64,000 nt of DNA from a virus (taxonomy: Duplodnaviria; Caudoviricetes), in IMG/VR virus record IMGVR_UViG_2836880742_000002, positions 1-64,000 of that record; one strand, given 5' to 3'. Positions 1 to 64,000 of the stretch are shown here, in pieces. Position numbers and translations under genes: made by a program. The number at the start of each line of letters is the position of its first letter. Positions within the stretch are counted from its first letter, which is position 1. A model generated the notes under the pieces. The model did no database searches. It was given only the letters and a program-made list of their open reading frames with translations, and had not been told where the DNA came from.

Positions 1-114
1 CTATATGAGATTCCAATATAAAACCGGCAGCAACCGGCAATAATCCATATACGGGATATTGTCGGTACTGTCAATCAGCTCATTTATATAATCTTCTTCT
101 TGCATATTAAGATA

Positions 115-549
115 TTATGTATCCACAAACATTTTTTTCATTTCGAGTATGTCTTCCGCTTTTATTGTCACCTTTCCCAATTCACCGACAAGCATGTCTA
201 ACAGCGGATTATGAGGAAGATTCAGCACAAATTCACCCTTACCTACGGTAATGGGAATAATCCCAATTTCATATTCCTGCACATCCATTTCCTTGAATAA
301 GTCAATAAGCATGTCGATGGCGGCATCTGTGTCAATCACTCCATTTTCATCCCCCACGAAAAGCATGATACGCTCCACCATGCTGTTTATTTTTAAATCT
401 TCTTTCGCAAGGTAATTGTAAAGTCCCCGCTTTAGTATGACCCTTGTTTGTGGTTTCTTTGGAAACAGGGCATCAATCTTACTCCCAGTCCAATTTTTTA
501 TGGCTTCTTTTATTCCCTCTTTCAATTTTATAACATCCGATGTTTCCAT
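115..549 (-). CDS. Hypothetical phage protein
   Basis: 144-aa ORF starting 2 nt after the stop of the upstream ORF. Confidence 0.7.
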   Translation of the reverse strand: METSDVIKLKEGIKEAIKNWTGSKIDALFPKKPQTRVILKRGLYNYLAKEDLKINSMVERIMLFVGDENGVIDTDAAIDMLIDLFKEMDVQEYEIGIIPITVGKGEFVLNLPHNPLLDMLVGELGKVTIKAEDILEMKKMFVDT

Positions 550-551
550 GA

Positions 552-1034
552 TTATTTCTTTTTAGGTTTCCCGTTTTTCATATCGATGAACTCCTGCCAG
601 GTCATGTCACTGTGTTCCGTCATATACTCCCGGAACAGCGCGTCCCTTTTGGCTGTTTCTTCCTTGGCAGCCCTTGACATCCTCTTCACGAACGAAAGTT
701 GTTGTTCCAAGATGGCTTTCCCTTCCGGTGACGATTCTATCCGTCCCTTGACAAGCATAAGGATTTCAGCGTTTACCATTTCCTGAATGGCCACACTGTT
801 TTCATAATATTCTTTGTTGTTCACCAATACAGATTTTTCCTGCTCGTTAAGAGAAGATACAATCTTGTCTATCTCATCCCATAACGGCGTGGATGTCCTT
901 TGATGCCCGGGAACGGGTTGAACAGGCATATTCCTTAACTCTTGCAATTTCTGTGCATACATTTCATTCTGCCGTTCAAGTTGTTCCAAACTCGGCCGGT
1001 TCCCTAATAACGGGTCATTTTCAAACATTCCCAT
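552..1034 (-). CDS. Hypothetical phage protein
   Basis: Start reassigned to ATG 1034 (MGMFEND) after an A-rich leader; the longer ORF overlaps the upstream gene and a hairpin. Confidence 0.7.
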   Translation of the reverse strand: MGMFENDPLLGNRPSLEQLERQNEMYAQKLQELRNMPVQPVPGHQRTSTPLWDEIDKIVSSLNEQEKSVLVNNKEYYENSVAIQEMVNAEILMLVKGRIESSPEGKAILEQQLSFVKRMSRAAKEETAKRDALFREYMTEHSDMTWQEFIDMKNGKPKKK

Positions 1035-1066
1035 GATAATATCTTTGTTAGTGGTTTTTAATGGAA

Positions 1067-1098
1067 AGTGGTATCGCCCCCGAAGGGGCTTTACCACT
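1067..1098 (-). other. Intergenic C(UUCG)G hairpin
   Basis: AGTGGTA-xx-GCCCC/GGGGC-xx-TACCACT stem with a UUCG loop on the minus strand. Confidence 0.6.
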
Positions 1099-1122
1099 AA
1101 CGCTTCTTCCTGCGTGCCGGTT

Positions 1123-1887
1123 TTACGCCGTCGGTGCTGTGCCCTGCCTGCGTGCGCAATCGCATCCGAAAGGGTTTGCACCCTCCAATACCGTTGTTGT
1201 CGGTGTGCTCGGCAAACCTACCACACCATAAATGGCACGACAAGTCTTACGGTCTGTATAACACATGCTTTCTTTCAAAACGCCTTCCAATCCCATTTGG
1301 ATAATCTTGTTTTGATAAAGGTTGGCGATTTCCATGCCATACACTTTCTTATCCAATTCACAGAACTTCTCCGAGTAACGCTCGTTGATCGTGTCATACA
1401 AGTCTCTCTGTCCCTTGTACAGTCCGAATGCGGCCGTATTCAGTTTTTCGCTCATGTGGTCATACAGGTCACGGGAAGCCTTATAGTTTCCAAAGTCTCC
1501 TTCCACTTGAGACTTCCACAGGCCAAACTTTTCAGCCACGTCCGTATCCCGGTGGGCATACATCTGTTCCATGGTGTTCACTTTCAGCCCCCAAATGGTG
1601 TTGGTTAACGCAATGGCATCCTCACACTCCTTTTCCCATGCCTGAAAGGCTGTAGGAGCCGCACCGGAACGTCCTGCAATGGCATCACTGACGGTGTTGA
1701 TATTCACGTTTTCAGGCATTCCTCCACCGATTCCCAACCCGCTTCTACGGGATGCACCCCACAAGCCCAAAGCTGTTCCGGCAATACCGAAGCCCAACGC
1801 CGTTCCGGCCATACTCTTGGAAGCATACTCTTTCTTGCCGTCCTCGTAGACTTTTTTTTCCACGATTTCTTTCTTCTCTGTATCCAT
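1123..1887 (-). CDS. Hypothetical phage protein with Gly/Ala hydrophobic segment and Cys-containing tail
   Basis: 254-aa ORF; GTALGFGIAGTALGLW; TATTTTTG promoter-like box upstream. Confidence 0.7.
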   Translation of the reverse strand: MDTEKKEIVEKKVYEDGKKEYASKSMAGTALGFGIAGTALGLWGASRRSGLGIGGGMPENVNINTVSDAIAGRSGAAPTAFQAWEKECEDAIALTNTIWGLKVNTMEQMYAHRDTDVAEKFGLWKSQVEGDFGNYKASRDLYDHMSEKLNTAAFGLYKGQRDLYDTINERYSEKFCELDKKVYGMEIANLYQNKIIQMGLEGVLKESMCYTDRKTCRAIYGVVGLPSTPTTTVLEGANPFGCDCARRQGTAPTA

Positions 1888-1957
1888 AATTAAATCTATT
1901 TAATCCGGCCAATATTAACCGTATCACAAAAATATGGATACATGGCGAATAAAAAAA

Positions 1958-2251
1958 TCAGTTCTTTCCCAACTCATTCCCGATTCTTTCCCGATATATT
2001 CCCATCATTTTCCCGCACCTCACACGCGAAGAAAAATTGGACAGCATATAGTTTACCGCGCGTTTCGTCTTGTGCACCAATAATGCAATCCGGGAAGGGT
2101 AGAAGCCCTCCTTGGAAAGGAAATACACGAGAAGGTAACGCGCATCAACCACCTCCGTTTCCTTGCTTCCCGACAATATGATTCTTGGTGAAATCTCCGT
2201 TTCCCTGCTGACAACCTGAATAATCTCATTAAAAATATCTTCCTTGCACAT
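1958..2251 (-). CDS. Small HTH protein resembling the DnaA C-terminal domain
   Basis: IIQVVS...ILSGSKETEVVDARYLLVYFL...IALLVHKT pattern. Confidence 0.6.
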   Translation of the reverse strand: MCKEDIFNEIIQVVSRETEISPRIILSGSKETEVVDARYLLVYFLSKEGFYPSRIALLVHKTKRAVNYMLSNFSSRVRCGKMMGIYRERIGNELGKN

Positions 2252-2272
2252 ACAAAATCCGATTTTTATTCA

Positions 2273-2280
2273 TATCTTTG
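2273..2280 (+). promoter_or_regulatory. Bacteroidetes -7 promoter box
   Basis: TATCTTTG matches TAnnTTTG; lies immediately before a structured region. Confidence 0.55.
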
Positions 2281-2283
2281 TCA

Positions 2284-2404
2284 TACCACATGACAAGGCG
2301 TTTATATACAACGATAGCTCGCGATGAAGACATAAAGCCCTCAACGCGCGAGCTATTTTCGCGTCTTGTCATGTGGTAATGCAAGGAACGTTGGGGGCTT
2401 TTTT
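2284..2404 (+). ncRNA. Candidate pseudoknotted small RNA
   Basis: Perfect 14-bp (2284-2297/2365-2378) and 10-bp (2314-2323/2347-2356) stems, 13-bp loop-tail pairing (2334-2346/2389-2401), U-tract at the end; three G-U pairs only on + strand. Confidence 0.6.
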
Positions 2405-2431
2405 ATACTCCCGTCCCCGAAGGAGTAAACA

Positions 2432-2875
2432 TTACTTTTTCAGCCTGTACACAAACCTCCCGAATCCTATAAGGATGCAAACGACCACGGCCACGAGCGC
2501 AAAGCCCCCATAGTGCAGCTTCGTTTCCTCCCACCTCGAAAGCTTCCGCTCCACAGGATAAGGCACGCCAACGCTGTCCGTCCTCACCGACACCAACGTG
2601 TCCCTCACCACGCGCTCCCTCCAGTGCGTCCGGTACTTGTATTCCGTCCTATACACCGTGTCCCTCTCCGTCCTCAATTCCACGTGAATCGAATCCTTCA
2701 AGTAAACACTGTCCACAGACCACCGCGCACCATGCACGCTGTCTATCCTCACCGTCTCCACCGGCACGTACTGCACCCGTGCACATCCGCACACGGCAAA
2801 CAACGACAGCCCCACCACGAGCCAGAACACCGGCACCATCAGCCAAGGCCAGAACACTTTAAAAAATCTATTCAT
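2432..2875 (-). CDS. Lipoprotein with C-terminal TM helix; putative unimolecular spanin
   Basis: Hydrophobic signal with lipobox-like AVCGC, C-terminal TM and basic tail; downstream of endolysin; start reassigned to ATG 2875. Confidence 0.6.
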   Translation of the reverse strand: MNRFFKVFWPWLMVPVFWLVVGLSLFAVCGCARVQYVPVETVRIDSVHGARWSVDSVYLKDSIHVELRTERDTVYRTEYKYRTHWRERVVRDTLVSVRTDSVGVPYPVERKLSRWEETKLHYGGFALVAVVVCILIGFGRFVYRLKK

Positions 2876-2899
2876 TCCTACTTCTTTTTGTGGCAACGA

Positions 2900-2940
2900 A
2901 AAAGCGGCAACCCCGACTTGTTTATGTGGGATTGCCGCTT
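2900..2940 (-). terminator. Putative intrinsic terminator after the Panacea pair
   Basis: AAGCGGCAA...TTGCCGCTT stem followed by U-run on the minus strand. Confidence 0.5.
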
Positions 2941-3054
2941 GATTAATGAAATGGTTTCGTGTGGCTTGGTTACTATTCTCCTGATGCAAAATGATAGCCC
3001 GTTGAAACCTACCTTGTGAGCCACGCAAACACGTAGCCTTTCAATTCCAAGGGG

Positions 3055-3438
3055 CTATCTTTTGGGATGGAATAAATATTTTGCGACAAAATTGAATATC
3101 CCTATCACATTGGCCAACGATGTGGTAAGTAGGGTAATAAGTACACTGTCTGACAGTAAGATTGTCCTACGTCCACTTAAATATACGATGACCAAAGAAG
3201 CTAACATATACAAACACATGAATCCAAATATCACGTAACTGAATATTTTCCGTTGCTCACGGTCTTGTTTAAGTCCCTCTATTTCCTCCCTTTGGCGGTC
3301 TATCTGTGCACGCAGGTAGTCTATTGTCAGTTCATTGGACGTTTGTTCCAACAAATTCACCTGTGATTCTTCGGATTCCTCCTTGTCCTTGCCTTCATCA
3401 GAAAGGATTCGCATAAGGTCTTCAAACTTTCCTTTCAT
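3055..3438 (-). CDS. Coiled-coil plus 2-TM protein; putative toxin partner of Panacea
   Basis: 4-nt overlap with the Panacea gene; two hydrophobic helices. Confidence 0.6.
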   Translation of the reverse strand: MKGKFEDLMRILSDEGKDKEESEESQVNLLEQTSNELTIDYLRAQIDRQREEIEGLKQDREQRKIFSYVIFGFMCLYMLASLVIVYLSGRRTILLSDSVLITLLTTSLANVIGIFNFVAKYLFHPKR

Positions 3439-3950
3439 GAATTGTGTGACTTTAATACAGTTTCAACAAGCTTTTCATAATACAAGGCTGTTACTTCATC
3501 CGGAATGGGAACATTTTGTTCTGGTATATAACAAACAGACCATGGCGTGCCCTTCCGGTGCGTCAAAGCGACCATCTCGGCATCCGTAAAATCAAGGTAA
3601 CGCTTCCATACCATCTCGACAATTTTCTTTGCCTTGTCACCCTCCAACACAGGCTCCGGAAATGAAATCGTACAATTCTTTTCGTCCCAATCCATCACAA
3701 CGGCCTTTTCTGTTATAGGGCCGGCTTTGTATTGCTTGAAAGAATGGTAGACGGATGGAATTACAGGCCCGTATTTCCATGCCTCCACCTTGTCAAAACG
3801 GTTGTCAAGCAAAGATTCTTTGTTTATCGCCAAAGAGAATCCGTGAGCTATATAGACACGTTTCATCAAACCTAATTGCGTCAGGTTCTTATTCTCCTTT
3901 TTTGCTAAATCAATGAGATAATTAGCCACAGAAAGTGCATTATCTTTCAT
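3435..3950 (-). CDS. Panacea (DUF4065/SocA-like) antitoxin domain protein
   Basis: VANYLI, EAWKYGPVIPSVY and LTH...PW motifs. Confidence 0.85.
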   Translation of the reverse strand: MKDNALSVANYLIDLAKKENKNLTQLGLMKRVYIAHGFSLAINKESLLDNRFDKVEAWKYGPVIPSVYHSFKQYKAGPITEKAVVMDWDEKNCTISFPEPVLEGDKAKKIVEMVWKRYLDFTDAEMVALTHRKGTPWSVCYIPEQNVPIPDEVTALYYEKLVETVLKSHNS

Positions 3951-4087
3951 ATTTTAACATTTGAATAGGACAAAAATAGAGTAAATTGTCCATCTTTCCA
4001 AGTTTGTTAAGCCTTATTTGTCTTCATTAACTGCAATCCCACCAAGTCAAAGATCGCTTCCCCGCCACCGGGTTAATAATCATTCAT

Positions 4088-4222
4088 TCACATCGCCAAC
4101 GCCCGTGCCAACATCCAGACACCAAAAGCCAACACGAGGAAGACCAACCAAGGCGGCAAACCCTTCCCGTCGCCCCCTCCGCCGTCGTCAAGCATCGGCC
4201 AGTATTCATCACTCGTTCCCAT
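4088..4222 (-). CDS. 44-aa single-TM protein (absent from the ORF track)
   Basis: MGTSDEYWPMLDDGGGGDGKGLPPWLVFLVLAFGVWMLARALAM, starts 2 nt after the endolysin stop. Confidence 0.5.
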   Translation of the reverse strand: MGTSDEYWPMLDDGGGGDGKGLPPWLVFLVLAFGVWMLARALAM

Positions 4223-4224
4223 GT

Positions 4225-4668
4225 TCACGCGATATTAAAGAACCTGTCAGCCTCCCATTTCCTGCGCTTCACCAGTCCGTCAAGCTTCCGCTTCTTCCCG
4301 GCCACCGTGGCATACACCCACCTCATGAACTCCGCACGCACCTCCGCATCCGGCGCGCAAGCCCGTATTTTCTTCAAAAGTGTGGAACCGGCCAACGCGT
4401 CGCACCCAAGGTTGTACGCGAAGTCCACCAATGCGTCGAACTTGTTCTGCCGCTCCGTCACGCCTAATTTGTCCACGAATGCCTCATATTCTGCCAAGTC
4501 GCGCCTGAGCTGCCGTTCCGCTTCGCCCTCCGTCATCTTGTCGCCGCGCTTCACGCCAACCGTATGTCCGTAGCCTATCGTCCACACGCCCGCCGGGCAC
4601 TTGTAAGCCGTGCCACGGAAACCCTCGAATCTCTTTATCGCCTCAATCAATGTGTTGCTCGCTTTCAT
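4225..4668 (-). CDS. Endolysin, GH24 phage lysozyme
   Basis: IKRFEG...AYKCPAGVWTIGYGHT, FDALVDFAYNLG, GLVKRRKWE. Confidence 0.93.
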   Translation of the reverse strand: MKASNTLIEAIKRFEGFRGTAYKCPAGVWTIGYGHTVGVKRGDKMTEGEAERQLRRDLAEYEAFVDKLGVTERQNKFDALVDFAYNLGCDALAGSTLLKKIRACAPDAEVRAEFMRWVYATVAGKKRKLDGLVKRRKWEADRFFNIA

Positions 4669-4680
4669 GTCATCCTATAT

Positions 4681-4866
4681 TTAATTCATTACCAATATTT
4701 TTTTCCTTGCGCAGGCATCCTCCCACACAATAAACAGCCAAGAAGAAACAAAACAAGCAGCAATCGTAAATAAAACTATCAACATTCCCATCTTTATCTC
4801 CTTTTTTTGTTTAACTTTGCCACCGCCTCCCGTGAGGGACGCTTGAAGAACTAACATGTTTTTCAT
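4681..4866 (-). CDS. Small membrane protein
   Basis: 61-aa ORF with one hydrophobic helix, immediately upstream of endolysin. Confidence 0.4.
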   Translation of the reverse strand: MKNMLVLQASLTGGGGKVKQKKEIKMGMLIVLFTIAACFVSSWLFIVWEDACARKKILVMN

Positions 4867-4912
4867 GGTATAAAGTTTTTAAATGGAGGGGAGGCGGCGT
4901 GCCTCCCCGTTT

Positions 4913-5130
4913 TCATGACCCGCTTCCCTTAAGTGCTTCTATTTCATCCCTTAATGCAGAAATTTCCGATTTTATGGCCTCAATTTTATCATTTAGTTCT
5001 TTTCCCATTGCGGCGGATAGCGGCTTGTCTGTGCTGCTATTAGTGAGTGTATTATTAACATCTGCAACTCTCACTAAAGAGTCCTGTTGTATTAGGTTAA
5101 TAGAATACCCACTACCAGTTGAATAATGTA
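4913..5130 (-). pseudogene. Orphan C-terminal fragment of a tail-fibre-like gene cut off by the insertion
   Basis: Translates ...VNNTLTNSSTDKPLSAAMGKELNDKI...EIEALKGSGS*, the same repeat type as in 25186-26115 and 27866-29269; no start on this side of the junction. Confidence 0.75.
5125..5130. repeat. Left junction direct repeat AATGTA
   Basis: Identical to 25170-25175; collapsing the copies restores a reading frame. Confidence 0.7.
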
Positions 5131-5483
5131 TTTAGAAGCGTAGAACAACCAAAAACAACCAGAAATACTCAAGCGTAAATCTTTATCTATCAGCATATTC
5201 TAAAAATTAACACTTTTCGGCTGCTTTTTGATGCTTCCCAAATTTCCACATATTTTTGAGACGTATTTCTGACGTGGAGAATTTGTGGAGCTTGTTTTTT
5301 GTCACATCATGCAGACAGTTCACAAGGGTTTACAACCGTTTACGACAAGCGACAGCAACCGTTCCTTCTTGCAGCGATGGTAACATCGTGCAGAAAGGCG
5401 ACAACGGTTGACTTCCGTTTACTTCCATTCACCATTTCAGGGATACACGATTAAAGGAATGAACCAGTAAACGATAAAGCAGC

Positions 5484-6425
5484 ATGAAAACAACCAGAAA
5501 ATGCAGTTTTTGCGGCAAGTCATTTGTAACCCGGAGCGGGGTACAGAAATATTGCAGCGAGGCTTGTCAGGCGGAAGCCAAACGAGCCAGAACGGAACAG
5601 AAAAACAATCTTTTCAAAGTCGCCCAACCCTTGATGGAGATACAGCATCAGGAGTATCTCACCTTTTCCAAAGCAGCCACGCTCATGGGCTGTTCCCGGC
5701 AGTATGTTTACAAACTTGTAGCCCTCGGCAAGCTGAAAGCCTCACGCATCAGCAACCGCATGGCATTCATCCGCAAGGCAGACATCGAGCGGATGCTGGA
5801 GGGCAACCCTTACCATCGTGTCCTGCCCGGCTGCACTTCCACACCGAAAAAAGCCGCTTCATCTTCTTTGCCTGCCAAAAGAGAAAAGAGGGAAAAGGAT
5901 ATAGATGAAGTAATGGACTTCTATTCAGGTGAGAATGTGATGTCGCTCTTCAAGGTCAAGCAGTCGTGGCTCTATACCACCGCCAAGCGTAACCGCATCC
6001 CCATCTGCCGCATCGCTGGGAAGAACTATTACAGCAAGAAGCATGTTGACGAGTTTTTCGGTGTGGCTGTAGATACAAGCAATATCACTGACTGGCTCCT
6101 GATTGAAGAAGCGGAAGAACTGTTCGGCATGAAGCCGACCGCACTCCGGGCATACGCCCACCGCCACAAGATACCGACCAAAAGAGAATACGGGCGCACC
6201 TACTACTCCAAATCCCATTTGGATGAACTCCGCAGGACAGACCTCATAAACGATGAACGCTACTACACCGTGGAACAAGTCCGGCAGATTTACGGGCTTT
6301 CCTCAGCCAACATCAGCCATATCGTCAAGGTGAAGCGCATCGAAAAGATAAAGGTCGGAGTGAAAAACCTGCTTTTGCGCTCCGATGTGGAGCGTGTCAT
6401 GGCTGAAAGGGAGAAACAACCGTGA
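5484..6425 (+). CDS. Zn-finger plus multiple excisionase-type HTH DNA-binding protein
   Basis: CxxC...CxxxC N-terminus, then repeated YLTFSKAA/WLLIEEA/YYTVEQV HTH units. Confidence 0.75.
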   Translation: MKTTRKCSFCGKSFVTRSGVQKYCSEACQAEAKRARTEQKNNLFKVAQPLMEIQHQEYLTFSKAATLMGCSRQYVYKLVALGKLKASRISNRMAFIRKADIERMLEGNPYHRVLPGCTSTPKKAASSSLPAKREKREKDIDEVMDFYSGENVMSLFKVKQSWLYTTAKRNRIPICRIAGKNYYSKKHVDEFFGVAVDTSNITDWLLIEEAEELFGMKPTALRAYAHRHKIPTKREYGRTYYSKSHLDELRRTDLINDERYYTVEQVRQIYGLSSANISHIVKVKRIEKIKVGVKNLLLRSDVERVMAEREKQP

Positions 6426-6559
6426 GCAACCGACATTTCCGGAAAATTATTTCAAAATGATTGCCGTGGAGGTATTCACGGTTGTTTCACGTTGTTCCTT
6501 TGTCACCGTAAACACGGGGACACCTCCGAAAATGTACAACCAGTTAAAACAACATCATT

Positions 6560-7678
6560 ATGAGCAAATGCAAGACAGTTACCTTGCGCAAGCGCAAGAT
6601 TAAGAACGGTACACAGTATTCGCTGTGTCTGGACTATTATCCCGGCTATCGTGACAACACCACCATGAAAGTGATTACACGTGAAGCTCTGGGAATTTAC
6701 ATTTTCGCCAAACCCGCCAATCAGCAGGAGCGTGACTTCAACGCACGCATGATGAAAAAGGCGGAGATACTTCGCAACAGGCGTTACGAAGCCATCTTCA
6801 ACGAAAATAACGGCTTCTTTGACAAAGCCAGGATGAAAGGGGATTTCCTCGCCTACTTCAAGGAGCTGGCAGAGAGGAAGAATATCAAGTGGCAGCACGT
6901 TTACAAGCACTTCGAGCGGTTCGTGAACGGCAAATGTACCTTTGAGGAGGTGGACGTGGACTTGTGCCGCAAGTTTATGGAATACCTGCTTAACGCACCC
7001 CAATCCATACACACCAACCAAAAACTGCATGTCAATTCTGCGGCAGGCTACTGGTCGGCTTTCCGTGCGGTACTTCACACCGCCTACCGGGACAGGAAGA
7101 TAAAGGAGAACCCAAACGGATTCTTAGACCGCATCGAGTGTATTCCCACCATGAGGGAACATCTGAGCCAAGAGGAACTGATATGGCTTGCCGAAACCCC
7201 TTGCGAGGAAGATGTCTTGAAAAGGGCTTTTCTTTTCGCCTGCCTGACCGGACTGCGGAAGAGCGACATCAGGCAGCTCACTTGGCAGCAGATACAGCCG
7301 TACACCAACGGTAAGATGTTTGTGACCACCCGTATGCAGAAGACGAAGCAGATTGTACACAACCCCATCAGTGATGAAGCCTACGGGCTGCTCGGAGAAC
7401 GGTGCGAGGGGCTTATCTTTGACGGATTCAAGGACAAGATGCTTCAAGGACCGCTCAAACGCTGGCTCTTGGCGGCAGGCATTACCAAGAAGATAACCTT
7501 TCACTGCACCCGGCATTCATTCGGAAGCCTGCACGTGGAAATGGGTACGGACATGGCTGTCATACAAGCCTATATGGGACACAAGAACATTACCACCACA
7601 CAGATTTATTCCAAGATGGCGGCACAGCAGATGTGCGAGGTCGTGGACAAGATAACCCTGAAACGCAAGGAGACATAA
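6560..7678 (+). CDS. int: Tyrosine integrase of the element
   Basis: TGLRKSD, K, HCTRHSF, MGH...TTQIY catalytic residues. Confidence 0.93.
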   Translation: MSKCKTVTLRKRKIKNGTQYSLCLDYYPGYRDNTTMKVITREALGIYIFAKPANQQERDFNARMMKKAEILRNRRYEAIFNENNGFFDKARMKGDFLAYFKELAERKNIKWQHVYKHFERFVNGKCTFEEVDVDLCRKFMEYLLNAPQSIHTNQKLHVNSAAGYWSAFRAVLHTAYRDRKIKENPNGFLDRIECIPTMREHLSQEELIWLAETPCEEDVLKRAFLFACLTGLRKSDIRQLTWQQIQPYTNGKMFVTTRMQKTKQIVHNPISDEAYGLLGERCEGLIFDGFKDKMLQGPLKRWLLAAGITKKITFHCTRHSFGSLHVEMGTDMAVIQAYMGHKNITTTQIYSKMAAQQMCEVVDKITLKRKET

Positions 7679-7702
7679 GGCATCCTCAAAGTCCGGGATA
7701 TT

Positions 7703-7751
7703 CATAGGGAGCGGTTATTGCGTGGAGCTTTAACCGCTCCCTATGTTTTTT
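7703..7751 (+). terminator. Intrinsic terminator
   Basis: CATAGGGAGCGGTTA/TAACCGCTCCCTATG 15-bp stem followed by T-run. Confidence 0.8.
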
Positions 7752-7923
7752 ACCCACCATTCCTTAAAAAGTCCTTAAAGTACGATAATCGGGTACGATT
7801 TCGGACATTTGGTGAAAAACATTGAAAAAGAAACCACTAACCAAGGATAATGAGCAATAATTGGAAGAAGACTATTAAATTTGCGAAAACAGCAACAAGT
7901 AACAACCGAATAAGACAAGAAAC

Positions 7924-8745
7924 ATGGAACCGTCCGTAAAAGACAAACATATCATTTGGGGATTTGTCGGCTTTGCCATCCTCCTAATATCTTCCATAGC
8001 GACACTGGTTGTCGCAGATAAATTCAATCAGGACAACTTTGTGCGTCTGATAGTCTTTGTATGCAGCAACCTCCTTGGCTGGCTGCTCTATTTCTCTTTC
8101 CAGACAGTCATTTTCGACACATACGAAATCTACCGAATCAAGTTCGGCAAGAAAAAGACACCTGTCGAAATTGCAGAAGTTCGGGAAGACCAGCCCCAAG
8201 ATGCACACAAGCCTGTACCCCCGGCATCAATGTCGACAGGAGGGGAAGCAGCCCCGGATATAAGACCGACAGAGATTGCCATATCTCCGGAACTTCACGA
8301 GAAAAACCGTGCCGACTACGAGGACAGGGAGCAGCGGGAAAATGAAGAGCGCATCGCTATGGTCATGGAATACATCCATTTCATTATGCCCCGAATTGCC
8401 GACAAGGAGACCGTGAACCACATCTGTGGTGAGGTCAACAACTGGATGCGGCTTCACAGTTACAAGCCCAAGCCAATAAAAGGACGGCTGACCAAAGACA
8501 TTTCAAACATTCCGCTCCGGCATTTCGTGTGGAATATCTCCGAGCGTTTCATGTACAAGAAATACTACACGGGGGACAACCGTGCCCGCTTCATCAGCAC
8601 CCTTTTTCCACGGGAGTTTGCCGATACGGACATAGCGACCATCAAGAACTTCAAGGTAGAGCCGTTAAAGACACTGATTCCCATTGACGAGCCGGAAAAC
8701 GGCAGACTGGATTTCCATTATCCGGCAGATTATGTACGGAAATAG
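7924..8745 (+). CDS. Membrane-anchored element backbone protein
   Basis: Two N-terminal TM helices; LRHFVWNI motif; between int and xis. Confidence 0.6.
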   Translation: MEPSVKDKHIIWGFVGFAILLISSIATLVVADKFNQDNFVRLIVFVCSNLLGWLLYFSFQTVIFDTYEIYRIKFGKKKTPVEIAEVREDQPQDAHKPVPPASMSTGGEAAPDIRPTEIAISPELHEKNRADYEDREQRENEERIAMVMEYIHFIMPRIADKETVNHICGEVNNWMRLHSYKPKPIKGRLTKDISNIPLRHFVWNISERFMYKKYYTGDNRARFISTLFPREFADTDIATIKNFKVEPLKTLIPIDEPENGRLDFHYPADYVRK

Positions 8746-8954
8746 TATAACCAGCCTTTCCATAACCAATAATCGTAAGTATTCAACAACAGATAACTAT
8801 CTGTTCTACACCGCTTCCCGAATAATTTTGCCCGTCATTCACGGTTGGGCATCATTATTCGGGAATTATTTTGCAATGACCATTCGTGGAAGTATTCACA
8901 GCTGTATCATTCCAGTCCTTTGCGCCAAGCCTTACAAAAGAGGCGACTACGCAA

Positions 8955-9329
8955 ATGGAAAAAACAGTGATTACATTCAACGACCTCCCGGAGGTCGTGG
9001 CTCAGCTTCGGGACGAGGTGATGAGCCTGAGAAACCTGCTTACCGAGCAGCGCAGTGTGAACAATGCAAAGGCGGTGGACACCCATGTCCCCATGTCAGT
9101 GGAAGAGGCGGCGGAATATCTGGGCATTCCCAAAGGCACGCTCTACATGAAGCTGTCAGAGGGAAGCATTCCCGCCACCAAACCCGGCAAACGATATTGC
9201 CTTTACAGGGACGAACTGGACAAATGGCTGGAATCCTCCCGTAAGAATCCCGTACCCCTGTCCGATGAGGAACTGAGCGAATCCTTATCTTCCTCCCACC
9301 GCCGCAAACCCGCTCCACGTAATTGGTAA
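8955..9329 (+). CDS. Excisionase-family HTH protein
   Basis: MSVEEAAEYLGIPKGTLY...IPATKPGKR...ELDKWL. Confidence 0.8.
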   Translation: MEKTVITFNDLPEVVAQLRDEVMSLRNLLTEQRSVNNAKAVDTHVPMSVEEAAEYLGIPKGTLYMKLSEGSIPATKPGKRYCLYRDELDKWLESSRKNPVPLSDEELSESLSSSHRRKPAPRNW

Positions 9330-9334
9330 ACGTC

Positions 9335-10474
9335 ATGGAAGAGGACAAGAATTATATCAGTCTGATACATGGCGACCTGACGAGGGCGACCCAAGTGCAG
9401 CACGGAATGCCGGACAGCATCGGTGTAATGAGTATCAAGACCGCCAACCGGACGATACTTGAAGCATCGCTGTTGCCCACGCCCCGTGCGCTGTGGGACA
9501 GTTTCTGGTATGAGGGGGAACTGTCCTGCCTCTTTGCGGATTCCAATGTGGGCAAGTCCATCCTTGCTGTGCAGATAGCCGACCGTATCGCCCGGACGGA
9601 CAATGTGCTGTATCTGGATTTTGAACTGTCCGAAAAGCAGTTCCAGCTCCGCTATACCAACGAGCATGGGAAGCCCTACACCTTTCCCGAAAGGCTGTAC
9701 CGGGTTTCGCTTGACTGCAATTCGTTGCTGGAAGCCGATTTCGAGGAAGCCATCATGGGAGGTATCGAACAGATGGCTCTGCAAACCGGGTGCAAGATTT
9801 TCATCGTTGACAATCTTACCTATCTGTGCTGTGCTATGGAGAAGGGCGATGCGGCAGGACGGCTGATGATACAGCTCAACAACCTCAAAAAGAAATACGG
9901 GTTGTCCGTCCTTGTGCTGGCGCATACGCCAAAACGCTCTTTGGACTGCCCCATCACGTCCAACGACCTTGCCGGCAGCAAACGGCTCTACAATTTCTTT
10001 GACAGCGTGTTCGCCATCGGGAAGAGTGCGCAGGATGGAGAGCTTCGCTATGTAAAACAGCTCAAAGTCCGATATGGGACATTCTCCCACGATGCGGACA
10101 ATGTAATCATCTATGAGATTGAGAAGGTGGACGCTTTCCTGCAATTTGTGTTCAGGGGCTATTCAACGGAAAAAGAACACCTGAAAAAACTTGGCGACAA
10201 TGAATCCAGCCAGAGGGACTGCCAAATATTACAATTGTCCCGGTCGGGAAAGTCCGTCAGGGAAATAGCCTCACAGGTAAATTGCGGAAAATCCACTGTC
10301 AGCCGGATAATCCAGCGCAACAGGAAAGTGGAGGAATCTACTGTTCCAAGTGTCCCGCTGTCCCAACCCGGAGGAAACGGGACGGTGGGACAATATGGGA
10401 CAGGTGGGACAACGGAGGAAACAAGGCAGACGGAGTTGTTTATCGGTCAGGAAAGAGAGGAGGACAAGCCATGA
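9335..10474 (+). CDS. RecA/AAA-type ATPase (helicase-like) with C-terminal HTH
   Basis: Walker A ADSNVGKS, YLDFELS, IVDNL, LAHTPK, LAGSK. Confidence 0.8.
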   Translation: MEEDKNYISLIHGDLTRATQVQHGMPDSIGVMSIKTANRTILEASLLPTPRALWDSFWYEGELSCLFADSNVGKSILAVQIADRIARTDNVLYLDFELSEKQFQLRYTNEHGKPYTFPERLYRVSLDCNSLLEADFEEAIMGGIEQMALQTGCKIFIVDNLTYLCCAMEKGDAAGRLMIQLNNLKKKYGLSVLVLAHTPKRSLDCPITSNDLAGSKRLYNFFDSVFAIGKSAQDGELRYVKQLKVRYGTFSHDADNVIIYEIEKVDAFLQFVFRGYSTEKEHLKKLGDNESSQRDCQILQLSRSGKSVREIASQVNCGKSTVSRIIQRNRKVEESTVPSVPLSQPGGNGTVGQYGTGGTTEETRQTELFIGQEREEDKP

Positions 10475-10615
10475 AACAACCTGTACATATCTGTATGAAG
10501 GATAACCGCCTTGTTTATCAGAACGGTAATAGTACAAGCGGGAATCTGATTTCCCAAAGTGTCCCAAGGTGTCCCACTGTCCCGACCCACAGGACGTGGG
10601 ACAATGGGACAGGAC
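10342..10615. repeat. Two clusters of convergent TGTCCC/GGGACA hexamers (iteron-like)
   Basis: 10342-10411 and 10560-10615 each have 3 TGT(C/T)CC followed by GGGAC(A)/GGAC copies. Confidence 0.65.
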
Positions 10616-10651
10616 GGTAATAATTTCATTGAAAAATAGAGGAGGCAAGCA

Positions 10652-11764
10652 ATGGGTAATTATACATTACAGAAATATAAAGGAACGGCAACACGGCATA
10701 CCTGCCCCAGCTGCGGGGACAAGCGTTCTTTCACATACTATGTGGATGAAAGCGGTACGCCCCTGCACCCGTCTGTCGGCAGGTGCAACCATGAAAGTAG
10801 CTGCGGGTATCATTACACTCCAAAGGAGTATTTCCATGACCACCCCGAATGCCGTACTGCCAACGGTTTATCTTTTGGCAGGCAGAGGTCAGAACGGAAG
10901 TCTGTGCAGATACCACCACAAGCAACCATAGGCTGCATACCGCCAAAGTATGTGGAGAGGTCGCAAAGCGTGCATAGCAATTTTTTCCGCTTCATTTCAT
11001 CGCTCCTTGGTTCCTATTACGGCAGCACGGCAAAGGAAGTGTTGAAGAGGTTGCTGGAAGAGTACCGTTTGGGAGCTACCCGTGACGGGGCTGTCATCTT
11101 CTGGCAGATAGACCGCACAGGCAGGGTACGCACGGGCAAGGTGATGCAGTACAATCCCAATGACGGACACCGTGTCAAGGACGGACAGGCATCGGCAGTG
11201 GACTGGATACACAGCCTGCTTAAAAGGCGGCATGAGCTGGCAGAGGAATGGCAACTGTCCCAATGCTTGTTCGGTGAACACCTGCTGGGCACTTATCCTG
11301 ACAAGGTCGTGGTCTTGGTGGAATCTGAAAAGAGTGCCGTTATCGGCTCTGCCATCTTCCCCGGCTATGTATGGCTGGCGACAGGCGGCAAGAGCCAGTT
11401 GGGAGAGGAAAAGCTCCGTGTGCTGACCGGGCGCACCGTGCTCTTCTTTCCCGATGCGGACGGATATGAGGAATGGAAACAGCGTGCCGAAAACATGACT
11501 TTTTGCAAGACGGTCGTGTCCGACATCATTGAGAAGAATGCCACCCCGGAACAGAAAGCGGCACACATAGACATAGCCGACTGGATTGTCTTCCAGATAC
11601 GGGAAAGCAAAATAAATTGTACAGCCGACCACTTGGTGGAGGCGGAAAGAATCCTCTGCCGGATGATAGAAAAGAATCCCGTCCTGCAAAAGCTGATAGA
11701 TGATTTTGACCTCGTACTGGTCGGTGCATCCCCAATCGGCAGCAGCGGCGAAAACCCTCCATAA
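10652..11764 (+). CDS. Zn-ribbon/Toprim primase-like protein (DUF6371 type)
   Basis: CPSCG...GRCNHESSCGYH; VESEKSA, WLATGG, FPDAD Toprim motifs. Confidence 0.8.
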   Translation: MGNYTLQKYKGTATRHTCPSCGDKRSFTYYVDESGTPLHPSVGRCNHESSCGYHYTPKEYFHDHPECRTANGLSFGRQRSERKSVQIPPQATIGCIPPKYVERSQSVHSNFFRFISSLLGSYYGSTAKEVLKRLLEEYRLGATRDGAVIFWQIDRTGRVRTGKVMQYNPNDGHRVKDGQASAVDWIHSLLKRRHELAEEWQLSQCLFGEHLLGTYPDKVVVLVESEKSAVIGSAIFPGYVWLATGGKSQLGEEKLRVLTGRTVLFFPDADGYEEWKQRAENMTFCKTVVSDIIEKNATPEQKAAHIDIADWIVFQIRESKINCTADHLVEAERILCRMIEKNPVLQKLIDDFDLVLVGASPIGSSGENPP

Positions 11765-11818
11765 CGGAGAAGAATGGAAGCCGTAGGCTGTGGGTAAAAG
11801 ACAATGGCTTGCCATTGA

Positions 11819-11863
11819 TATAGCCCACTATAACTACACGCTCCGCTTTCGTAGTTGTGGGCT
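11819..11863. other. Putative oriT
   Basis: Minus strand GTTATAGTGGGCTATA resembles the pMV158-type MOB_V nic region; inverted repeat AGCCCAC..AACTAC/GTAGTTGTGGGCT; 15-bp direct repeat at 11912 and 11972; upstream of relaxase. Confidence 0.6.
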
Positions 11864-12047
11864 CTCCCGAGGGGATTAAGGCTTTGCCCTAATAACCCAC
11901 TCAGGGCGTTTCACCCCTAAGAACCCAGAGCAAAGAGTGACCCTCTCTTTGCAATCTTCGCTTATGGGTTGCACCCCTAAGAACCCCGTGCGGTTATGAG
12001 CGGACAGCAATAAGTTTAATCAACAACCCAAATCAAATTTTGAGAAT

Positions 12048-13514
12048 ATGGCTACAAAAAGCAGCATACACATCAAGCCTTGCAAGACCTCGTCAAGCGA
12101 GGCTCATAACCGAAGGACTGCCGAGTATATGCGCAATATCGGCAAGTCCAAAATCTACATCGTGCCCGAACTCACTGCCAATAATGAGCAGTGGATAAAT
12201 CCCGGCTTCGGCAATCCCGACCTGCAGGCGCACTATGACTACATCAAGCAGATGGTCAAGGAAAAGACAGGTCGTGCCATGCAGGAAAAGGAGCGTGAAC
12301 GCAAGAGAAAGAACGGAAAGATAATCAAGGTGGCGGGATGCTCGCCAATCCGTGAGGGCGTGTTGCTCATCCGACCGGACACGACACTGGCAGACGTGCA
12401 CAAGTTTGGCGAGGAATGCCAAAGACGTTGGGGCATCACACCGCTCCAAATCTTCCTGCACAAAGACGAGGGGCATTGGCTGGGCGGACAACCCACCCAA
12501 GAAGACAAAGAAAGTTTCAAGGTGGGCGAAAAATGGTTCAAGCCAAATTACCATGCGCATATCGTGTTCGACTGGATGAACCATGACACAGGCAAGAGCC
12601 GCAAGCTCAATGACGAGGATATGACCGAAATGCAAAGTCTGGCATCCGACATTCTCCTGATGGAGCGTGGGCAGTCAAAGGCTGTTACAGGCAAGATACA
12701 TTTAGAGCGAAACGATTTCATCATTGAGAAGCAGAAAGAGGAAATGAAGCGTCTTGACGCTACAAGGCAGTACAGGGAGCATCAGTTGGAAATAGCGAAT
12801 AAGAAAATGCAGGAAACGGAAACCATAACCAACGCCCTTATCGAAAAGGCAAATGAAAAGGAACGGCAGAGTGAATACCTTGACAGGGCTATCAGCGAGA
12901 AACGCTCCAAGCTGAACAGGGAAAAAGGGAGCGAACTTCTGAATGCCGCTGTCGGCTGGGCTACCGGGAAATCGAAAGCCCTGAAAAATGAAATAGAGGA
13001 TTTGCGCAGCGAAATTTCCACGCACGAGGAAACCATTGAGCGGTTACAGGATAAAATCCAGACCATACAGAGTGACCACCACCGGGAACTGATGAAACTG
13101 GAAAGTAGGCATCAATCAGAGTTGAGCCGCAAGGAAGCAGAACATGCACAGGAAACCACAAGGCTTAAAAACCGGATTGCATGGCAAAGCCATATCATCG
13201 GCTGCCTCAGTTTCCTGCTGCTAAAAACAAACGACATCTTCCGCAAGGCTGTTCACTGTATTGTTCATTTTGCCCGTGATTATTACAAGCCCCGTTTTGA
13301 TACGGAACAGGTGTCGGACATCAAAAGTGCCCTTAACCTGTTTGGGGAGGACAGGCAATCACATCGGGCGGCAGGTGATTTCCTGTATTTCACAGCCAAG
13401 CAAAAGGGCGGGTTTGACAATCGGGAGCAAATCAAAGCCAGACGGGAAGTAGATAATGTGGTAGAGGGACATTATGACCAACAGCAGAAAAGAGGTTTTT
13501 CTATGAGAAGATAA
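12048..13514 (+). CDS. MOB_V (Mob/Pre) relaxase
   Basis: HNRR motif I; HKDEG...NYHAH motif III; long coiled-coil C-terminus. Confidence 0.85.
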   Translation: MATKSSIHIKPCKTSSSEAHNRRTAEYMRNIGKSKIYIVPELTANNEQWINPGFGNPDLQAHYDYIKQMVKEKTGRAMQEKERERKRKNGKIIKVAGCSPIREGVLLIRPDTTLADVHKFGEECQRRWGITPLQIFLHKDEGHWLGGQPTQEDKESFKVGEKWFKPNYHAHIVFDWMNHDTGKSRKLNDEDMTEMQSLASDILLMERGQSKAVTGKIHLERNDFIIEKQKEEMKRLDATRQYREHQLEIANKKMQETETITNALIEKANEKERQSEYLDRAISEKRSKLNREKGSELLNAAVGWATGKSKALKNEIEDLRSEISTHEETIERLQDKIQTIQSDHHRELMKLESRHQSELSRKEAEHAQETTRLKNRIAWQSHIIGCLSFLLLKTNDIFRKAVHCIVHFARDYYKPRFDTEQVSDIKSALNLFGEDRQSHRAAGDFLYFTAKQKGGFDNREQIKARREVDNVVEGHYDQQQKRGFSMRR

Positions 13515-13550
13515 TTCTCTTAATTTGTATAATAACTTTTTGCAATAAGA

Positions 13551-13586
13551 ATAGCCTAATAGAGTTTTAGGATTCCATTAGGCTAT
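13551..13586. terminator. Hairpin between convergent mob and hsdR
   Basis: ATAGCCTAAT...ATTAGGCTAT. Confidence 0.5.
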
Positions 13587-13602
13587 CTTGTTCTATTTTA
13601 CG

Positions 13603-16600
13603 CTAACTTTCGTCATCTGAATCCGCATAAAGTTCGCATTGACGGATAACGGTTTCGAGGGCTGCTTCTTGTTCTTCAGGCGGGTACTTGTACTTTTTGA
13701 GCAATCGTTTTACCAGAGAGCGCATCTTGGCACGAGCTGATTCTTTCTGTCGCCAATCAATGGTTTTACTACTGCGTAAGGCTTCAGTCAATTCCTTTGC
13801 CATAGCAACAAGTTGGTCGTTTTCATAGAAATCCCGTACAGCTTGCGGTTTTGTCAAGGCATCATAAAAAGCTTGTTCTTCTTCGGTCAGCCCCAATTCA
13901 GACGCTTGTTCTGCATTAGCTTTCAACTCTTGTGCCATTTTAAGGAGTTCCTTGATAACTTCCTCGTTGGAAATCAATCCACGCAAATATTCGGCAAGAC
14001 GGGCATCGAGCATTTCGCTGAATTTCTCGGCTTCAACCATTCTCTTTTTAGCGTGCTTTTTTATATGCTCTTCAAGCAAGCGTTTGAGCAGTTCGAGTGC
14101 AAAGTTTTTCTCTTTCATCTCGGCAATTTCTTTCAGGAAATTCTCATCAAAAAGAGAAAATTCAGAGCCTTTGGTATTGAGTATTTCCACCACGCCATCT
14201 GCTTTGATTGCGACTTTGAGCAACTGCGTAATACGCTCATCTATGATTTTTCGAGTAATCTGCTTATTCCCGGAAAGACGTGACAGTAATGTCCTTACAG
14301 CTTCAAAATATGCCTCTTCAAAACGCTCAGCAGGAGTCAGCAAACTGCGACAAAGTGAAGCCGCTTGCGACAAACGCTTGCTTTCTTCCATAAAGACTTT
14401 TTGAGCTTCAGAAGAAACTTTATCTTGAGCAGCAGGTTCTGATGGGACAAGATTATTCTTATCAAGTAACACATTTACACCACCTCTAATGAGGTTGGCT
14501 CGTTGCAGATTTGAACAATCAGAAAAAGCAGAATAATCATAGCCGTTCAGACATTCCCGACATCGCTTTAAAGCTGAAACAAACTGCTGATAAGCGGTTG
14601 TCTTGATATTTGGGTCTCCGAAGCGTTTTTTGTCGCGTCCTGTATAATCGTGCATGGCTTTTTTCAGAGCTTTGGCAATACCGATATAATCCACCACCAA
14701 ACCGCCGCTTTTTTCAGGAAATACACGGTTTACCCGAGCGATAGCCTGCATCAGATTATGTCCTTTCATCGGCTTGTAAACATACATTGTTGCAAGCGAG
14801 GGCACATCAAATCCCGTGAGCCACATATCCACGACAATAGCGATTTTCAGGGATGAGTTGTTATCCTTAAACTGGCGAGCCAGCTCCTCCTTCCTTGCGC
14901 CCGAGCCGATAATATCGTTCCATTCTACGGGGTCTTGGTTTCCTTGCGTCATAACCACAGCGATAATCTCTTTCCACTGTGGACGAAGTTCTATCAGTTT
15001 TTTATAGATGTCTATCCCGGTGGCTCGGTCAATCGCTACAATCATGGCTTTTCCTGTAAGCAGGTCGGCACGGTTATTCTCGTAATGGTCTATGATGTCC
15101 TTGCATAATGTGTCAATAGTCTGCGGGGCTGAAAGCAGGGCATGAAGCCGTGCATTTTCATCCTTGGAGCGTTTAATGTCCTGCTCCTCCGCCCCCTCTT
15201 CAGCAAGTTTGTCATACTCGCTGTCAAGCAATCTGAGTGTGTCATCATCCAAATCCAATTTCAGCAGGCGGCTTTCATAATAGACAGGAACAGTTGCCCC
15301 ATCTTCCACAGCTTGGGTCATATCGTAAATGTCGATATAGTTGCCGAAAACCTCCCTTGTATCGTTATCGTCTTGTTCGATGGGAGTACCCGTAAAGCCG
15401 ATAAATGCGGCATGAGGCAAAAGTTTACGCACAATAGCTGCAAAACCGAGTTTCAACTCTCCTGTTTCAGTATCTATTTTTGTTTTGGTGTTTGATTGTG
15501 TACGGTGGGCTTCATCACTAATCACAATCACATCAGAACGGTTGGTGATTAATTTTTCACGGTCTTTGAATTTCTGGATATTGGCAAAGATAATACCGTG
15601 ACTTTTACGCTTTTCAAGCAATTCATATAAATGTTCTCCATCGGTAGCCTTGACAGGCTTTTGACGTAAATAATCGCTGCAAGCTGCAAAGGTACTGTGC
15701 AGTTGATCATTCAAGTCAAGACGGTCAGTTAGTACAAGCAGGGTTGCACTCAACAGATTCTTTAAAAGCTGGTGGGCATAGAACACCATCGAAAGACTTT
15801 TACCTGAGCCCTGTGTATGCCAAAATACACCGATTTTTCCGTCTTTACGTTGCAGGGCTTGCTTGGTACATTCGAGAGCTTTCTTTACAGCAAAATATTG
15901 ATGATAGCCTGCAAGAATACGGGCTTTTTTATCCACTCCCATCGTGAGAGTAAAATCAGCAATAATATCAATGAAACGATGTTTGACAAAGATACCATTG
16001 AAGAAAGTTTCAAAATCGGCAAATGCCGTGCTTTCATAACTTCCGTCTGTGGTTTTCCACTCCATATATCGGTCGAGTGGTGCAGTAATCGTACCCACCC
16101 GAGTGTCTGCCATATCACTTATTACGAGCATTTGACAAACAGTAAAGAGCTGTGGAACAATACGCATATAGTTTTGCAACTGTTGGTGGGCTTCCTCCGA
16201 ATTAGTAACTTCACGAGAAGGAGACTTCAATTCAAAGACGGAGACAGGCAAACCGTTGATGAATACCACGATGTCAGCACGTTTGGTAGATTTGCCATTT
16301 ACTACAGTCCATTGATTAGCTACAACAAAAGAGTTATTGTCTATATGGTCAGGGTTCGTTTCGATTATCTTGATATGGTCGCTGCGTAATGTGCCTTGAG
16401 CAGTCTTAAAAGTCACATCCAAACCGTTTTGTATCCAATCGGTAAGAGTAATATTCGCACCAACCAAAGGTAAACTGAATTGTTCGCGTATTTGACGGAT
16501 GGCTTCATCTACGGCTGCGGCTTTGTCTGTTCCATTGATGACCAACATTGCCTTACGCAATACTCCCGGTATGGTTGCATCAGTAAGTTCCCGACCTGTT

Positions 16601-16707
16601 TCGGCTTCAAGTTCCGGACCATAATGATATTCATAGCCCATTCCCTTGAACAATGAGATTATTGATTGCTCATATGAATCTTCTGTAAAATAGAACGTAT
16701 TAGGCAT
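13603..16707 (-). CDS. hsdR: Type I restriction endonuclease subunit R
   Basis: VFELKS, HTQGSGKS, DEAHR, FTGTP, LTGFD, QAIARVNR. Confidence 0.96.
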   Translation of the reverse strand: MPNTFYFTEDSYEQSIISLFKGMGYEYHYGPELEAETGRELTDATIPGVLRKAMLVINGTDKAAAVDEAIRQIREQFSLPLVGANITLTDWIQNGLDVTFKTAQGTLRSDHIKIIETNPDHIDNNSFVVANQWTVVNGKSTKRADIVVFINGLPVSVFELKSPSREVTNSEEAHQQLQNYMRIVPQLFTVCQMLVISDMADTRVGTITAPLDRYMEWKTTDGSYESTAFADFETFFNGIFVKHRFIDIIADFTLTMGVDKKARILAGYHQYFAVKKALECTKQALQRKDGKIGVFWHTQGSGKSLSMVFYAHQLLKNLLSATLLVLTDRLDLNDQLHSTFAACSDYLRQKPVKATDGEHLYELLEKRKSHGIIFANIQKFKDREKLITNRSDVIVISDEAHRTQSNTKTKIDTETGELKLGFAAIVRKLLPHAAFIGFTGTPIEQDDNDTREVFGNYIDIYDMTQAVEDGATVPVYYESRLLKLDLDDDTLRLLDSEYDKLAEEGAEEQDIKRSKDENARLHALLSAPQTIDTLCKDIIDHYENNRADLLTGKAMIVAIDRATGIDIYKKLIELRPQWKEIIAVVMTQGNQDPVEWNDIIGSGARKEELARQFKDNNSSLKIAIVVDMWLTGFDVPSLATMYVYKPMKGHNLMQAIARVNRVFPEKSGGLVVDYIGIAKALKKAMHDYTGRDKKRFGDPNIKTTAYQQFVSALKRCRECLNGYDYSAFSDCSNLQRANLIRGGVNVLLDKNNLVPSEPAAQDKVSSEAQKVFMEESKRLSQAASLCRSLLTPAERFEEAYFEAVRTLLSRLSGNKQITRKIIDERITQLLKVAIKADGVVEILNTKGSEFSLFDENFLKEIAEMKEKNFALELLKRLLEEHIKKHAKKRMVEAEKFSEMLDARLAEYLRGLISNEEVIKELLKMAQELKANAEQASELGLTEEEQAFYDALTKPQAVRDFYENDQLVAMAKELTEALRSSKTIDWRQKESARAKMRSLVKRLLKKYKYPPEEQEAALETVIRQCELYADSDDES

Positions 16708-17248
16708 AATAGATTGGAATTAAATTATCATTTATACGGCGGTTCAACTCGATTTTGCTATCAAGTGAAGAAAGAATTGAAGCTATCTTTTCTTGCGTTT
16801 CCAAATCTGGTACTTCAACCTCATAGTTGGAGAATGAACTTTTATTTATAATAGGTACGGCAGTGGAAGTTTTACTAAGATAATTCAATTCCTTACCGAC
16901 CAATGTCATGAGATAATACACAAAATCAGCATCAAACCGCCGATTGGGGATAATAGAATTAAACTGTTGGTTGGTTATAGTTGGTTCTGATGTCATTACG
17001 ACCTTACCCAAATCAGTACCAATACAACTTACGCACACAGAGTGCGGAGGGAGCAAACAATTTTTCACTTCGTTCAATCCTTGTTCTGTAAGGGTCTTAC
17101 CTGTTTTAGGAACGGACTTATAAGATAAGTCATCTGATGGGGTAAGAAAAGGAATATCACCGCCATAGTTTTCAACAATAGATGTTCTGGGAGTTTTCCC
17201 AGTAACAACTTTGCCAATATCTGATATGTGTATTTTCTTTAGCTCCAT
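16700..17248 (-). CDS. hsdS: hsdS 5' half (single N-terminal TRD) ending at the recombination core
   Basis: One TRD then QEKIASILSSLDSKIELNRRINDNL, then an unrelated 7-aa tail. Confidence 0.85.
   Translation of the reverse strand: MELKKIHISDIGKVVTGKTPRTSIVENYGGDIPFLTPSDDLSYKSVPKTGKTLTEQGLNEVKNCLLPPHSVCVSCIGTDLGKVVMTSEPTITNQQFNSIIPNRRFDADFVYYLMTLVGKELNYLSKTSTAVPIINKSSFSNYEVEVPDLETQEKIASILSSLDSKIELNRRINDNLIPIYYA
16721..16746. repeat. hsdS recombination repeat copy C
   Basis: 26-bp identity with 17937-17962; contains core TAAATTATCATTT. Confidence 0.85.
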
Positions 17249-17264
17249 AAATGAGAATTTAGCA
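17244..17264. repeat. 21-bp direct repeat over the hsdS start codon
   Basis: TCCATAAATGAGAATTTAGCA, identical to 18466-18486. Confidence 0.85.
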
Positions 17265-18470
17265 ATTAAATTCGTTAATTTTTAGCTCGCCAGACATCAG
17301 CTTCGGGAGAAGCGAATCTCGCAAAGAAATGAATTTTTCATTTTGATCCGTATTCTTTATCATAACCTCTTTCATTTTCAAATAGAGGTTATTAAACTCA
17401 ACTACAACATCAGATGTTGGGTATATTATTTTTATAAGCGACAAATCATTATAGCCGAGCGATTGTCTGACTCCACCAATAGCTCTTAAAGCAACTTCGT
17501 CTTTGAACATAGCTGTTCTTTTGAAAAAGTCGAAGAAATACTGGTAATTAGGTTCACACTCAAAAACGACATAGACTGGGCTAACACAACCCACAAAGTC
17601 GAAAGTATTTAACCCGATTGAGCCAATGTTAATACGAGCTGGATTATAAGCAAATGATAAAGGGTTGACAATTAGATATTTTGATAAGTCTTTGCTAAAT
17701 ACTTGTTTGGTGAAGTATTCTTCTGACAATACCAATTCTCCTGAATTTATAGGAGACAGCACTGTCACATCTTCACGATTGCCAACCTTTTCTGTTATTT
17801 GCTTTGTGACTTCACCTAAGCTAACAACTCTCCAACCTTTGGGTATCAATCCAAGCTCTGAATCTACAAATTCACCGCCTCTGAATGGCTCGAAGTCTAC
17901 GAACCACGACTTGAACAACGCCTGCGCCTGCTGCTCTAAATTATCATTTATACGGCGGTTCAGTTCAATTTTATCATCGAAGGAGGAAAGAATATCAGCA
18001 ATACATCTCTGCTCTTCAAGTTTTGGCAATAAAATAGGTATTTCAGCCATTAGCTTTGTGTTAATAGAAGGCATTGTTGCACCAACTGCTATACTCTTAA
18101 TATATTGCTTAACAGACTCTTTGCAGAAATAGTAATATAAAAATAATGGATGGCAATTATTGCCACATCTAACGCGCAAGCATCTACCAGAAAAAAGCCA
18201 ATCATTTTCAGCCGAAGTTACATATGAGCATCTATCTACAGAGCCAACGCGACTAAATACTATATCCCCCTCTTGTAGCAAATATTTAGAAAGCCTCTTT
18301 TTATCATCATCAGAGACCAATGGCAGATTTTGTTTTGAAAATCGCCTATTCCCTAAGTGCTCAACTGTTACTATAGGAGTTCCAGTCGAAACATAGTCTT
18401 CATTATGTAATTGACTGCCAAAAGGACCAGTCCGTACCTCTGCAATATCTGATAATTTATATTCTTCCAT
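17259..18470 (-). CDS. hsdS: Complete type I specificity subunit (two TRDs)
   Basis: TRD - ELNRRINDNLEQQAQALFKSWF - TRD - LRDSLLPKLMSGEL; start reassigned to ATG 18470. Confidence 0.93.
   Translation of the reverse strand: MEEYKLSDIAEVRTGPFGSQLHNEDYVSTGTPIVTVEHLGNRRFSKQNLPLVSDDDKKRLSKYLLQEGDIVFSRVGSVDRCSYVTSAENDWLFSGRCLRVRCGNNCHPLFLYYYFCKESVKQYIKSIAVGATMPSINTKLMAEIPILLPKLEEQRCIADILSSFDDKIELNRRINDNLEQQAQALFKSWFVDFEPFRGGEFVDSELGLIPKGWRVVSLGEVTKQITEKVGNREDVTVLSPINSGELVLSEEYFTKQVFSKDLSKYLIVNPLSFAYNPARINIGSIGLNTFDFVGCVSPVYVVFECEPNYQYFFDFFKRTAMFKDEVALRAIGGVRQSLGYNDLSLIKIIYPTSDVVVEFNNLYLKMKEVMIKNTDQNEKFISLRDSLLPKLMSGELKINEFNC
17937..17962. repeat. hsdS recombination repeat copy B
   Basis: Core TAAATTATCATTT shared with 16721-16733 and 20313-20325. 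Confidence 0.85.
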
Positions 18471-18480
18471 AAATGAGAAT

Positions 18481-19581
18481 TTAGCAGTTAGTTTGACCAT
18501 CCAATTTATCTTCTATCTCTTTGATTGATGGCATTGTACCTTCAACCTTTTCAGGATAGAGCTTTTCAAGCTCATATTCGGATATTCCGAGAGGCTGGCT
18601 GCTTGATTCCAGCGCATATTGAGCCAATGTGTTGTTCTTCTGCTTACAAATAAGCAATCCGATTGTGGGATTGTCTCGTCCCTCTTTGCGAAGTAGATGA
18701 TTACAAGCGACAACGTAACCACCCAACTGACCTGCGTCAGCAAAATCGAATTCTCCGATTTTTACTTCAACTACGACATAGCAAGATAATCTGAGATTAT
18801 AGAAAAGCAGGTCTATAAATTTTTCCTTCTCAGCTATTTGCAAGCGATACTCTTTGCCTACATAGGCGAATCCGGTACCAAGTTCCAACAAAAAATTAGT
18901 GATATTGGTCAGCAGTGTATCTTTCAGTTTGCGTTCATTGTATTTCCCACGCAAACCAGTGAAAGAGAAATCGTAGGGGTCGCGTGTTAATTCCTGTGCC
19001 AAATCGCTATCCACATCTGGAAGTGTATTCTTAAAATTTGTCAGAGCCTTACCACTTCGCTCATACAGATTTGTACCCAACATATTCAGCAATATATCTC
19101 TACTCCAACCATTTTCCAATGTTTGGCGTACATAGAACAAAGCCTTACTTGAATCATTGGAACATTTGTCTATGATATAGCGGTGATGCCCCCAAGGTAT
19201 TGAAAACAAATCGGAGTATAATCTTTCCACAAGTTGTGGAAGATTTTCCTTTTCAGATTCTTCCACAACTTGTGGAAGAATTGCAACCTGTTGGTTATAA
19301 AGGGTATAAAATCGCTTTGCGTATCGAATTGAAGTTTCGGACAGTCCTTCAACATCAGGCATTTCATGACGCAAGTCACGGCTTAATGTAGCGTAAAACT
19401 TACTGCCATACTTGTTATCTGCTTGTTTCTCCTCAATATCTTTACCAAGCTCCCAATAATAGCGCAGCAGTTCTTTATTCACCTTTATTGCTGCCTTGAT
19501 TTGGCTACCACGATAACGCTTTACAAGCTCATCAACCCATAAAGAGTAATCCTTATCTAATATGCCGATTGATTTATCCAT
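18481..19581 (-). CDS. YhcG/DUF1016 PD-(D/E)xK nuclease-family protein
   Basis: YWELGKDI, IPWGHH, RDPYDF, LLELGTGFAYVG, IDLLFY...VVVEVK, PTIGLLIC. Confidence 0.9.
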   Translation of the reverse strand: MDKSIGILDKDYSLWVDELVKRYRGSQIKAAIKVNKELLRYYWELGKDIEEKQADNKYGSKFYATLSRDLRHEMPDVEGLSETSIRYAKRFYTLYNQQVAILPQVVEESEKENLPQLVERLYSDLFSIPWGHHRYIIDKCSNDSSKALFYVRQTLENGWSRDILLNMLGTNLYERSGKALTNFKNTLPDVDSDLAQELTRDPYDFSFTGLRGKYNERKLKDTLLTNITNFLLELGTGFAYVGKEYRLQIAEKEKFIDLLFYNLRLSCYVVVEVKIGEFDFADAGQLGGYVVACNHLLRKEGRDNPTIGLLICKQKNNTLAQYALESSSQPLGISEYELEKLYPEKVEGTMPSIKEIEDKLDGQTNC

Positions 19582-19583
19582 AA

Positions 19584-20325
19584 TTATTTTTCGGTTTCTA
19601 TTTCATTAATTTTCAACTCACCTGACATTAGCTTTGGTAAAAGTGTGTCACGCACTTTTGCCTGTTTTGCATTTTCAAGGCTGTTAGAAAGTATCGTTTT
19701 GATGAAAGGTAGAACTATTTCGCCAAACTTTTTCACATAAGGGCTTTCATTTGAGTATATGGGCAAACATTCAACATCTTTAGTATTAATTCCGGGAATC
19801 GCAGCCTTACCTCCAATTGAATTTAATTGGTTCATAATGTATGGTGTTTGCATATAAAAATAAGCAAACACATTATAGCCACAGTCCATTAAGTCCAAAA
19901 GAAAAACGTGTTCATTGATATACATTTCATTGAAAGGGAATCCTTCTCCAAAAATAGTGAAATTTGGAATAAAATACCCCGGCTTGCCCCCGTCTTTGTA
20001 AATCAATAGTTCATATCCATTAATTTTTCCTTTTTTTATCGTTTGAGCATATTCTTCGGGGATATATTTTGTCTTAGAGTAATCATAATATCCCAGCCCC
20101 TTAATGTTTTCTGCTCCAATGCTCGGAACGCCTATCAATGTAGCTCCACCTTTCGGTCTTTTCCCGCTTTCTATATTATGAGGTATATTTTCAATATATG
20201 TTATTGGTAGCTCTTTAGGAGTACTCCCCAATACAGAATTGACAAATTCACCGTCCCTGAACGGCTCGAAATCCACAAACCAAGCCTTGAACAACGCCTG
20301 TGCCTGCTGCTCTAAATTATCATTT
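19584..20325 (-). pseudogene. hsdS: Silent hsdS 3' half (single C-terminal TRD) starting at the recombination core
   Basis: Homology starts at NDNLEQQAQALFKAWF and ends RDTLLPKLMSGEL; the upstream part of ORF 19584-20381 is not HsdS-like. Confidence 0.8.
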
Positions 20326-20382
20326 CCGTGTCTATTTTGGAAAAAAGATGTGCTTCTACCATATGTCGAACAATACCACATG

Positions 20383-21375
20383 CTAATTTATAAATTTACG
20401 GTGAGAGAGTTTGACATTATTTTGATTAACCATCGCATAGTGCATGGTGGTGTCAATCTTGACATGACCAAGCAAGCGTTGCACTTGCTCCACAGGCATA
20501 CCTTTGTCTATAGCCATAGTAGCCAAGGTACGGCGGAACTTATGAGGGTGAACACGTACGATTTTTGCCAAACGACCGATTTTGCGCAAACGGGTTTCCA
20601 CGCCCGAAATCTCAAGCCGTTTATGCGGTTTTGCCAACGAAACAAAAAGTGCTTTGTTCCGGTCTTTACGAGAAGTCAAATATTGTTGCAAATGAATTTT
20701 TGCACGGGCGTTGAAGTAAACAATACGTTCCTTGTTGCCTTTGCCGAAAACAATACATTCGCGCTCGGAAAAATTGATGTCTTCACGATTGAGCTTCACC
20801 AGTTCACCCACACGCATACCCGTAGAAGCCAACAAATCAATAATGGCAAGGTCGCGAATTTTGGTACAACTATCCCGTAGCTGTTCGATATTCTCATCAC
20901 TCAACACCTCTTTCACCTGTGTCCCAGTTTTTACCTTGTGTATCCTGCGGACAGGACTTTTGACAATATAGTCTTCTTCTTCAAGCCAAGCGAAGAATGA
21001 CGAAAATATCCGACGGATATTATCAATGGTCACTTTGCTTGATTTGTTCTTTCTTTGGAATACAGCGAGGTAGGCTCTGATGTCTTCTGTCGTGTAGTCG
21101 GTTATCTTCTTAGGCATCTTTTTGAATAGTTGCCGAATGGTAGAACCGTAGTATTTGATTGTCGGAGTAGTGCAACCCTCCACTTGTTTTGCCGACAGAA
21201 ATATATCAAGCAAACGGTCGTTAGACGCTGCATTTTCGTGCAGGGTCTCGCCATCCTCTGTAATAGTGTATTTGCTTACAACTTGAAGCAACACACTATT
21301 AAGGTGAGCTACTTGTTCAAAACTTAATACTTCTGCCATTGCGGTGCTGATTTCCTGAATTAATTTTTCTTTCAT
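20383..21375 (-). CDS. Tyrosine recombinase inside the R-M operon
   Basis: TGMRVGEL, GKGNKER, HPHKFRRT, LLGH...TTMHY. Confidence 0.92.
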   Translation of the reverse strand: MKEKLIQEISTAMAEVLSFEQVAHLNSVLLQVVSKYTITEDGETLHENAASNDRLLDIFLSAKQVEGCTTPTIKYYGSTIRQLFKKMPKKITDYTTEDIRAYLAVFQRKNKSSKVTIDNIRRIFSSFFAWLEEEDYIVKSPVRRIHKVKTGTQVKEVLSDENIEQLRDSCTKIRDLAIIDLLASTGMRVGELVKLNREDINFSERECIVFGKGNKERIVYFNARAKIHLQQYLTSRKDRNKALFVSLAKPHKRLEISGVETRLRKIGRLAKIVRVHPHKFRRTLATMAIDKGMPVEQVQRLLGHVKIDTTMHYAMVNQNNVKLSHRKFIN

Positions 21376-21418
21376 ATCCTCGTTATTAATGTGAATCTAA
21401 CGAAGAGTAGAAGTCGTT

Positions 21419-22960
21419 TCATTTGACGGTAAAACCGATACTTGCCAACCGTTTACGAATTTCATCTTCAAGCGTATGTGATTGGGCAAACAAATCCGAA
21501 AGTTCGGAAGTAAGGCGTTCCATCTTTTCTTGGAAAGGTTCTCCGTCTTCCTCCACTTCAGCAATACCGACATAACGTCCGGGAGTAAGAATAAAGTCTT
21601 GCTTTTCTATATCTTGAATAGTGGCAATAGCAGAAAAACCTTTTTCAGTTTCAAGCGTCCCGGCACGAAACTGTTCAAAGGTATCTGCTATGCGTGCAAT
21701 ATCATTGCCATGGTCTTCTGTTTCTTCTCCACAAGAAAGTTCACGGTGCGTACGGTCTTTCATATAACCCATGTTACGGGCATCTATAAAAAGCGTTTTG
21801 CCCGGTTGTGCCTTCTTCTTTGTCAAGAACCACAGACAACAAGGTATCTGCACATTGTAAAATAATTGCGATGGCATGGCAATAATGCTTTCCACTAAAT
21901 CGGCTTTGACAATATTTTTACGGATTTCTCCCTCTGTGCCTTGCTGTGATGATAACGAACCGTTAGCAAGAACCAGACCGATACGTCCATTGTCTGCCAA
22001 GTGGTATAGCATATGCTGCATCCATGCAAAGTTGGCATTACCCTCCGGTGGTATTCCATATTGCCAGCGTGGGTCATCTCGTAATTGGTCGCCACCCCAT
22101 TTAGAAATATTGAACGGTGGATTAGCCATTACGAAGTCCGCTTTGAGAAACGGGTGCTTGTCATCGTGGAAAGAATCACCGGAACTATCACCAAAGTTGG
22201 CTTCAATACCACAAATGGCAAGGTTCATTTGTGCCAACCTCCACGTGTTGCTGTTGAGTTCCTGCCCATAAACAGATATTTGATTGATATTACCCCGATG
22301 TCGTTCGATAAACTTACTACTCTGCACAAACATACCTCCCGAACCACAGGCAGGGTCAAAAATTTTACCCTTGTAAGGTTGGATAACTTCAACTATGGTA
22401 CGGACAACACAGGAAGGCGTATAGAACTCACCGCCTTTCTTACCTTCTTCGCGGGCAAATTCTCCAAGGAAATACTCATATACACGCCCAAGTACATCGC
22501 GAGCTTCAGAACCGGTAAAATGCAGGTTGTTTTCAAATATATCAATTACATTACCCAAGCGGCGTTTATCAAGCTCCGGTCGGGCATAGTTTTTGGGAAG
22601 AATACCTTTAAGTTGCTTATTCTCTTTCTCCAATGCTTCCATTGCCGCATCCACAACAACTCCAATTTCAGCAGTAAGTGAGGCTTTAACAATTTTGTCC
22701 CAACGGGCATCAACAGGAACAAAAAATATGTTATCGCCAATATATTCATCCGGGTCTTCCTCAAAGCCAGCACCCTCTGCAATCAGTTCATCGTGTTTGA
22801 CTTTGAAGCAGTCGTTGATATATTTTAGAAAAACAAGTCCGAGTACAACACTTTTATACTCGGCAGCATCAAGGTTGCCACGCAATTCGTTTGCGGAATC
22901 CCATAACGTCTGCTCGATGGTTTTCTTTGCTACATCTTTTGTTTTTGCTTTTTTTGCCAT
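21419..22960 (-). CDS. hsdM: Type I N6-adenine methyltransferase subunit M
   Basis: GEFYTP, DPACGSGG, NPPF; start reassigned to ATG 22960. Confidence 0.96.
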   Translation of the reverse strand: MAKKAKTKDVAKKTIEQTLWDSANELRGNLDAAEYKSVVLGLVFLKYINDCFKVKHDELIAEGAGFEEDPDEYIGDNIFFVPVDARWDKIVKASLTAEIGVVVDAAMEALEKENKQLKGILPKNYARPELDKRRLGNVIDIFENNLHFTGSEARDVLGRVYEYFLGEFAREEGKKGGEFYTPSCVVRTIVEVIQPYKGKIFDPACGSGGMFVQSSKFIERHRGNINQISVYGQELNSNTWRLAQMNLAICGIEANFGDSSGDSFHDDKHPFLKADFVMANPPFNISKWGGDQLRDDPRWQYGIPPEGNANFAWMQHMLYHLADNGRIGLVLANGSLSSQQGTEGEIRKNIVKADLVESIIAMPSQLFYNVQIPCCLWFLTKKKAQPGKTLFIDARNMGYMKDRTHRELSCGEETEDHGNDIARIADTFEQFRAGTLETEKGFSAIATIQDIEKQDFILTPGRYVGIAEVEEDGEPFQEKMERLTSELSDLFAQSHTLEDEIRKRLASIGFTVK

Positions 22961-23293
22961 GGTCGTATATAAAAGCAAAACTCCATCACTATCCCTGCGA
23001 GGCAGACCAAAGCCTATAAGACAGCGAAGGAGTTTCGTATGTTATTTATTCTTATTCTTCAGGTCATTAGCGCAGTTGCTTTTTCAGTCACAAAGGTAAT
23101 GCCTTTTCGTGGATTTTCTTGCATAATCCAGAAATAACTATTATTTGAACCTCACGTTTCATTAACTTAACATCAATGATGTATTCGACAACAGAGACAA
23201 ATTACCGACTAATATTATCATAATAAGATTACCAAACATTGCCATACATTGCAGTGAAATAACAGAAATCAGCCTTAGCCCTATGTGTGAAAA

Positions 23294-23896
23294 TCATTCT
23301 TTTTTGTCAGTTCGCTTCAAATATTCATTAAGAACTTCTCTTGCATAATAATAGCCTCTTTCTTTGAATCTATTCCATGATATAATCAACAGTATCATTG
23401 CAATCGGCCAAAACTGCCATTCGTTATAAAAACGAAAAGCACACAGAGTGTCTGCAATCAATATTGTTGTAAGCATTGTTCGTGCCCAAGCATATTGGGC
23501 ATTAAAAGCTGGAACTCTACAATCCTCACATCCATTGACTTTTCTCATGGCACATCCGAACATTTTCCGTTCAGAGGCATGTTGGTCATTCAATTCTTTT
23601 TTCAACGTTGCTATTGCTTTTTCGGCTTCATAGAATTTAATACGCTTACATCCTGTCCAATTTTGTCCATTCACTAATGTAAGCAGTTTATCTGATGGCA
23701 TACCATTTATTGTTTTGTAATAAAAGCCTTCAAGCAAGCTTCCGATAGCATTAATAAAATATCCAGCTAAATATCCTAATGCCAGATATACAACACCATC
23801 TATTTCTATATTTCCGATAAAAAGATAATTAATGGTGGCCACAATAGTTACACCTATTATGGTATTTGATAATAAATCGTAGTATTTTATATCCAT
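23294..23896 (-). CDS. Multi-TM membrane protein
   Basis: Two N-terminal and two C-terminal hydrophobic helices; 13 nt downstream of the MBL gene. Confidence 0.7.
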   Translation of the reverse strand: MDIKYYDLLSNTIIGVTIVATINYLFIGNIEIDGVVYLALGYLAGYFINAIGSLLEGFYYKTINGMPSDKLLTLVNGQNWTGCKRIKFYEAEKAIATLKKELNDQHASERKMFGCAMRKVNGCEDCRVPAFNAQYAWARTMLTTILIADTLCAFRFYNEWQFWPIAMILLIISWNRFKERGYYYAREVLNEYLKRTDKKE

Positions 23897-23909
23897 AAGT
23901 ATTTCATCT

Positions 23910-24854
23910 TTAAACTACTAACGTTCCCGCATAATACCAATCTACAATAGAAAATCCATAAACGGTTCGCGTAATATTTCCTTTTCCTTGTTTAGCTTTT
24001 AGGCATGTGGGCTTATTATTAATTTTATTTTTAGTGTAAATATGCACTTCTTTGCCATCATTTTCAAAACGTATATCTCCAGCTGCATTTTGAGTAATAG
24101 TCTGCCTTGAATCACCGTAGTCAATATGCTCGGATGGCGCATTACCTATGATGATTAATTTAGGGTTTAATGCCTCTAACAAATCATTAGGAACAGCTCC
24201 TGATTTGCGACCATGATGTGGCTGAAACAATATGTCAACTTGTGGAATATTATTTTTGTATTCATCGTAGTATGCTTGTTGCATTTCTGTTTCCAAATCC
24301 CCCATCCACATATAAGTAGCACCATTTTCTATGCTATATGTGAAAATTGGGCAAATATTATTTACCTCTTTGCCTTCGGAAACAAGTTTAAGTGCCTGCT
24401 TAAATTTTTCGTTTTCTAAATCGGGCCACATGAAATTTATTCCAGAACACCCATTCTCGTCATTTGTTTCATTGAGCCAAGCACGTCTAATGCCACGCTT
24501 TATGGCAAAATTTTTATTAGCAAGTAGCCAATGGTAGCGAGTTAAACTATCATCGTTATCATCTGTCGGACGATTATTATCTACCGCGTAAAAATTTGTA
24601 ATTTCCCAACTATCATCCAAATATTCTATGCCTGCTATATGATCGTTGTCCGGATGTGTTGATATAAAACGACAAACTCTACCAGCAGACTCATTTTTGA
24701 TCTCTTTTATAATTTCATCTTTGCGGGCATTATTCCCATCACCATCTTTTAGATAGCAATCAATAACAGTAAAATTTCGGGAACCATGTTTGATATAGAA
24801 CATATCCCCTCGAATATCTCCCTCTGGGAATGAATAAGACTTTACTATGGACAT
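23910..24854 (-). CDS. ComEC-like metallo-beta-lactamase-fold hydrolase
   Basis: VIDC, THPDNDHIAG, MGDLE, PHHG motifs; no signal peptide. Confidence 0.85.
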   Translation of the reverse strand: MSIVKSYSFPEGDIRGDMFYIKHGSRNFTVIDCYLKDGDGNNARKDEIIKEIKNESAGRVCRFISTHPDNDHIAGIEYLDDSWEITNFYAVDNNRPTDDNDDSLTRYHWLLANKNFAIKRGIRRAWLNETNDENGCSGINFMWPDLENEKFKQALKLVSEGKEVNNICPIFTYSIENGATYMWMGDLETEMQQAYYDEYKNNIPQVDILFQPHHGRKSGAVPNDLLEALNPKLIIIGNAPSEHIDYGDSRQTITQNAAGDIRFENDGKEVHIYTKNKINNKPTCLKAKQGKGNITRTVYGFSIVDWYYAGTLVV

Positions 24855-25169
24855 GCTAATTTAATTTAAAATGTTTATACTTAAAATGGCAAACTATATG
24901 CCGAATGTCTTTCTACAATCAAAAACTGACAAAAAGTCAGTGCTTGGCACATTTTCTTATTTGACATAATGGTGGATGTAGTTCATCATTATGTCCTCCG
25001 AAACAACATCACAACTTTTAAAGAAATATAGTACCATTTGTGATGGTTTAAATGAATGAAAAAAGAAGTGGAATTTTGGAACAAGCTGCATCGAGAGAAG
25101 GAGAAGGTGTCAGTATTGACACTTTAATGAGTTAAGAATCAATAAAAGCGTTAAATCTTCGTCCTTTAG

Positions 25170-25175
25170 AATGTA
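25170..25175. repeat. Right junction direct repeat AATGTA
   Basis: Identical to 5125-5130. Confidence 0.7.
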
Positions 25176-25185
25176 CCATTAAAGA

Positions 25186-26115
25186 TTAAGGCCATATTTC
25201 TGACTTATTACTTGCAAAATATTGAGTAATAATCGGTTGCAAATACATATACTGTATACTAACAAAATAGGTATATGTAAGTGTAACAAACATTATATTT
25301 AGGTCCTCAGAGTTATTAGCATATACACTAGCAGGTATTAATATATTATTTGTTTCAACAAATACAATATTTCCCGTATTTACAGCATCTACCCATCTAT
25401 CATAGGTAAAGTCTCCCAAAAAGGATTGAATAACACCTGTATTACTATCAGTACTGAGGTTTTCAAACCCTTTTAATATATACACTCCGTACTTCTTCCC
25501 GTTAAACCAAATACTATTCTCATCTTCGCTGAATCGGATGCTGTCAAATGCTTTTTTGTCCTCCTTCGACATCAAACCGTCCTTGTCCGCAGAGGCCGGA
25601 TTTGAGATTTCCGCAATCTTGTCATTCAACACTTTACCCTGTGCGGCCGAAAGAGCACTTTCTTCATTATCAGAATTCAGGTTGTTTATGACATTGGGGA
25701 CAACTACTAAAGTTTCAAGGGATATTCTATCTGATGATATTGAGTATACAAAAATGCCATTGCCTGCATTTATATAAAATCCAATAAATCCATCAAGCTT
25801 GACGATTCCTGCAGGAATATATGCTATAATCCCATCATATCCAATTGAAACTTTTGCAATTACGACTTTATGATTTACGGCTTCCACAAACTCATCCCAA
25901 TTCCCTACAATAGATTCCACGTCTGTTGTAGACCAATCTTTTGTCGTTTCTAAAGCTCCCGGTAAAATGTAAACTACGTTTCCACTCACATACTCATTGA
26001 TTCTCTCCAACAGCACATGCCCGTTCCGCTCACCCTCCTGGAACGGGATGCCCTCTTTCCCCGTCAGCTCCGTGCGTTCCGGGGTCTGTAATATCGTCTT
26101 TCCTTCTACTGCCAT
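25186..26115 (-). CDS. Tail-fibre-associated protein
   Basis: VINNLNSDNEESALSAAQGKVLNDKI and ASADKDGLMSKEDK fibre-type repeats. Confidence 0.65.
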   Translation of the reverse strand: MAVEGKTILQTPERTELTGKEGIPFQEGERNGHVLLERINEYVSGNVVYILPGALETTKDWSTTDVESIVGNWDEFVEAVNHKVVIAKVSIGYDGIIAYIPAGIVKLDGFIGFYINAGNGIFVYSISSDRISLETLVVVPNVINNLNSDNEESALSAAQGKVLNDKIAEISNPASADKDGLMSKEDKKAFDSIRFSEDENSIWFNGKKYGVYILKGFENLSTDSNTGVIQSFLGDFTYDRWVDAVNTGNIVFVETNNILIPASVYANNSEDLNIMFVTLTYTYFVSIQYMYLQPIITQYFASNKSEIWP

Positions 26116-26117
26116 GA

Positions 26118-26336
26118 CTACTTGTGTCTTAATTGTTTCCTTACTGTCCTTCTTGTCACCTCCACCATCATAACGGGGCTTCCGTCAGCCCAAAGCCAAG
26201 CCTTGCCTTCCTCCAAGAGCAGGGCGTTGCCGACAAGCTCATACGGGTCCCCGCGCCCTATGATGCCGGAAGAATTGGCGCGGGTCGTTCCCAACCCCGC
26301 CATGTTCAACCGTGAATAGTTCATCCTCTCCATCAT
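26118..26336 (-). CDS. Hypothetical phage protein
   Basis: 72-aa ORF coupled to both neighbours. Confidence 0.55.
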   Translation of the reverse strand: MMERMNYSRLNMAGLGTTRANSSGIIGRGDPYELVGNALLLEEGKAWLWADGSPVMMVEVTRRTVRKQLRHK

Positions 26337-26620
26337 TCCGCCTCCCTGATAGTGGCCTTCGTCACTTCCGACATGCTCTCAATCCTGATGTGCATCGGAT
26401 AAACGCCGTGTCCGAAGCACCAGTCTATGAACTGTCCGGGATTGTACAACGTGTTCGGCAGGATGCACGGCACGAACGTCCCCTCGTCCGAACTCCGCTG
26501 CGAGATGTAAAACCCGCCGCCTTCCTTCCGTTCCAGATGGAGAGCATAGTCCGCGTTCACCGTCTCTTCCGCCACATACCTGTCACCCTGTAGGGTGAAA
26601 TTCAAATTCCTGAGTGCCAT
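26333..26620 (-). CDS. Hypothetical small beta-rich phage protein
   Basis: 95 aa; resembles the N-terminal part of 49141-49740. Confidence 0.6.
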   Translation of the reverse strand: MALRNLNFTLQGDRYVAEETVNADYALHLERKEGGGFYISQRSSDEGTFVPCILPNTLYNPGQFIDWCFGHGVYPMHIRIESMSEVTKATIREAE

Positions 26621-26621
26621 G

Positions 26622-27083
26622 TCACTTTTCCTCCTTCTTTACTGTATTATTCTCATGTTCCCTTTGAAACAGAAGCTCTGCCGCCATCTTGGCTATCTCG
26701 TCCTTGTTGTCGATGATTACCCTCATCGTCTTCTCCGCCTTCCGGAGTTCCTCCTTCTGCCATGATTTCTCCCTTACCGACACGAACTCGCAGAAAATGC
26801 AGTAAGCCGTCCACAACATCGAGAACACCGGTATGGGAACCACCACGCAGCACAGGATGTCGATGAAGCACAACGTCAGGAAAGGCGTGAAGTACTTCTT
26901 TGCCTTCGTGGCCGTCTTCTTGTACCCCGTGGAAGTCCGCGCCTCGCCGCGTTGTTTGGCCTTTTGTACCCCAGAGACCAAATCCACGGCCATTGCGCCT
27001 ATCGTGGCCGCCACGCATAATGCTATCAGTATGATGTGGTTCATCATGTGATTTTCTATAAAATCAATAATCACTTTTTCCAT
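26622..27083 (-). CDS. Putative holin
   Basis: Three hydrophobic segments; DLVSGVQKA...STGYKKT...EFVSVREK pattern; charged tail. Confidence 0.75.
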   Translation of the reverse strand: MEKVIIDFIENHMMNHIILIALCVAATIGAMAVDLVSGVQKAKQRGEARTSTGYKKTATKAKKYFTPFLTLCFIDILCCVVVPIPVFSMLWTAYCIFCEFVSVREKSWQKEELRKAEKTMRVIIDNKDEIAKMAAELLFQREHENNTVKKEEK

Positions 27084-27250
27084 TACAATGCTTTTTTTAG
27101 TGTTACAAAATCCTCACCGTGCCACAAGACAAGACCCGCACGACATACGATCCAGGAACGCGATGGGGTTCCCGTTTTTCCACTTCCGGCCATAACCGCA
27201 CGTTCCGCCCTATGGAACCCCAATGCTTATCCATGGCCATCTTCCTTTAA

Positions 27251-27856
27251 TCAGTACACCGCTTTCTTCAACTCCGCAACCTCCCCGCGCAACGCCTCCA
27301 CCTCGGCCATGAGTTCCGCCACGCCTCTTTCCTCCAAAGCCACCGGCATGCCCGATTTGGCCGAAACCAATGAGATTTTCTTCCATGCCGTCGTGCTGTC
27401 AGGCACCTTCCCCATGAAGGAACGGTGGTATATGTTGCCATCCGAACTGAAACCCAACTGGTGGTAATAATTTCCCGCGTTCGTGTGCAACGTCAACACC
27501 CCGTTGGCATTGCTTCCATGCGGGAAAAGTCCTGCCGTGCTCGCCAATACGTCCGAATCGAAATACACGCCAGGTATTGCACTCGTCCGCGTAATGATTC
27601 CATTCGTAGACCCGCCCGAAGCGTTCATGTTCTTGATCCGAAGCTCCGAGCCGCTCCAATACACCTTCCCGTTGAACACGATGCAATCCGAGTCGGTCGC
27701 AAAGAACAACGCCTGCGGGTTGGACCCCGTCAATGACAAAGCCTGCGCCCGCGTCTTGCTCGCGTACACCTCCAAAATCTTCCCCGTGGGGGAGGATGCA
27801 AGGGGGACAATGCCGCCTTGCTCCCGGTCTTCCGAATCAATCACTTTCTCGTCCAT
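27251..27856 (-). CDS. Tail-fibre-like protein
   Basis: N-terminus paralogous to 27866-29269 (EVYASK...FATD...IVFNG); coiled-coil end. Confidence 0.6.
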   Translation of the reverse strand: MDEKVIDSEDREQGGIVPLASSPTGKILEVYASKTRAQALSLTGSNPQALFFATDSDCIVFNGKVYWSGSELRIKNMNASGGSTNGIITRTSAIPGVYFDSDVLASTAGLFPHGSNANGVLTLHTNAGNYYHQLGFSSDGNIYHRSFMGKVPDSTTAWKKISLVSAKSGMPVALEERGVAELMAEVEALRGEVAELKKAVY

Positions 27857-27865
27857 AAGCCATGA

Positions 27866-29269
27866 CTATTTGATGGTAAGGGCGGCTTTTATCGAGTCGG
27901 CTATCGACTTGGCAGAGTTCGCCGTGTTCGTTGTCGTAGTCAGCTTGTCATTCAGGGCTTTTCCTTGTGCTGCCGATAGTGCCTTCGCCGTGTCCGTGGA
28001 AGTCAGGCTGTTCACCACGTCGCTTTTGTTCAGCTTGGCATCCACCTGCGACTTCAACGCCTTTCCCTGGGCAGCCGAAAGCGCGGCATCCGTGCGGTCG
28101 CTCGTCAGGCTGTTGATGACCTCCGTCTTGTCCGACAACAGCACGAGGTCACCGTCCTTGCATACATAAACGCCCTTAAAAGAACCTGCCGAAGGCATCA
28201 CGTACACCTTGCCCTCTATCGGCTTCCTGGCCAAGCCGTCACTTCCGGCAAGTTCGGCATATTGCTTGGCCTTGTTACTGTCATCGGCAATGGACCAGTT
28301 GTTATAATACGTACCGTCAATACGGTAACACAACTGTTTCATGTCTTTCAGGTAGACCAGGCTTCCCCCTGCCTTCGTGGACGATGCCTGCTGCACCGTC
28401 TGCGTGCCCCCCACAATCTGGTCGAGCAGCACCGGGACGCAAGCCTCCTGCACCGTAATGATGCGCTTTGTCACGTTCGTGCTAGCCACCGTGTTGCCCG
28501 CTGCCACCTCCTTCACGTCTATGTAATCGTCCACCACCTCGCTCCGCTTCACCTGCGCGTCGTTCGTCACGTTCGACAGCCCCACCTGGGCTTTCGTCAC
28601 CCCGTGCGGGTTGCTCTTGTTCCCCGTGTGCGAGGTCAGCTCCGACTTCGTGGCATAAGTTTTTGCCGCGTCGGCCGCCTTCAGGAACACCGACAAGTCC
28701 ACCGTGCCCCCCAGGGCGTCCCAGTTGTCGTCGTTGTGGTCACTGGCCGAAGTGTTCGTCACGCATACCACGTTCGTCCCCGCCGGGTACTTCTTGCCAC
28801 CCAACGTGAACTCGGCCGTCACGTTCCACGTGTCGCCCTTCACCGCGTTCGTCAGCGCGAGCACATCGGCAATGGTCGCTTTCGTCCCCATTACCTTATA
28901 CACGCTGCCCAGTTTCGAGTTGATGGCATTGTTCATCTCTTCCATTGTAGGAAGCGCGTCCACCAACGCCTTCAACGCCTTTCCCTGCGCCGCGCTCAAA
29001 GCCTTGTTCGTGCTCCCGTCCGTAAGGCTGTTGATTATCTCCACAAAATTATAAACCACGCCGTTGAACACGATGCGGTGCGTGTCCGTGGCGAAACACA
29101 TCGCCCCCGGCTTGCTCGATGCCAAAGCCTTCGCATCCGCCTCCGACTTCGAGGCATATACCTCAAAAAGTTGTCCCACCGGGCCACTGGCAATGGGCAT
29201 GATGTCCCCGTTGTCCGCGCCGTCCATATTCCACGAGGAAATAGGTTCTTTTACTTGTTCTTCCATCAT
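27866..29269 (-). CDS. Tail fibre protein
   Basis: Three NSLT...ALSAAQGKAL repeats and NPHGVTKAQVGLSNV repeat. Confidence 0.8.
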   Translation of the reverse strand: MMEEQVKEPISSWNMDGADNGDIMPIASGPVGQLFEVYASKSEADAKALASSKPGAMCFATDTHRIVFNGVVYNFVEIINSLTDGSTNKALSAAQGKALKALVDALPTMEEMNNAINSKLGSVYKVMGTKATIADVLALTNAVKGDTWNVTAEFTLGGKKYPAGTNVVCVTNTSASDHNDDNWDALGGTVDLSVFLKAADAAKTYATKSELTSHTGNKSNPHGVTKAQVGLSNVTNDAQVKRSEVVDDYIDVKEVAAGNTVASTNVTKRIITVQEACVPVLLDQIVGGTQTVQQASSTKAGGSLVYLKDMKQLCYRIDGTYYNNWSIADDSNKAKQYAELAGSDGLARKPIEGKVYVMPSAGSFKGVYVCKDGDLVLLSDKTEVINSLTSDRTDAALSAAQGKALKSQVDAKLNKSDVVNSLTSTDTAKALSAAQGKALNDKLTTTTNTANSAKSIADSIKAALTIK

Positions 29270-29279
29270 TTTCCAATTA

Positions 29280-30119
29280 TTATTTAACAATCAAAGAAGC
29301 ATCCGCATACTTCTTCATCACAGTCGTGTAGTATAAGCTGCCGATATAAGTCAGCTCTATCTTTGCCGACTCCATCTCGTCCAACGAAAAGGTATTTCCG
29401 TTGATGTGGGTCCATGTGGTCGGGTCATCCGGCAAGGTGACCGATTGCGTGCCTTCCTCGCAGAATACGAATATCTCAATCCTGTGCCCGGATTTGGGAG
29501 TGCCGGCTATGCTTAACGACTGTGGGGAGCTGATGCTTATGTCAACCATGTCCACGTCCGCCGGTATGCCCGAAAGGGTGTCTGCATGCTCCACTTTGGG
29601 ACCTTTGGCCATCTCCGTCACCACGTTGAAGTCGATGAGTTGCACCATTGCATTCCCATTGAAGAAGTACAGTCCAAGATTCCCCGTCTGGGCATGGCGC
29701 ATCAGGTAAACCTTGCCCGCTATGGGAGAGTTTCCGTCAAAGCCGCAGAGGAACTCACGCTTTTGGTAAGCGAAAGGCGTCACCGAGGAATCCGACCAGT
29801 TATTATGGAGTTTCCCGTCTTCTCCCGTGGCATAGATTTTTTTGCTTCGTTCATAATAAACCACGGACTTCACTTTGGTGACGGATGACATTTCCGGCAT
29901 CGGAATGGTCGTGTCATTGTAATCACAGATGCCAATGCCTTGGGAAATTGCCGTGTTGAATATCAATCCGGAAAGAGAAGAGCTTGTTGCCATTCCCGGA
30001 GATTGGAGGTCGGACAAGGAATTGGCCAGTTCAAAGCCGCTTCCTCCCTCATCAAGCAACCTTGCCAATTCATCAAGCAACCGGTTGACTTCCGCCACAG
30101 TCCTGTTTAATTGTGCCAT
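29280..30119 (-). CDS. Tail-associated protein
   Basis: Shares NNWS...PIxGKVYxM segment with the fibre; follows the tail tip gene. Confidence 0.55.
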   Translation of the reverse strand: MAQLNRTVAEVNRLLDELARLLDEGGSGFELANSLSDLQSPGMATSSSLSGLIFNTAISQGIGICDYNDTTIPMPEMSSVTKVKSVVYYERSKKIYATGEDGKLHNNWSDSSVTPFAYQKREFLCGFDGNSPIAGKVYLMRHAQTGNLGLYFFNGNAMVQLIDFNVVTEMAKGPKVEHADTLSGIPADVDMVDISISSPQSLSIAGTPKSGHRIEIFVFCEEGTQSVTLPDDPTTWTHINGNTFSLDEMESAKIELTYIGSLYYTTVMKKYADASLIVK

Positions 30120-30139
30120 ATCTATTATTGTTTTGTTTT

Positions 30140-33100
30140 TTACATAAACTTTCCTATTCTACGCTGCCAAAATATTGCTTCGTACCCGTTCATTACGCCT
30201 GCACGGCATTGCAATGAAGCGAACTCCCCTACATTCAAAGTCCGGCTTGTAAAGCCCGTAGGGTCGAAATCTTCAGAGGAAGCACCGGAAAGGGCGAACG
30301 CCGTGTTGCTCATATTGTACATTATGACATATTGTCCCACGAGCGACCTTATAAAATTCTTTCTTTCCTCATCTTGTGTCACGTAATAATCTGACAGGCC
30401 CGGAAGGTACAATGGTGGAATTTCGGTGAACTCGCCACTGAAAACCACATATCCGCCAAGCTTTTCAAAATCAATTTCATATTCTCCTTCAAGTCCGTCA
30501 ACAGGTTTCAGGTACTGTCCGATGTTGGTTTCTGTGATTACGGTACGTGATTTTCCAACATACCCCCTGAATATGCCTTCATTGGCAATTATAATACCCT
30601 CGAACTTCCCGTTCTTGGACTCGGTGCTCCCGTCCTCCAACACCTTGAAGTTACCGTTGGCGGTCACCGCGCCTTCAAGCGATATATTTTCTCCCTTGAT
30701 GTTGACATCCCCTTTTTCAATGTCGATACCGACTTCCTTAAGGCCGTTGTTGATACCGATATGCACAGAATCCGCCGTCTGTTTTATCTCGCTCCGCAAA
30801 TCCTCGTCCAAGTCCTCCACCGAAGACGTGATTTCATCAGCCCTCTGCTCCAACTTGGAAATGCTGCCGCCATGGGATTCCAAGTCGGTGACCACGTTCC
30901 TGATGGCACCGTCCAAAAGCTCGAACCTCGCCGACACGACGCTTCCGTCCTCCATCACGAAATTACCCTTGAAAAGGTTCCCGTGAGGTGATATTCTTGT
31001 CACGAGTTTCCCTTCAAGCGAAAACGAGTTCACACCGGCATACTGGGCGACGTAAGGGGAATCTTCCCCGTAGGCCGAGAGGACAACCACATTCTGCCGG
31101 GAAGCGTCAAAGGCATTCCCTACCGTGACAATATTGTCTTCCGCCAAAGGCACGGTGCTCCCCTCCATGTATTCCCCCGCATCGTCAGACAAATCAATGT
31201 AATCCTCGCCCACACCAACCACTCTCCTCCAGTAGAACTGGTTCGATACCCCTTCGTACACCCCTTCTTTGATATTGAACGTGCGGCACTGCGCATTGTC
31301 GCCAACCCTGAACTCGTTGACAATCCTTTTGCCTCCGTCGTCATTCACAAAGAAGCAGCGGTATGCGGTCACACGCCCCACAGAACCAAATTCCTCCACC
31401 GGCTCGCCTTCGGAATCATACACTTTTTCTCCCGCCGCGTCGATGACGATATTGTCCGTTATTTCCATTACCCTGGAACACACCATCCCCGCAGGAGACA
31501 GCACGTTGGTGCCCCCGGTATGGTAAGCATGCTTTATCTCCAACGAGTCGAAATAAGCCTTCATGCGCACGTACAACTCGTCCACTTCAAAGTACGAGCG
31601 TCCCGCCGCGTTCTTTTTCAGCAATCCGTAGCCGCTCCCGAGAAGCCCAGTGACAAAGTTGTCGCTCGAAAGGTCGCCACGAAGCAGCAGCGAGGCCAGT
31701 TCCGCAGCCCCGTCGGAAGAGATCTGGCCGCCGGATTCGCCGGATGAAAAACTACCGATTATCAGCCCTTGGAGGAAAGTAATGATGCCCGAAGCGGTAT
31801 CATCGTTTAACTTTGAAAGGAACTTCTTGGCCAGTTCTTTGTTGTTCTTTTCTATCCCTTCTTTTATCTCCTTGTCTGTCCTTAGCGAAGAATAGGCGTT
31901 TGTATCCGACGGCTCGGTTTCATCGTCCTTCTTTATCAAATACACATTTGTACCTGATGTTGAAGAGCTTACCTTTCCAGGAAAGTAACTGCTTCCGTTC
32001 AGTTTGATGGAATCTATCTTGTCTTCAAGTGCGCCAAGACGGGAATAGGAGGCACTTTCACCGATGGTATACACCGGAGAATCCCATGGAATGTCAAGTG
32101 CAAGTTCATAGCCAAGCACACGCATGGTACGGGGGCTTGGGAAGAATGAGGGGTTGTTGACCGTTACCTTCTGGCCTACATCGAAAGGACAAGGTGTTTC
32201 CTGTGCCTCATTACGTGCCTTTGACCAGTCTGACATGAGTTTGGCCGACACGGTGCCGATGTTGTTCCTGATTTTCTCGGCATACTTCTCTGCTTCAGAT
32301 TTCAGTTCCTCTTCCGCTTCTGGGACAAGGTTCTCAAAAACATATTCCGTGTCGTATCCGGCCATGACAAATTCATTCCCGGCCTCTGGTTTTATTACCG
32401 TATCCGGCAAACGGCCCCCGTAGTCCTCGTTGGCCACTATTTCAAAGCATGTGGACGTATTGTCACTCTTTTCCGGAAGGAACGTAAGGCCGAATGTAAG
32501 TCCGGCAAGCTTTCCGGTTTGGAAGGTGATCGTAAGTTTCTCTGAAATCACATAGGAATTGTCGAACCCCACAAGCCCGGTGGTCTTGATGGTATACACC
32601 GGTACTTTCATTCCTGTGGGTTTCTTTTCCTCGCCTTCCGTGACATCAATCATTTCTTCCCCAACAGAAGATATGGAAAGCACCTTGCGTGGATAGACGT
32701 AATCGAAAGTCACGATGCCCTCTATCACTTCGTCTGGTGACATGTCGGGGTATACGTCTATATACGGTGTGCCTTCAGGAAGCATCAGCCTGCGTTGTAC
32801 AACCCCGTTTACCGTAAGGCCGTCAACGTCGGAATTGAAATAACCAATGGGGATTTTCATCCTTACGAGATTTCCAATTTCCACTTTCCTCCCCTGTGAC
32901 GAAGGCTCAAATTCAGAAATGTCACCACGAATACAAAGCTTGTTGAAAAGAATCTCGTTCGCGTTACCCTCAGAAACCTTGTATGATGGATTGAAAACAG
33001 CCTCATATTTATGGCTGTTATCTGTAAATTGCAAATATGATGAAGCTCTTTCACCAACAGATACAAACGTCTCAGTACCTTTTATACCAAGGAAACAATA

Positions 33101-34300
33101 ACCTTCTACGTCTCCATTTTCACAATCAAACTGTATATTGATGATTATTCGTGAACAACCATTTGGAACGATTAATTGAGAATCTGGAATATTGAAAGTC
33201 TTTTCCGCAAAACCGTCAACATTTTCCTCGTAGTCTAATATGTGGTCGGACGATTTATCCGTGTATAAAAAACAACGGAATTTTTTAAACCTGTAAGGTA
33301 TTGATGTATGCCTGAATGTAAATTGAAGACCTGAAAGAACGCAATTATATTCAGTACCATAAATCAATCTGTTAGTAGAATCAATATTTGCACTGTTATA
33401 CAAATCAAATTGAAATACATTGCTTAGTGTTGTTCCTACACCAACCTTCATGTTTTGCCCTTGTTCTATAATGACAGGAAGGGAATGTCTGCTCCTTACA
33501 GAATCTCTAAAATATCCAACCACCAAATCTTTATCCAAATCAAGTGGTGCATAATTTTCTCCATTGACATTCAAGGAAACACCTGGTTCCTTCTTTACCG
33601 TGAACTCCAGTTTCTTCCGGTACCGGGATGATATGTTCTGCGTGGAGCCGAATGCGTATATGCGCGTGAAATATTCACCGCTGCTCTTGGACAGGCTCAT
33701 GGTTTCTGCCTCTTCGCCAAGGCTTATTTCCACAGCTTCCCCATTCTCACAACGTCCGAAACGGATTTTCTTGCCCTCAATCCACCATTCGCAGTTTGCG
33801 GCTTCCGCAAGGGAGGTAAGCGCATCTATGAGGTTGGTGTTGGAATAGTGCATGACCAAGGCATCCACGTTCACGTCATTGTCTATCTCATATTCATAGT
33901 CCTCACCGTTAAATTGGAATCCCCATGCTTTCAGGTTGCGCAGGAAGATGTCAAGATGGTATGAAAGTTGCGCCGTCAAATCCCATGCCGCCTCATTGCC
34001 TCCCGTTTCAGGGGTGTACTTGAAAACCTTGTTCTTCCACTTCATGTAAGAGGCTTCCATCTTCAACTCATAGTCATAACCGCCCGTGGAATTGTTGAAA
34101 GATGGCTTCTGGTCTTCTATGATTTCAAAGCGGCCAAACTCGCACTCTGTATGACAGCCGAGTTTGAACCGGACGGGATAAAGCAAGGAAAATTTGAGCG
34201 TGATATAGTCATCTTTCATCAACTCAAATTTTCGCTTGCTTCCTACACCTATCGGTGTGGACAAAACTAATACCTCGTTGTTATCCTTTATTTCTATCAT
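30140..34300 (-). CDS. Large tail tip / host-specificity protein
   Basis: ~1390 aa after distal tail; TRIYAFGSTQNI motif; start likely ATG 34300. Confidence 0.8.
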   Translation of the reverse strand: MIEIKDNNEVLVLSTPIGVGSKRKFELMKDDYITLKFSLLYPVRFKLGCHTECEFGRFEIIEDQKPSFNNSTGGYDYELKMEASYMKWKNKVFKYTPETGGNEAAWDLTAQLSYHLDIFLRNLKAWGFQFNGEDYEYEIDNDVNVDALVMHYSNTNLIDALTSLAEAANCEWWIEGKKIRFGRCENGEAVEISLGEEAETMSLSKSSGEYFTRIYAFGSTQNISSRYRKKLEFTVKKEPGVSLNVNGENYAPLDLDKDLVVGYFRDSVRSRHSLPVIIEQGQNMKVGVGTTLSNVFQFDLYNSANIDSTNRLIYGTEYNCVLSGLQFTFRHTSIPYRFKKFRCFLYTDKSSDHILDYEENVDGFAEKTFNIPDSQLIVPNGCSRIIINIQFDCENGDVEGYCFLGIKGTETFVSVGERASSYLQFTDNSHKYEAVFNPSYKVSEGNANEILFNKLCIRGDISEFEPSSQGRKVEIGNLVRMKIPIGYFNSDVDGLTVNGVVQRRLMLPEGTPYIDVYPDMSPDEVIEGIVTFDYVYPRKVLSISSVGEEMIDVTEGEEKKPTGMKVPVYTIKTTGLVGFDNSYVISEKLTITFQTGKLAGLTFGLTFLPEKSDNTSTCFEIVANEDYGGRLPDTVIKPEAGNEFVMAGYDTEYVFENLVPEAEEELKSEAEKYAEKIRNNIGTVSAKLMSDWSKARNEAQETPCPFDVGQKVTVNNPSFFPSPRTMRVLGYELALDIPWDSPVYTIGESASYSRLGALEDKIDSIKLNGSSYFPGKVSSSTSGTNVYLIKKDDETEPSDTNAYSSLRTDKEIKEGIEKNNKELAKKFLSKLNDDTASGIITFLQGLIIGSFSSGESGGQISSDGAAELASLLLRGDLSSDNFVTGLLGSGYGLLKKNAAGRSYFEVDELYVRMKAYFDSLEIKHAYHTGGTNVLSPAGMVCSRVMEITDNIVIDAAGEKVYDSEGEPVEEFGSVGRVTAYRCFFVNDDGGKRIVNEFRVGDNAQCRTFNIKEGVYEGVSNQFYWRRVVGVGEDYIDLSDDAGEYMEGSTVPLAEDNIVTVGNAFDASRQNVVVLSAYGEDSPYVAQYAGVNSFSLEGKLVTRISPHGNLFKGNFVMEDGSVVSARFELLDGAIRNVVTDLESHGGSISKLEQRADEITSSVEDLDEDLRSEIKQTADSVHIGINNGLKEVGIDIEKGDVNIKGENISLEGAVTANGNFKVLEDGSTESKNGKFEGIIIANEGIFRGYVGKSRTVITETNIGQYLKPVDGLEGEYEIDFEKLGGYVVFSGEFTEIPPLYLPGLSDYYVTQDEERKNFIRSLVGQYVIMYNMSNTAFALSGASSEDFDPTGFTSRTLNVGEFASLQCRAGVMNGYEAIFWQRRIGKFM

Positions 34301-34378
34301 ATTACCAAAAGGGCCGTGCATCTTCACACAGTATATTTATTGCCAAATATACAAATAATATTTGAAATCCAATCACTT

Positions 34379-34807
34379 CTATTGAGAATTATTAATAGTC
34401 CTATTTGATGGATTATATTCACATACCCTTAAACCAAATTTAATAATACCATCCACGATACCACTTAGTTTTTCACAAGATAAATATTGCATTCTATAAA
34501 TTATATCAGGTTGATAAATCGTACCTATTTCTAATACTCCTTTTGCAAGTTCTTCGCAGAAACCATTATATTTAGAAAATAAATCAGTTTTATTTTTGGC
34601 AACCATGTGAATTTCTAATGTTATTGTACGCTCATCAACTTTAACATTAGAAATCACCATTCTTTTTCCATGTTCTAATCTTGACTTATTTTCAATTAAA
34701 TCTTTGTTTGGAGGAGGAGTCATCAACGTTAATAAAGCTCCATTTTCCAAACCTATCCCCCATTCTAAATATGCATCTTTCCCATTTATAAACAATTCAC
34801 CTTTCAT
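34379..34807 (-). CDS. Distal-tail-like protein
   Basis: Follows tape measure; LFINGKDAY..WG, DERTITL. Confidence 0.65.
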   Translation of the reverse strand: MKGELFINGKDAYLEWGIGLENGALLTLMTPPPNKDLIENKSRLEHGKRMVISNVKVDERTITLEIHMVAKNKTDLFSKYNGFCEELAKGVLEIGTIYQPDIIYRMQYLSCEKLSGIVDGIIKFGLRVCEYNPSNRTINNSQ

Positions 34808-34809
34808 GG

Positions 34810-37800
34810 CTAACTTAATGATTTTATAATAGAATCTAACTTTTCACTAAACTGTATCAGCATGCTTTTGCTACATTTTTGTATATCAAACAAGTACCCA
34901 TTTGAAGACAATGACAAATTACGTATTTCTGACAACAAATTATTTATTGAAACCACATTTGAATTTAAATTTGACAACAGTGACAAGCTATTTAATATCT
35001 GACTTTGTATTTCCTGAATGGCCGTGAGCCTTCCGTTGGTCTCATCCACGCTTTCTTGGGATGCCTGTACCTTGACCGCGCTACTGGCCTGCCGGTCGGA
35101 AGCCACGCCTGACGTTTTCCACCCGAAATCGTTCATGAGCTGTTCCCGGTCGGCAAGCATTTGTTCTGTAAGTTCTTTTTGTTCTTGCCGTAGCCTTTCT
35201 GCTTCCTCCGGAGTAAGCTTGCCACCACTTTCTGAATCTGCCGCCCATTGGTTATATAGGCTTTCTATTTCGTCCTTATACTTGTTGGCTATAAGCGAAG
35301 AAAATATGGCATTCTGCAAATATTTCTCGAAATTGTCGGCAAAGTCTTCGTTTGTTGAATCCAAGTCGGACAGCAAATCCACATATCCGCTTTTGAACTC
35401 GTCAAGGCCGATTCCGGTCAATGCCTCTTTTTCCTTTTGGGCGATTTCTTCCAACTGCTCCCCATAATCCGCTATGTTCTGGATGTAGTCGATGAACTCG
35501 CCGTTCACCTCACCCAATACGGACACAAGCCTTTCATCCGTCAATAGCTTCTCCATCTGTTCGGAAGACAAGTCCCACAATTGGTATTCAGCCGTTATCT
35601 TCTCTCCAACGAGGCCGGATATGCGTTCGTAATCTTCTGCGGTAAGACGGTCATTTATACGGTATCCAAGAGAATGGGAACCGGCACTACTTCCGCTTGA
35701 AGCCAACTGTTTGATGAGTTGCCGTTGACGCTCTATCTGTACATTGACAAGCCTTGCAGCTTCGTCGGCGGCTTTCTGCGCCTCGATGCCGTAATCAATG
35801 TCAATATACTCCATTTTCTTGTCTATGAGTTGGTCCCAAATGTCTATCAGGGTATCATATTGGGATTTCAAGGCTTCATATTCCGAGTAGTCGGCACCAA
35901 ACTTTTCCTTGAAGAAGCCACCTATCCCTGATATAATTTTCATTCCGGCACTTATGGCGGCCAGTACTGTGGATGCTTTATCCAAAGCCGACATTTCCGC
36001 ATTTATCGCCTTTATGGCACCCACCGCTTGTAATGAAGATGACGCGATGCCTCCGGCCAAAGAGATGATTTCACCGAATGTTCCCCCTACAGTATCTCCT
36101 ATCTCCTCGAATACATCGTTCACATCGGTAAGAACTTTATACAGCTTGTCCCAATCCTTTGTGGACTTTCCGGGAGATACCTCTTCTTCTATCTTTTTCT
36201 TTTCAAGGGCATTTCTTAGCGTGTCCACTTTCGCCCTCTTGCCCGCCAAATCAGGATTGTCCGGGTCACTGATTTCCATGTTCATCATCTCCTGATATGC
36301 CTGATTAAGCAATTCACGGAGTTTTTCAAGTGACAAGTCAATTACGTTGTCAGCCCATGAATTAAAACTTTCCTCACGGGCGGCAAACTCATTGTCAATG
36401 GCTTTTAACGTTTCCTCTTCCTGATAATCTATTTCTTTCAACTGGGCACCGGAAGCACCGGCATTCTTATATCTTTCCCTTTCCTTGGCAAACTTTTCCC
36501 TCGTGGCATTGTACTTCGTGACATAGTCCTGATATTCAGAAAGGGAATCCTTGTAAAAATCCGCTATTTCCTTTTTCTGCCTCTCCCTTGCCTCTTTTCC
36601 CATCATGTCGAACGCGGATGTATCAACACTTACGGAAGAAGAATCAAATGCTTTTGTCTTATAGTTCTTGTCATTGGACGCTTTCAACTTCTCCTTGGCA
36701 TCAAAGGCATCCTTTTCCATTTGTATGATGGCATTGACGTAATCCTGACGTTGGTGGCCAATCTCCTGCAACTCTTTTTTATGGTTGAGTTCCATTTGGG
36801 CTTTCTCTTTCTCAAAACCTTCATCCATGGCATCTATCCGAGATTGGGCCACTTTATTCTCCAAATCTTCCTGTTGGCGGATGCGGTCTGTGGTATTCTT
36901 CCTTTCGAGTTCGGAAATGTGGTTTTGCTGTTGAGAAATAGTATTTTCTTGTTTGGTTGTTTGTGGCTTACTGCCCGTTACGCCAACAAGGTCTTTGTAA
37001 GCCTTTTCTGTGGCTTCCATTTTCTCACGGGCTTCCTTCACTTGCTTAGAAGTTGCCTTTTGGTCTTTTAAAATAGCTTCATAGCCTTTCTTGGCTTTTT
37101 CCCAATCGGCCTTGGCGGCTACAAAATCTTGTTGATAAGTGGTCTGCCCTTGATTACGGGAATTTAACACCCTTTCCATCGCTTGCTTTTCGGACTGCAA
37201 CTGATTGCTTGACTTGATTCCGGGTAATATGCCGCCAACGACCTTACCTGCCCGAAGGTTCTTTCCCATTTTCTGTGCATTCTCTAATCGTTTGAGCAAG
37301 CGTTCCCTAACTTTGATTTCACCTTCAAGCTGCCCATTTGAATAACCTGATAAATCTGACAGTATTTCATCATATTCCTTTTTGTTGACTTCTTCCTGTT
37401 TCAAATCACGCTGCTTAACGAGATTGCTTCTTTCATTGGCTAGTGATTGTACAGATAGCCCTGCACCAGATTTTGAGGCAAACTTTATAGCTTCGTTAAG
37501 TTTGTCAATTTCAGCATTAAGCCGTTGAAGTTCCTCTTCATCCGCAACCTGCTTTCGATGCTTGTCTTCTTCATTAATTAACTTTTTGATATTTAAAATA
37601 TCGCGAAGCATATCTGCTTCCGTCTTATACTGTTTGAATATATCAGGATATTGCTGTTCTAATCGGATTAAGGCTTTCCTCCTGTCATCTGTGGAAGATT
37701 GTTCGTCTTGCGCAACGGATAAAAGAGCCTCTATTTCAGCCTTATGTTCTGCTGTTTTCTTCGCAGATTCTTCAACTGACCTGTTGTAAGCATCAATTCC

Positions 37801-38898
37801 TTTTTGGCATTTGTCCGTATTATTTGCTGAATTTAACAAAGCAATGCCTAATGCTGTCACAGAAGTAGCTACAAGCACATAAGGATTGGCAAGCATTGTT
37901 GCATTTAAAATTCTTTGTGCCTTTGCAGTTAATACTAACCAACCATAATGAGCACGTTCTGCGACAGTGAGAGCTGCAATACCAGAAGCCTGTAAACTTT
38001 GCAAAGCGGTAACAGTCATTACGGCTACTTTGTATGTACCATAAGTAGCCACAAGACTAAGCAATACTTTTCCCACCTGCTCGTAATTTTCGACCAAAGA
38101 TGAGGCGGTACCAAGAACATCATTAATTACACCTTCGTTGGCTTGTCCGATTTCGTTGAACATCATTGAAATGCTGTCACCGATATTGGATATTTGCCCC
38201 GAAATAGTTTTGCTTTGGGCTTCCATCAAGCCACCGAATTTTCCTCCTTCATCAGTAAGGCTTTCGATAACTTTCTGCACTTCGGGGAAACCAACCCTAC
38301 CTGCTTCAACCAACCCTCTGACCTCGCTTTCAGCTACACCAAACTGTTTTGCCAATTCAGCAATCATAGGAATACCACGCCCTGTGAACTGATTAAAATC
38401 CTGTGTATACAAACGCCCTTGAGACATTGTAGTCCCATAGAGATACACCAAATCATTCAATGGAATAGAAAGCCCCGCAGCAATATCGCCAAGCCGAATA
38501 AGAGTTTTATTAATGTCTTCGGCGGAAACGCCGTATGCGAGCAATTGCTTGGCTCCGTTTGCCACACTTTGTAAATCAAAAGGAGTAGTCGCGGCTGTTT
38601 CCACCATTTGAGCCATTAGGGCATCAGATTTCTCTTTGCTCCCAAGCATGGTATTAAAAGCCACTTCTAACTGTTGGAACTCACCACGTACTTTTACAAT
38701 ATTGCTTACCAATTCTTTGGCGGTAAAGCCTGCGCCAAATGCAGTTGCCGCTTTAGTCATGCGACTGAACATGTCCTCTATGCTCATGCCACTCCGCTCA
38801 ATCTGCTTAGACGTGTCCTTTACCCCTTGCTCTGTTTCTCTCAACTTGCGCATGAAATTGGAATTGTCTCCAGTTATATCAAAATGCAATCCTGCCAT
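34810..38898 (-). CDS. Tape measure protein
   Basis: 1362 aa helical; AATTPFD, QFTGRGIP tape-measure motifs. Confidence 0.92.
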   Translation of the reverse strand: MAGLHFDITGDNSNFMRKLRETEQGVKDTSKQIERSGMSIEDMFSRMTKAATAFGAGFTAKELVSNIVKVRGEFQQLEVAFNTMLGSKEKSDALMAQMVETAATTPFDLQSVANGAKQLLAYGVSAEDINKTLIRLGDIAAGLSIPLNDLVYLYGTTMSQGRLYTQDFNQFTGRGIPMIAELAKQFGVAESEVRGLVEAGRVGFPEVQKVIESLTDEGGKFGGLMEAQSKTISGQISNIGDSISMMFNEIGQANEGVINDVLGTASSLVENYEQVGKVLLSLVATYGTYKVAVMTVTALQSLQASGIAALTVAERAHYGWLVLTAKAQRILNATMLANPYVLVATSVTALGIALLNSANNTDKCQKGIDAYNRSVEESAKKTAEHKAEIEALLSVAQDEQSSTDDRRKALIRLEQQYPDIFKQYKTEADMLRDILNIKKLINEEDKHRKQVADEEELQRLNAEIDKLNEAIKFASKSGAGLSVQSLANERSNLVKQRDLKQEEVNKKEYDEILSDLSGYSNGQLEGEIKVRERLLKRLENAQKMGKNLRAGKVVGGILPGIKSSNQLQSEKQAMERVLNSRNQGQTTYQQDFVAAKADWEKAKKGYEAILKDQKATSKQVKEAREKMEATEKAYKDLVGVTGSKPQTTKQENTISQQQNHISELERKNTTDRIRQQEDLENKVAQSRIDAMDEGFEKEKAQMELNHKKELQEIGHQRQDYVNAIIQMEKDAFDAKEKLKASNDKNYKTKAFDSSSVSVDTSAFDMMGKEARERQKKEIADFYKDSLSEYQDYVTKYNATREKFAKERERYKNAGASGAQLKEIDYQEEETLKAIDNEFAAREESFNSWADNVIDLSLEKLRELLNQAYQEMMNMEISDPDNPDLAGKRAKVDTLRNALEKKKIEEEVSPGKSTKDWDKLYKVLTDVNDVFEEIGDTVGGTFGEIISLAGGIASSSLQAVGAIKAINAEMSALDKASTVLAAISAGMKIISGIGGFFKEKFGADYSEYEALKSQYDTLIDIWDQLIDKKMEYIDIDYGIEAQKAADEAARLVNVQIERQRQLIKQLASSGSSAGSHSLGYRINDRLTAEDYERISGLVGEKITAEYQLWDLSSEQMEKLLTDERLVSVLGEVNGEFIDYIQNIADYGEQLEEIAQKEKEALTGIGLDEFKSGYVDLLSDLDSTNEDFADNFEKYLQNAIFSSLIANKYKDEIESLYNQWAADSESGGKLTPEEAERLRQEQKELTEQMLADREQLMNDFGWKTSGVASDRQASSAVKVQASQESVDETNGRLTAIQEIQSQILNSLSLLSNLNSNVVSINNLLSEIRNLSLSSNGYLFDIQKCSKSMLIQFSEKLDSIIKSLS

Positions 38899-38959
38899 TG
38901 GCCTTTTCGATTTATTATGTATTGTGTATCATCACACAATTCTGTTCTATATTTTAATA

Positions 38960-39673
38960 TCAATCACTAAAAATCGCCCTTATTTTATCGGTATTTCGTG
39001 GGTCATCCCCATTAATAATTTCATTATTATCAAACATCCTAAGTTCTTTACGTTCATCCTCACTTAAATAGACGGTATTTATGGAATCAGCCATAAGCAT
39101 CTGTAAATTCATATAACTGACTTCCCATACAACATAATTGACCGACCATCCGTAACGCTGACACGCAAAGTCTATCAATGAGCCATAGATACTTTTGCCT
39201 CCAAATGAAATACTTCCGTTTCCTTTTTTATTTTTTAGTTCTGAAACACGTTTGCGCACGGCACGTTCCTTGTCTAAACCTAAATATTTGATATACCCCT
39301 CAATGTCATTCCATGTAAAGGTAAGGACTAATAACTGTGCCAATTCATCCTTATTCAGCCGCTTAAAAAAGAAATTTTGTCTTTCTAATACTTTGTCTTC
39401 ATTCTGAATATCTTCTTTACGTTTTAGGCTATGATACGCTAATATGCGGCAAACTATAGCTTTCTTGTTCTCGCATAATCGCAGGGCTTCCATGTAGGGG
39501 TTGGTAGCCAGAATATCTTTCTTTATTTCTAATCCTTCTACTAATCGTGAGATTAGATAATTCTTGCCTAACGTGGGTTGATACAACAAAAAACGCCGAC
39601 CGTCAATAGTGAAACTGATAGGTTTCTCCATAATCGTGTCTGCGATATTCATTTCAATGTCTTTATTTTCCAT
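38960..39673 (-). CDS. Putative tail assembly chaperone
   Basis: Position between tail tube and tape measure. Confidence 0.6.
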   Translation of the reverse strand: MENKDIEMNIADTIMEKPISFTIDGRRFLLYQPTLGKNYLISRLVEGLEIKKDILATNPYMEALRLCENKKAIVCRILAYHSLKRKEDIQNEDKVLERQNFFFKRLNKDELAQLLVLTFTWNDIEGYIKYLGLDKERAVRKRVSELKNKKGNGSISFGGKSIYGSLIDFACQRYGWSVNYVVWEVSYMNLQMLMADSINTVYLSEDERKELRMFDNNEIINGDDPRNTDKIRAIFSD

Positions 39674-39691
39674 AAAGCTAATATGAATTAG

Positions 39692-39761
39692 AGCGCATCT
39701 AAGGAATCGAACCTTAACCTTAAACAGGATTGTTCATATGCTACCATGACACCAAATGCGC
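39692..39761 (-). ncRNA. tRNA-Gly-like RNA with 6-nt anticodon loop
   Basis: GCGCATT/GATGCGC-T acceptor, GTGT/GCAT D arm, TGAAC-AATCCT-GTTTA, TAAGG-TTCGATT-CCTTA. Confidence 0.75.
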
Positions 39762-39813
39762 AAAACACGTGGGTACAAAAGCCCCCACGTTCGGCTGTTG
39801 TCCTATCGAAAAC

Positions 39814-40302
39814 TTACTTACTTTCTTCAATAGTGACGGTAAGAGTATCATCACTTCCCGTAACTTTAATTACTCCCCATTTTACCTGATTGCCACTTTC
39901 CGGCTTCAAAGCATCATGGGTATAAGTAATCATACCGCCATCTTGTGAAGTGAAACTATCTTCCGCCGATACGGTAGATTTGTCAATCATAATACCGGGA
40001 ACGGTCTCATCTTCCGGTTGTACAGCGACCGCATAGTTATTGGCAATGATTCCGTCATTCTGCTCAAACGGCATAGTCTTGCCCTTCGCCACACGAATTT
40101 GATAAGCCAACGCATAAGTGTTCTTGGTGTAACGAACATCTTCGTTTTCACCGCCTTCCACTTTCGCTTCCTGCTTTTCACCTTTTGTAGCCGTCAACTG
40201 TGTTGAGTTCTCGACAGGAACAGGTACTTCCTTCCATTTTGAAGAAGGAGTATCCAAATCTTTGATAAAAATTCGGGGTTTTCCCCATCCGATTACAGCC
40301 AT
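39814..40302 (-). CDS. Major tail tube protein
   Basis: 162 aa beta-rich; position after tail terminator. Confidence 0.7.
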   Translation of the reverse strand: MAVIGWGKPRIFIKDLDTPSSKWKEVPVPVENSTQLTATKGEKQEAKVEGGENEDVRYTKNTYALAYQIRVAKGKTMPFEQNDGIIANNYAVAVQPEDETVPGIMIDKSTVSAEDSFTSQDGGMITYTHDALKPESGNQVKWGVIKVTGSDDTLTVTIEESK

Positions 40303-40324
40303 AGTTCTATATCACTTAATATAG

Positions 40325-40753
40325 TTAAACATCATTATTAATCTCAATATACAGTTTGTTATTGATGAAATGTTCGGTATGCCCATCCTCGAAGGAAACG
40401 CCTGTCGGATTAGTCTTTTGGCTGCATTCCGAAGGCACTGTGTGAAAATCATCCTTACGTATAGAAAAAAGGAACTTGGATAAGTCGCACAATTCACCGA
40501 CACGTTCGGTAGCTTCTTCCCATGCCTTTGTTTCGGCATTCCATTTGTCACGGACATAGATGTTGACATTCACATAAGCCCGTTGAGTTTGACCGCATCC
40601 TTCATTGGAAAGGACTGATATGACTATATCCTCCTTGTCCGATTTATTCGGTCTACCCTTTTTGCTTAATTTCCCAGTTACGGCACGTTCAAGTTCCGCC
40701 CCTTTGATTTTGTGATACACAAAGTCTTTTATTTCAACATCCGACTTCATCAT
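40325..40753 (-). CDS. Tail terminator-like protein
   Basis: Size and synteny. Confidence 0.55.
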   Translation of the reverse strand: MMKSDVEIKDFVYHKIKGAELERAVTGKLSKKGRPNKSDKEDIVISVLSNEGCGQTQRAYVNVNIYVRDKWNAETKAWEEATERVGELCDLSKFLFSIRKDDFHTVPSECSQKTNPTGVSFEDGHTEHFINNKLYIEINNDV

Positions 40754-41220
40754 TTAGCAATCTGTCTTTTTAGTTTTTCAAGCATCTTCGACACCTGGTC
40801 TCTTGCCCACAAGTCCGTTGATGCAAGTACATCCTTGTTGTCCATCGCTTCCACAAGTTCAGCATAATTCATTCCAGCTACCACAACAAGCACATAATCA
40901 TTGGAATACCTTTTTACAAGTTCTTCCGCCAATTCCTTGCCTTCTTTGACACCTTCTGAACCTTGCTTCACTTGATTAAAGTCTGAGTATTGAATTATGC
41001 TACCATTTTTGGCAATAACATAACCGACAGAACTGCGAAGATTGCCCGTTCGGTCGTACCAACTATCTTTTCCTGAACGGTCACGTACTTTGGTGACGCA
41101 TTGTTCTCCCAAACGAGCCAACGCACGAACAGTAAGACGTTCTACACGTTCGGCTTCTTTCAGGAGAGCCTTATTCACTTTCTCAAGTCTGGTAGTCATT
41201 CTTATACCCATAATTTGCAC
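40750..41220 (-). CDS. HK97 gp10-like neck protein
   Basis: DRTGNLRSS and YAELVE motifs. Confidence 0.75.
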   Translation of the reverse strand: MQIMGIRMTTRLEKVNKALLKEAERVERLTVRALARLGEQCVTKVRDRSGKDSWYDRTGNLRSSVGYVIAKNGSIIQYSDFNQVKQGSEGVKEGKELAEELVKRYSNDYVLVVVAGMNYAELVEAMDNKDVLASTDLWARDQVSKMLEKLKRQIAK

Positions 41221-41543
41221 TGTTTTTGGTAGTGATGAAAACCTTTTACTTCAAATTCCCGCTCAATTCCTCCGAGCAAGCTAATCCTGACCCTATCGCC
41301 AATAGCGAACGACTTGCTATTGGAAGGAAGATATATGGTGTATGAATATTTACGTACCACACCGTCTTCAAAAGTCCTCTCTTCAGCTTTGCCGTTAGGG
41401 ACTGCATCGCATGGAATATTACCTTCCCAATGGCTTTCTCCCTCGTGGTAATTGCCGTTCTCATCGTCATATCCGGGTGTTGCCACGAGATATTGTAACT
41501 TATGCGGTTTAAAATCCACTACAGACATACGCTTATCCTCCAA
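41202..41543 (-). CDS. Head closure-like protein
   Basis: Size and synteny. Confidence 0.55.
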   Translation of the reverse strand: MEDKRMSVVDFKPHKLQYLVATPGYDDENGNYHEGESHWEGNIPCDAVPNGKAEERTFEDGVVRKYSYTIYLPSNSKSFAIGDRVRISLLGGIEREFEVKGFHHYQKQCKLWV

Positions 41544-41862
41544 TATAGACCGTTGGTTTTGCTTCCAACTCCTTCACTGGCTCACCAATGGATTGGTAAA
41601 TGGAATTGGCTTCATTCAGAATAGCAATCAGTTGCTTATCGGATAAACTACCGACCGATTTGTCCGCTTCGGAGAAATTGACAGCTTGAACCAAAGACCA
41701 AAGACAATCCGCAAAAGCACCGCGATACGATTCTGAGTGCATAACCTCAGATGTACACTCTTCTTCACCATCAAGAGAACGGTAAATCAAAGCATTTTCA
41801 ATAAATCCGACAGAAATATCGTAATGTATTGCATCTTTCAGTGCTTGTTGGATTGTCTTCAT
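41533..41862 (-). CDS. Head-tail adaptor-like protein
   Basis: 109 aa helical, follows capsid gene. Confidence 0.55.
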   Translation of the reverse strand: MKTIQQALKDAIHYDISVGFIENALIYRSLDGEEECTSEVMHSESYRGAFADCLWSLVQAVNFSEADKSVGSLSDKQLIAILNEANSIYQSIGEPVKELEAKPTVYIGG

Positions 41863-41865
41863 AAC

Positions 41866-43233
41866 TTATGCTGATTTATGAGTTTCTACTGCGGCTTTAA
41901 GAATCGCTTCGTCAGAATCATTCAATTTATTCACGGCAGCAATCAACTTATCGTCTGCAATGTTTGTAGCGAGGTTTTTGCCGGTGATTTTATTGAACTC
42001 CTTGACAAACTCCGGTTTCTTGTAAGCCTGCCCCCAAATGGTGATTTTCACATCGCTTGAATCAGAACCTTCCGCTGTTGTATCCACTACTTGCGCTTCT
42101 GAAACATCAAGGATGTAAATCTGGTCTACATCCTCTGTTGTATCCACTACTTGCGCTTCTGAAACATCAAGGATGTAAATCTGGTCTACATCCTCAATAA
42201 TGGGAGCGACAAAAGCCTGACCGGAAGTAATCTCACGCAACGGATTCACAAGCGAATACTTGGAAATCAGTTTGAACGTGTCCACCAACTGATAGATTAC
42301 ATTCTTCACCGGATTGGACTGCTCGGCCAGACGACCGTAGACCAACGTACCGACAACCTCGTTGCAAATGAATACAAGGCGGTTGGCATTCCAAGGTTTC
42401 ACGGAACGCTTTTTGCCATCCTGCTCAAAAATAACAGATCGGTCTATCACTTTAAAGGCGATACCGTTATTGTCATCGGCAAAAGCCTCGTTAAATTTAG
42501 AGGCCGTCGGAGTGGGCAAAATCGTTTCAGCCGTAAATGACTGTCCATTGTAGTTTGCAACTAATTCTTTTGCACCCTGAGTCTGACGGAGTTTATCAAA
42601 CATTGACTTGGCAATGCAGATTTCGATAATCGTGTTGCCGTCCGCATCCGCCTTTGCAATCACACGCTTGATGTCTTCAAGAGAAATTTCATTTTTGACT
42701 GTCGCTCCAAACGTGTTCTTAGGGAAATAATTGAAGTTCAAACGCAGTAATGCGTCCGGAGTGTCTTCGTCTTTGATTGCAACATACCCGTTGGACAAAG
42801 CAAACAAGAAGTTATACTCATTGCGCTCGTCAATTCCGACAGAACATGCGACAGGATCGTCCGACAGCTTCTTGGCTATGTTCTGGGCGTTACCTCCCTG
42901 AGCTTCCATGACATTGATGTTATTGATGTCGGATTCCTTTAAGATTTTTGACATTCCGATTTTGGGAAGCTTCCCGTTGGCGGAAGCGATACTGTCACGA
43001 GACTTGATTGGAAGTTCCGAATCCACCGCAACAAAATCCGCTGCGACATAAGTCGTGTTCACAGACGTACTTTCCCATTTGTTGTCCGGTGAAAACTCTG
43101 TACGAAGCATAGCATTCTCACCTTTATGCAGATAAGTGAGCTTCCCGTTTCTCTTACCGTTCACCTTTTCAATAAGCCGCTGCAACTTCGGGAAGAACTT
43201 GGCGACATATTTTGCAAATAATGATTCATTCAT
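41866..43233 (-). CDS. Major capsid protein
   Basis: 455 aa after scaffold and decoration genes. Confidence 0.8.
   Translation of the reverse strand: MNESLFAKYVAKFFPKLQRLIEKVNGKRNGKLTYLHKGENAMLRTEFSPDNKWESTSVNTTYVAADFVAVDSELPIKSRDSIASANGKLPKIGMSKILKESDINNINVMEAQGGNAQNIAKKLSDDPVACSVGIDERNEYNFLFALSNGYVAIKDEDTPDALLRLNFNYFPKNTFGATVKNEISLEDIKRVIAKADADGNTIIEICIAKSMFDKLRQTQGAKELVANYNGQSFTAETILPTPTASKFNEAFADDNNGIAFKVIDRSVIFEQDGKKRSVKPWNANRLVFICNEVVGTLVYGRLAEQSNPVKNVIYQLVDTFKLISKYSLVNPLREITSGQAFVAPIIEDVDQIYILDVSEAQVVDTTEDVDQIYILDVSEAQVVDTTAEGSDSSDVKITIWGQAYKKPEFVKEFNKITGKNLATNIADDKLIAAVNKLNDSDEAILKAAVETHKSA
42075..42195. repeat. Perfect 60-bp tandem duplication in capsid gene
   Basis: 42075-42135 equals 42135-42195; EDVDQIYILDVSEAQVVDTT twice. 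Confidence 0.95.
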
Positions 43234-43248
43234 AAGTTACCTCCTTTT

Positions 43249-43644
43249 TTAATCATGTTCAAAAACAAGGGTTGGAACAGCCGCTTTCAAGGCAGCTTTG
43301 ATGGTATCAAGCGGATAAGGGCTTGCCATATCATTCACAACTCCGGTGTGCATAATCGACACGAAGGGTTCTTTCACAGATTTAGTAGCACCACATACAC
43401 CTACGTATTCATGACTACCCGGCAAACTTTCATAAGTATCCCCGACAGAATTTACGGGCATAGGCTTATATGTGTCATTTTCCGTATCGTGAATAATTAC
43501 GTGTCCGGCACGTATATATTCTCCTTTAAAATCACTTACATCCAATACTTTGCCGCCTTGAATCCCAGCAATGTATTTGCGAATGACTATCGGGTCATTA
43601 CCAAACCCAAACGATTCAATTGTTCCTACATCTACTACGCTCAT
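43249..43644 (-). CDS. Head decoration-like protein
   Basis: 131 aa between scaffold and capsid. Confidence 0.6.
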   Translation of the reverse strand: MSVVDVGTIESFGFGNDPIVIRKYIAGIQGGKVLDVSDFKGEYIRAGHVIIHDTENDTYKPMPVNSVGDTYESLPGSHEYVGVCGATKSVKEPFVSIMHTGVVNDMASPYPLDTIKAALKAAVPTLVFEHD

Positions 43645-43663
43645 GTTAAATTCATTTTTAGTT

Positions 43664-44383
43664 TTACAAATCAGCCAAAGCGTCTATTTCAGCATCGCTA
43701 AATGGCTCATCTTGTTTTCCTGAACCCTTACCACCGGCAGCAGGAGGGTTTGCCAATGTAGCCAAACCCGCATCCGCACGTTCTTGGTTGTAATTCTTCA
43801 GGTCTTCCTCCACTTCGGAATAGAACTCCTCAAACTCCTCATCGGTTTCAAACTTCATGCGGTCGAAACTCTTAAGGATACGACTGCCGAAAGAACCCGA
43901 ATTTTTGAGCAACTCATTGAGTTTGGATTTTCTTGACGTAGCGACCTTCTCGCCTTTCAATACAGAAATCTCGTTGGTGAGGCTGTCCACTTTGTCGAGC
44001 AACCCTTTTGCCCATGCCGGAGCATCATCATTCTTTTCGTTGTTTTGGGAATTGTTTTTGTTTGAACCCGGTTGACGATTATTTTTTTGTGGTTCGTTAT
44101 TATCATCTTCGTCATCGGTTTCATCGTCATCATTCTTTCTGCGTGCGTCTTCAGCAAGACGATTGGCATAGGACTGGCTGACTTGCAGGAATGGGAGAAC
44201 CGCATCAATTCGTTCTTCGACTTCTGCGTTTACATCCTCATCTAAGGCATCTTCTGCGGAGGTCAGGTTATCGGCAATTTTAGCGGCGATACCCATCAGC
44301 TCCTTTTTATTGAACCCGAACGCCTTCACTTTCGGTTTCAACATCAATAGAACTTTTTGTTTTCTGTCCATTGTACAATACAT
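43664..44383 (-). CDS. Capsid scaffold protein
   Basis: Acidic, low-complexity, PAWAK motif, upstream of capsid genes. Confidence 0.7.
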   Translation of the reverse strand: MYCTMDRKQKVLLMLKPKVKAFGFNKKELMGIAAKIADNLTSAEDALDEDVNAEVEERIDAVLPFLQVSQSYANRLAEDARRKNDDDETDDEDDNNEPQKNNRQPGSNKNNSQNNEKNDDAPAWAKGLLDKVDSLTNEISVLKGEKVATSRKSKLNELLKNSGSFGSRILKSFDRMKFETDEEFEEFYSEVEEDLKNYNQERADAGLATLANPPAAGGKGSGKQDEPFSDAEIDALADL

Positions 44384-44546
44384 TTAGTTAAAAACACGAA
44401 TAGCCTGCGCAGCAACGTATGCCAACAGACTATCCGTGTAGAACTAACCTCAAACAATGGAAGGTTTAAATGTGATTTTGCTTGCATTTGCAATATATCA
44501 CAACGACAAGTTCTGTGGCGTACATCTTCATACGCATTTCTTATGA

Positions 44547-44576
44547 CAAAGATAATAAAAATGATTGAAAAACAAA
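44547..44576 (-). promoter_or_regulatory. Promoter of the head operon
   Basis: TTTG-N18-TATCTTTG on the minus strand. Confidence 0.6.
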
Positions 44577-44727
44577 CATATAATATATATTTTTTTACGA
44601 AAGAGTAGTATTTTGTTCTTAATCACCCATTACAGCGATACCTGATAGACTGAAATCTATCAGGTACACTTCAAGAAACGTTGGCCGAAGCCCAAACGCA
44701 CTATTATTGTCTTGTCATTGTGGCCGT

Positions 44728-45168
44728 TTATATTAATATCCCTTCGTCTAACATCGAGTAGTATTTATCATCACTGATTATAATGCTATCAAGTAATTTT
44801 ATACCAAAGAGGTCAAGTCCTTTCTTTATTTCATCAGAAAGCTTTATATCCTCTTGGCTTGGTTTTATGTTTCCTGATGGGTGATTGTGTACGAAGATTA
44901 CAGCCGAAGAAAGCGCATCAATAGCGTATTTGGCTATAATCCTTCTATCTACTAAAGTTTGGCTTATTCCACCTTGTGATATTTTAGCATACCCTGTTAT
45001 GTTATTGGCCTGATTCAATAAAATAATAAAAGCACTTTCATAGATTAATACATCTTCGTGATAGAACTTTCTGGAAAAATTAAACGCATCTTCTGAAGAA
45101 CGTACTTTGATTATTTCAAAATCTTGTTTCTTTGCTGTTATGCTGTATTCTACGGCTTTCTTTTTCAT
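44728..45168 (-). CDS. RadC-like JAB domain protein
   Basis: E...HNHPSG..PSQED...LLDSIII. Confidence 0.88.
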   Translation of the reverse strand: MKKKAVEYSITAKKQDFEIIKVRSSEDAFNFSRKFYHEDVLIYESAFIILLNQANNITGYAKISQGGISQTLVDRRIIAKYAIDALSSAVIFVHNHPSGNIKPSQEDIKLSDEIKKGLDLFGIKLLDSIIISDDKYYSMLDEGILI

Positions 45169-45210
45169 TGCTCTTTATATTGTGTAGGGCTTTTGCCCTA
45201 CCGGTTAAAC

Positions 45211-45495
45211 TTATCTTTTATCTATCACTAAGTAATGTTCCGCCAAGCATTTCACCCATTGTATACGATATTTCTTAGATGGATGATTCCATTCTATATC
45301 TCTTATAGCAGAAAGAATATCGGATGTGCTTTCTTTATAATATCTTGCCAATATCATCAATACATTATAGCTTTCTTGCGGTGTAAAATGTAAAGAACGT
45401 CTGTACCTCTTTGCTGTTTCATATACCCTTTTTGAGAACGATTCAACAGTCTCAAAATCTTCTTTTTTATAATTGAAAAGGTTTGTTGCTTTCAT
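45211..45495 (-). CDS. Hypothetical protein
   Basis: 94-aa ORF behind a repeated promoter block. Confidence 0.6.
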   Translation of the reverse strand: MKATNLFNYKKEDFETVESFSKRVYETAKRYRRSLHFTPQESYNVLMILARYYKESTSDILSAIRDIEWNHPSKKYRIQWVKCLAEHYLVIDKR

Positions 45496-45650
45496 TGCTC
45501 TTGTCTTTTAATTATTAGTATTATATGTTTCTTTTATTTGATATATAAAGATACTCATTTTCAGCGAGTTAACAAAATATCTACACAAGTAATTTACTCA
45601 TAATCAGAAGTTTAACTTTTGCTCACTTTGAGCGTAAACAGATACAAAAA
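45491..45650. repeat. Dispersed promoter/leader repeat, copy 1
   Basis: Gap-free alignment to 52571-52730; 105/123 identical over 45505-45627 by hand count. Confidence 0.85.
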
Positions 45651-45697
45651 AAGAGCGACTTAAAAGCCACTCTAACATCTAAAAATAAACAGAAATT

Positions 45698-46129
45698 TTA
45701 TCCTATCAAATACCTATATGCTTTGAGGTATTTATTCAATCTCGCCAAATCCTTCTCCGTGATTTGCTCCAGCCGAGTAATATCCATGTTATCTTCCAAG
45801 TCGTGTATTTTCACTTGGCGGCCAATAGGACTGAGGTATGAACGTTTAACAAAATCTTCATAGCTTTCTTCTTCATTACGGGTGACAGACAGTATCGCAT
45901 CTACAATATTACGAGGGAATCCTTCTGAAAGCAAATATTCAGGTGTGATGTTTGTATCTTCTATCGTATCGTGCAACAAAGCAACAATACGCTCATCATC
46001 GGTCTTACAACGGTTGGACACACGAATAGGATGAAAAATATAGGCTGCTCTAGCTTTGTCTACTTGCCCTTCATGAGCTTTAGCTGCTATCTGGAGAGCT
46101 TTTTCTAATAAAGGATTAGTAACTGTCAT
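45698..46129 (-). CDS. aph1: HD-domain small alarmone hydrolase (Aph1/Mesh1-like)
   Basis: AHEGQVDK...YIFHP, LLHDTIEDT, VKIHDLEDN; downstream of the MuF-synthetase. Confidence 0.75.
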   Translation of the reverse strand: MTVTNPLLEKALQIAAKAHEGQVDKARAAYIFHPIRVSNRCKTDDERIVALLHDTIEDTNITPEYLLSEGFPRNIVDAILSVTRNEEESYEDFVKRSYLSPIGRQVKIHDLEDNMDITRLEQITEKDLARLNKYLKAYRYLIG

Positions 46130-46343
46130 ATTCGTATTTGGATATTTCTTTACCACCAAGAATTACGTTGCAAATTGTTTCATTTGATTGTGGTAATTCA
46201 ATCTCTTTGCGACCTCTATGTTTAAGGAATGATTTTGTTCTATCATCTTCATATACAAGCCGCACTACCGCTTCTTCAAAATCATCTAATAAATAAATGA
46301 TTTCTCCGACCTGTAGTCTTTTTTGTAGAATCTTTTGGTTCAT
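46116..46343 (-). CDS. Putative immunity protein of the MuF toxin
   Basis: 75 aa directly after the toxin; own promoter-like TATCTTTA at 46353-46360. Confidence 0.6.
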   Translation of the reverse strand: MNQKILQKRLQVGEIIYLLDDFEEAVVRLVYEDDRTKSFLKHRGRKEIELPQSNETICNVILGGKEISKYEYDSY

Positions 46344-46367
46344 ATTTATATGTAAAGATAGTTATTT

Positions 46368-47972
46368 TTATTGGAAATGCCTATAATATTCAATTGATTT
46401 TTGAGCTATTTTTTGCGCCTCATTGCTTGCCTTATCAAGAACGCGCCATTCTTCGTAATATTTATGTCCAAGCCCTCCTTCCATGCCGGTTTGCTCCTGT
46501 ATCTCTTTCCAGCGTTTCTCGCCAAGAATGCGTTTGGCATCCTCTGGTTTTTCTTTCGCATAAATCATTCGTTCTGTATTGACCTGTATTTCTGCTGTAA
46601 GCCCATCCGAAGTTTTAATATTTACAATGTTTCCGCTATATCCCATAAAAGATTCCGGTCTTTGCCTTTTAAGCCTTAAGAACACATTCATGTCGGATAG
46701 CTCAGCTAGAACATTTTCTATCTGACCTTTGGGTACTATGATAGTAGTCCTTACAGCATCCTTTATATCGTATGGGGTTATATTTTCAGTTGTGACCTTT
46801 CTTGTGATGGATGCAGCACTCTTGAAATTTACGGGAGTTACGAAACCTTTATTCTTGAATGCTATTCGTTCAGCAAAAGCCTGCACCTCATTACCTACTG
46901 ATGATGCACGCTTTACGACTTCCGAAACAGAACCTTCAACTGTCACTTTCTGATAGACGGATTTGTTGTCACGCAAAAAGTACGGTAAAGTGTTTCGTTT
47001 CTTTGCTTCTTTAATTCTTTCCTGATTGTCAAGCACCCACTTTTTAAATCCGTCCGGTACGTCTTTCACCTTATTCACGCTTGTAGTGTCAGTTTCACTA
47101 CGCCCATCCCATTCCCAAAACTCTTCCTCCGTCTTTAGAATTGGTATCTTATAACATCTATCAAGCGGATGCCAACCAGTCCATACAAAATCTTTTGGAT
47201 ATTTACCTGCAAGCATGTCGCAAATATCGTGTTCAGGGTGGGTGTTGCTTAACTTGATTTCATACCCTACCACAAAATCAAACTGTTTCCAACGTTCGTT
47301 CTCTGCCGTGCGGTAGGCCATGTTGACTTCGGAAGCAGCCAAACGCAAAGAGCGGTATTCACAATCCACAGCTTTACTTGCTTTGCCAAATCTTTCCTTG
47401 TAATCCTTTTGTAATCTTGGAAAGTCAAGCAGGTATTTGGATATTCGCTTACTCAATGTAACCGCACTTGTTCCTTTCTGAATGGCGCACGATATAGCAT
47501 CTTCAAGTTCTTGCTTGTACAAAGCAGACTGATTCCACAGTTTATCCGAAATAGTGAAGCCTTTGTCTGTACGGTTCTGAAATGCTTGCAGTGCGTTACT
47601 GTTAGTTTGGTAGAAGACCTTGTACTTTTCTTTGTCAATCGTAGCATCGTATGCCTGCAAGACTTTGTTTGCCAACAAGTCTTGCGCCTCGTTGCTGTTC
47701 TTCCATTCTTCGGACGTTCCGCTATAAATGATCGTATTAATGTCTTCGACAAACCGTTTTTGTAAATCCTTGATACGTTTTTTCGTTTGTGGATAGTCCG
47801 ACCATTTGAACAGTTTTTCATTATCGCTCGAATAATCAGTAATTCCGATTATTCGAGCGGCCTCCAAATTCAAATCTTCATAGATGGATTCCACGAGCGT
47901 AATATACTTGGCAAGCCGAGTATTCAGTTCGCTGTATTTTCGCTTTTGATTGGGAGTTTTAGGTTTCGCCAT
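46368..47972 (-). CDS. apk2: MuF minor head protein with C-terminal RelA/SpoT-like synthetase toxin (Apk2-like)
   Basis: MuF RLAASE...ICD...WHPLDRC; then KSAASITRK, KDAVR, GY, EIQ, HKYYEEWR. Confidence 0.75.
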   Translation of the reverse strand: MAKPKTPNQKRKYSELNTRLAKYITLVESIYEDLNLEAARIIGITDYSSDNEKLFKWSDYPQTKKRIKDLQKRFVEDINTIIYSGTSEEWKNSNEAQDLLANKVLQAYDATIDKEKYKVFYQTNSNALQAFQNRTDKGFTISDKLWNQSALYKQELEDAISCAIQKGTSAVTLSKRISKYLLDFPRLQKDYKERFGKASKAVDCEYRSLRLAASEVNMAYRTAENERWKQFDFVVGYEIKLSNTHPEHDICDMLAGKYPKDFVWTGWHPLDRCYKIPILKTEEEFWEWDGRSETDTTSVNKVKDVPDGFKKWVLDNQERIKEAKKRNTLPYFLRDNKSVYQKVTVEGSVSEVVKRASSVGNEVQAFAERIAFKNKGFVTPVNFKSAASITRKVTTENITPYDIKDAVRTTIIVPKGQIENVLAELSDMNVFLRLKRQRPESFMGYSGNIVNIKTSDGLTAEIQVNTERMIYAKEKPEDAKRILGEKRWKEIQEQTGMEGGLGHKYYEEWRVLDKASNEAQKIAQKSIEYYRHFQ

Positions 47973-47978
47973 TGTATA

Positions 47979-48341
47979 TTATTCGTTCTCAATTCTATCT
48001 GGTGCAGGCATCTCCAATAATCGAATAGCTTTGATTGTTTCTTTTCCTTCAAGAATAGCTTTACATAAGCGGTGATAACCATCTGCTATTTGCCCGACAT
48101 TATCTAATATGATAGGGTAATCAAGTGAGCAATCGAGCACTCGTTTACACTGAAAGATAAAACTATGAAGTTGATTACACTCAAATGGTTCTGCCGTTAA
48201 ATCAATATTCCACAAAGGCATATCAAGTATAGGATATTCTTTTATCTTTGCAAAATCATAGAGAGTTTGAGCATTCCAAATCTTATTGCCACGATGATAT
48301 TCGCTTTCAGCGAATGTCATATTTTCAACTTGAACTTTCAT
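47979..48341 (-). CDS. ParB-like domain protein
   Basis: YPIILD...IADGYHRL. Confidence 0.75.
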   Translation of the reverse strand: MKVQVENMTFAESEYHRGNKIWNAQTLYDFAKIKEYPILDMPLWNIDLTAEPFECNQLHSFIFQCKRVLDCSLDYPIILDNVGQIADGYHRLCKAILEGKETIKAIRLLEMPAPDRIENE

Positions 48342-48419
48342 AAAACGGATATTTAAGCCAGTAGCGCAAGTCTGAACTTACGCTACCTTTACTTATTCTA
48401 CAACTTGTCAGACAAGTTA

Positions 48420-49124
48420 TTACACAATCTCCCAATCTTCGGCAAACACATCACTAATAGACGGAACCCATGAATCGGCACGTCCTGTATTCTCATTGTA
48501 GATAAGGCACTGGTCTGTGTAGCAAATGAATTTCCTGCCTTTCATAATAAGGTCTTTCGCTGATTGTGAAAGTGATTGCATCTTCGGGATAATATCGCTG
48601 TTGATGCGTGCAGGAACTTGCTTGACTACAAATAAACCTTTGCCGTTCCATCCATTTCTGCGAAGTGCAAATCCTGCGCATAACAAGGATATAGCTATAC
48701 CAAACGGTAAATTGTTACATCCACCATTTCCGTTTTCCATTTTTGTGTAACGGATATTAAGAAGATGTTGGTAATCTTTCATAATCCCTGTTTGCGCCAA
48801 AAGCATGGCTCTTGTATCATCATCAAGTTCTTCAAATTTACTACTAAGGACAAAGTTCTTCAATCCTGAAAGCCGGCTAGACAACTCGTTTCCCTCGATA
48901 AGCATACGGTCAAGCGGCGTATCTGCTAGTTTGTAAGCGTTTTCAAACACATCTTTAGGAGACCAACTTTCATAGCCATCTTCATAACGAACATGATAAC
49001 CAAACTCAGTCTCTTCATGGTTTTCAATGTCATTACCATAGGGGTTTCTACCAGTTTTTTGTACGAAGTCGCCTAATTTCATAGGTTCGGCTTCAACCTG
49101 TTTTGTTCCAATGTACTTTTTCAT
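48420..49124 (-). CDS. Three-domain protein ending in DUF2829/Tad2-like domain
   Basis: C-terminal FGIAI...RNGWNGKGLFV...WVPSISDVFAEDW. Confidence 0.75.
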   Translation of the reverse strand: MKKYIGTKQVEAEPMKLGDFVQKTGRNPYGNDIENHEETEFGYHVRYEDGYESWSPKDVFENAYKLADTPLDRMLIEGNELSSRLSGLKNFVLSSKFEELDDDTRAMLLAQTGIMKDYQHLLNIRYTKMENGNGGCNNLPFGIAISLLCAGFALRRNGWNGKGLFVVKQVPARINSDIIPKMQSLSQSAKDLIMKGRKFICYTDQCLIYNENTGRADSWVPSISDVFAEDWEIV

Positions 49125-49140
49125 ATCTATAAAGATTTAA

Positions 49141-49740
49141 TCATTCTCCGGAAGTATATGTACCAGTAATAGCCGCGGTGCTTTCATCGTCCAAATGTGC
49201 CGTACCTGAAATGGTAGTTCCGGTAATATTCAGCTCGATGGAGGTGATTTTTGCGCCCGTTGCTCCTTTCGCGCCGTCAGCACCGTCCTTGCCTGCGGCT
49301 CCAGGCACACCATCTTGCCCATTTTTGCCGTTTTCACCTTTCTCACCTTTGAGGTTCTTAAACTCGAAGTTGAGATTGCCTTCTTGCAATGACACCTCAA
49401 TACTCGGCACACCAGTATTGCCATCCACGCTTGCCGTAGCTCCAGCAATAGCCTGTCCGCCATTTCCGCCTTCCGACTGTACGATTACCATTTTAGCAGC
49501 TTTGACCTGCGTCTTGCTGATGATGCGTATCATCATTCCGGCGGGCACGTCCAAATCAAACACCCGTTTTCGGCAATCGAACTCCAACCGGTCGTAAGAA
49601 CTCGGCTCCATGCCGGGCATGTGACGGTAAAATGCCAAGTCGTCCGCCGTGCCGTTGTCCACCTGAATCACACACTTCCCTTTTGATGCGAAGTCGGCCA
49701 CGTACAAGCCGCCCTTTTCGCTGAATAAAATACTTTCCAT
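49141..49740 (-). CDS. Collagen-like repeat protein
   Basis: GXY run [33 protein letters not shown]. Confidence 0.7.
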
Positions 49741-49763
49741 ATTGATGATAATTTGATTAGATG

Positions 49764-51173
49764 TTATTGTGCCCCTGTTTCAAACAAGTTGCTTATCCTG
49801 TTTTGTGATGTGGCGACTTCTTCTTTCTGTATCTGTTCCAATGTCGATTGCGCATCGTTAGAATATCCGGCCTGCCCGATGGACTCTAGTTGCGACATGA
49901 TGGGCTTGCCCCCGTTCAGCTTGAGCAAGCGGTCAGCCACCGCATCCTCGTCCTGCTGAATGAAGGGCGTGATGACGTTTTCCACTTCTACGTTGTCCAC
50001 CTCACGAGCCCATGCTTTGTTCATGTGTTTCACATACTCTTTCACCACGCTTGCTTCCCTATCGAAGAACTCGATCCAAGTGCCGCTCTCGTCGCCCACT
50101 TTCAGATGTGCGTCCGTTAGCAGCATCTGCCGGGCATCGTATCCGATGTTGCCCAAGGACATCATGTTGTCGAACGACACGTCGGGCATTTGTGCCTGCA
50201 TCCAGTAGAACTTCAGCAGGGTGTCCACGTGGTATTTCAGTGCTTCGATGGATTGCGACCAAGAGACGTATGAAACATCGCCATTGTTCTCCACACGGTA
50301 CACCCTACGGCTTTCGCCTTTCATTTCGTTTCCTTTTATTTCACCTGCGATTTTCAATACCGGTGCCGCGTTGTAGGCTATCACGTCGGAGTTGCGCGAC
50401 AGGGTGTATTCCAGTTCTTCACGGATGCGGGTCAATCCCCAGTAGATAGGAACAGGTCGGAAAGCGTATACTCCGGGAATTTTTAGCAGTTTTATTTCCT
50501 CGGAATTGGCAACCGATGTCCACCCTTCGCCCTCCTGCTTCCACTTGTAATACCGCTCGGCCGTGTAAGTCTCGAATATCGTCACTTCCTTGTCCTTGAC
50601 TTTTTTCTTATACTCAAAGGACATAGCCAGCATATCGTCTAATTCGTTGAATAACGGATAGAGTTTCACGCCATCCATCGGTGAATAGGTCTTGCACTTC
50701 AGCTTATACTGGCTAGGAAATCCGTACAACGTGTTGGGCTTCTTCACCACGTACCAGATGGTGAACACCTCGCAAGAGGCGAAATAAGCCGTGCCGCGCC
50801 GGATGTTCTCGCTATCAACGCGTGCATACTTGTAAATGGCTTCAATGGCCTTGGCTATCTGTTGCCGCGTTTCATTGCCTTCAATGTTATGGTAAATGCG
50901 CTTGACTGGGATGGCGAACATAAATTCCGTCATGCGCTTGGTGAGAAGTTTCTCCAAACCGACATAGATGCGTGCGGCTTTACCTATCAGATTGCCGTCT
51001 TTGTCGTATTTGTCCTTACGCTCCACATGGTCTGTTATAATATCATGTAAAGTGGGTTCGTAGGATTTAATCAGACAATCCCAAGATGGAACATCAACAG
51101 ACTTTTCTTTCAAATCGTTGATGATGTTATCAGCAGACCTATTGCTGTCTAATATAGCGGTGATTTCGTCCAT
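49764..51173 (-). CDS. Portal protein (SPP1-type)
   Basis: 469 aa between terminase and MuF. Confidence 0.85.
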
Positions 51174-51324
51174 AGACTAGTATCGTACTCCTTCATACGG
51201 TGATGGTTATAACTTCTGCAAAGTTATAAATTTCGATTGAATAACAATCGTTTTTATAAAAAAGAAAACGCAACTATCAAAGTAATTGCGTTATTATAAT
51301 ATTATAAGTTTTATCCGTCAAATT

Positions 51325-51654
51325 CTACCATAAAGCAATCTTTCCGGCATTTCCTAAATCAAGGGTTGCTGTAGTTATTCCGAGTGCTTTAAAAATTTTC
51401 CTCATAGATGTAAGGGTTATACTCTTGCCTTTTTCAAATTTTGATATTTGTGCCCTTTGCACGCCAATCTTCTCACCCAATTGCTCTTGAGTGAGTTTCT
51501 GAGCAAGACGCGCATTCCGTATAGCTTCTCCTACAAAGTAATTTTCTACTTCTTCTTTGAGCTGGGCTTCTACTGCGTCACGTTCAGGCGTACCTACCTT
51601 TCCAAATAGTTCGTCCTTGTAATCATCGAAAGAATGTAAATTCATCTGTGCCAT
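51325..51654 (-). CDS. Xre-HTH antitoxin (HigA-like)
   Basis: IRNARLAQKLTQEQLGEKIGVQRAQISKFEKG. Confidence 0.85.
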   Translation of the reverse strand: MAQMNLHSFDDYKDELFGKVGTPERDAVEAQLKEEVENYFVGEAIRNARLAQKLTQEQLGEKIGVQRAQISKFEKGKSITLTSMRKIFKALGITTATLDLGNAGKIALW

Positions 51655-51660
51655 ATTATA

Positions 51661-52008
51661 CTACTTATTTTTATCCTTCTTACTGAAATATTCCTTTCTT
51701 ATCGCTTCCGCTCTTTCTATCTCCTTATCCGGTGTCTTCTGGGTCTTTTTGATAATCCCATGCGTTGCGATTATCAAAGCATCAATGTCTGTATCCCAAA
51801 ATGTGAACAGTCGGTATTTTATCCCGTTAAACAACGTACGAAGTTCCCAGATGTTACTTCCTTCCAACTTCTTGTAAACTTCATTATCCATTACACCTTG
51901 TTCTACTTTCATGACATTGTATGCTATCTTTTTTTGAGCCTGAACTGAAAGAGATTTTAGAAAAGCATCTGCTTCATCAGTCATTATAACTTTTGGATGT
52001 TTCCTCAT
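51661..52008 (-). CDS. RelE/HigB-family toxin
   Basis: IWELRT...YRLF...THGIIKKTQKTP..EI; toxin-first order; start likely ATG 52008. Confidence 0.85.
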   Translation of the reverse strand: MRKHPKVIMTDEADAFLKSLSVQAQKKIAYNVMKVEQGVMDNEVYKKLEGSNIWELRTLFNGIKYRLFTFWDTDIDALIIATHGIIKKTQKTPDKEIERAEAIRKEYFSKKDKNK

Positions 52009-52099
52009 CGTTTTTAGTTTATAGTGCAAAGATAGTAATTTGTTTCTAAAAAGCGATACAACCGCGTCTAAAATCTATTTTTACCTTATATAGCACTGT

Positions 52100-52399
52100 T
52101 CAAAAATCACAAGCGTATGTATATTGCAGCTTCAGATTATCTAACGCTTTTTCTGTAACAAGGTACGCATATTGTCCGTCACTACCTATACGCTTGATAG
52201 AACGTGTTTCTTTAAGAACAACAGGTTTATTGAAGATAATTTCATACCTGTTCCCACAACTCATTATCAGAAAATCAACGCTACGTTTATATTTGTCCAG
52301 TTCTGTTTCTTTGTATTCGCCTTTAGAAATGAAATCAGGATTAGGTACCAAATAGCCTTCCGCTACCAATTCTCCATTTTGATTATATACTTTCATCAT
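52100..52399 (-). CDS. Hypothetical protein
   Basis: ORF with likely start MMKVYNQ. Confidence 0.55.
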   Translation of the reverse strand: MMKVYNQNGELVAEGYLVPNPDFISKGEYKETELDKYKRSVDFLIMSCGNRYEIIFNKPVVLKETRSIKRIGSDGQYAYLVTEKALDNLKLQYTYACDF

Positions 52400-52407
52400 A
52401 TAAGGTT

Positions 52408-52575
52408 TTAATAACAGATGCAAACCAAGTACCTTACCGCTTTAGACAAGCTGTAATCTGAATGATATTCAATGTATAAATGGTAATTACGTTCAATTGA
52501 CTTCTTTGCCTCAGATTTATTACAACCGATTTTAACAGCTTTTGCCAACAACTGTTCTTTAGTATAAGTTTTCAT
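52408..52575 (-). CDS. 55-aa hypothetical protein (absent from the ORF track)
   Basis: MKTYTKEQLLAKAVKIGCNKSEAKKSIERNY...; ATG aligns exactly with that of 45495 in the repeat. Confidence 0.55.
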   Translation of the reverse strand: MKTYTKEQLLAKAVKIGCNKSEAKKSIERNYHLYIEYHSDYSLSKAVRYLVCICY

Positions 52576-52730
52576 TACTCTCGACTTTTAATTGTTAGTA
52601 TTATATGTTTCTTTAATTTGATATGTAAAGTTACTCATTTTTAGCGTATTAGCCAAATATCCACATCGCTAAATTATTTATAATCAGAAGTTTAACTTTT
52701 GCTTACTATTGATGTGGACAGGCACAAAAA
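52571..52730. repeat. Dispersed promoter/leader repeat, copy 2
   Basis: Offset 7080 from copy 1 with no indels. Confidence 0.85.
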
Positions 52731-52832
52731 TGCTCCGACTTTCACAAGCCAGAGCACATAGAGCAATGAAAACTGCATACTAAAAGAAACAATAATACAG
52801 CTTTCGATACAAAGTTATAGTAAATCTTTGAA

Positions 52833-54344
52833 TTACAAGAAATCTCGAAGCAATTCTTCATCACTGATATAGTCAAAATCATGTGGATAAAATGTGTTTG
52901 CCAATGCGTCCATATAGTCAGGAGACCGCTTGATTCGTTTCTTGATTTCTTCCTTCGGTTCAATAATAATCCGACCGTCGCTTTGGAATTTCCAATGCGT
53001 TTCGGTAGCTTCTTCCATGAGCTTATCACAAGGAGGCAAAGCCGCACCAAATCCATTTTTGGGATTTAGCCAGTCACGCAATGACCAATAACAATAAGCA
53101 CGCATATTGGCAAATTCATATTGACCTGTTATATCATGCAGCCCTCTCGCTCCTTCCGAATACTTGCAAGAATAGGCATTCTTATACCCAAGTTCCTCCA
53201 AACGGGAATACACTCCTGCACCTTCGCCGATGGTATCAATGAAAGCCTTTGCGTTCTCATCTGAGAGATACGAAATGTGCATCCCTGCCACGTGCATGTG
53301 GTCAGCCTTGCCAGCCGATTGGTGAACTTCAAATTTAGGTACATAATTGCCATATCGAGGACACACCACACTATCATCACGTCCCATACCTGCAACGTCA
53401 GAGCCAAGCCTACATGATTTTGTAGGAGTAAAGTCTTCTTCCTGGAGACGATGCCAATTTTCGTTGGCTATCTCTATCCACTCGTATGGGATAAGTACGT
53501 CTTCCGACACTTTCGGGAACATGCCAAGCACTTTGACACGGAAAAGGTCGTTCGGACGATACAAACAGCCTTCCCACTTGAAATCTCCTTCCCCCGCATT
53601 GAAATCTGCTTGTTGAATGGGAGAGCACCAGTTTATTACCTTATCTTTTACCCATTCATAGTTGACTTGCCCGGGAATTATCAACTGCTTGCTGACTACG
53701 TTTTCCGCATTCAACGAGTTAAGTCTGAACTTGGCAAAGCGGTCAGACTTCATCGCACGTGCCGCATAGCCGGTAGTGATGTTGGGATTGAACACAATAA
53801 GTAGCCGGGAGTTTCCCTGCAAATTGCCTTCAATCGCATTATAGATGGTTTCGGATATACCGGACGCTTCAGTAACTACAAACATGGTGTTCACGGCATG
53901 GAATCCAGACCACGCCTCCATGTTGTCGTCACCACTCTTAAAACCCGTCAAAAACCATTCATAATAATTAGTTCGGATTCCTGAAGACAACAAACGACCG
54001 GGCAAAATACCTGCATTACGAAATAAACGGGAAACTTCCGGTATCATAATATCCTTGACCTGACGACCTGAAGGTGCAGTCATTGCAATCTTGGTATTTT
54101 TTACCAACTTACCATCTTTCCAACGAGGAGTAAGGTACATGAAACACATGGCTGCACAAGCTGCGATATAGTCCTTTCCCCTTGATGTACCACTGGCTAC
54201 AGCTGTCATAGGATTATGCTGGACAGAGTGAAGGATAGCCTGTTGTTCCTTATCCAGCCTTGCATGGAGAACGTCATGTGCGAACTTGCACCAGTCCTCC
54301 CGCCATGCCTTCATGTATCGTATGGCCTTGTCTACCTTGCTCAT
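52833..54344 (-). CDS. terL: Terminase large subunit
   Basis: SGTSRGKD Walker A, VVTEA Walker B, GSDVAGMGRD and SPDYMDAL nuclease motifs. Confidence 0.92.
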   Translation of the reverse strand: MSKVDKAIRYMKAWREDWCKFAHDVLHARLDKEQQAILHSVQHNPMTAVASGTSRGKDYIAACAAMCFMYLTPRWKDGKLVKNTKIAMTAPSGRQVKDIMIPEVSRLFRNAGILPGRLLSSGIRTNYYEWFLTGFKSGDDNMEAWSGFHAVNTMFVVTEASGISETIYNAIEGNLQGNSRLLIVFNPNITTGYAARAMKSDRFAKFRLNSLNAENVVSKQLIIPGQVNYEWVKDKVINWCSPIQQADFNAGEGDFKWEGCLYRPNDLFRVKVLGMFPKVSEDVLIPYEWIEIANENWHRLQEEDFTPTKSCRLGSDVAGMGRDDSVVCPRYGNYVPKFEVHQSAGKADHMHVAGMHISYLSDENAKAFIDTIGEGAGVYSRLEELGYKNAYSCKYSEGARGLHDITGQYEFANMRAYCYWSLRDWLNPKNGFGAALPPCDKLMEEATETHWKFQSDGRIIIEPKEEIKKRIKRSPDYMDALANTFYPHDFDYISDEELLRDFL

Positions 54345-54706
54345 TTTTCATCATCCGGCAATTCCTGCATTAGTTTTTCAAATGGATTAATCGTAATATC
54401 TTGCTCTATTTTCTCTGTATATCCACGGTCTCTCATCTTGGTCTTACTAAGCCAAATAAGCATAGTGTTATCCTGTTCTGTAATGGCCTTCGTAAACATG
54501 ACTGTTTCGAGTTTGTCTTTGAAAGATTCTTCCACTTCCTCCCATTGCTTGCGAAATTCTTCATCCTTTTCTCTCCACTTATATGCAAGAGTACGAGATA
54601 TTCCGGCAGCTTCACACGCTTTTGTTACATTCAACAGTCTTGCATCAAGCGCATTAAGAAAAATCTCTTTCTTTTTCTTTACAGGAATCCTAAATTTCTG
54701 TGCCAT
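54341..54706 (-). CDS. terS: Terminase small subunit
   Basis: HTH NVTKACEAAGISRTLAYKW; overlaps terL; start ATG 54706. Confidence 0.8.
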   Translation of the reverse strand: MAQKFRIPVKKKKEIFLNALDARLLNVTKACEAAGISRTLAYKWREKDEEFRKQWEEVEESFKDKLETVMFTKAITEQDNTMLIWLSKTKMRDRGYTEKIEQDITINPFEKLMQELPDDEK

Positions 54707-55394
54707 CTTTATTTCCCTCCAATACGTTATTAACAATTTCCAGCATCTTGCAAACACTCAATGCCTGTGCCTTGATTTTATACTTGGCTTGTACTTTAGC
54801 ACTTACTTCGTTTAATCTGCGCATTGTTTCTATGTCTAACAAAGTAAGATTTCCAAGTTCCTTTTCGGAATAGCACTCTAGCGTCTCCATGAGTTTATCA
54901 AACGACACTTTCTGGGTATCGACAAACATTAAAGTAACCGGAACAACTTCATTATTAGGCATTTCAACCGTATAGTTAATGTCCCTCACGCTTTCTAATA
55001 CTTCATTGCTGATATGGGCGTATTCCTTTAATGCCACATCTGTTATTTCATCAAGAAGTTGCTTTAAGACCTCTGCATCGTCCTGTCCGACAATACTGTT
55101 GTGGCTCAACTGTGTTGCCAACAACCAATCATTAGACGTATCAGACTCGTCAATATACATTACATGGATAGATGTCAGTCCTGCCATCTTCGCAGCCTGT
55201 GTCCTATGGTTGCCACTGACAACCGTATATGTTCCATCCTCATGCTTTACGCAGAACGGAACAGAGGATAATTGCCCATCTCTACGAATATTATTCACAA
55301 GTGCGTTAAACGTATCATTACTCATAAAATGAGCATTCTTCTTGATAAGTTTAATGTCAGAAAGCTGAACTTCTGCTATTTTGAATTTCTCCAT
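54690..55394 (-). CDS. ParB-like domain protein
   Basis: NAHFM...VVSGNHRTQAA...HNSIVGQDD. Confidence 0.85.
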   Translation of the reverse strand: MEKFKIAEVQLSDIKLIKKNAHFMSNDTFNALVNNIRRDGQLSSVPFCVKHEDGTYTVVSGNHRTQAAKMAGLTSIHVMYIDESDTSNDWLLATQLSHNSIVGQDDAEVLKQLLDEITDVALKEYAHISNEVLESVRDINYTVEMPNNEVVPVTLMFVDTQKVSFDKLMETLECYSEKELGNLTLLDIETMRRLNEVSAKVQAKYKIKAQALSVCKMLEIVNNVLEGNKDGTEI

Positions 55395-55397
55395 TGT

Positions 55398-57485
55398 TTA
55401 CTCCTTTCTCGGTTCGTTTCCGTATTTCTGTACAAATGCCTTTAAAATCTCATCTAATTTTCCACGAATGCCTGCGTCTTGGATATAGTGAAGTTTTCCC
55501 ACGCATCTTTCATGTAATTTGAAAACTCCCCGATACTTCATACTTACGGGTTTATCAGTAAACACAGACGTGGCAATAATCCCACATTCGTGTTTGTACC
55601 GAATATCCAACTCTGCTTTAAATTCCGTTGAAAGCACCCCTGTAATGAGCAATCTGCTTAACTTCTGTATCGGATGGTCTATCACAAAATCTGATTTCAT
55701 CCAAACAGCATCCATGCCATATTTGCTTACTTTCAGAAAGTCAAACATACAAGCTCCAAATACATAATCATCCAAGAACCACAGGTAACAGAACGGTGCG
55801 GATCCAAGTATAATGCCCTTCTTTAGATATATCATCCGCAAGTAGTCTATTTCCGCCATAGAAGCACGGATGAAACGTAACTTACTTTTCTCGGTAAGTA
55901 TGTAATCATCCGGCAGCCGTTTGTATTTCAACGGGATGATGGTACGCTTATTGAAACTGTTCTCGCCCGTATCTCCAACATTGGAGTAAACATAAGTACG
56001 CTGGTCTTTGAAAACCTCCCTGCGTCCCATAAAGCCGTGTTGTGATAATAGCATATAATTCACCAACCCTTCGTCTATCTCCGAATACTTGGTATGGGTA
56101 CGTTCCTGCCAACCGAAATCATCCAAAAGAAAACGCTGCAAGGCGTTGCTTGTAGCTTTCATGCCGGAATGAAACTCGTTCTGGTAAATCATGATATCGT
56201 TTTCATTGCAGTTGAGTATTGCATCCGATATATCTGCACAATACAAAACTTCAATGTTCTTCGGTTTAAGATTATCGACAAGTTTTTGATACCTCTCCGT
56301 GTATTTCTTCTTGTAGTAATCCAACCGGGCTATAAAATCATCGTATAGTGATTTATGGTAAATGTCTTGTGAGTTCTTATGTTTCTTGATAGCATTGAAC
56401 AAATGAATAGAAGCAACAATCTCTGCTGGATTGTCCGACCGGATGTCCATGAAACTATATTCCTCATTAAAACACAACTCTCTCACTTCTCCTTTGATTG
56501 CTTTGTACATGAGGTAGATAAAATACTCTTTCGTGTACACTTTTATCTCACGGTTGGTAAGCACTTGCTCTATATCCATATAGTAGGAGTTTACTATGTG
56601 GGCGATGTCGAACTTTGAAGCCTCTTTTTTTATGTAAGAAAGCATACGGTTGGTCTTCTTGAACATCTGACCAACGATTGTTACATTATCCGAATGCTCT
56701 GCTGCCCACAAAAGAGGTTTGTGCCTTTGCGGAACTTTAGAATAATCAATATGGAATGCTTCAAGGCATTTTTCAATCGTGGTAAGTTGCTTGTATTCTT
56801 CCATATCCTCATGTAAGTAAGCATATTCCACGAATGAATACATAAATTTGATTGTTTCCAGCACTTTGTCAAAATCCCATGAGCTATTGAAGATGCGGAA
56901 CTCACATGTGCCAATTTTAGAGATTGAACACAGATTGAGCCAATACCTTATATGCCCTCTGTCCGAACCGTTGCTGAACACTTTTAACAGATTGTCAACT
57001 GTGTCAACATTCAAAACTCTTTGTACTACATCCCAAGGAGGACTTGGTACAAGATACTTCGTTTCCCACCATTCGGCAATGTCAAAAATCCGTTTGATTG
57101 GATATGCGGTATAGTAAGAAAGCGCGAACATCCGTTTAATAACATCCAAATCCATATCCTTGATATACAGATGCGCATCAAACCCCTCATTCCACATGAG
57201 ATAACTCCCGGCATCTCTCATCGTTTGGATGAAATCTTTTAGTTCCTGTAAATCTTCAACGCAGTAATGATATGGCCGGGTGTTTATCTCACCACCAAAC
57301 TGACCATGATGCGTGACTGCCGAACCGTCCGAGTTATTCATCATGGTTAGCTTGTTATCCGTCCACTTGTAACCAGATGGAAGTGGTATGCGTTGTTTGT
57401 CACCATCAGCAAATTCCAATTCCATGCCAAATGTACGATTGGCGATATAGTCAATCCAGGGCTTATCTATATTCATGTTCTGCAT
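55398..57485 (-). CDS. Amidoligase (COOH-NH2 ligase) fused to a C-terminal GNAT/Mom-like domain
   Basis: RTFGMELEF, GEINT, AHLY, RYWLNL, GTCEFRIFNSS; C-terminal YLWFLDDYVFGACMF...KLSRLL...FTDKPVSMKYRG (C-terminal call is less certain). Confidence 0.65.
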   Translation of the reverse strand: MQNMNIDKPWIDYIANRTFGMELEFADGDKQRIPLPSGYKWTDNKLTMMNNSDGSAVTHHGQFGGEINTRPYHYCVEDLQELKDFIQTMRDAGSYLMWNEGFDAHLYIKDMDLDVIKRMFALSYYTAYPIKRIFDIAEWWETKYLVPSPPWDVVQRVLNVDTVDNLLKVFSNGSDRGHIRYWLNLCSISKIGTCEFRIFNSSWDFDKVLETIKFMYSFVEYAYLHEDMEEYKQLTTIEKCLEAFHIDYSKVPQRHKPLLWAAEHSDNVTIVGQMFKKTNRMLSYIKKEASKFDIAHIVNSYYMDIEQVLTNREIKVYTKEYFIYLMYKAIKGEVRELCFNEEYSFMDIRSDNPAEIVASIHLFNAIKKHKNSQDIYHKSLYDDFIARLDYYKKKYTERYQKLVDNLKPKNIEVLYCADISDAILNCNENDIMIYQNEFHSGMKATSNALQRFLLDDFGWQERTHTKYSEIDEGLVNYMLLSQHGFMGRREVFKDQRTYVYSNVGDTGENSFNKRTIIPLKYKRLPDDYILTEKSKLRFIRASMAEIDYLRMIYLKKGIILGSAPFCYLWFLDDYVFGACMFDFLKVSKYGMDAVWMKSDFVIDHPIQKLSRLLITGVLSTEFKAELDIRYKHECGIIATSVFTDKPVSMKYRGVFKLHERCVGKLHYIQDAGIRGKLDEILKAFVQKYGNEPRKE

Positions 57486-58341
57486 ATCTCAACTTGACTA
57501 ATGATTTATAACTGGGTGTAAATACAACAAAGTCTCCAATGCAATAATCTGAGCAACGACCATTGATTACGTCCATTACAGTGTATTCGCTTGAGCTATC
57601 TGAATATTGTAAACCGTTGTCAAAGCAGCAACACTCATTCATGTCAGCCATAGAATACCCACAATCAAGAAGTATCTGGCTGCGTTCCGGATAAACGCCT
57701 ACGACCTTAGTCCACAATTCAATACCGTTTACACCTAATTTGTTTTCATTGCCATTGTATGGAATTGTGCCAAATAGCATATATTCTCCAATGCGTACAT
57801 CGCTTATGAATTTAGGCAGGTTTTCATTCTGTCCTAACCAAAAGCTACCACCTAAACTGATTGATTCAATATCGCCATTCAATGTTGCCCATATTTTACA
57901 CAGTCGTTGCATATCCGGTCTGCTTCCATTCAAACAACCAGAGGTTATCATCCCGTAAGCATGGGCGTTATCATCGCAAGAACGAACCATCTTTGCAATC
58001 TGTCTTGCTTCAAACAAACTTACCCCTTCTCTATTATCAAACGCATTGATAGGAATATAGATATTCTTGATGCATCTGTCTACAACGCAATCCATTACAT
58101 CATACGTGGTAGTAACCACTGCGCCTTTTTGATTACGCCTAGCCTTTCCAATAGAGTAACACACACTATCTTCAAAGTGAAGCGAAAAAATATCATTATC
58201 AACTCTATGATGGAGATGCTTCCAAATATCCTCATAAAAATCTTTGAACATGAGCGAAACAGGAACATTTACAAGTGTTTCCGCTTTCTTGATGTTCTTA
58301 ACAATGTTGTCTGTATATATAATTACTTTCATAACTCCCAC
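57463..58341 (-). CDS. Fold-III PLP enzyme, alanine/ornithine racemase-like
   Basis: N-terminal Lys (SLMFK), NREG, SLGGS, VRIGEYMLFG, SSSEY. Confidence 0.75.
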   Translation of the reverse strand: MGVMKVIIYTDNIVKNIKKAETLVNVPVSLMFKDFYEDIWKHLHHRVDNDIFSLHFEDSVCYSIGKARRNQKGAVVTTTYDVMDCVVDRCIKNIYIPINAFDNREGVSLFEARQIAKMVRSCDDNAHAYGMITSGCLNGSRPDMQRLCKIWATLNGDIESISLGGSFWLGQNENLPKFISDVRIGEYMLFGTIPYNGNENKLGVNGIELWTKVVGVYPERSQILLDCGYSMADMNECCCFDNGLQYSDSSSEYTVMDVINGRCSDYCIGDFVVFTPSYKSLVKLRYAEHEYR

Positions 58342-59228
58342 TTCAAAATGACACGTTCAACTCCTTTGTATTTTGTAGCACGTTTAGGCGAGAAACCAGC
58401 ATTGGTGAAACTTTTAATACTTGCGTCATTCTTGGGTGAAGTCATGGCAAATATTTCTTGTACTCCATTGGAGACCAACCTTGCAATATTTGCATTAAGA
58501 AGAATATACTGAAACCCATTACCTCTGTAATCTGAACTGACAAAACATTTATCAACGTATGCTGTACCGTATTCTGTAAAATAAGCAAGTGAATAAGCTA
58601 CAAAAGAGCCGTCCAGCCATAAGCCATAACTGCAACCGGATTGCAAACATTTCGCTATATCCTGAGGTTCTGATGCAAAGCATATTTCAGGATTAGATAG
58701 TAAGGCTTGTTCCATTGTTTCAATCTCGGTCATATCAAACATAGACAGAGACTTGACTTCCATTTTACATTCAATACTTCCTCTATGGGTAGGAAATAGA
58801 GGCTCGTATCGGTCTATCCATGCTTTGGAGAGGAATGCATCAACATCTGTTTGAGACAACAATGCTTTTCTGTAATTGTCAAAAATGCCTAATACAAATT
58901 CTTTATGTTTGGTTAGTTGCTCATTCTTCAAAGGACACTTGCCACTACGGAAAACAAAACCTTTCTTTACCGACTTTACCCACAAAGGATAAGTTCTACA
59001 CATGATAGGTTTGTAACCATTGTCACATGACTTACAGTCTTTAGCGATACATTTTACCTTTTTACCGCCAAAGTAATCATTGTCTATAATTCGTAAATGA
59101 GATATTTCCTGCTCGTGCCCGTTAAATTCATAGGGCAAAATAACGATATGCCCGTCCGAACCGAACGAACAACACTTCCAGCCGCAGTCAGATTTTTCAC
59201 ATGCTCTTATTAGTCCTTTTCCGTCCAT
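58329..59228 (-). CDS. YkgJ-like Cys-cluster domain fused to GNAT acyltransferase
   Basis: CxxxxCxxxCC...KPIMCRTYP; VSSDYRGNG acyl-CoA motif and NDASIKSFTNAGF. Confidence 0.8.
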   Translation of the reverse strand: MDGKGLIRACEKSDCGWKCCSFGSDGHIVILPYEFNGHEQEISHLRIIDNDYFGGKKVKCIAKDCKSCDNGYKPIMCRTYPLWVKSVKKGFVFRSGKCPLKNEQLTKHKEFVLGIFDNYRKALLSQTDVDAFLSKAWIDRYEPLFPTHRGSIECKMEVKSLSMFDMTEIETMEQALLSNPEICFASEPQDIAKCLQSGCSYGLWLDGSFVAYSLAYFTEYGTAYVDKCFVSSDYRGNGFQYILLNANIARLVSNGVQEIFAMTSPKNDASIKSFTNAGFSPKRATKYKGVERVILKWEL

Positions 59229-59265
59229 ATTCTTGGGTTGTATATAACTTCATATACTTTATTTG

Positions 59266-59335
59266 AGCGGAAACAGGGAATCGAACCCCACTCTTTGGCT
59301 GGAATGCCAACGCTCTACCGATGAGCTATTTCCGC
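59266..59335 (-). tRNA. tRNA-Gly(UCC)-like with non-canonical 6-nt anticodon loop
   Basis: GCGGAAA/TTTCCGC-T, GCTC/GAGC, TTGGC-ATTCCA-GCCAA, TGGGG-TTCGATT-CCCTG. Confidence 0.8.
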
Positions 59336-59395
59336 ATTTGCCAATACTGCCAAACCACCGCTTGCTTGGCAAATCTGACAGCATCCCATCAAACT

Positions 59396-59860
59396 CTATT
59401 GATGGTTGGCTAATAAATCTGGATTATCGTAAATATTTCCTTTTAGTTCATATTCATATGAAATTGTTCCATGTGCATGCCCATCATTCCAATATGAGGA
59501 ATATACAAAACGCGATACAACATAGTCTTTATAAGACTTATGTTTTATACCAAAAACTCCATTATCAAAGCATACTTCACTTATTAAACCGTAGTCGTAT
59601 CCATTTGTGACAATTTGTTCAACAATATCGCCCTCATAAATCTCTTTACCGTTCCTATCTTGTAGCCCTGTGTATTGTCCAACGGTTTCATTTTGTACTT
59701 TTGTTGCAACTATCGTGATAGTGTTTCCTTCATCAGATAATGTCGTTTCGGTACAAGCGTGGTATATGTAATATTCGCCTTGATTTTCTATAAGGTCTCC
59801 GTACATCCATTTTCCGCTATCAAGGCTTTTTCCTCTGAATCTTATTCTTTTCATATTCAA
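59396..59860 (-). CDS. YopX-family protein
   Basis: IRFRG...GQYTGLQDRNGKEIYEGDIV...GNIYDNPDLL. Confidence 0.9.
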   Translation of the reverse strand: MNMKRIRFRGKSLDSGKWMYGDLIENQGEYYIYHACTETTLSDEGNTITIVATKVQNETVGQYTGLQDRNGKEIYEGDIVEQIVTNGYDYGLISEVCFDNGVFGIKHKSYKDYVVSRFVYSSYWNDGHAHGTISYEYELKGNIYDNPDLLANHQ

Positions 59861-60258
59861 AACAAACTTGCTTGTTCATACTTAGGTCCTTTCTTCTCAA
59901 CAACTCCAAATTCTGCGATTTCAATTCCAGTCTTTTCAGTCAGCCATTTTGCCAAAATATGACGATGGCAGAAATCTCCCGGCTTTTCGTAGCAGCAAAG
60001 AGCGACATCTTTACCATTGCCTAATGCTTGGATTTGTTCTAAAACCTTTCCCGCATCCTGTTTGGCAAGAATGTCATCATACATTTTAAGATATTCTTCA
60101 TGCGAGCAAGCTCCACTTATCATATATCTCGTAGGACAAACATTCAACATTTGAGGAGCTTGAATAAATCTTGGTCTGCCAATAGCGACACAGATTATCA
60201 TTACTCCTGCTTCATTCAGTTTCCGGGCATTCCCGAAATATGATGTGTAAATCTTCAT
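59857..60258 (-). CDS. DUF488-like protein
   Basis: IYTSYF...ALCCYEKPGDFCHRHILA. Confidence 0.75.
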   Translation of the reverse strand: MKIYTSYFGNARKLNEAGVMIICVAIGRPRFIQAPQMLNVCPTRYMISGACSHEEYLKMYDDILAKQDAGKVLEQIQALGNGKDVALCCYEKPGDFCHRHILAKWLTEKTGIEIAEFGVVEKKGPKYEQASLF

Positions 60259-60364
60259 TTTCTTCTTATTTACGTTGTAAAGATACTATTTTTGTTTGAA
60301 AAACAATCATTTTTTTACGCTAAAATAGGCTAAACTACCACGTTTTTGCCATTTCTATGACTTT

Positions 60365-60589
60365 TTAATAATCTCCTACGTGCAGTAAACTTGCTTCGGA
60401 GTGGAAATTTATATCATCTAACCGATATTCTATGAGTAAACAAGTGTATTCATCACCAATTTTACGGTGTCTTTGATGTTTCTTGGCAAGTGCTTCCAGT
60501 TCTTTGCCTGATAGTCCATACCCGTTCTTTCGGTTAAGGTTCTTCATCCTATCTTTGTCTTTTTCTTTCAGGTCTTCGTATGTCTTCAT
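60365..60589 (-). CDS. Hypothetical protein
   Basis: 74-aa ORF in a co-oriented small-gene array. Confidence 0.5.
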   Translation of the reverse strand: MKTYEDLKEKDKDRMKNLNRKNGYGLSGKELEALAKKHQRHRKIGDEYTCLLIEYRLDDINFHSEASLLHVGDY

Positions 60590-60750
60590 GGCTCAATCCT
60601 CCTCAAATTCATCTTCATATACAAATATATGTTTGCCACTTCCACAAATCTCGACTTCCCATTTATATATGTTCGGCCAATATTCGATTAGGATGATGTT
60701 CCGATAGCCTTTATATGACTCTTTTAATGTTGCTGTTCTCATTGTTCTAT

Positions 60751-61035
60751 TTATCCGTTATACGTTGCTGCTATTTCTTCTGCTTTCAATTCTTTGGTAA
60801 GTTCGCCATTCTTGTAGAATCGTACTGCCACAACACGAACCGTATCTGATAAGAACCGACCGCAATCATTAGTCAGTTTTGCTTGCAACTTAATTGCTTT
60901 AACCAAACTCTTGGTGCGTTTCTTGATTGTCTTCTTGAAACCGAAAACGTAATCTTCGGTATCAATCTCAAACTGGTAGGTATCAGAGCGCAGTATCTGA
61001 TTAAGTTCGGATGTCATTTGCTGTATTCTATTCAT
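60751..61035 (-). CDS. Hypothetical protein
   Basis: 94-aa ORF in the array. Confidence 0.55.
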   Translation of the reverse strand: MNRIQQMTSELNQILRSDTYQFEIDTEDYVFGFKKTIKKRTKSLVKAIKLQAKLTNDCGRFLSDTVRVVAVRFYKNGELTKELKAEEIAATYNG

Positions 61036-61046
61036 TATCCTATATT

Positions 61047-61481
61047 TTAAAGTGATTTCAAAATATTCATGTTAGCTGTATCGGTACTAATTATGAAACG
61101 ATAAACAAATCTACAATCAGAAAACTCACATCTATATTTTAATCCAAGTTCTCTTAGTTTATTCTCTACCATTTCTACATTGTTTTTAAACCCAAACAAA
61201 GAGTTTATTCCAATGCCGTATGATGCAGGATAAACAGACATAGTAGAACTGAACAACTTGCGTAGATAATTGGATAAGTTTCGATAAGATGATTTTTCGC
61301 TGATTTTGTCAAGCAACCATTCAACAGTTACTTCTTTTTGCTTAGGAGCCTTAATCGACCTATAATCTATATAGATGTAATTACCTTTTTCAAAAGGAAC
61401 TTCATTACAATTATCATCATGTGCCCAAATATTGTAACCAAGTTCGTTCAATTTGCTTATTGTTTCTTTTGTAATCTTCAT
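61047..61481 (-). CDS. Hypothetical protein
   Basis: 144-aa ORF in the array. Confidence 0.55.
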   Translation of the reverse strand: MKITKETISKLNELGYNIWAHDDNCNEVPFEKGNYIYIDYRSIKAPKQKEVTVEWLLDKISEKSSYRNLSNYLRKLFSSTMSVYPASYGIGINSLFGFKNNVEMVENKLRELGLKYRCEFSDCRFVYRFIISTDTANMNILKSL

Positions 61482-61493
61482 TGCTTATGTATA

Positions 61494-61703
61494 TCAAAGA
61501 TTATCACCCGGCAATTTAACACCTGCATTTCGGAGAGCGATTGTCATTTCTCCAATGAAACCATTAAGCTCATTGAAACAATAGGTTCTTTGAGGAATAC
61601 TCATAGCAATCTGGCATTGAATGCTGTTTAACCCGAAATCGACAGCTGCTTTTACTATGTTTTCTATGAATACTTTTCTCTGACTTTCTTTGTTCGTTTT
61701 CAT
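61494..61703 (-). CDS. Hypothetical protein
   Basis: 69-aa ORF behind a promoter-like block. Confidence 0.5.
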   Translation of the reverse strand: MKTNKESQRKVFIENIVKAAVDFGLNSIQCQIAMSIPQRTYCFNELNGFIGEMTIALRNAGVKLPGDNL

Positions 61704-61994
61704 TACTCTTATTATTTAAGTTGTTATTTTGGATATGTAAAGATACAAATAATATATTGAATATCAATAGTTTACATCTAAAATACCGAGAGCTTAAACT
61801 TTGTTTAACTTTTGAATCTCAGCAACTTACGGTCAAGCATCCGGGCAAAGACACCGGTCGCGAACACCGTCTCACGACCCTTGTCATCCTTGCAGCGGAT
61901 ATACACGTCCGCATCCTTGCAGGACTTGTAGAACTCGTACAGATTGCCGTATGGCTGGATGACATCACGAAATATTTGCGACGCCGTTTTAGAT

Positions 61995-62240
61995 TTATGA
62001 TAACCTCCCATACCCATATTTTCCAAACAGCAATGCCTTGCTTTTCTCAATCTCACTATTGGTATCAATGCCTATCTGTTGGTAAAATCCAGCATTCCCC
62101 GAAAGACACTCATGCGCTATCTTCAACGTCCTGCGTTCTTCTTTGGTGAAACCTATGCGAAATTTGGAGAAAATCGCCAGTGCAGATTTAAAGTCACCGC
62201 ACCGAAGCAACGACACTGCTTTATTGGTTTTCGTCTTCAT
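61995..62240 (-). CDS. Hypothetical protein
   Basis: Likely start MKTKTNK at 62240. Confidence 0.5.
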   Translation of the reverse strand: MKTKTNKAVSLLRCGDFKSALAIFSKFRIGFTKEERRTLKIAHECLSGNAGFYQQIGIDTNSEIEKSKALLFGKYGYGRLS

Positions 62241-62400
62241 AAGGATAAATTTCTCTGCCTTCAAAATCATCAGCCGTAAGCACGACTTCCTCACAGTCTA
62301 TCATTTCCTCTACTTTCTCTAAAGCGACATCATAATCTTCAGCTTCGACCTCTATGACTTTTGAGAGGGCTTCGATTATCTTGAACTTATACTTCATCAT
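62221..62400 (-). CDS. DpnD/PcfM-like small acidic protein (absent from the ORF track)
   Basis: YKFKIIEALSKVIEVEAEDYDVALEKV...EEVVLTADDF. Confidence 0.6.
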   Translation of the reverse strand: MMKYKFKIIEALSKVIEVEAEDYDVALEKVEEMIDCEEVVLTADDFEGREIYPYEDENQ

Positions 62401-62412
62401 ATTTCACCTGTG

Positions 62413-62850
62413 TTAATCATTCATTATTTCATCAATCTTATCGTATCCTTTAATAGCTTCAATTACCAAACCTGGCTTGACGTTGAACAAGTATTTCAGT
62501 TCATCATCAGTAAGGACAGAGCAAGCCTTATGGCAAATGTCATGTATAGTAATGCATTCTTCCAGTCCAAGGTTCTCTTCTTGTCCGTCTTCAACAATGG
62601 CGGCAAGTCCATATCCAAACCTGTTATTTTTCTTATCCGTTCGATATTGGCACAAATCTTTTACAAATCCGAGTTTTACCCCAAATTCGCCATCGTGTTC
62701 TGAAAAATCTGCGAGGTTCTCAATCAGCCCCTCACTGTCATCAGCGTAAAGTCTATATACTTCTGCATCCTCATTTTTGAATAATGCAATGGCTGTATTC
62801 TTTTGTACTACAAGCCATATAAAACCGTCCTTTGTAATCTTTGTTCTCAT
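62413..62850 (-). CDS. Hypothetical protein
   Basis: 145-aa ORF coupled to neighbours. Confidence 0.55.
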   Translation of the reverse strand: MRTKITKDGFIWLVVQKNTAIALFKNEDAEVYRLYADDSEGLIENLADFSEHDGEFGVKLGFVKDLCQYRTDKKNNRFGYGLAAIVEDGQEENLGLEECITIHDICHKACSVLTDDELKYLFNVKPGLVIEAIKGYDKIDEIMND

Positions 62851-63137
62851 AACCTTAACTCTTCCATTATTTGTATTGCCACTTTATTTGCCTCGTCTGT
62901 CCTGTTGTCTTCGACAATCTGACTATTCATCCAGTTGGATTGCCATTCTATGTAACCAATGTCATTGCAGGACATCTTAAAACCCTCATATAAGTATGAG
63001 TATGCAATCTTTTCTGCAAGACCTTGTACATGATAGCCAAGACGCATGCCTGCCAATATCCTCACGCACCAACCAACACCATTGCGAATTGTTTTTTCGT
63101 CATTATCAGTAGTTGTCATTGATTTTATCCTCCACAT
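62847..63137 (-). CDS. Hypothetical protein
   Basis: ORF overlapping neighbours; start uncertain. Confidence 0.45.
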   Translation of the reverse strand: MWRIKSMTTTDNDEKTIRNGVGWCVRILAGMRLGYHVQGLAEKIAYSYLYEGFKMSCNDIGYIEWQSNWMNSQIVEDNRTDEANKVAIQIMEELRL

Positions 63138-63291
63138 TATGAATAAACTCCTCTATCATTTCTTCAAGCTCCCAACGCAAATCCTCTTTATCCAGATAGG
63201 AACAGTACGTTTTTGCATTCTCCATCGATTGCAGAATATTCCTTACCGCATACTCTTGTTTTTCGGTTAGGCTTAATAGTGATGTATTCAT
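63106..63291 (-). CDS. Hypothetical protein
   Basis: Likely start MNTSLL, 4-nt overlap with the upstream gene. Confidence 0.45.
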   Translation of the reverse strand: MNTSLLSLTEKQEYAVRNILQSMENAKTYCSYLDKEDLRWELEEMIEEFIHNVEDKINDNY

Positions 63292-63938
63292 ACTTGTTCT
63301 CCCCATAGCTTTTTAGCCAATTCGTATTTCTTTTGCAGTTCATTCGCCTCTTTCTTGGCGTAGGTCAGAGAATAGGAGTGTTCCCGTGGATATTTGCCGG
63401 ATTTCAGCCCTTCATGGTATTCCTTAGCGACTTCCAACTCATGTTCATAGAAATCTATACTTTCCGGCATAGAAAGATTGATAGTTTTAGCGCGTTTTTC
63501 CCAATACTTGGCTACTCTTTCATGTTCGGCAGCTTTGTCGCTAAACTCAACACTTTTGCCCATATTATTCCAGGCATCATCAATCATTTTGCGATGCCGT
63601 TTCTCGCTATGATGTCCGACTTTGATAGGCTCACCGAGAGAAAGGAAATCAGCATCTTTATTTGACTTGTTATAAAATTCAGTACTCTTGCGTTCTGCCG
63701 ATGCAGCCCATTCACGTCTGCGTTCAGCTCTTTGCTTCGCCCATTCCTGAACATTGAAGCCATCGGCACGGACTATTGAATAGTAATAGAATCCGTCACG
63801 TTCAAAGACCAGGTTAAAGACTACGCTTTCGTTCTCCTTACCGTACTTTGTGGTAACGGGGATTATTTCTCCTTTCTCATGTTCTTCTTCACACTTTGCC
63901 AAAAATACGTTTGGCGCAAACTTGTAATACGTGTTCAT
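63288..63938 (-). CDS. DUF3560-like protein
   Basis: GEPIKVGHHSEKRHRK motif. Confidence 0.75.
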   Translation of the reverse strand: MNTYYKFAPNVFLAKCEEEHEKGEIIPVTTKYGKENESVVFNLVFERDGFYYYSIVRADGFNVQEWAKQRAERRREWAASAERKSTEFYNKSNKDADFLSLGEPIKVGHHSEKRHRKMIDDAWNNMGKSVEFSDKAAEHERVAKYWEKRAKTINLSMPESIDFYEHELEVAKEYHEGLKSGKYPREHSYSLTYAKKEANELQKKYELAKKLWGEQV

Positions 63939-64000
63939 TGCTCTTTTAATTTAAGTCGTTCAATTTCGTTGGTTTAAAATAAATATCCCGTTCAATCGTA

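Follow-up and report, generated by a model that had tools for sequence, protein, structure and literature searches.

A probable pseudoknotted small RNA gene opposed to two co-directional genes at the lysis region of a gut Bacteroidales prophage

What a phage gains from a compact, highly structured element that lies between two of its genes and is oriented against both is the question raised by positions 2273-2404 of the window, by which we mean the whole 64,000-nucleotide stretch of viral DNA analysed here. An earlier note, made from the sequence alone, had described the element as an antisense pseudoknotted small RNA of the + strand, and this description is borne out: the architecture is kept, with compensatory changes, in about ten sequence types, and the wobble pairs always fall on the + strand. 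The element is probably a real small RNA gene of about 120 bases, carried by a gut Bacteroidales prophage. Its promoter box, stems, pseudoknot, strand and family are established by sequence and comparison.

Parts of the element and choice of strand

The element and its flanks comprise the following features.

1958-2251 (-): 97-aa protein resembling the DnaA C-terminal helix-turn-helix (HTH) domain; downstream gene on the sense strand
2273-2280 (+): -7 promoter box TATCTTTG, fitting the Bacteroidetes sigma-ABfr consensus TAnnTTTG
2284-2301 (+): 5' arm of P1, pairing with 2361-2378 (18 bp including 2 G.U)
2302-2312 (+): J1/2, a one-sided 11-nt bulge on the 5' side with the 3' end CAAC
2313-2323 (+): 5' arm of P2, pairing with 2347-2357 (11 bp including G2313.U2357)
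2324-2333 (+): unpaired 5' part of the apical loop, AUGAAGACAU, as read from the sequence
2334-2346 (+): 5' strand of the pseudoknot (X), directly abutting the 3' arm of P2
2347-2357 (+): 3' arm of P2, partner of 2313-2323
2361-2378 (+): 3' arm of P1, partner of 2284-2301
2379-2388 (+): unpaired linker between the 3' arm of P1 and the 3' strand of the pseudoknot
2389-2404 (+): 3' strand of the pseudoknot (X', 2389-2401) running into a T6 tract (2399-2404); proposed intrinsic terminator
2406-2427 (no strand assigned): second conserved hairpin, TACTCC-CGTCCCCGAA-GGAGTA, standing between U-tract and upstream gene's stop codon
2432-2875 (-): unimolecular spanin-like protein; final lysis-cassette gene, upstream on the sense strand
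4225-4668 (-): endolysin, lysis region

TAnnTTTG is the sigma-ABfr -7 consensus given for Bacteroidetes in an extract of PMC7366714. From the box of this type at 2273-2280, transcription would start at about 2284-2288 on the + strand, at the foot of P1. A TTTG near -33, looked for at about 2245-2256 (+), is absent, and a T-rich run (GATTTTTATTCA) stands there instead; according to the same source, another Bacteroidetes member did not yield the -33 motif (PMC7366714). The promoter word TATCTTTGTCATA recurs exactly at 44542-44554(-), as expected from the earlier remark that it is shared with the head-operon promoter, and at no more than one mismatch it is matched 3 times against 0.14 expected.

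The promoter box, the perfect 14-bp and 10-bp stems, the 13-bp pairing between loop and tail and the U-tract that had been described are all present, and the apical loop does begin with AUGAAGACAU at 2324-2333. The perfect core of P1 (2284-2297 with 2365-2378) lengthens to 18 bp through G2298.U2364 and U2301.G2361, the perfect core of P2 (2314-2323 with 2347-2356) can take on G2313.U2357, and the 13-bp loop-tail helix (2334-2346 with 2389-2401) contains one wobble, U2341.G2394. The wobble pairs thus number four and not three, as had been counted, but each would be an A.C mismatch if read on the - strand, and the assignment to the + strand holds. The J1/2 bulge is proposed to be the hinge that folds P2 back along P1, a role that the geometry of the parts suggests.

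For the + strand the folding energy is -47.8 kcal/mol (z -5.35), which none of 200 shuffles equalled. The - strand reaches -50.1 kcal/mol (z -6.41), about equal to the + strand, so that folding energy alone does not choose between them. The loop-tail duplex comes to -21.5 kcal/mol, and 2 of 2000 shuffled loops did as well; the pseudoknot requires the rod to fold back on itself. We scanned about 3.5 Mb on both strands, duplicates included, for a run of at least five T preceded by a 9-nt tail whose complement adjoins the 3' arm of a hairpin with 8 bp or more. The only matches were copies of the element and its type-B counterpart, amounting to 15 distinct sequences, each with a TAnnTTTG box. The stem of the second hairpin covaries in its turn (ATTCT/AGAAT, ACTTCC/GGAAGT, ACCTCT/AGAGGT), and the C-run in its loop is kept.

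A family of cassette-like types

Related viral contigs carry the element in about ten sequence types (A-I) at the same site, and at every locus examined the RNA opposes two co-directional genes. In all types the box, P1, P2, the loop-tail helix and the U-tract persist, while the stem sequences are swapped with full compensation. Variants of the box (TATCTTTG, TACCTTTG, TAATTTTG, TAACTTTG, TATTTTTG and TACTTTTG) differ only at the two free positions, the U-run follows the helix by 0-2 nt in other types, and a 5'-side bulge of 7-13 nt is found in types A, C, E, F, G, H and I. Within type A the linker is the sole part of the core that changes freely, with a 4-5 nt insertion and substitutions in L103. 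This same contig has a compensatory G-C to A-U change in P1, and in A2 variants the G2313.U2357 pair of P2 is replaced by A-U. Read as + strand, all 17 sequences compared contain between one and six G.U pairs and not a single A.C 1x1 mismatch, in a run in which the pseudoknot was over-extended; counting by hand gives at least 12 distinct wobble positions, all on the + strand.

A model built only from types C, E, F, G and H (R1), leaving out A, B and D, recovers A (64 bits), D (48) and B (21-24) at full length and on the correct strand. Since MAFFT alignments across types were structurally inconsistent, we relied on a model-based alignment and our own counts. Over its 20 forward rows, canonical cells number 210 of 212 in P1 (8 of 11 pairs changed on both sides) and 217 of 222 in P2 (11 of 13), levels reached by 0 of 500 shuffles in either stem, the alignment being fitted to P1 and P2 so that both counts are biased upward. 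The pseudoknot helix is not part of the R1 alignment model, and the covariation to be expected of it is found there too, with 202 of 220 cells canonical, 3 of 11 pairs changed on both sides and 0 of 500 shuffles reaching this level. RNAalifold, given ten sequences of other types, likewise chose the loop-tail helix as consensus; type E contributes a matched insertion and type F a change from G-C to A-U, and in types B, D and I the pseudoknot is formed by a different helix. Type A alone holds too little variation, and its covariation is not significant (one pair; 84 of 500 shuffles as high). Judged by sequence features that include covariation, the pairing of 2334-2346 with 2389-2401 is an H-type pseudoknot. 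Exceptions to the pattern are a contig listed as L024, L050 and L092, in which CATG becomes CACG in both arms of P1 and leaves two mismatches, L257, which has no 3' half of the RNA, and the relatives L077 and L112, in which the whole module is missing.

Conservation within types differs sharply from that between them. Within type A, 119 of 120 positions of the RNA core are identical, against 89-92% identity in the HTH gene, 85% in the spacer and 61-83% in the spanin gene. Between types, the flanks are 99-100% identical and the RNA only 69%; types C and D, for instance, agree at 288 of 291 positions of the HTH gene and at 300 of the next 300 nt but at 102 of 148 in the RNA. The RNA types thus look like cassette alleles, and since the HTH protein is identical across RNA types, there is no partner here that co-evolves with the RNA. 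Relatives of the linked HTH gene are encoded in more than 553 stretches of the viral collection, of which 80 and 28 loci were retained for comparison. At about 61% identity there are 57 such relatives; for one of them the sequence upstream is missing, and the whole RNA is present in 55 of the remaining 56. The RNA family is thus a common one. A copy identical at 141 of 141 positions is present once in the genome of the cultured Paraprevotella xylaniphila YIT 11841. Model R1 found a match in 2 of 151 sampled Bacteroidales genomes, a figure that is little informative because 20 candidates per genome were scored under strict filters.

No family of Rfam 15 matches the element at that family's gathering threshold; in the whole window the only hit is a tRNA at 59266-59335(-), nine loci of other types gave none, and at E values up to 10 there are chance-level matches only (mir-5470, 17.8 bits against a threshold of 98; Srn266, 30.5 against 63). 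Neither blastn of the element nor megablast with 20 kb of a complete type-B phage found a match in the phage collection. The RNA family is large and undescribed.

What the RNA may do

The genes on either side offer a starting point. The 97-aa protein matches Pfam PF08299 at E 4.4e-5, below the curated cut-off, and Atlas clusters concur; its ATG is 21 nt from the -7 box of the RNA. The product of 2432-2875(-) appears to resemble a unimolecular spanin by its lipobox-like N-terminus and C-terminal membrane helix, and it has no match in Pfam. The downstream gene varies between loci and may encode the HTH protein, a 77-aa ORF or a Dam-like methylase; BLASTP between the small downstream proteins of types A and B, and likewise between the next genes, found no similarity. 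In 11 of 11 loci the sense strand has no exact TAnnTTTG in the 260 nt before the downstream gene, which implies that this gene would be reached by read-through from the late operon. A contig from an RNA library spans 1954-3100 and so bridges the element, a weak sign because DNA carry-over is possible.

We tentatively favour, as an explanation of the whole, a self-terminating cis-antisense small RNA gene placed where the late lysis operon adjoins an accessory gene. The small RNA gene would be an independent one, for a structured RNA of about 117-120 nt, on the + strand and opposite to all neighbouring phage genes. The RNA would fold as a rod in which P1 (18 bp) and P2 (11 bp) are joined by the one-sided 11-nt bulge, and its emerging tail would pair with the 3' half of the apical loop to form an H-type pseudoknot that adjoins P2 without a spacer. 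The end of the helix falls inside the T6 run (2399-2404), the sequence arrangement of an intrinsic terminator, and because it stands directly before U6 we infer that these 13 G+C-rich base pairs serve as the RNA's own terminator. The RNA is presumably expressed. Sixteen sequencing runs were listed, all as assembled contigs, and four of them gave one long contig across the element and short contigs of low depth next to it; these reveal neither strand nor ends nor level and count neither for nor against a small RNA. As the accessory gene has no recognisable promoter, the RNA would be fully complementary to the intercistronic stretch of read-through late transcripts, although with a start about 33 nt upstream of the downstream ATG it would not cover the start codon. 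It could then pair with sense transcripts of its own sequence type and cut them off or destabilise them. An antisense function of this kind is a possibility that we hold with some reserve. The discrete, cassette-like types suggest that such action is type-specific, and its targets could include related co-infecting phages.

Other functions have to be weighed against this one. The RNA could be a trans-acting or protein-binding small RNA, a 'moron' with its own promoter and terminator that would be expressed from the prophage and would either use a conserved unpaired word in its loop to act on targets of host or phage or serve as a protein scaffold. The element is indeed a self-contained unit, a fold as compact and pseudoknotted as this is typical of RNAs whose function lies in their shape, its neighbouring gene is not constant, and unpaired words (a GARGAYAU-like loop, a bulge ending in AAC and a linker with UAAAC) are kept while the stems are swapped. 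However, the loop word differs between types, no extended complementary site in mRNA sense occurs in eight phage records, the best duplex sites (-25 to -27 kcal/mol, calculated without a shuffle control) lie on non-coding strands, and the P. xylaniphila genome gave only short terminator-like matches. We regard such a role as unlikely, if worth keeping in mind. The earlier note had proposed that the loop displays the U-GAAGNN-R word of hairpins at late promoters and so titrates the factor that binds them. Such hairpins do exist: in this record a short stem with the loop UGAAGAUG or UGAAGGAG follows each of three TAnnTTTG promoters on the minus strand, and across phages the stems covary (gcgta/tacgc, ctgtg/cacgg, gcatg/catgc, gtgca/tgcac and others). 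GAAGAC is conserved in part of the family: UGAAGAY is found in the loops of types A, C, F, G and H but types B, D, E and I carry other words; at the same loop position other types have the related words GUUGAAGAUAUU, CCGAGGAUAU and GUAAGGAUAUU. Moreover, hairpins of this kind next to promoters are present in only 4 of 13 phage records that bear the RNA (G000, G014, G015 and G016). They are lacking in G001-G005, five other records of type A that are 71-86% complete, in G006 and G007, the two complete genomes of type B, and in G012 and G013, two type-C records that are 56-59% complete. The word in the RNA is not closed by a 5-bp stem, unlike in the late hairpins, and it has another explanation, because the loops of the family carry on their 5' side a weakened copy of the tail strand (CGUUGAAGAU versus CGUUGGGGGC) that can pair with the same partner. 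The titration proposal is thus not supported, and we give it very little credence, though in this one phage such a role is conceivable.

That copy raises the prospect of an attenuator-like switch, in which the 5' part of the loop would hold the 3' half of the loop strand in competition with the tail. A signal in favour of this pairing would keep the terminator from forming, and read-through would run antisense into the lysis genes. Types B, C2, E, F, G, H and I have the alternative pairing, which in type F covaries three ways (AUGUUG, CAACAU, AUGUUG), and beyond the RNA there is no gene on the + strand, only ORFs antisense to the spanin gene, so that read-through would be purely antisense to the spanin and endolysin genes. 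Yet type A, the type of the window, has no such pairing, A2324 facing G2346 without an in-register extension of P2; P1 has no part in the scheme, neither sensor nor ligand is evident, no regulated gene follows on the same strand, and in L312 the convergent gene is a 409-aa ORF read as structural and not as a lysis gene. A switch of this sort seems improbable to us. It is also conceivable that there is no + strand RNA gene at all, and that the locus is a DNA element (operator palindromes, an invertible switch or an origin) or a structure of the sense mRNA (a terminator or a site for RNase III). In favour of this, folding is as good on the - strand, TTGTCAT-N5-ATGACAA overlaps the box, type B has a sense-strand U-run after P2, and in the type-B contig L073 the loop is exactly inverted, as a 37-nt block between 12-nt arms, with loss of the pseudoknot. 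However, the palindrome is not kept (TTGTCAA in A2, TTGTCAC...ATAACAA in L103), it being the long-range P1 that is compensated instead; the inverted block contains no promoter and occurs in one of seven distinct type-B sequences, with none inverted among the type-A sequences compared, and type A has no sense-strand U-run after either stem. All wobble pairs lie on the + strand, as do the box and the U-tract in every type, and a locus without a + strand RNA gene is accordingly very improbable.

The RNA might also be something more elaborate, namely a self-reading switch, a phage small RNA of an undescribed kind, with a long-range pseudoknot as terminator and with the cassette types as specificity alleles. 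We consider this doubtful. If true, whatever occupies the loop would decide between a short stable RNA and an antisense transcript into the lysis genes, and in most members the weakened tail copy in the loop would compete for the same partner. The occupier could be a complementary late transcript, a protein, for example the reader of the U-GAAGNN-R late hairpins, or RNA from a same-type phage that co-infects. The locus would then be an RNA-based, type-specific system that controls lysis or interferes between related prophages.

Some further candidates were set aside. Searches for trans targets in eight phage records, by exact 9-mers complementary to the loop and by duplex scans, returned only sites antisense to genes. 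An RNA anti-CRISPR or repeat mimic finds no repeated array-like matches in the P. xylaniphila genome. The small ORF at 2229-2384(-), considered as a type I toxin, encodes 51 aa that are hydrophilic and is absent in other types (translated by eye).

Known systems and wider interest

According to an extract of PMC7366714, the DonS family of Bacteroides consists of cis-antisense RNAs of 78-128 nt that are divergent to susC homologues and lower the expression of that gene. As far as this extract goes, the present RNA is alike in phylum, in size range, in its divergent position directly upstream of a gene on the opposite strand and in having its own promoter. However, no relation in sequence or in Rfam was found between the two, and here the partner gene varies, the RNA is phage-borne and a loop-tail pseudoknot is present.

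Among phages, sar of P22 covers the ribosome site of a downstream gene and OOP of lambda the 3' end of cII. These too are short RNAs that are transcribed against an operon from their own promoter, are complementary to a junction of co-directional genes and end at an intrinsic terminator, but the RNA described here covers neither start codon nor coding sequence and is far more structured. The immunity RNAs c4 of P1 and P7 and CI of P4 are excised from a longer leader and affect same-strand genes downstream, the pairing of P4 CI causing transcription termination. As in those systems, the loop of a structured RNA pairs with a stretch further along the transcript, and the pair covaries to give discrete specificity types; here, however, the partner is the RNA's own 3' end and no gene follows on the same strand. 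With a canonical Rho-independent terminator the element shares a G+C-rich helix directly followed by a U-tract. Its helix strands, in contrast, are 42 nt apart, and the 5' one belongs to another hairpin's loop, which makes the terminator helix a pseudoknot and not a simple hairpin; a simple-pattern terminator scan does not list the element. The packaging RNA of phi29 has about 120 nt, a structure that is kept while the sequence diverges, and covarying loop pairings that are possibly intermolecular. The present phage RNA resembles it in all of these respects, its pairing being that of loop and tail, yet it belongs to another phage type and genome position, has no Rfam match and shows nothing that points to packaging.

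To our knowledge, very few small RNAs are known in Bacteroidetes, and a full-text literature search and Rfam returned no description of one from their temperate phages. For RNA biology, the interest lies in a terminator helix that is a pseudoknot between apical loop and 3' tail, in the competitor strand built into most members, with its three-way covariation, and in a swappable cassette that hardly varies within a type but is exchanged as a whole from one type to another. Invariance within and replacement between types usually marks specificity or immunity determinants. The cassette pattern provides a testable handle on how the end of the late operon is controlled in gut prophages, or on interference between prophages. 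The conserved unpaired words and the alternative pairing in most types are more than a plain antisense RNA needs.

Parts and strand of the predicted RNA

The element lies among genes of which every plausible one is on the minus strand, and its parts, which the earlier note had picked out from the sequence alone, were all found where that note had placed them.

Features of the element and its neighbourhood
1958-2251, minus: gene for a 97-aa protein resembling the DnaA DNA-binding domain IV (the HTH gene)
Between the 97-aa and spanin-like genes: intergenic gap of 180 bases holding the element
2273-2280, plus: -7 box TATCTTTG, matching TAnnTTTG
2284-2301 with 2361-2378, plus: outer stem P1, 18 bp, two G.U
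2313-2323 with 2347-2357, plus: inner stem P2, 11 bp, one G.U
2324-2346, plus: apical loop
Loop's 3' thirteen bases with 2389-2401, plus: loop-tail helix (pseudoknot), one U.G, continuing into T6 at 2399-2404
2406-2427: conserved hairpin between the U-tract of the RNA and the spanin stop codon
2432-3028, minus: ORF, likely product from 2875, with lipobox-like N-terminus and C-terminal membrane helix
3435-3950, minus: Panacea-domain antitoxin, beside a small 127-aa membrane protein (3055-3438)
4225-4668, minus: endolysin

In PMC7366714, TAnnTTTG is the Bacteroidetes primary-sigma consensus. The match of the 97-aa protein to PF08299 (E 4.4e-5) is under the curated cut-off, and in a protein atlas it falls in clusters of small phage DnaA-domain-IV-like proteins. 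The product of the ORF at 2432-3028, read from 2875, looks like a unimolecular spanin.

Since the two strands are nearly equal in folding energy (plus -47.8 kcal/mol, z -5.35; minus -50.1, z -6.41), energy alone cannot separate them. The plus strand, which had been proposed from wobble pairs, is indeed favoured because its four G.U pairs turn into A.C mismatches on the minus strand. The loop-tail duplex reaches -21.5 kcal/mol, a value equalled by 2 of 2000 shuffled loops, and the pseudoknot is predicted, with some confidence, to be the RNA's own terminator. In most types of the element P1 and P2 are separated by a one-sided bulge of 7-13 bases, which we take to be a hinge that would bring the apical loop within reach of the tail, at the foot of P1. 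Two copies of CAACG are present, one where the bulge ends (2309-2313) and one where the loop strand ends (2342-2346), and a single copy of its complement CGTTG stands where the tail begins (2389-2393). In other types, too, the bulge has (C/G)AAC at its end, and these repeats hint at an additional alternative pairing. The stem of the 2406-2427 hairpin covaries, with four versions, while the C-run of its loop is constant and complementary to the G-run of the RNA tail.

Conservation within and between sequence types

Related loci number more than 553, of which the comparison took in 108. The element falls into sequence types A to I, type A being that of the window. Each of the 24 full viral loci coding for the 97-aa protein has the element, which also adjoins spanin homologues of only 34-54% identity; a copy identical over 141 bases in Paraprevotella xylaniphila YIT 11841 names a host. 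In comparisons with eight relatives, 119 positions of the 120-base core (2285-2404) are kept in six, 117 in L024 and 109 in L103, whereas the flanks in the same comparisons are 89-92% (HTH gene), 82-85% (33-base spacer) and 61-83% (spanin gene) identical. Judged from these identities, the core is under strong purifying selection. L103, the most diverged type-A copy, carries a compensatory G-C to A-U change in P1, a P2 lengthened by two changes, one G.U changed to G.G, and an insertion and substitutions in the linker, with loop and tail unaltered. Covariation within type A alone amounts to one doubly changed pair, a level reached by 84 of 500 shuffles, there being too little variation. In L024 (one contig with L050 and L092), CATG is CACG in both P1 arms on the same strand, giving two mismatches; the paired change is non-compensatory, and two CATG sites are lost together.

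Types C, D, E and F were found through HTH-gene homologues at about 61% identity, types G and H through an additional query, and type I, which adjoins a Dam-like methylase in place of the HTH gene, through a model search of Bacteroidales genomes. At about 61% identity the full element is present in 55 of 57 loci, the other two being one without upstream sequence and L257, without the 3' half. One type-C locus keeps the window's order (endolysin-like, spanin-like, opposed RNA, HTH gene, then a glycine-rich protein). Type B is unrelated in sequence but has the same build behind the same conserved post-spanin hairpin: a box (TAATTTTG or TAACTTTG), a P1 of 13 bp, a P2 of 17-20 bp that is entirely different in B1 and B2, and a loop 3' end, UCCCCGGCAC, that pairs with the tail, GUGCCGGGGA, before a U-run. 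In a complete 43.9-kb type-B phage the RNA comes after the lysis genes, and beyond it lie a 77-aa ORF and three more ORFs; a 409-aa ORF on the opposite strand we read, from its sequence, as a putative integrase. One type-B contig (L073, 14607-14768, compared with L069, 3683-3848) differs from the others solely by an exact 37-nt inversion. The inverted block comprises the loop and inner P2 between the P2 arms, and its inversion destroys loop-tail complementarity; either a flip-flop mutation across a long inverted repeat or a genuine switch could account for it.

When a covariance model is trained on types C, E, F, G and H alone, it recovers type A at 64 bits, D at 48 and B at 21-24, each over its full length and on the expected strand, with much lower scores on the reverse strand. 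In 20 forward rows of the model-based alignment, P1 is canonical in 210 of 212 cells (both partners changed in 8 of 11 pairs) and P2 in 217 of 222 (11 of 13), counts biased towards structure because the alignment was fitted to these stems. The count for the loop-tail helix, which lies outside the model, is free of this bias (202 of 220 canonical, 3 of 11 pairs changed on both sides). None of 500 shuffles matched the observed paired share of any of the three helices, and in a plain MAFFT alignment of ten sequences RNAalifold returned the loop-tail helix as the main consensus helix. The pseudoknot strands change together, type E having matched insertions in both and type F a G-C to A-U change plus an extra pair; types B, D and I form the pseudoknot with other helices. 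All 17 sequences tallied have 1-6 G.U pairs on the plus strand and no A.C single mismatch, the positions having been rechecked by hand because the tally over-extended the pseudoknot. An architecture descriptor run over about 3.5 Mb of sequence gave no match beyond this RNA family. From these comparisons of sequence we conclude that a plus-strand RNA of this fold is under selection, and that the RNA gene is very probably real.

Proposed roles: decoy or cis-antisense RNA

The earlier note proposed that the RNA is a decoy or switch that titrates a factor binding the hairpins at late promoters. The late hairpins themselves are real: behind minus-strand TAnnTTTG boxes at 44554, 34351 and 51226 stand stems of 4-5 bp, 11-19 bases after the box.

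Late promoter-hairpin sites, with 8-nt loops U-GAAGNN-R
44518-44554, minus: loop UGAAGAUG
34314-34351, minus: loop UGAAGAUG
51184-51226, minus: loop UGAAGGAG

The first and last loop bases could always pair, leaving a GAAGNN hexaloop, and the stems show covariation from site to site and from phage to phage; the motif also follows promoters in three other phage records (G014, G015, G016), with different stems. Lambda-type antiterminators read short purine-loop hairpins, to which the late hairpins bear some likeness in form, and the late hairpins seem to be a promoter-proximal RNA signal, perhaps one for an antiterminator. However, promoter-proximal late hairpins are absent from G001-G005 (type A), G006 and G007 (type B, rated complete) and G012 and G013 (type C). 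Incomplete records might conceal them, but the two complete type-B genomes cannot. Since the RNA is present in 13 of 13 records, including those that lack the hairpins, it is independent of them, and the decoy proposal is not supported by these records. The GAAGAC loop word, previously taken to mimic the late hairpins, may have a plainer origin. Types B, C2, E, F, G, H and I carry, in the 5' part of the loop, a weaker version of the tail strand (e.g. CGUUGAAGAU for CGUUGGGGGC). This stretch is able to pair with the loop strand's 3' half, lengthening P2, and in type F all three segments have changed jointly (AUGUUG, CAACAU, AUGUUG). This competitor strand looks like part of an attenuator-like set of competing pairings, or a placeholder displaced by the tail during folding. 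In type A a degenerate remnant alone, CGAUGAAGAC, is left, with no in-register extension of P2.

A more appealing scenario, tentative as it is, is that the RNA works as a cis-antisense RNA. It is invariably opposed to two co-directional genes, and the downstream gene starts 15-22 bases from its box. Because an exact sense-strand TAnnTTTG was found within 260 bases upstream of the downstream gene in none of 11 loci, that gene is probably transcribed by read-through out of the late operon, which would cross the complement of the RNA to reach it. P22 sar and lambda OOP are cis-antisense RNAs of similar layout. The layout is also that of the Bacteroides DonS cis-antisense family, as described in PMC7366714. 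When a type-C phage is compared with a type-D phage, 288 of 291 positions of the HTH gene match, as do all of the next 300 bases, but just 102 of 148 positions of the RNA; types C, D and F share identical HTH proteins. Near-invariance within a type with wholesale exchange between types looks, at the sequence level, like the pattern of a specificity cassette, which a cis-antisense RNA would fit, since its target changes along with it. The targets of such a self-terminating RNA would be same-type sense transcripts, where the lysis operon meets the accessory gene. Against this, the start codon lies outside the span of the RNA, the partner gene differs among loci, and the conservation of unpaired words points to something beyond simple antisense pairing.

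Probable insertions and a tRNA gene in the phage region

The window covers bases 1-64000 of a provirus record of 88,508 bases. In the related record G002 the endolysin and spanin genes are joined by 27 bp, the window's interval at about 2876-4095 being extra; the Panacea antitoxin and the membrane protein appear to be a toxin-antitoxin insertion within the lysis cassette. About 20 kb of the window (about 5024-25484) is also missing from G002, where its flanks lie 354 bp apart. This segment differs in G+C content, brings an excisionase-like gene (5484-6425) and a tyrosine integrase (6560-7678) of its own, and is probably a second integrative element inside the prophage, between structural and lysis genes. 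The phage region also holds a tRNA gene, at 59266-59335 on the minus strand (Rfam, 53 bits), and directly after it stands a fourth hairpin of the U-GAAGNN-R type, gtata-TGAAGTTA-tatac, at 59240-59257.

Follow-up and report, generated by a model that had tools for sequence, protein, structure and literature searches.

A short, covarying RNA hairpin was found at the starts of late cistrons in a 64,000-nt stretch of DNA from a Caudoviricetes phage (positions 1 to 64,000 of IMG/VR record IMGVR_UViG_2836880742_000002; hereafter the window). Six copies, all on the minus strand, preceded the first packaging/modification gene, the portal gene, the head operon, a gene at the tail-tube position, the tape-measure gene, and the gene of a large tail protein. 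The hairpin is a real and, apparently, hitherto undescribed expression signal. We put at roughly 40% the probability that it is an mRNA operator at late-cistron starts, acting on translation or on the fate of the 5' end, a reading drawn from sequence comparison.

Identification of the hairpin family

The first-pass annotation had listed six hairpin sequences. All six were present at their coordinates on the minus strand, and the four distances given to start codons (11, 10, 22, and 13 nt) were correct. A covariance model, R1, was built from 25 hairpins taken from relatives only, and the whole 88.5-kb phage genome was scanned with filters off. The top six matches, all on the minus strand, were five of the listed hairpins and one at 40304-40327 that had been overlooked. 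The remaining listed hairpin, a "degenerate" copy before a holin-like gene (27105-27120, minus strand), gave no R1 match at E<=10; it folded at -1.1 kcal/mol (z +0.45), no better than shuffles, and was rejected as a member of the family.

A loose scan of the whole genome (loop TGA[AGT]GNNN, stem of at least 4 bp) gave 16 matches on the minus strand and 6 on the plus strand, and the loose motif by itself is weak evidence. The strict motif (5 bp, loop TNAWGNNN, then NAC) gave 5 minus-strand and 0 plus-strand matches, while 100 first-order Markov simulations averaged 0.39 matches and never exceeded 2. One strict match, at 55327 within a ParB-like ORF, probably arose by chance. In 50 loci, all 141 R1 matches were on the gene strand, and the strict pattern occurred 193 times in sense and 21 times in antisense orientation. 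At the gathering threshold the only Rfam family in the window was tRNA, with no match to the hairpin, and no published description of the motif was found in the literature searched, in keeping with the earlier view that it is undescribed.

Hairpin copies in the window

Copy 1 (59237-59260, minus strand; R1 33 bits, E 3.6e-4) has the loop TGAAGTTA and AAC after the stem, and folds at -4.4 kcal/mol (z -3.7 against shuffles). It lies 8 nt downstream of a tRNA-like gene and is followed, 11 nt further on, by the ATG of a 299-aa acetyltransferase-like gene that opens the modification/packaging cluster; the same hairpin precedes the acetyltransferase-like orthologue in relatives. The tRNA-like gene (59265-59335, minus strand; ARAGORN "tRNA-???", Rfam tRNA 53 bits) is immediately upstream, and if it were processed, copy 1 would lie near a new 5' end. 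Copy 2 (51180-51203, minus strand; R1 22 bits, E 0.056), which has a mismatch at the outermost pair, lies 10 nt ahead of the ATG of the portal gene, assigned to phrog_64 by PHROGs. Copy 3 (44515-44538, minus strand; R1 32.8 bits, -6.4 kcal/mol) stands at the 5' end of a head-operon leader of about 130 nt.

Copy 4 (40304-40327, minus strand; R1 29.5 bits, E 0.0018), the overlooked one, has the loop TTAAGTGA and fills exactly the space that separates the stop of 40325-40753 from the ATG at 40302. The gene behind it encodes 162 aa and is at the position of the major tail protein (tail tube), and the same position in relatives carried the loops TTAAGCAA, TTAAGTGA, and TTAAGCGA. Copy 5 (38919-38942, minus strand; R1 24.6 bits; loop TGATGATA) lies 22 nt ahead of the ATG of the tape-measure gene, the identity of which was confirmed by PHROGs. 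The weakest copy, copy 6 (34311-34334, minus strand; R1 17.8 bits, E 0.4), has CCC in place of NAC and lies 13 nt ahead of the ATG at 34300 of the gene for a 1386-aa large tail protein.

Predicted -7 promoter boxes of the Bacteroidota type, searched with the motif definition given in PMC7366714, preceded three of the six copies on the minus strand. The first-pass annotation had placed three TAnnTTTG boxes 11-19 nt before the stems; these stood as sequence matches, and the promoter activity ascribed to them is predicted. They are TAACTTTG (51219-51226; TAnnTTTG), which ends 18-19 nt before the copy 2 stem, TATCTTTG (44547-44554), which ends 11 nt before copy 3 and whose TTTG is invariant in alignment A2 (10 head leaders), and TATATTTG (34344-34351; TAnnTTTG), which ends 12 nt before the copy 6 stem. 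No -7 box was found ahead of copy 5 in the window phage; the tape-measure orthologue in relatives has one 5 nt ahead of a CCGTG/CACGG hairpin. The large tail gene was preceded by a -7 box and a hairpin in all four complete relatives.

Structure and covariation

The stem of the hairpin is 7 bp long and capped by an A-W-G-N tetraloop, and one base past it comes a fixed 3' N-A-C. The first-pass annotation had likened it to lambda boxB, and the likeness was lost on alignment. Positions 2 and 7 of the loop covary as a base pair in 20 of the 25 hairpins of alignment A1 (as GU, CG, UA, GC, and UG) and in 13 of 17 position-chosen hairpins. A1 was seeded by a scan requiring 5 paired bases, a circularity from which only the position-chosen alignment A3 is free. 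The G of the supposed "GAAG" loop is therefore a stem base, leaving the A-W-G-N tetraloop, and the base at that position can be G, C, T, or A.

The claim of a strand-specific, covarying RNA hairpin was borne out by 18 position-chosen portal leaders, in which 95-98% of cells were paired, in contrast to 23-54% in slid controls, and compensatory changes were seen in 5/6 or 6/7 pairs. The closing pair alternated as the annotation had described (UG in 13 and UA in 12 of 25). The two pairs adjacent to the tetraloop were U.G or G.U wobbles in 13/25 and 12/25 hairpins of A1; these fit the sense strand only, because the opposite strand would give A-C mismatches. Loop T1, A3, and G5, the stem U at -2, and the 3' AC were invariant in 25 hairpins, and sequence-specific reading is implied by these invariant loop and tail bases, as judged from the alignments.

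Alternatively, the hairpin may be a factor-independent, 5'-proximal element that slows 5'-end-dependent decay or insulates the initiation region, its conserved bases reflecting folding or descent. It is 5'-proximal behind promoters and tRNA-like genes, and it folds autonomously beside an AUG region that is left unstructured, with the start codon not sequestered. In both respects it resembles the ompA-type 5'-terminal stabiliser hairpins of bacterial and phage mRNAs, which need no conserved loop. However, the loop bases and the AC stay invariant even where the stems are unrelated and the genes differ, stem stability is low (-4.0 to -6.4 kcal/mol), and several copies are operon-internal; we regard this explanation as improbable.

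Distribution among related phages

Portal relatives were collected in 166 IMG/VR stretches, of which 80 were kept. The motif stood ahead of the portal gene in all 80 kept contigs, as 10 different hairpins, versus 57 of 1530 other ORF starts, although these relatives are close (portal 70-79% identical) and many of the counts are not independent. The proposed tie to late (virion) genes was supported, and the position was conserved in relatives. Genomes carried 4-10 copies. In the cultured Parabacteroides faecalis genome, that of a related host, where 150 of 1625 host-genome candidates were scored, 4/4 matches lay in the phage contig. Among relatives of the tail gene in other phages (tail N-terminus 80-99% identical) the hairpin was absent from 10/10 loci and 5/5 whole records, and it was also absent from the more distant phages examined. 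The family is clade-specific and belongs to a common group of gut Bacteroidales phages.

In relatives the spacing from NAC to ATG was 0-24 nt, except in head-type leaders and a few chance-like rows, and the distance from the -7 box to the stem was mostly 4-9 nt (a few were 10, 14, or 18), compared with 11-19 nt in the window. The portal hairpin was present whether it was preceded by a -7 box, by a terminator, or merely by an upstream stop codon. Where a Bro-like gene was inserted between promoter and portal, each of the two genes had a separate hairpin. No hairpin was found at moron genes with their own promoters in the late region (RadC-like, HigB-like/HTH) or at a thrice-repeated promoter leader within the late region. 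The hairpin is tied to cistron starts, not promoters; it marks late genes only and is phage specific.

A site acting at the DNA level was also considered, be it a duplex operator or promoter element, a single-strand priming or recombination hairpin, or a module-boundary linker for mosaic exchange. The hairpins do lie at module boundaries, foreign tail-gene homology begins right behind them, and they flank cassette-like Bro insertions. However, the stems covary with no half-site sequence kept, the G.U wobbles fit the sense strand only, the conserved part is asymmetric, and all copies are on the gene strand, ahead of late genes only. At about 8 nt, the shared loops fall short of the length needed for homologous exchange, and no large RNA-polymerase-like ORF was noticed on reading the ORF list by eye or among the Pfam/PHROGs matches. 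We consider a DNA-level site very improbable.

In placement and phyletic behaviour the hairpin resembles the start-associated sequences (SAS and ESAS) of Cluster K mycobacteriophages (PMC3203893). These are likewise clade-specific, lie in one orientation just upstream of a subset of start codons, and are conserved by gene family across relatives, and SAS is suspected of a part in translation initiation (PMC3203893). SAS is, however, a 13-bp fixed sequence with a Shine-Dalgarno core, and RNA pairing of the ESAS inverted repeats is judged unsupported by the authors (PMC3203893), whereas the element described here is a covarying RNA hairpin confined to virion genes, and its host phylum does not use Shine-Dalgarno sequences. 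It differs from SAS/ESAS in sequence, host phylum, and structure alike and was not assigned to them.

Possible role in late mRNAs

Sequence comparison tilts towards post-transcriptional action at the starts of cistrons. The annotation had proposed a regulon of late genes under antitermination or translational control; the tie to late genes is supported. Structure, strand, conservation, placement, and phage specificity are observed; that the hairpin is bound, and with what outcome, is inferred. It would be a cis-acting stem-loop in late mRNAs, a docking site working after the start of transcription, and docking would govern how translation is initiated and/or shield or delimit the 5' end of every tagged cistron.

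Bacteroidota translate without Shine-Dalgarno pairing, and to our knowledge the rules of initiation there are poorly understood; the timing and balance of late-gene expression in temperate Bacteroidales phages are, as far as we know, essentially uncharted. We suggest, tentatively and with less confidence than in the operator itself, that the virion module carries a portable expression code, a hairpin tag whose reader would be either the Bacteroidota ribosome, which works independently of Shine-Dalgarno pairing, or a late-module protein. If so, recombination with any early region would leave the module properly expressed, or silent, and the hairpin would represent a new class of translation-initiation or mRNA-fate signal. 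A compact element of about 24 nt with covariation and invariant contact-type bases makes post-transcriptional or antitermination control in gut phages open to direct testing, and possibly offers a portable expression-control part for Bacteroides engineering.

Head-operon leader and possible antitermination

Copy 3 was kept in 10/10 aligned head leaders, with its stem changing from GCGTA/TACGC to GCATG/CATGC. A conserved box, GAACTTGTCGT (44503-44513, minus strand), abuts its 3' side; it was near-invariant in the 10 leaders and occurred in head leaders only. In the fold of the window leader its first bases pair with AGUUCU just ahead of a stem of about 20 bp with a U-run (44388-44439, minus strand), which resembles an intrinsic terminator and ends a few nt short of the first head gene's ATG (44383). 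This stem was present in 10/10 head leaders; compensatory changes were seen in 2 of its pairs, the T run was 4-7 long, and a terminator function is predicted for it. No Rfam match was found in the head leader (44350-44620) at E<=5.

In head-type long leaders NAC and ATG were about 108-140 nt apart, with the conserved terminator-like stem behind the hairpin, an arrangement that fits antitermination better than control of translation. For this reason antitermination is the main rival to the operator reading. The hairpin would then be a nut-like site where RNA polymerase is loaded with a factor, or with the RNA itself, for processive antitermination through the terminators within and between late units, as with N/boxB. 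The -7 boxes, mostly 4-9 nt from the stem, would have the hairpin transcribed first, the late units are flanked by terminator-like hairpins, and other GCGTR...CAC hairpins (G007_4931, G008_10129) are head leaders with no ORF within 170 nt.

Like lambdoid nut sites, the element is a short RNA stem-loop with a specific loop and variable stems, is present in several copies per phage, and is promoter-proximal or intercistronic, with one copy upstream of a leader terminator. Lambdoid boxB loops also differ between phages, as pentaloops and a hexaloop (PMC12550061); their GNRA-like fold has a conserved first purine and a closing A. The present hairpin, in contrast, has an A-W-G-N tetraloop on a 7-bp stem, a fixed 3' NAC, and 4-10 copies mostly 0-24 nt from a start codon. 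In the 15 columns 5' of the stem in A3 there was A-richness only and no boxA-like block. Moreover, promoterless mid-operon copies abut start codons, both at the tail tube in every relative and at the portal gene where it follows the Bro-like gene, and most copies lack room for a terminator ahead of the gene. On balance we think antitermination unlikely, the more so given the search described below.

Search for a binding factor

The annotation had held that the binding factor could not be named, and Pfam and PHROGs scans of about 108 ORFs agreed: they gave no antiterminator and no RNA-binding domain except a HicA toxin, which was present in only 2/5 relatives. A scan for arginine-rich windows matched mostly ORFs overlapping larger genes, plus a DUF3560 protein; no arginine-rich N-like ORF was found in a plausible gene, although a very small or fast-evolving protein could escape such scans.

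By tblastn, all G000 ORFs were compared with four hairpin-bearing relatives that were 98-100% complete. The 64-86 kb early region was unshared, and common to all four were the virion genes and only three other ORFs (the DUF3560 protein, a DNA methylase, and an HSDR_N-domain protein). The DUF3560 protein is the best-conserved non-structural gene and was present at 83-87% identity in 5/5 checked hairpin-less records, two of them complete. Since the early regions of hairpin-bearing phages are unrelated, with no early gene as a common source of an antiterminator, an early N-like factor is argued against, and the search for a partner is narrowed to the late module or the host. Under the mRNA-operator reading the reader would most likely be host machinery (ribosome, S1, or RNase) or a late-module protein under autogenous control, because hairpin-bearing phages share little beyond the late module.

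Two kinds of known operator offer parallels for such a reader. For MS2-type coat-protein hairpins and the autoregulated P22 scaffolding gene, each genome has a single operator, and the protein that binds it is known. The present element similarly places a small hairpin with few specific bases by a start codon, and a virion-protein reader would fit a late-module factor; it differs in having 4-10 operators and no named protein. The mom operator of phage Mu is also a hairpin just 5' of a late gene start, where the small phage protein Com switches on translation; here, in contrast, the start codon is open and there are many targets instead of one. In a six-frame search of the whole genome, the highest-scoring match to the Com-type zinc ribbon PF10122 reached 12.6 bits, below the cut-off of 22.9. 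The sole small CxxC...CxxC protein in a real gene was a DUF3268 protein, encoded at genome positions 78577-79005.

Distribution of the hairpin among late genes and relatives

The window covers the first 64 kb of its genome (G000), a record of 88,508 nt that is listed as a provirus by IMG/VR and complete by CheckV; the phage genes lie nearly all on the minus strand. The late-gene layout was confirmed with PHROGs and Pfam, which identified an acetyltransferase-like gene, an amidoligase, a ParB-like gene and the large terminase (59228-52833), the portal (51173-49764), a head-morphogenesis protein, the major head protein (43233-41866), the tape measure (38898-34810) and a large tail protein of 1386 aa. 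Another protein of the late region (48420-49124) combines a Tad2-like (anti-Thoeris) domain with a crAss001_48 domain.

The first-pass annotation had proposed six boxB-like hairpins on the minus strand, and the sequence read at each site agreed with it in position and in distance to the start codon. Three copies follow Bacteroidota-type TAnnTTTG boxes, as it had described, at spacings of 18-19, 11 and 12 nt; the -7 motif is used here as defined in PMC7366714. A loose hairpin pattern gave 16 minus-strand vs 6 plus-strand matches, which by itself was not convincing, and the analysis therefore turned to relatives. Searching IMG/VR with the portal protein yielded 166 related stretches, and the best 80 of the 166 loci (70-79% identity) were used. 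In all 80 loci the motif lay no more than 50 nt from the portal ATG, in the form of 10 different hairpin sequences; in these loci it preceded only 57 of the 1530 other ORF starts on the sense strand (ORFs of at least 100 aa).

An alignment (A1) and a covariance model (R1) were then built from 25 hairpins, taken from relatives only, and G000 was searched with R1 with filters off. Each of the six top matches lay on the minus strand, immediately 5' of a late gene. They comprised five of the six copies first proposed (at 59237, 51180, 44515, 38919 and 34311) and one that had been overlooked, at 40304-40327, which spans the interval between a stop codon and the start (ATG) of the gene in major-tail-protein position. 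The sixth proposed copy, a 'degenerate' hairpin before a holin (27105-27120), was dropped, as it gave no R1 match at E ≤ 10 and its fold was no better than shuffles. The strict motif occurred five times on the minus strand and never on the plus strand, against 0.39 occurrences expected from Markov simulations (at most 2 in any of 100). One of the five, at 55327 inside the ParB-like ORF, was taken as chance. A search with R1 at E ≤ 1 over both strands of 50 loci from the set of 80 (1.07 Mb) gave 141 matches, every one on the gene strand, and four relatives that are 98-100% complete carried 5, 10, 9 and 4 copies. In a 4.3-Mb Parabacteroides faecalis genome that includes a related phage contig, with 150 of 1625 candidates scored, all four matches at E ≤ 10 fell in that contig. 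On the plus strand of the window, a very stable antisense fold (2265-2410; -53.3 kcal/mol, z -5.89) stands behind a TATCTTTG box; this antisense RNA gave no R1 match and was rejected as a member of the hairpin family.

Structure of the hairpin

Because the scan that picked the A1 seeds demanded pairing, another alignment (A3) was made from the 40 nt upstream of the portal start codon in the window and 17 relatives, selected by position only. The 6-bp helix was 98% paired in A3, with double changes in five of its six pairs, while control helices shifted by 1-3 columns were 23-54% paired. Positions 2 and 7 of the supposed loop were also paired, in 13 of 17 rows of A3 (GU, CG, UA, GC) and in 20 of 25 rows of A1. 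The element is therefore in fact a 7-bp stem with an A-W-G-N tetraloop, followed by N-A-C. This does not bear out the proposed likeness to boxB, whose RNAs have a GNRA-like pentaloop or hexaloop (PMC12550061). Nor did A3 contain a conserved boxA-like block upstream of the hairpin. The boxB/nut sites are among the closest functional analogues, and the element differs from them in its tetraloop and in the missing boxA-like block. No Rfam family matched the hairpin.

The invariant bases among the 25 hairpins of A1 were the U at stem position -2, T1, A3 and G5 of the loop, and the AC. The alternation of the closing pair noted in the first-pass annotation was found in A1, with 13 U.G and 12 U-A pairs among the 25 hairpins, and the pair next to it was often G.U. 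Such wobble pairs are possible on the sense strand only, which points to an element that works at the RNA level; DNA-level roles fit the data less well and are very improbable. Two of these were considered individually. An integron attC site is much larger than this hairpin, and no integron integrase was seen; for an N4-type hairpin promoter, no large RNA-polymerase-like ORF was noticed on reading the ORF list. Both were rejected, also because the G.U pairs form on the sense strand only. Stem stability was modest (-4.0 to -6.4 kcal/mol), and in the predicted fold the hairpin was independent and the start region around it otherwise open.

Position relative to promoters and start codons

In relatives that have a -7 box, the distance from its end to the stem was mostly 4-9 nt and in a few cases 10, 14 or 18 nt. 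If the box is taken to lie at -7, the hairpin would be at or adjoining the 5' end of the transcript. A search of sequencing runs listed no RNA run containing the phage. Hairpins without a promoter come after a tRNA-like gene, a stem-loop, a terminator-like hairpin or just the preceding gene's stop codon. In the window, a tRNA-like gene (59265-59335), reported by ARAGORN as 'tRNA-???', stands right before the copy at 59237, and a 140-nt gap 3' of the tail-tube-position gene (39674-39813) holds a terminator-like stem and then a tRNA-like stretch uncalled by ARAGORN.

In front of the packaging, Bro-like, portal, tail-tube, tape-measure and large-tail genes, N-A-C and ATG were 0-24 nt apart. An exception to this short spacing was the head operon, where the hairpin starts a leader of 108-140 nt, which holds a conserved GAACTTGTCGT box and, in all ten aligned head leaders, a strong terminator-like stem and U-run directly preceding the first head gene. 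This terminator and the promoter-proximal position of the hairpin are the chief support for nut-like antitermination, the main rival explanation, which we regard as unlikely. A scan for sigma-70 promoters and simple terminators found nothing above shuffles, and it missed the head-leader terminator.

The dyad AAAGTG-N13-CACTTT was present in 22 of 35 distinct hairpin-linked promoters of relatives, with 1-4 nt between its end and the -7 box (for example L001:9100-9150 and L058:14610-14655), and was not found in the three promoters of the window. Since it covaries in part, a role as terminator of the unit before it is likelier than one as an operator over the -33 region.

Some genes of the late region had their own, different promoters without the hairpin, namely the RadC-like gene, the HigB-like/HTH pair and the genes behind a thrice-repeated promoter leader. 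This promoter-plus-leader segment of about 130 nt occurs at 45496-45697, 52576-52832 and 64258-64388 (the last partly beyond the window), upstream of small minus-strand genes ending at 45495, 52575 and 64257, and is free of the late hairpin. The segment resembles a second, non-late class of promoter that would serve moron or early genes.

Specificity to the phage lineage

Three distant phages gave no significant match: MT836221 (portal 54% identical), Porphyromonas phage005b (33%) and Riemerella RAP44 (31%). MT836221 has a -7 box before its portal gene and no hairpin. We also compared ten loci (L088-L097) whose tail gene is 80-99% identical to that of the window over the first 240-300 residues. 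None had the hairpin, and neither did five whole records from this group, which are proviruses of a different phage group. DNA homology between window 30140-34300 and these loci starts right after the hairpin, a clean mosaic junction at the regulatory cassette. Within the hairpin clade, a -7 box and hairpin preceded the large tail gene in all four complete relatives, despite an identity of 26-49%. The element is therefore part of the control system of the phage lineage and is not attached to particular genes.

Predicted mode of action

Our preferred reading, to which we give a probability of roughly 0.4, is a post-transcriptional operator at the starts of late cistrons. The hairpin would act after transcription, on translation initiation and/or on protection or definition of the 5' end. 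This reading is favored because the element tracks start codons rather than promoters, because it was retained gene by gene upon cassette insertion, because specific bases are invariant though the stems are weak, and because it occupies the -5 to -30 region, where initiation in Bacteroidota favours open, A-rich RNA (PMC7366714). A factor-independent stabiliser fits the data less well and is improbable.

The start-associated sequences of Cluster K mycobacteriophages (PMC3203893), another of the closest analogues, behave similarly and differ in sequence, structure and host. Searches of the literature on antitermination and late genes of Bacteroides prophages and on late promoters of Parabacteroides phages, supplementary files aside, found no description of the motif. 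The hairpin is of real biological interest, with a function that is predicted only.

Candidate partners of the hairpin

Scans of about 108 ORFs with Pfam or PHROGs found a HicA toxin (genome 65660-65842, 33.1 bits) as the only RNA-binding domain. It was present in two of five relatives, and in two of the four that are at least 90% complete, and was rejected as a reader of the hairpin. The toxin is followed by a 134-aa ORF in antitoxin position (both within genome 65220-65842), which had no Pfam or PHROGs match. A toxin-antitoxin-like pair of HigB-like Gp49 and HTH proteins (51325-52029), located just upstream of the portal promoter, was missing from some relatives and was likewise rejected; both pairs are accessory among relatives. 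The Mu Com operator is an analogue in function, and no Com-like zinc ribbon was found in G000. No plausible N-like arginine-rich ORF was found either.

All G000 ORFs were also compared by tblastn with the four hairpin-bearing complete genomes. The early and replication region (64-86 kb) was wholly unshared; common to all four were the virion genes and only a DUF3560 protein, a DNA methylase and an HSDR_N-domain protein (genome 86550-87689). Taken with the candidate searches, this makes a conserved, early-made N-like reader unlikely, and the reader, if one exists, would be host machinery or a late-module protein.

The DUF3560 protein (63288-63938) is encoded 3-4 kb upstream of the late cluster. 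It was 83-84% identical in the four complete relatives, exceeding the conservation of the portal and major head protein in phages that are otherwise mosaic. It had 5233 homologues at E ≤ 0.001, with an invariant GHHSE..H.RK block, and its AlphaFold model (pLDDT 77.4) had no PDB match at E ≤ 0.001. Hairpins were found downstream of DUF3560 homologues in 57 of 80 loci, with all 85 matches on the DUF3560 strand. Among the 23 match-less loci, none of five whole records (83-87% identical copy; two complete) contained the hairpin, and no other recurring hairpin was seen in the hairpin-less records. The data neither support nor exclude the DUF3560 protein as partner of the hairpin, and it is a weak candidate.

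On the plus strand, an island of raised G+C (0.48-0.51) at 4000-13500 codes for a tyrosine integrase, two HTH_17 proteins, an AAA_25/HTH protein and a DUF6371 and zinc-ribbon protein. None of these proteins was shared with the four complete relatives, and the island has the appearance of an integrative element, perhaps a satellite, that sits within the prophage or next to it.

Follow-up and report, generated by a model that had tools for sequence, protein, structure and literature searches.

The question raised by this locus is what use a phage could have for two tRNA-Gly-like cloverleaves whose anticodon loops hold only six nucleotides. The window, the 64,000-nucleotide stretch of viral DNA analysed here, is part of an 88.5-kb record whose source is an uncultivated siphovirus-type provirus of gut bacteria, with a host probably in the Bacteroidales. 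An earlier, sequence-only reading had suggested that the shared anomaly is under selection and had listed non-ribosomal glycyl donors among the possible roles. The favoured explanation is that both elements may be dedicated, non-decoding glycyl-donor tRNAs, with a probability of roughly 45%. Since related look-alikes adjoin the same enzyme gene in distant viruses, the glycine would probably be handed to a DNA-modifying enzyme and not to the ribosome.

Results

Two cloverleaves with glycine identity positions and six-nucleotide loops

Both cloverleaves were confirmed on the minus strand, copy 1 at 39692..39761 and copy 2 at 59266..59335. The parses bore out the sequence-only reading in giving each a six-nucleotide loop containing TCC (AATCCT in copy 1, with A at position 33, and ATTCCA in copy 2) and in placing G1-C72, C2-G71, G3-C70 and U73 in both, positions that are kept in both families. 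The parse of copy 2 is GCGGAAA/TA/GCTC/ATCGGTA/GAGC/G/TTGGC/ATTCCA/GCCAA/AGAG/TGGGG/TTCGATT/CCCTG/TTTCCGC/T. Copy 2 was called as a tRNA by ARAGORN, with the two-base anticodon "tc", and matched the Rfam tRNA model (RF00005) at 53 bits, above the gathering score of 29, in an alignment that deletes one position of the loop. Its alignment with the host compact tRNA-Gly(CCC) showed exactly one loop base fewer in copy 2. Copy 1 received no ARAGORN call and no Rfam tRNA match at the gathering threshold or at E ≤ 10, and folding it alone gave an MFE structure other than a cloverleaf (z −1.78); the full cloverleaf was obtained from the parse, the family alignment and covariation.

The cloverleaves are not chance folds, because exactly these two were returned when both strands of the complete 88.5-kb record were scanned with a strict, generic cloverleaf definition. 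Nor are the short loops assembly errors, since the copy 2 loop was identical in 100/100 related viral loci and the copy 1 loop recurred in an independent metagenome contig (L233) that is ~96.5% identical. Copies 1 and 2 are members of two different conserved families.

The identity set of bacterial glycyl-tRNA synthetase consists of G1-C72, C2-G71, G3-C70, U73, C35 and C36, and all six positions are present in both copies. Among the host MAG tRNAs listed, the combination of GCG...CGC and U73 with an NCC anticodon occurred only in tRNA-Gly. Neither copy has a canonical decoding loop, taken as seven nucleotides with U33 and no Watson-Crick 32-38 pair. Across the elements all four bases occur at position 33, and U or A at position 34, though decoding depends on both; only C35-C36, usually followed by A37, is common to all loop classes. 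As judged from these sequences, both copies appear to retain the features that glycyl-tRNA synthetase and tRNA processing would be expected to require (the cloverleaf, G1-C72, C2-G71, G3-C70, U73, C74, C35 and C36), and their anticodon loops are predicted to be unable to take the canonical seven-nucleotide decoding shape.

The two wobble pairs at the base of the copy 2 T stem were found at 49-65 and 50-64. A single wobble at 49-65 is normal in host tRNA-Gly, being present in all three parsed host sequences. The double wobble occurred in 1 of 26 parsed T stems from host MAG loci, that one being the phage tRNA itself. The compact body is likewise a normal trait of host tRNA-Gly.

The six-nucleotide loop is fixed in the copy 2 family

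No locus combining the copy 2 stems with a seven-nucleotide loop was found in the search for copy 2 relatives, and all seven second matches in ten whole contigs have a six-nucleotide loop. One of these seven, the diverged L220, has different stems and a loop that is again six nucleotides long (ACACCA); its G3.U70, in place of G3-C70, is the one exception to the glycine identity positions among the phage rows of the copy 2 alignment. Mean pairwise identity of copy 2 is 99.4%, against 37–52% for its flanks, in a comparison where 30 of 64 positions were fixed by the search pattern. In each of the 19 distinct variants among the 100 loci, the base after the discriminator is C; the CCA itself is not encoded, only C74. 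Copy 2 lies downstream of normal tRNA-Cys, tRNA-Phe or tRNA-Ser genes in 46/100 loci, and its only named-genome match is a Paraprevotella MAG. A perfect 9-bp inverted repeat with a 21-nt loop, read from the sequence, abuts G1 of copy 2 (59336..59374, minus strand). The family-wide fixation of the loop supports selection on the six-nucleotide anomaly of copy 2.

Copy 1 belongs to a structured family between two tail genes

Relatives of copy 1 (L101–L180, n = 80) were fetched with the 162-aa protein encoded upstream (39814..40302, minus strand), a late-gene product in a PHROG without function (phrog_17745) that its position suggests to be a tail tube protein. Copy 1 is followed after 18 nt by the start of a conserved late gene for a 237-aa protein (38960..39673, minus strand; phrog_11996, frame translations), with the tape-measure gene directly next. 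A cloverleaf stands between the same two tail genes in 79 of the 80 relatives; the one without it, L101, is the closest by tail protein. The upstream tail gene carries a GC-rich hairpin at its 3' end (39767..39790, minus strand; identified from sequence), separated from G1 of copy 1 by 5 nt, and a stable hairpin lies 0–5 nt before G1 in 80/80 elements (45-nt MFE −9.9 to −15.2 kcal/mol).

The tabulation of loop length among homologues that had been proposed gave a different outcome for this family. All copy 2 homologues have six nucleotides, whereas the 79 copy 1 relatives have seven-nucleotide loops in which 32-38 can pair and U33 is often missing. The claim that one anomaly in two copies reflects selection thus stands for copy 2, while within the copy 1 family the six-nucleotide loop is specific to the lineage of the window (two records) and the relatives have another defect. 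Positions 32 and 38 can form a Watson-Crick pair in 18/18 copy 1 family sequences, which leaves an N-N-C-C-A pentaloop, often without U33. In this family U33 is confined to the class whose loop reads CTACCAG or CTACCTG.

In the copy 1 family alignment, 98.1% of cells pair, compared with 27–55% in slid controls. Compensatory changes occur at 14 of 21 pairs, including all five pairs of the anticodon stem, and none of 500 shuffles reached the observed score. G1, C2, G3, C35, C36, C70–C72 and U73 are invariant; acceptor pairs 1 to 3 and U73 do not change, whereas pairs 4, 6 and 7 do. The elbow-forming T54, C56 and D-loop GG are retained, including in the class whose T loop is odd, and a C follows the discriminator in 79/80 elements. 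A model of the family scored copy 1 at 67.8 bits with copy 1 in its training set. On this alignment evidence the copy 1 family is a selected structure. The copy 1 of the window may itself be decaying, since A37 has been lost and A14, present in every other family member, is replaced by C14.

A GNAT-phage-like fusion gene lies downstream of copy 2

Copy 2, a compact gene derived from tRNA-Gly(UCC) according to ARAGORN, Rfam and its homologues, is the first element of an operon on the minus strand. It is followed by two optional accessory genes. The first (58329..59228) encodes a protein of 299 aa whose C-terminal domain is a CoA-type GNAT (PF00583, E 2.6e-8). A tblastn homologue was found in 30/100 copy 2 loci, and of the 60 loci whose downstream sequence reaches 2.5 kb or more, 16 have it as the first ORF; the single-sequence fold of the protein was unusable (pLDDT 35). 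The second (57463..58341) encodes a 292-aa protein with weak racemase/D-serine-dehydratase-like similarity (PF14031 at E 0.005, short of the cut-off; NCBIfam ornithine racemase at E 4e-6, far short of its own). The last gene of the operon (55398..57485) encodes a 695-aa fusion of Amidoligase_2 (PF12224) and GNAT-phage-like (PF22559) domains, as identified by Pfam, BLASTP and AlphaFold, and a ParB-like protein is encoded after it (54690..55394; PHROGs, Pfam). Pfam domains among the neighbouring proteins were PF00583, PF22559 and PF12224 only, and no Fem-type or L/F-type aminoacyl-tRNA transferase was present among them.

The fusion enzyme belongs to a family of 425 representative clusters at E ≤ 0.001. 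A DAM-like domain (PF22555 or PF22556) is fused in four homologues (L037, L044, L058 and L250). It was not detected by Pfam models in the 695-aa protein or in the homologue L248; the 695-aa protein aligned end-to-end by BLASTP with 677–692-aa homologues carrying PF22556, and its middle region aligned with their DAM-like domain. The AlphaFold model of the C-terminal PF22559 domain has a GNAT fold (pLDDT 85.2). Foldseek returned 36 PDB matches at E ≤ 0.001, and those listed were nearly all GNAT acetyltransferases, including the Mu phage enzyme Mom (8bv8_B). Mom ranked 31st by fold (E 7.9e-4, TM 0.42/0.44), behind CoA-dependent acetyltransferases. No match was obtained at E ≤ 1 between 25 PF22559 members and the Mom Pfam family (PF25680), or at E ≤ 10 between the PF22559 profile and PDB chains. 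Atlas neighbours carry the automatic name "GNAT-like putative antirestriction protein", and an Atlas match to a Mom cluster (score 0.87) serves as a lead only.

Aberrant tRNA-Gly genes recur beside the enzyme gene

A PF22559 gene was found downstream of copy 2 on the same strand in 35/35 loci with at least 4.5 kb of downstream sequence and in 58/60 with at least 2.5 kb. It takes three forms that are only 24–32% identical to that of the window. Adjacency inside the phage group of the window was treated as shared synteny and not as independent evidence. Outside it, in Mycobacterium phage Argie, a tRNA-Gly(UCC) whose C32 and G38 can pair lies 88 nt upstream of a homologue (25.6% identity) that is accompanied by ParB; across 59.2 of 61.5 kb, no other tRNA is annotated. 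Annotated neighbours showed ParB after the fusion gene in Mycobacterium, Gordonia and Faecalibacterium phages. Aberrant tRNA-Gly genes with loops CGACCAG and CAUCCAG precede the module in two of four Bacteroidota prophages. An adjacent tRNA was not detected in three of eight module lineages (Gordonia phage Clawz, L249 and L251), and the module of FP_Brigit is accompanied by a normal tRNA-Lys(CUU) instead of tRNA-Gly. Copy 1 lies ~19.5 kb away from the GNAT module.

Discussion

A possible glycyl-donor role

The idea of a non-ribosomal glycyl donor, put forward in the sequence-only reading, gained support from this recurrent adjacency to GNAT-phage-like fusion genes and from the published precedent of Mom. 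In the proposed mechanism, the tRNA-Gly-like RNAs would be transcribed with the late and packaging-proximal operons and matured, and the host synthetase would charge them with glycine. The charged RNAs could then act as ribosome-inert glycyl carriers for the fusion enzyme, which would aminoacylate phage DNA as an anti-restriction modification. Adenine is a candidate target in the DNA because homologues are fused to a DNA-adenine-methylase-like domain. Copy 1, located right after the tail-operon hairpin, may provide an additional or alternative RNase P/Z processing point.

A broader proposal is more tentative: that a phage-encoded, ribosome-inert aminoacyl-carrier tRNA serves as a dedicated co-substrate of the GNAT-phage-like fusion enzyme with its DAM-like and amidoligase domains, and that tRNA, enzyme and ParB form a DNA-hypermodification cassette common to phages of Bacteroidota and Actinobacteria. 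In such a cassette the loop would be deliberately disabled, by a six-nucleotide length or a paired 32-38, so that the donor is neither drained by translation nor disturbs it. On this view, the tRNA-Lys of FP_Brigit would suggest that which amino acid is placed on DNA depends on the tRNA next to the module.

Alternative explanations

The cloverleaves might instead punctuate polycistronic late transcripts as RNase P/Z cleavage sites, a cut at G1 leaving the tail-gene mRNA with a protective 3' hairpin and freeing the downstream mRNA. This reading fits copy 1 best and can be compatible with a donor role. It draws on the hairpin found immediately before all 80 copy 1 family elements, which places them at a transcript boundary, on the retained position between the same two tail genes, on the 18-nt distance from copy 1 to the next start codon, on the inverted repeat directly preceding copy 2 and on the conserved elbow positions. 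The acceptor and T arms are all that RNase P and RNase Z require, and as a full explanation punctuation is rather unlikely: it does not predict a covarying anticodon stem with invariant C35 and C36, the pattern of fixed and variable acceptor pairs is a better fit to synthetase identity, and the aberrant tRNA-Gly genes recurring beside the GNAT module in other lineages are left unexplained. Functionless pseudogenes carried by synteny are far less probable. The two derived defects of copy 1 in the window, its absence from L101 and its escape from Rfam and ARAGORN would all agree with decay. The contrast between copy 2 and its flanks, the pairing maintained through 14 compensated pairs in the copy 1 family and the stable inheritance of both loop states contradict neutral decay for the families as a whole, and it is possible only for the copy 1 of the window.

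Counter-defence is a further candidate, somewhat less likely than punctuation. Here a putative, still-decoding tRNA-Gly would resist a host anticodon nuclease through its remodelled loop, or the RNA would be a decoy for a host factor that attacks tRNA-Gly or its charged form, such as an anticodon nuclease or a GNAT toxin of the TacT/AtaT type. Loop-altered phage tRNAs that escape tRNA-targeting defences have been published (PMC10264068, PMC11555353). The conservation of copy 2 resembles that of a real tRNA, and copy 2 often follows normal tRNA genes, whose loops are also polymorphic (U33C in 4/29 tRNA-Cys and G34A in 2/16 tRNA-Phe), and the third provirus tRNA has an 8-nt loop, as do the four relatives found (5/5 sequences). 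A sequence-specific nuclease decoy is unlikely because the loop classes share just C35-C36. The terms deletion, insertion, loop size and decoy were absent from the accessible text of PMC10264068, and glycine codon usage shows no special demand (GGA at 28% in phage ORFs and 22% in sampled host-locus ORFs). The least probable account is recoding, in which the six-nucleotide-loop tRNA would read a two-base glycine codon and cause a programmed −1 frameshift, the 8-nt-loop tRNA serving for +1. Doublet decoding by a tRNA has been visualised on the ribosome (PMC12202706), but no two same-strand ORFs of the provirus require a shift, the large genes are unbroken, and all downstream ORFs except one 59-aa frame start at or near the upstream stop. 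Frame translations of the 237-aa gene after copy 1, in the window and four relatives, showed no G/GT-type split, and the copy 1 family varies in loop length and at positions 33 and 34.

Significance

In several distant phage lineages, members of a large and uncharacterised enzyme family are accompanied by an apparently disabled tRNA-Gly of their own. In the tools and literature searched, no description was found of a natural tRNA family with a fixed six-base anticodon loop or of a DNA-modifying GNAT enzyme whose tRNA partner is encoded by a phage. Should the link prove functional, tRNA-dependent DNA modification would reach well beyond Mu, the "broken" phage tRNAs that annotation pipelines drop or mark as pseudo would gain a rationale, and one tRNA, one synthetase and one enzyme would make a simple testable system. 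If it is not, two well-supported structured RNA families still need an explanation.

Comparison with known systems

tRNA-like processing elements include mascRNA, whose processing forms the 3' end of MALAT1, and the tRNA punctuation of transcripts. The elements described here resemble them in placing a cloverleaf directly after a 3'-end-protecting structure, although the Rfam mascRNA model gave copy 1 a non-significant 13.4 bits (E 8). They differ in conserving the anticodon arm and C35-C36, beyond the needs of processing. Phage tRNAs with anticodon-loop substitutions are described as evading tRNA-targeting defences (PMC10264068, PMC11555353), and share with the present elements an anticodon loop that differs from that of the host. 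Those tRNAs decode and carry substitutions, whereas here the loop length or the 32-38 pairing is altered and U33 is often lost.

In staphylococci, a non-proteinogenic tRNA-Gly feeds the Fem peptidyltransferases; it is chromosomal, serves cell-wall synthesis and has normal seven-nucleotide loops with altered T stems, whose pairs weaken EF-Tu binding. The parallel is an extra tRNA-Gly species, thought to be excluded from the ribosome, that keeps glycine identity and would supply glycine to a GNAT-fold transferase. Unlike the staphylococcal system, the present locus has no Fem-family protein.

Mom contains an HTH-like insertion and has the essential residues R111 and S124. A 2026 study describes this Mu GNAT as transferring glycine from Gly-tRNA-Gly to N6-adenine in double-stranded DNA, with charged host tRNA-Gly as the acyl donor for DNA hypermodification (PMC13219725); DNA-adenine glycylation by Mom is also described in a preprint (10.1101/2023.03.24.534169). 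A dedicated tRNA is not required for this chemistry, since Mom works with ordinary host tRNA-Gly and all its isoacceptors (PMC13219725). Its authors raise a possible cost of drawing on host translation and cite the staphylococcal non-proteinogenic tRNA-Gly (references 55 and 56 of PMC13219725); no mention of a phage tRNA was found in the accessible text of that paper. The present system resembles Mom in linking a phage GNAT-fold enzyme with tRNA-Gly and in a probable anti-restriction role, for which the basis here is the Atlas cluster name. It differs in that the enzyme is a PF22559 protein with a generic fold match and no detectable sequence link to Mom, that it has an additional amidoligase domain and, in homologues, a DAM-like domain, and that its tRNA is encoded by the phage and has a non-canonical anticodon loop.

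Detection of both cloverleaves in the provirus

Two tRNA-Gly-like cloverleaves lie on the minus strand, copy 1 at 39692-39761 and copy 2 at 59266-59335. Both are present as the sequence-only reading had claimed. Its description also holds for the identity-type positions, for the six-base loops (AATCCT in copy 1, ATTCCA in copy 2) and for the pair of wobbles in the copy 2 T stem. ARAGORN reported copy 2 as a tRNA whose anticodon has two bases, and the Rfam tRNA model gave it 53 bits, with one loop position deleted. Copy 1 was undetected by ARAGORN and by the Rfam model at E ≤ 10, and its minimum free energy fold as a lone sequence is not a cloverleaf; it can be parsed as a complete cloverleaf with dimensions equal to those of copy 2. 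When both strands of the entire record were scanned for generic cloverleaves under strict criteria, only these two elements were returned, each with a 6-nt loop.

The 88.5-kb record, of which the window covers the first 64 kb, is classed as a provirus by IMG/VR. The minus-strand genes around both elements form a siphovirus-type late module containing the large terminase (52833-54344, minus strand), a 1362-aa tape measure protein (34810-38898, minus strand), the portal, head proteins and small tail genes. Just upstream of copy 2 lie genes for a YopX protein (59396-59860, minus strand) and a DUF488-N3a protein (59857-60258, minus strand), the latter having a homologue in 94 of 100 related loci. 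Neither region has a close relative among isolated phages at the DNA level by megablast or blastn, and the tail protein has a 50% match in one unannotated fecal phage record. The host probably belongs to the Bacteroidales, because the only named genome carrying copy 2 is a Paraprevotella metagenome-assembled genome (MAG). A sequencing-run search for the provirus returned no RNA run and one run of DNA or unknown type, with a share of 0.22.

Conservation of the copy 2 loop

The loop ATTCCA was found in 100 of 100 viral loci using a pattern tied to the anticodon stem in which loop length could vary from 5 to 9 nt, and no locus matched the same pattern with seven free bases. An independent covariance model, applied to ten whole related contigs that overlap in part with the 100 loci, identified 7 further matches, every one with a 6-nt loop. 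Pairwise identity of copy 2 was 99.4% (the pattern itself fixed 30 of the 64 compared positions) versus 37-52% for the flanks. Different anticodon stems on the acceptor and D arm of copy 2 gave 0 matches. Three covariance-model sequences were not covered by the pattern, among them a singleton, L220, whose acceptor, D and T stems are altered and whose loop is ACACCA, a type seen in one contig only. This diverged relative (L220:1501-1571, minus strand; also L232) carries U73, C35-C36 and G3.U70, of which the last is the classical identity pair for alanine, and the tail operon of its contig is without a copy-1-type element.

A normal tRNA-Cys, tRNA-Phe or tRNA-Ser is located approximately 80-300 nt upstream of the copy 2 homologue, on the same strand, in 46 of the 100 loci. 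Among these partners, C33 replaces U33 in 4/29 tRNA-Cys and AAA replaces GAA in 2/16 tRNA-Phe.

Structure of the copy 1 family

Eighty related loci were fetched with the tail gene upstream of copy 1, and a cloverleaf was present at the equivalent place in 79 of them; L101, the closest relative by the tail protein, has the hairpin alone. Eighteen distinct sequences of this family could be aligned, with 98.1% of cells pairing versus 27-55% when the partners were slid. Compensatory double changes were observed at 14 of 21 pairs, and the observed covariation was reached by no shuffle. The invariant positions include G1, C2, G3, C35, C36, C70-C72 and U73, while position 33 is A, C or U, position 34 is U or A, and position 37 is variable. 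In all 18 sequences, positions 32 and 38 can form a Watson-Crick pair (C-G in 14, A-U in 4), so that the anticodon arm of the aligned family in effect has a 6-bp stem capped by an N-N-C-C-A pentaloop.

The aligned relatives of copy 1 are 70-71 nt long with a nominal 7-nt loop, and the window copy alone is one base shorter, with a gap at 37. The same AATCCT recurs in an independent metagenome contig approximately 96.5% identical across 14 kb, and on this sequence evidence the short loop of copy 1 is real. The proposal that one anomaly shared by both copies is under selection is therefore half right: the 6-nt loop of copy 2 is fixed across its loci, but the relatives of copy 1 carry 7-nt loops.

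A stable hairpin precedes the element by 0-5 nt in 80/80 members of this family, and a C follows the discriminator in 79/80. For 41 of the 80 elements, four or more consecutive T occur in the first 12 nt downstream. Members with the loop classes CATCCAG, CAACCAG and CTACC(A/T)G (L102-L180) have a conserved hairpin with GTCTGTGAAGATAGCC approximately 40-90 nt past the cloverleaf and before the next gene; at this position the GTCTGTGAAGATAGCC hairpin is absent from the window and from the ACTCCAT class.

Comparison with host tRNAs

The tRNA-Gly(UCC) of the host MAG matches copy 2 in its acceptor stem and discriminator, and its loop is CTTCCAA. In other genomes of the MAG's bacterial family, a chromosomal 71-nt tRNA-Gly(CCC) shares with copy 2 a 7-nt D loop, a 4-nt variable loop, the T loop and G49.U65. 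The anticodon loop of this compact host tRNA is normal (TTCCCAA), and alignment with copy 2 shows exactly one loop base missing from the latter. Its genes (L234-L239) share tRNA operons with Thr(CGT) or Lys(CTT) genes. The phage elements probably derive from a tRNA-Gly gene of this compact chromosomal type.

With a covariance model trained on the copy 1 family, copy 2 scored 60.1 bits. Genuine host tRNA-Gly(CCC) genes scored alike (58.8-61.4 bits), and the idea of a special paralogy between copies 1 and 2 was therefore withdrawn. By sequence comparison, both copies are derivatives of compact tRNA-Gly. The aberrant parts are confined to the anticodon loops and to copy 2's second wobble (50-64), seen in none of the other T stems among the 26 parsed. 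The earlier argument from weak T-stem pairs has lost force because a single G49.U65 is a normal trait of host tRNA-Gly.

A third tRNA is encoded in the same record past the window (G000:C1:79129-79203, minus strand), with the 8-nt anticodon loop TTGGTTAA, reported as 'ggtt' by ARAGORN. It had no match to the Gly-type covariance model. Four relatives identified with an anchored pattern also have 8-nt loops, so that all five sequences, including that of the provirus, carry TTGGTTAA or TTTGTTAA. The first and last bases of the loop are pairable, which would leave 6 nt.

The operon behind copy 2

Copy 2 always stands first in an operon whose last gene is a PF22559 'GNAT-phage-like' gene; a ParB-like gene and the terminase come next. 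This arrangement was found in 35/35 loci that have 4.5 kb or more of downstream sequence and in 58/60 that have 2.5 kb or more. The PF22559 gene occurs in three forms that are only 24-32% identical to that of the window: a 433-aa DAM-like-1 + GNAT fusion and, for the other forms, 677-692-aa Amidoligase_2 + DAM-like-2 + GNAT fusions. In the 695-aa protein of the window (55398-57485, minus strand), an amidoligase and a GNAT domain are present; its middle region can be aligned with the homologues' DAM-like part, and Pfam models detected no DAM-like domain in it. The PF22559 domain family comprises 425 representative clusters at E ≤ 0.001. Its nearest Atlas clusters are automatically named 'GNAT-like putative antirestriction protein'. 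A homologous-protein search yielded just 6 close relatives.

The accessory genes between the tRNA and the fusion gene vary from locus to locus, and because these amino-acid-handling cassettes differ, they suggest that the modifying group varies. In the window, a CoA-type GNAT and a racemase-like protein occupy this interval (57463-59228, minus strand), and an opine/octopine-dehydrogenase-like protein is found in the cassette position at L044:4809-5948 (minus strand), with the same type in some other loci. The single-sequence fold of the 299-aa CoA-type GNAT protein (58329-59228, minus strand) was unusable (pLDDT 35), and sequence searches of the PDB with this protein and the 695-aa protein gave weak generic matches only. 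No Fem or L/F-type transferase was found near the copies.

Possible functions of the elements

Use as a non-ribosomal glycyl donor, one of the guesses of the sequence-only reading, is now the best-supported mechanism, with a probability of approximately 0.45; charging, expression, processing and DNA modification are all steps that we infer. The elements, above all copy 1, might also or instead act as RNase P/Z punctuation, a reading that is compatible with a donor role and that we consider improbable, and a counter-defence role is slightly less probable again. For the families taken together, neutral decay is unlikely. Copy 1 of the window may nevertheless be degenerating: the metagenome contig bearing AATCCT retains A14, and the window has C14.

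Recoding is unlikely for the families as a whole, and frameshifting was rejected because no gene requires a shift: no adjacent ORF pair in the provirus needs one, and the ORF that follows copy 1, approximately 235 aa, is conserved and unbroken in the window and in four relatives. A codon-supply reading fails because Gly codon usage is unremarkable. PMC5009743 describes standard loop sizes for almost all tRNAs, with few exceptions. Literature searches yielded no account of phage tRNAs with six-base loops, nor of tRNA-like elements located between tail genes.

The module in other lineages and its comparison with Mom

Full-length homologues of the fusion enzyme were found by tblastn in three groups of isolated phages. 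In Mycobacterium phage Argie, the homologue has a ParB-like gene after it and a tRNA-Gly(UCC) 88 nt before it; no other tRNA is annotated in the part of the genome examined, 59.2 of 61.5 kb. In the loop of this tRNA, CUUCCAG, C32 and G38 can pair on top of a 5-bp stem, and the D arm is like that of the copy 1 family. Faecalibacterium phage FP_Brigit has a normal tRNA-Lys(CUU) in the same position (NC_047909.1, 5639-5715, plus strand; L242), 163 nt upstream of a DAM-like/GNAT homologue followed by ParB-like, small-terminase and large-terminase genes; it was the only tRNA match in an Rfam search of the whole record. In Gordonia phage Clawz, no tRNA was detected next to the module. The PF22559 domain was present in 4 of 401 genomes of the host phylum, with an aberrant tRNA-Gly gene upstream in two of the four. 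The first has the loop CGACCAG and a score of 71.6 bits with the copy 1 family model; ARAGORN did not call it, and 37 nt separate its end from a DAM-like-1 + GNAT gene downstream. The second, with CAUCCAG, heads a three-gene operon in which an amidoligase + GNAT fusion is last. Across eight module lineages, an aberrant Gly-type tRNA stands beside the module in four and a tRNA-Lys in one, with none detected in three.

A precedent for the donor role is Mom of phage Mu, a GNAT-fold enzyme that, according to PMC13219725 (2026), takes glycine from Gly-tRNA-Gly and attaches it to adenine N6 in double-stranded DNA. In that study, Mom accepts all three E. coli isoacceptors and Gly-tRNA-Ala is inactive, the acceptor end is the suspected recognition site, and a possible cost of co-opting translation is raised (PMC13219725). 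The term 'phage-encoded tRNA' is absent from its main text, and no mention of such a tRNA was seen in the passages covered. None of 25 PF22559 members matched the Mom Pfam family, and the PF22559 profile matched nothing in the PDB. The domain model has a GNAT fold (pLDDT 85.2) with Mom as its 31st-ranked match, around which many matches are CoA-dependent acetyltransferases. Because no sequence link was found and Mom ranks only 31st by fold, the PF22559 enzyme was not placed in the Mom family. By analogy, the PF22559 enzyme may share a Mom-like mode of action.
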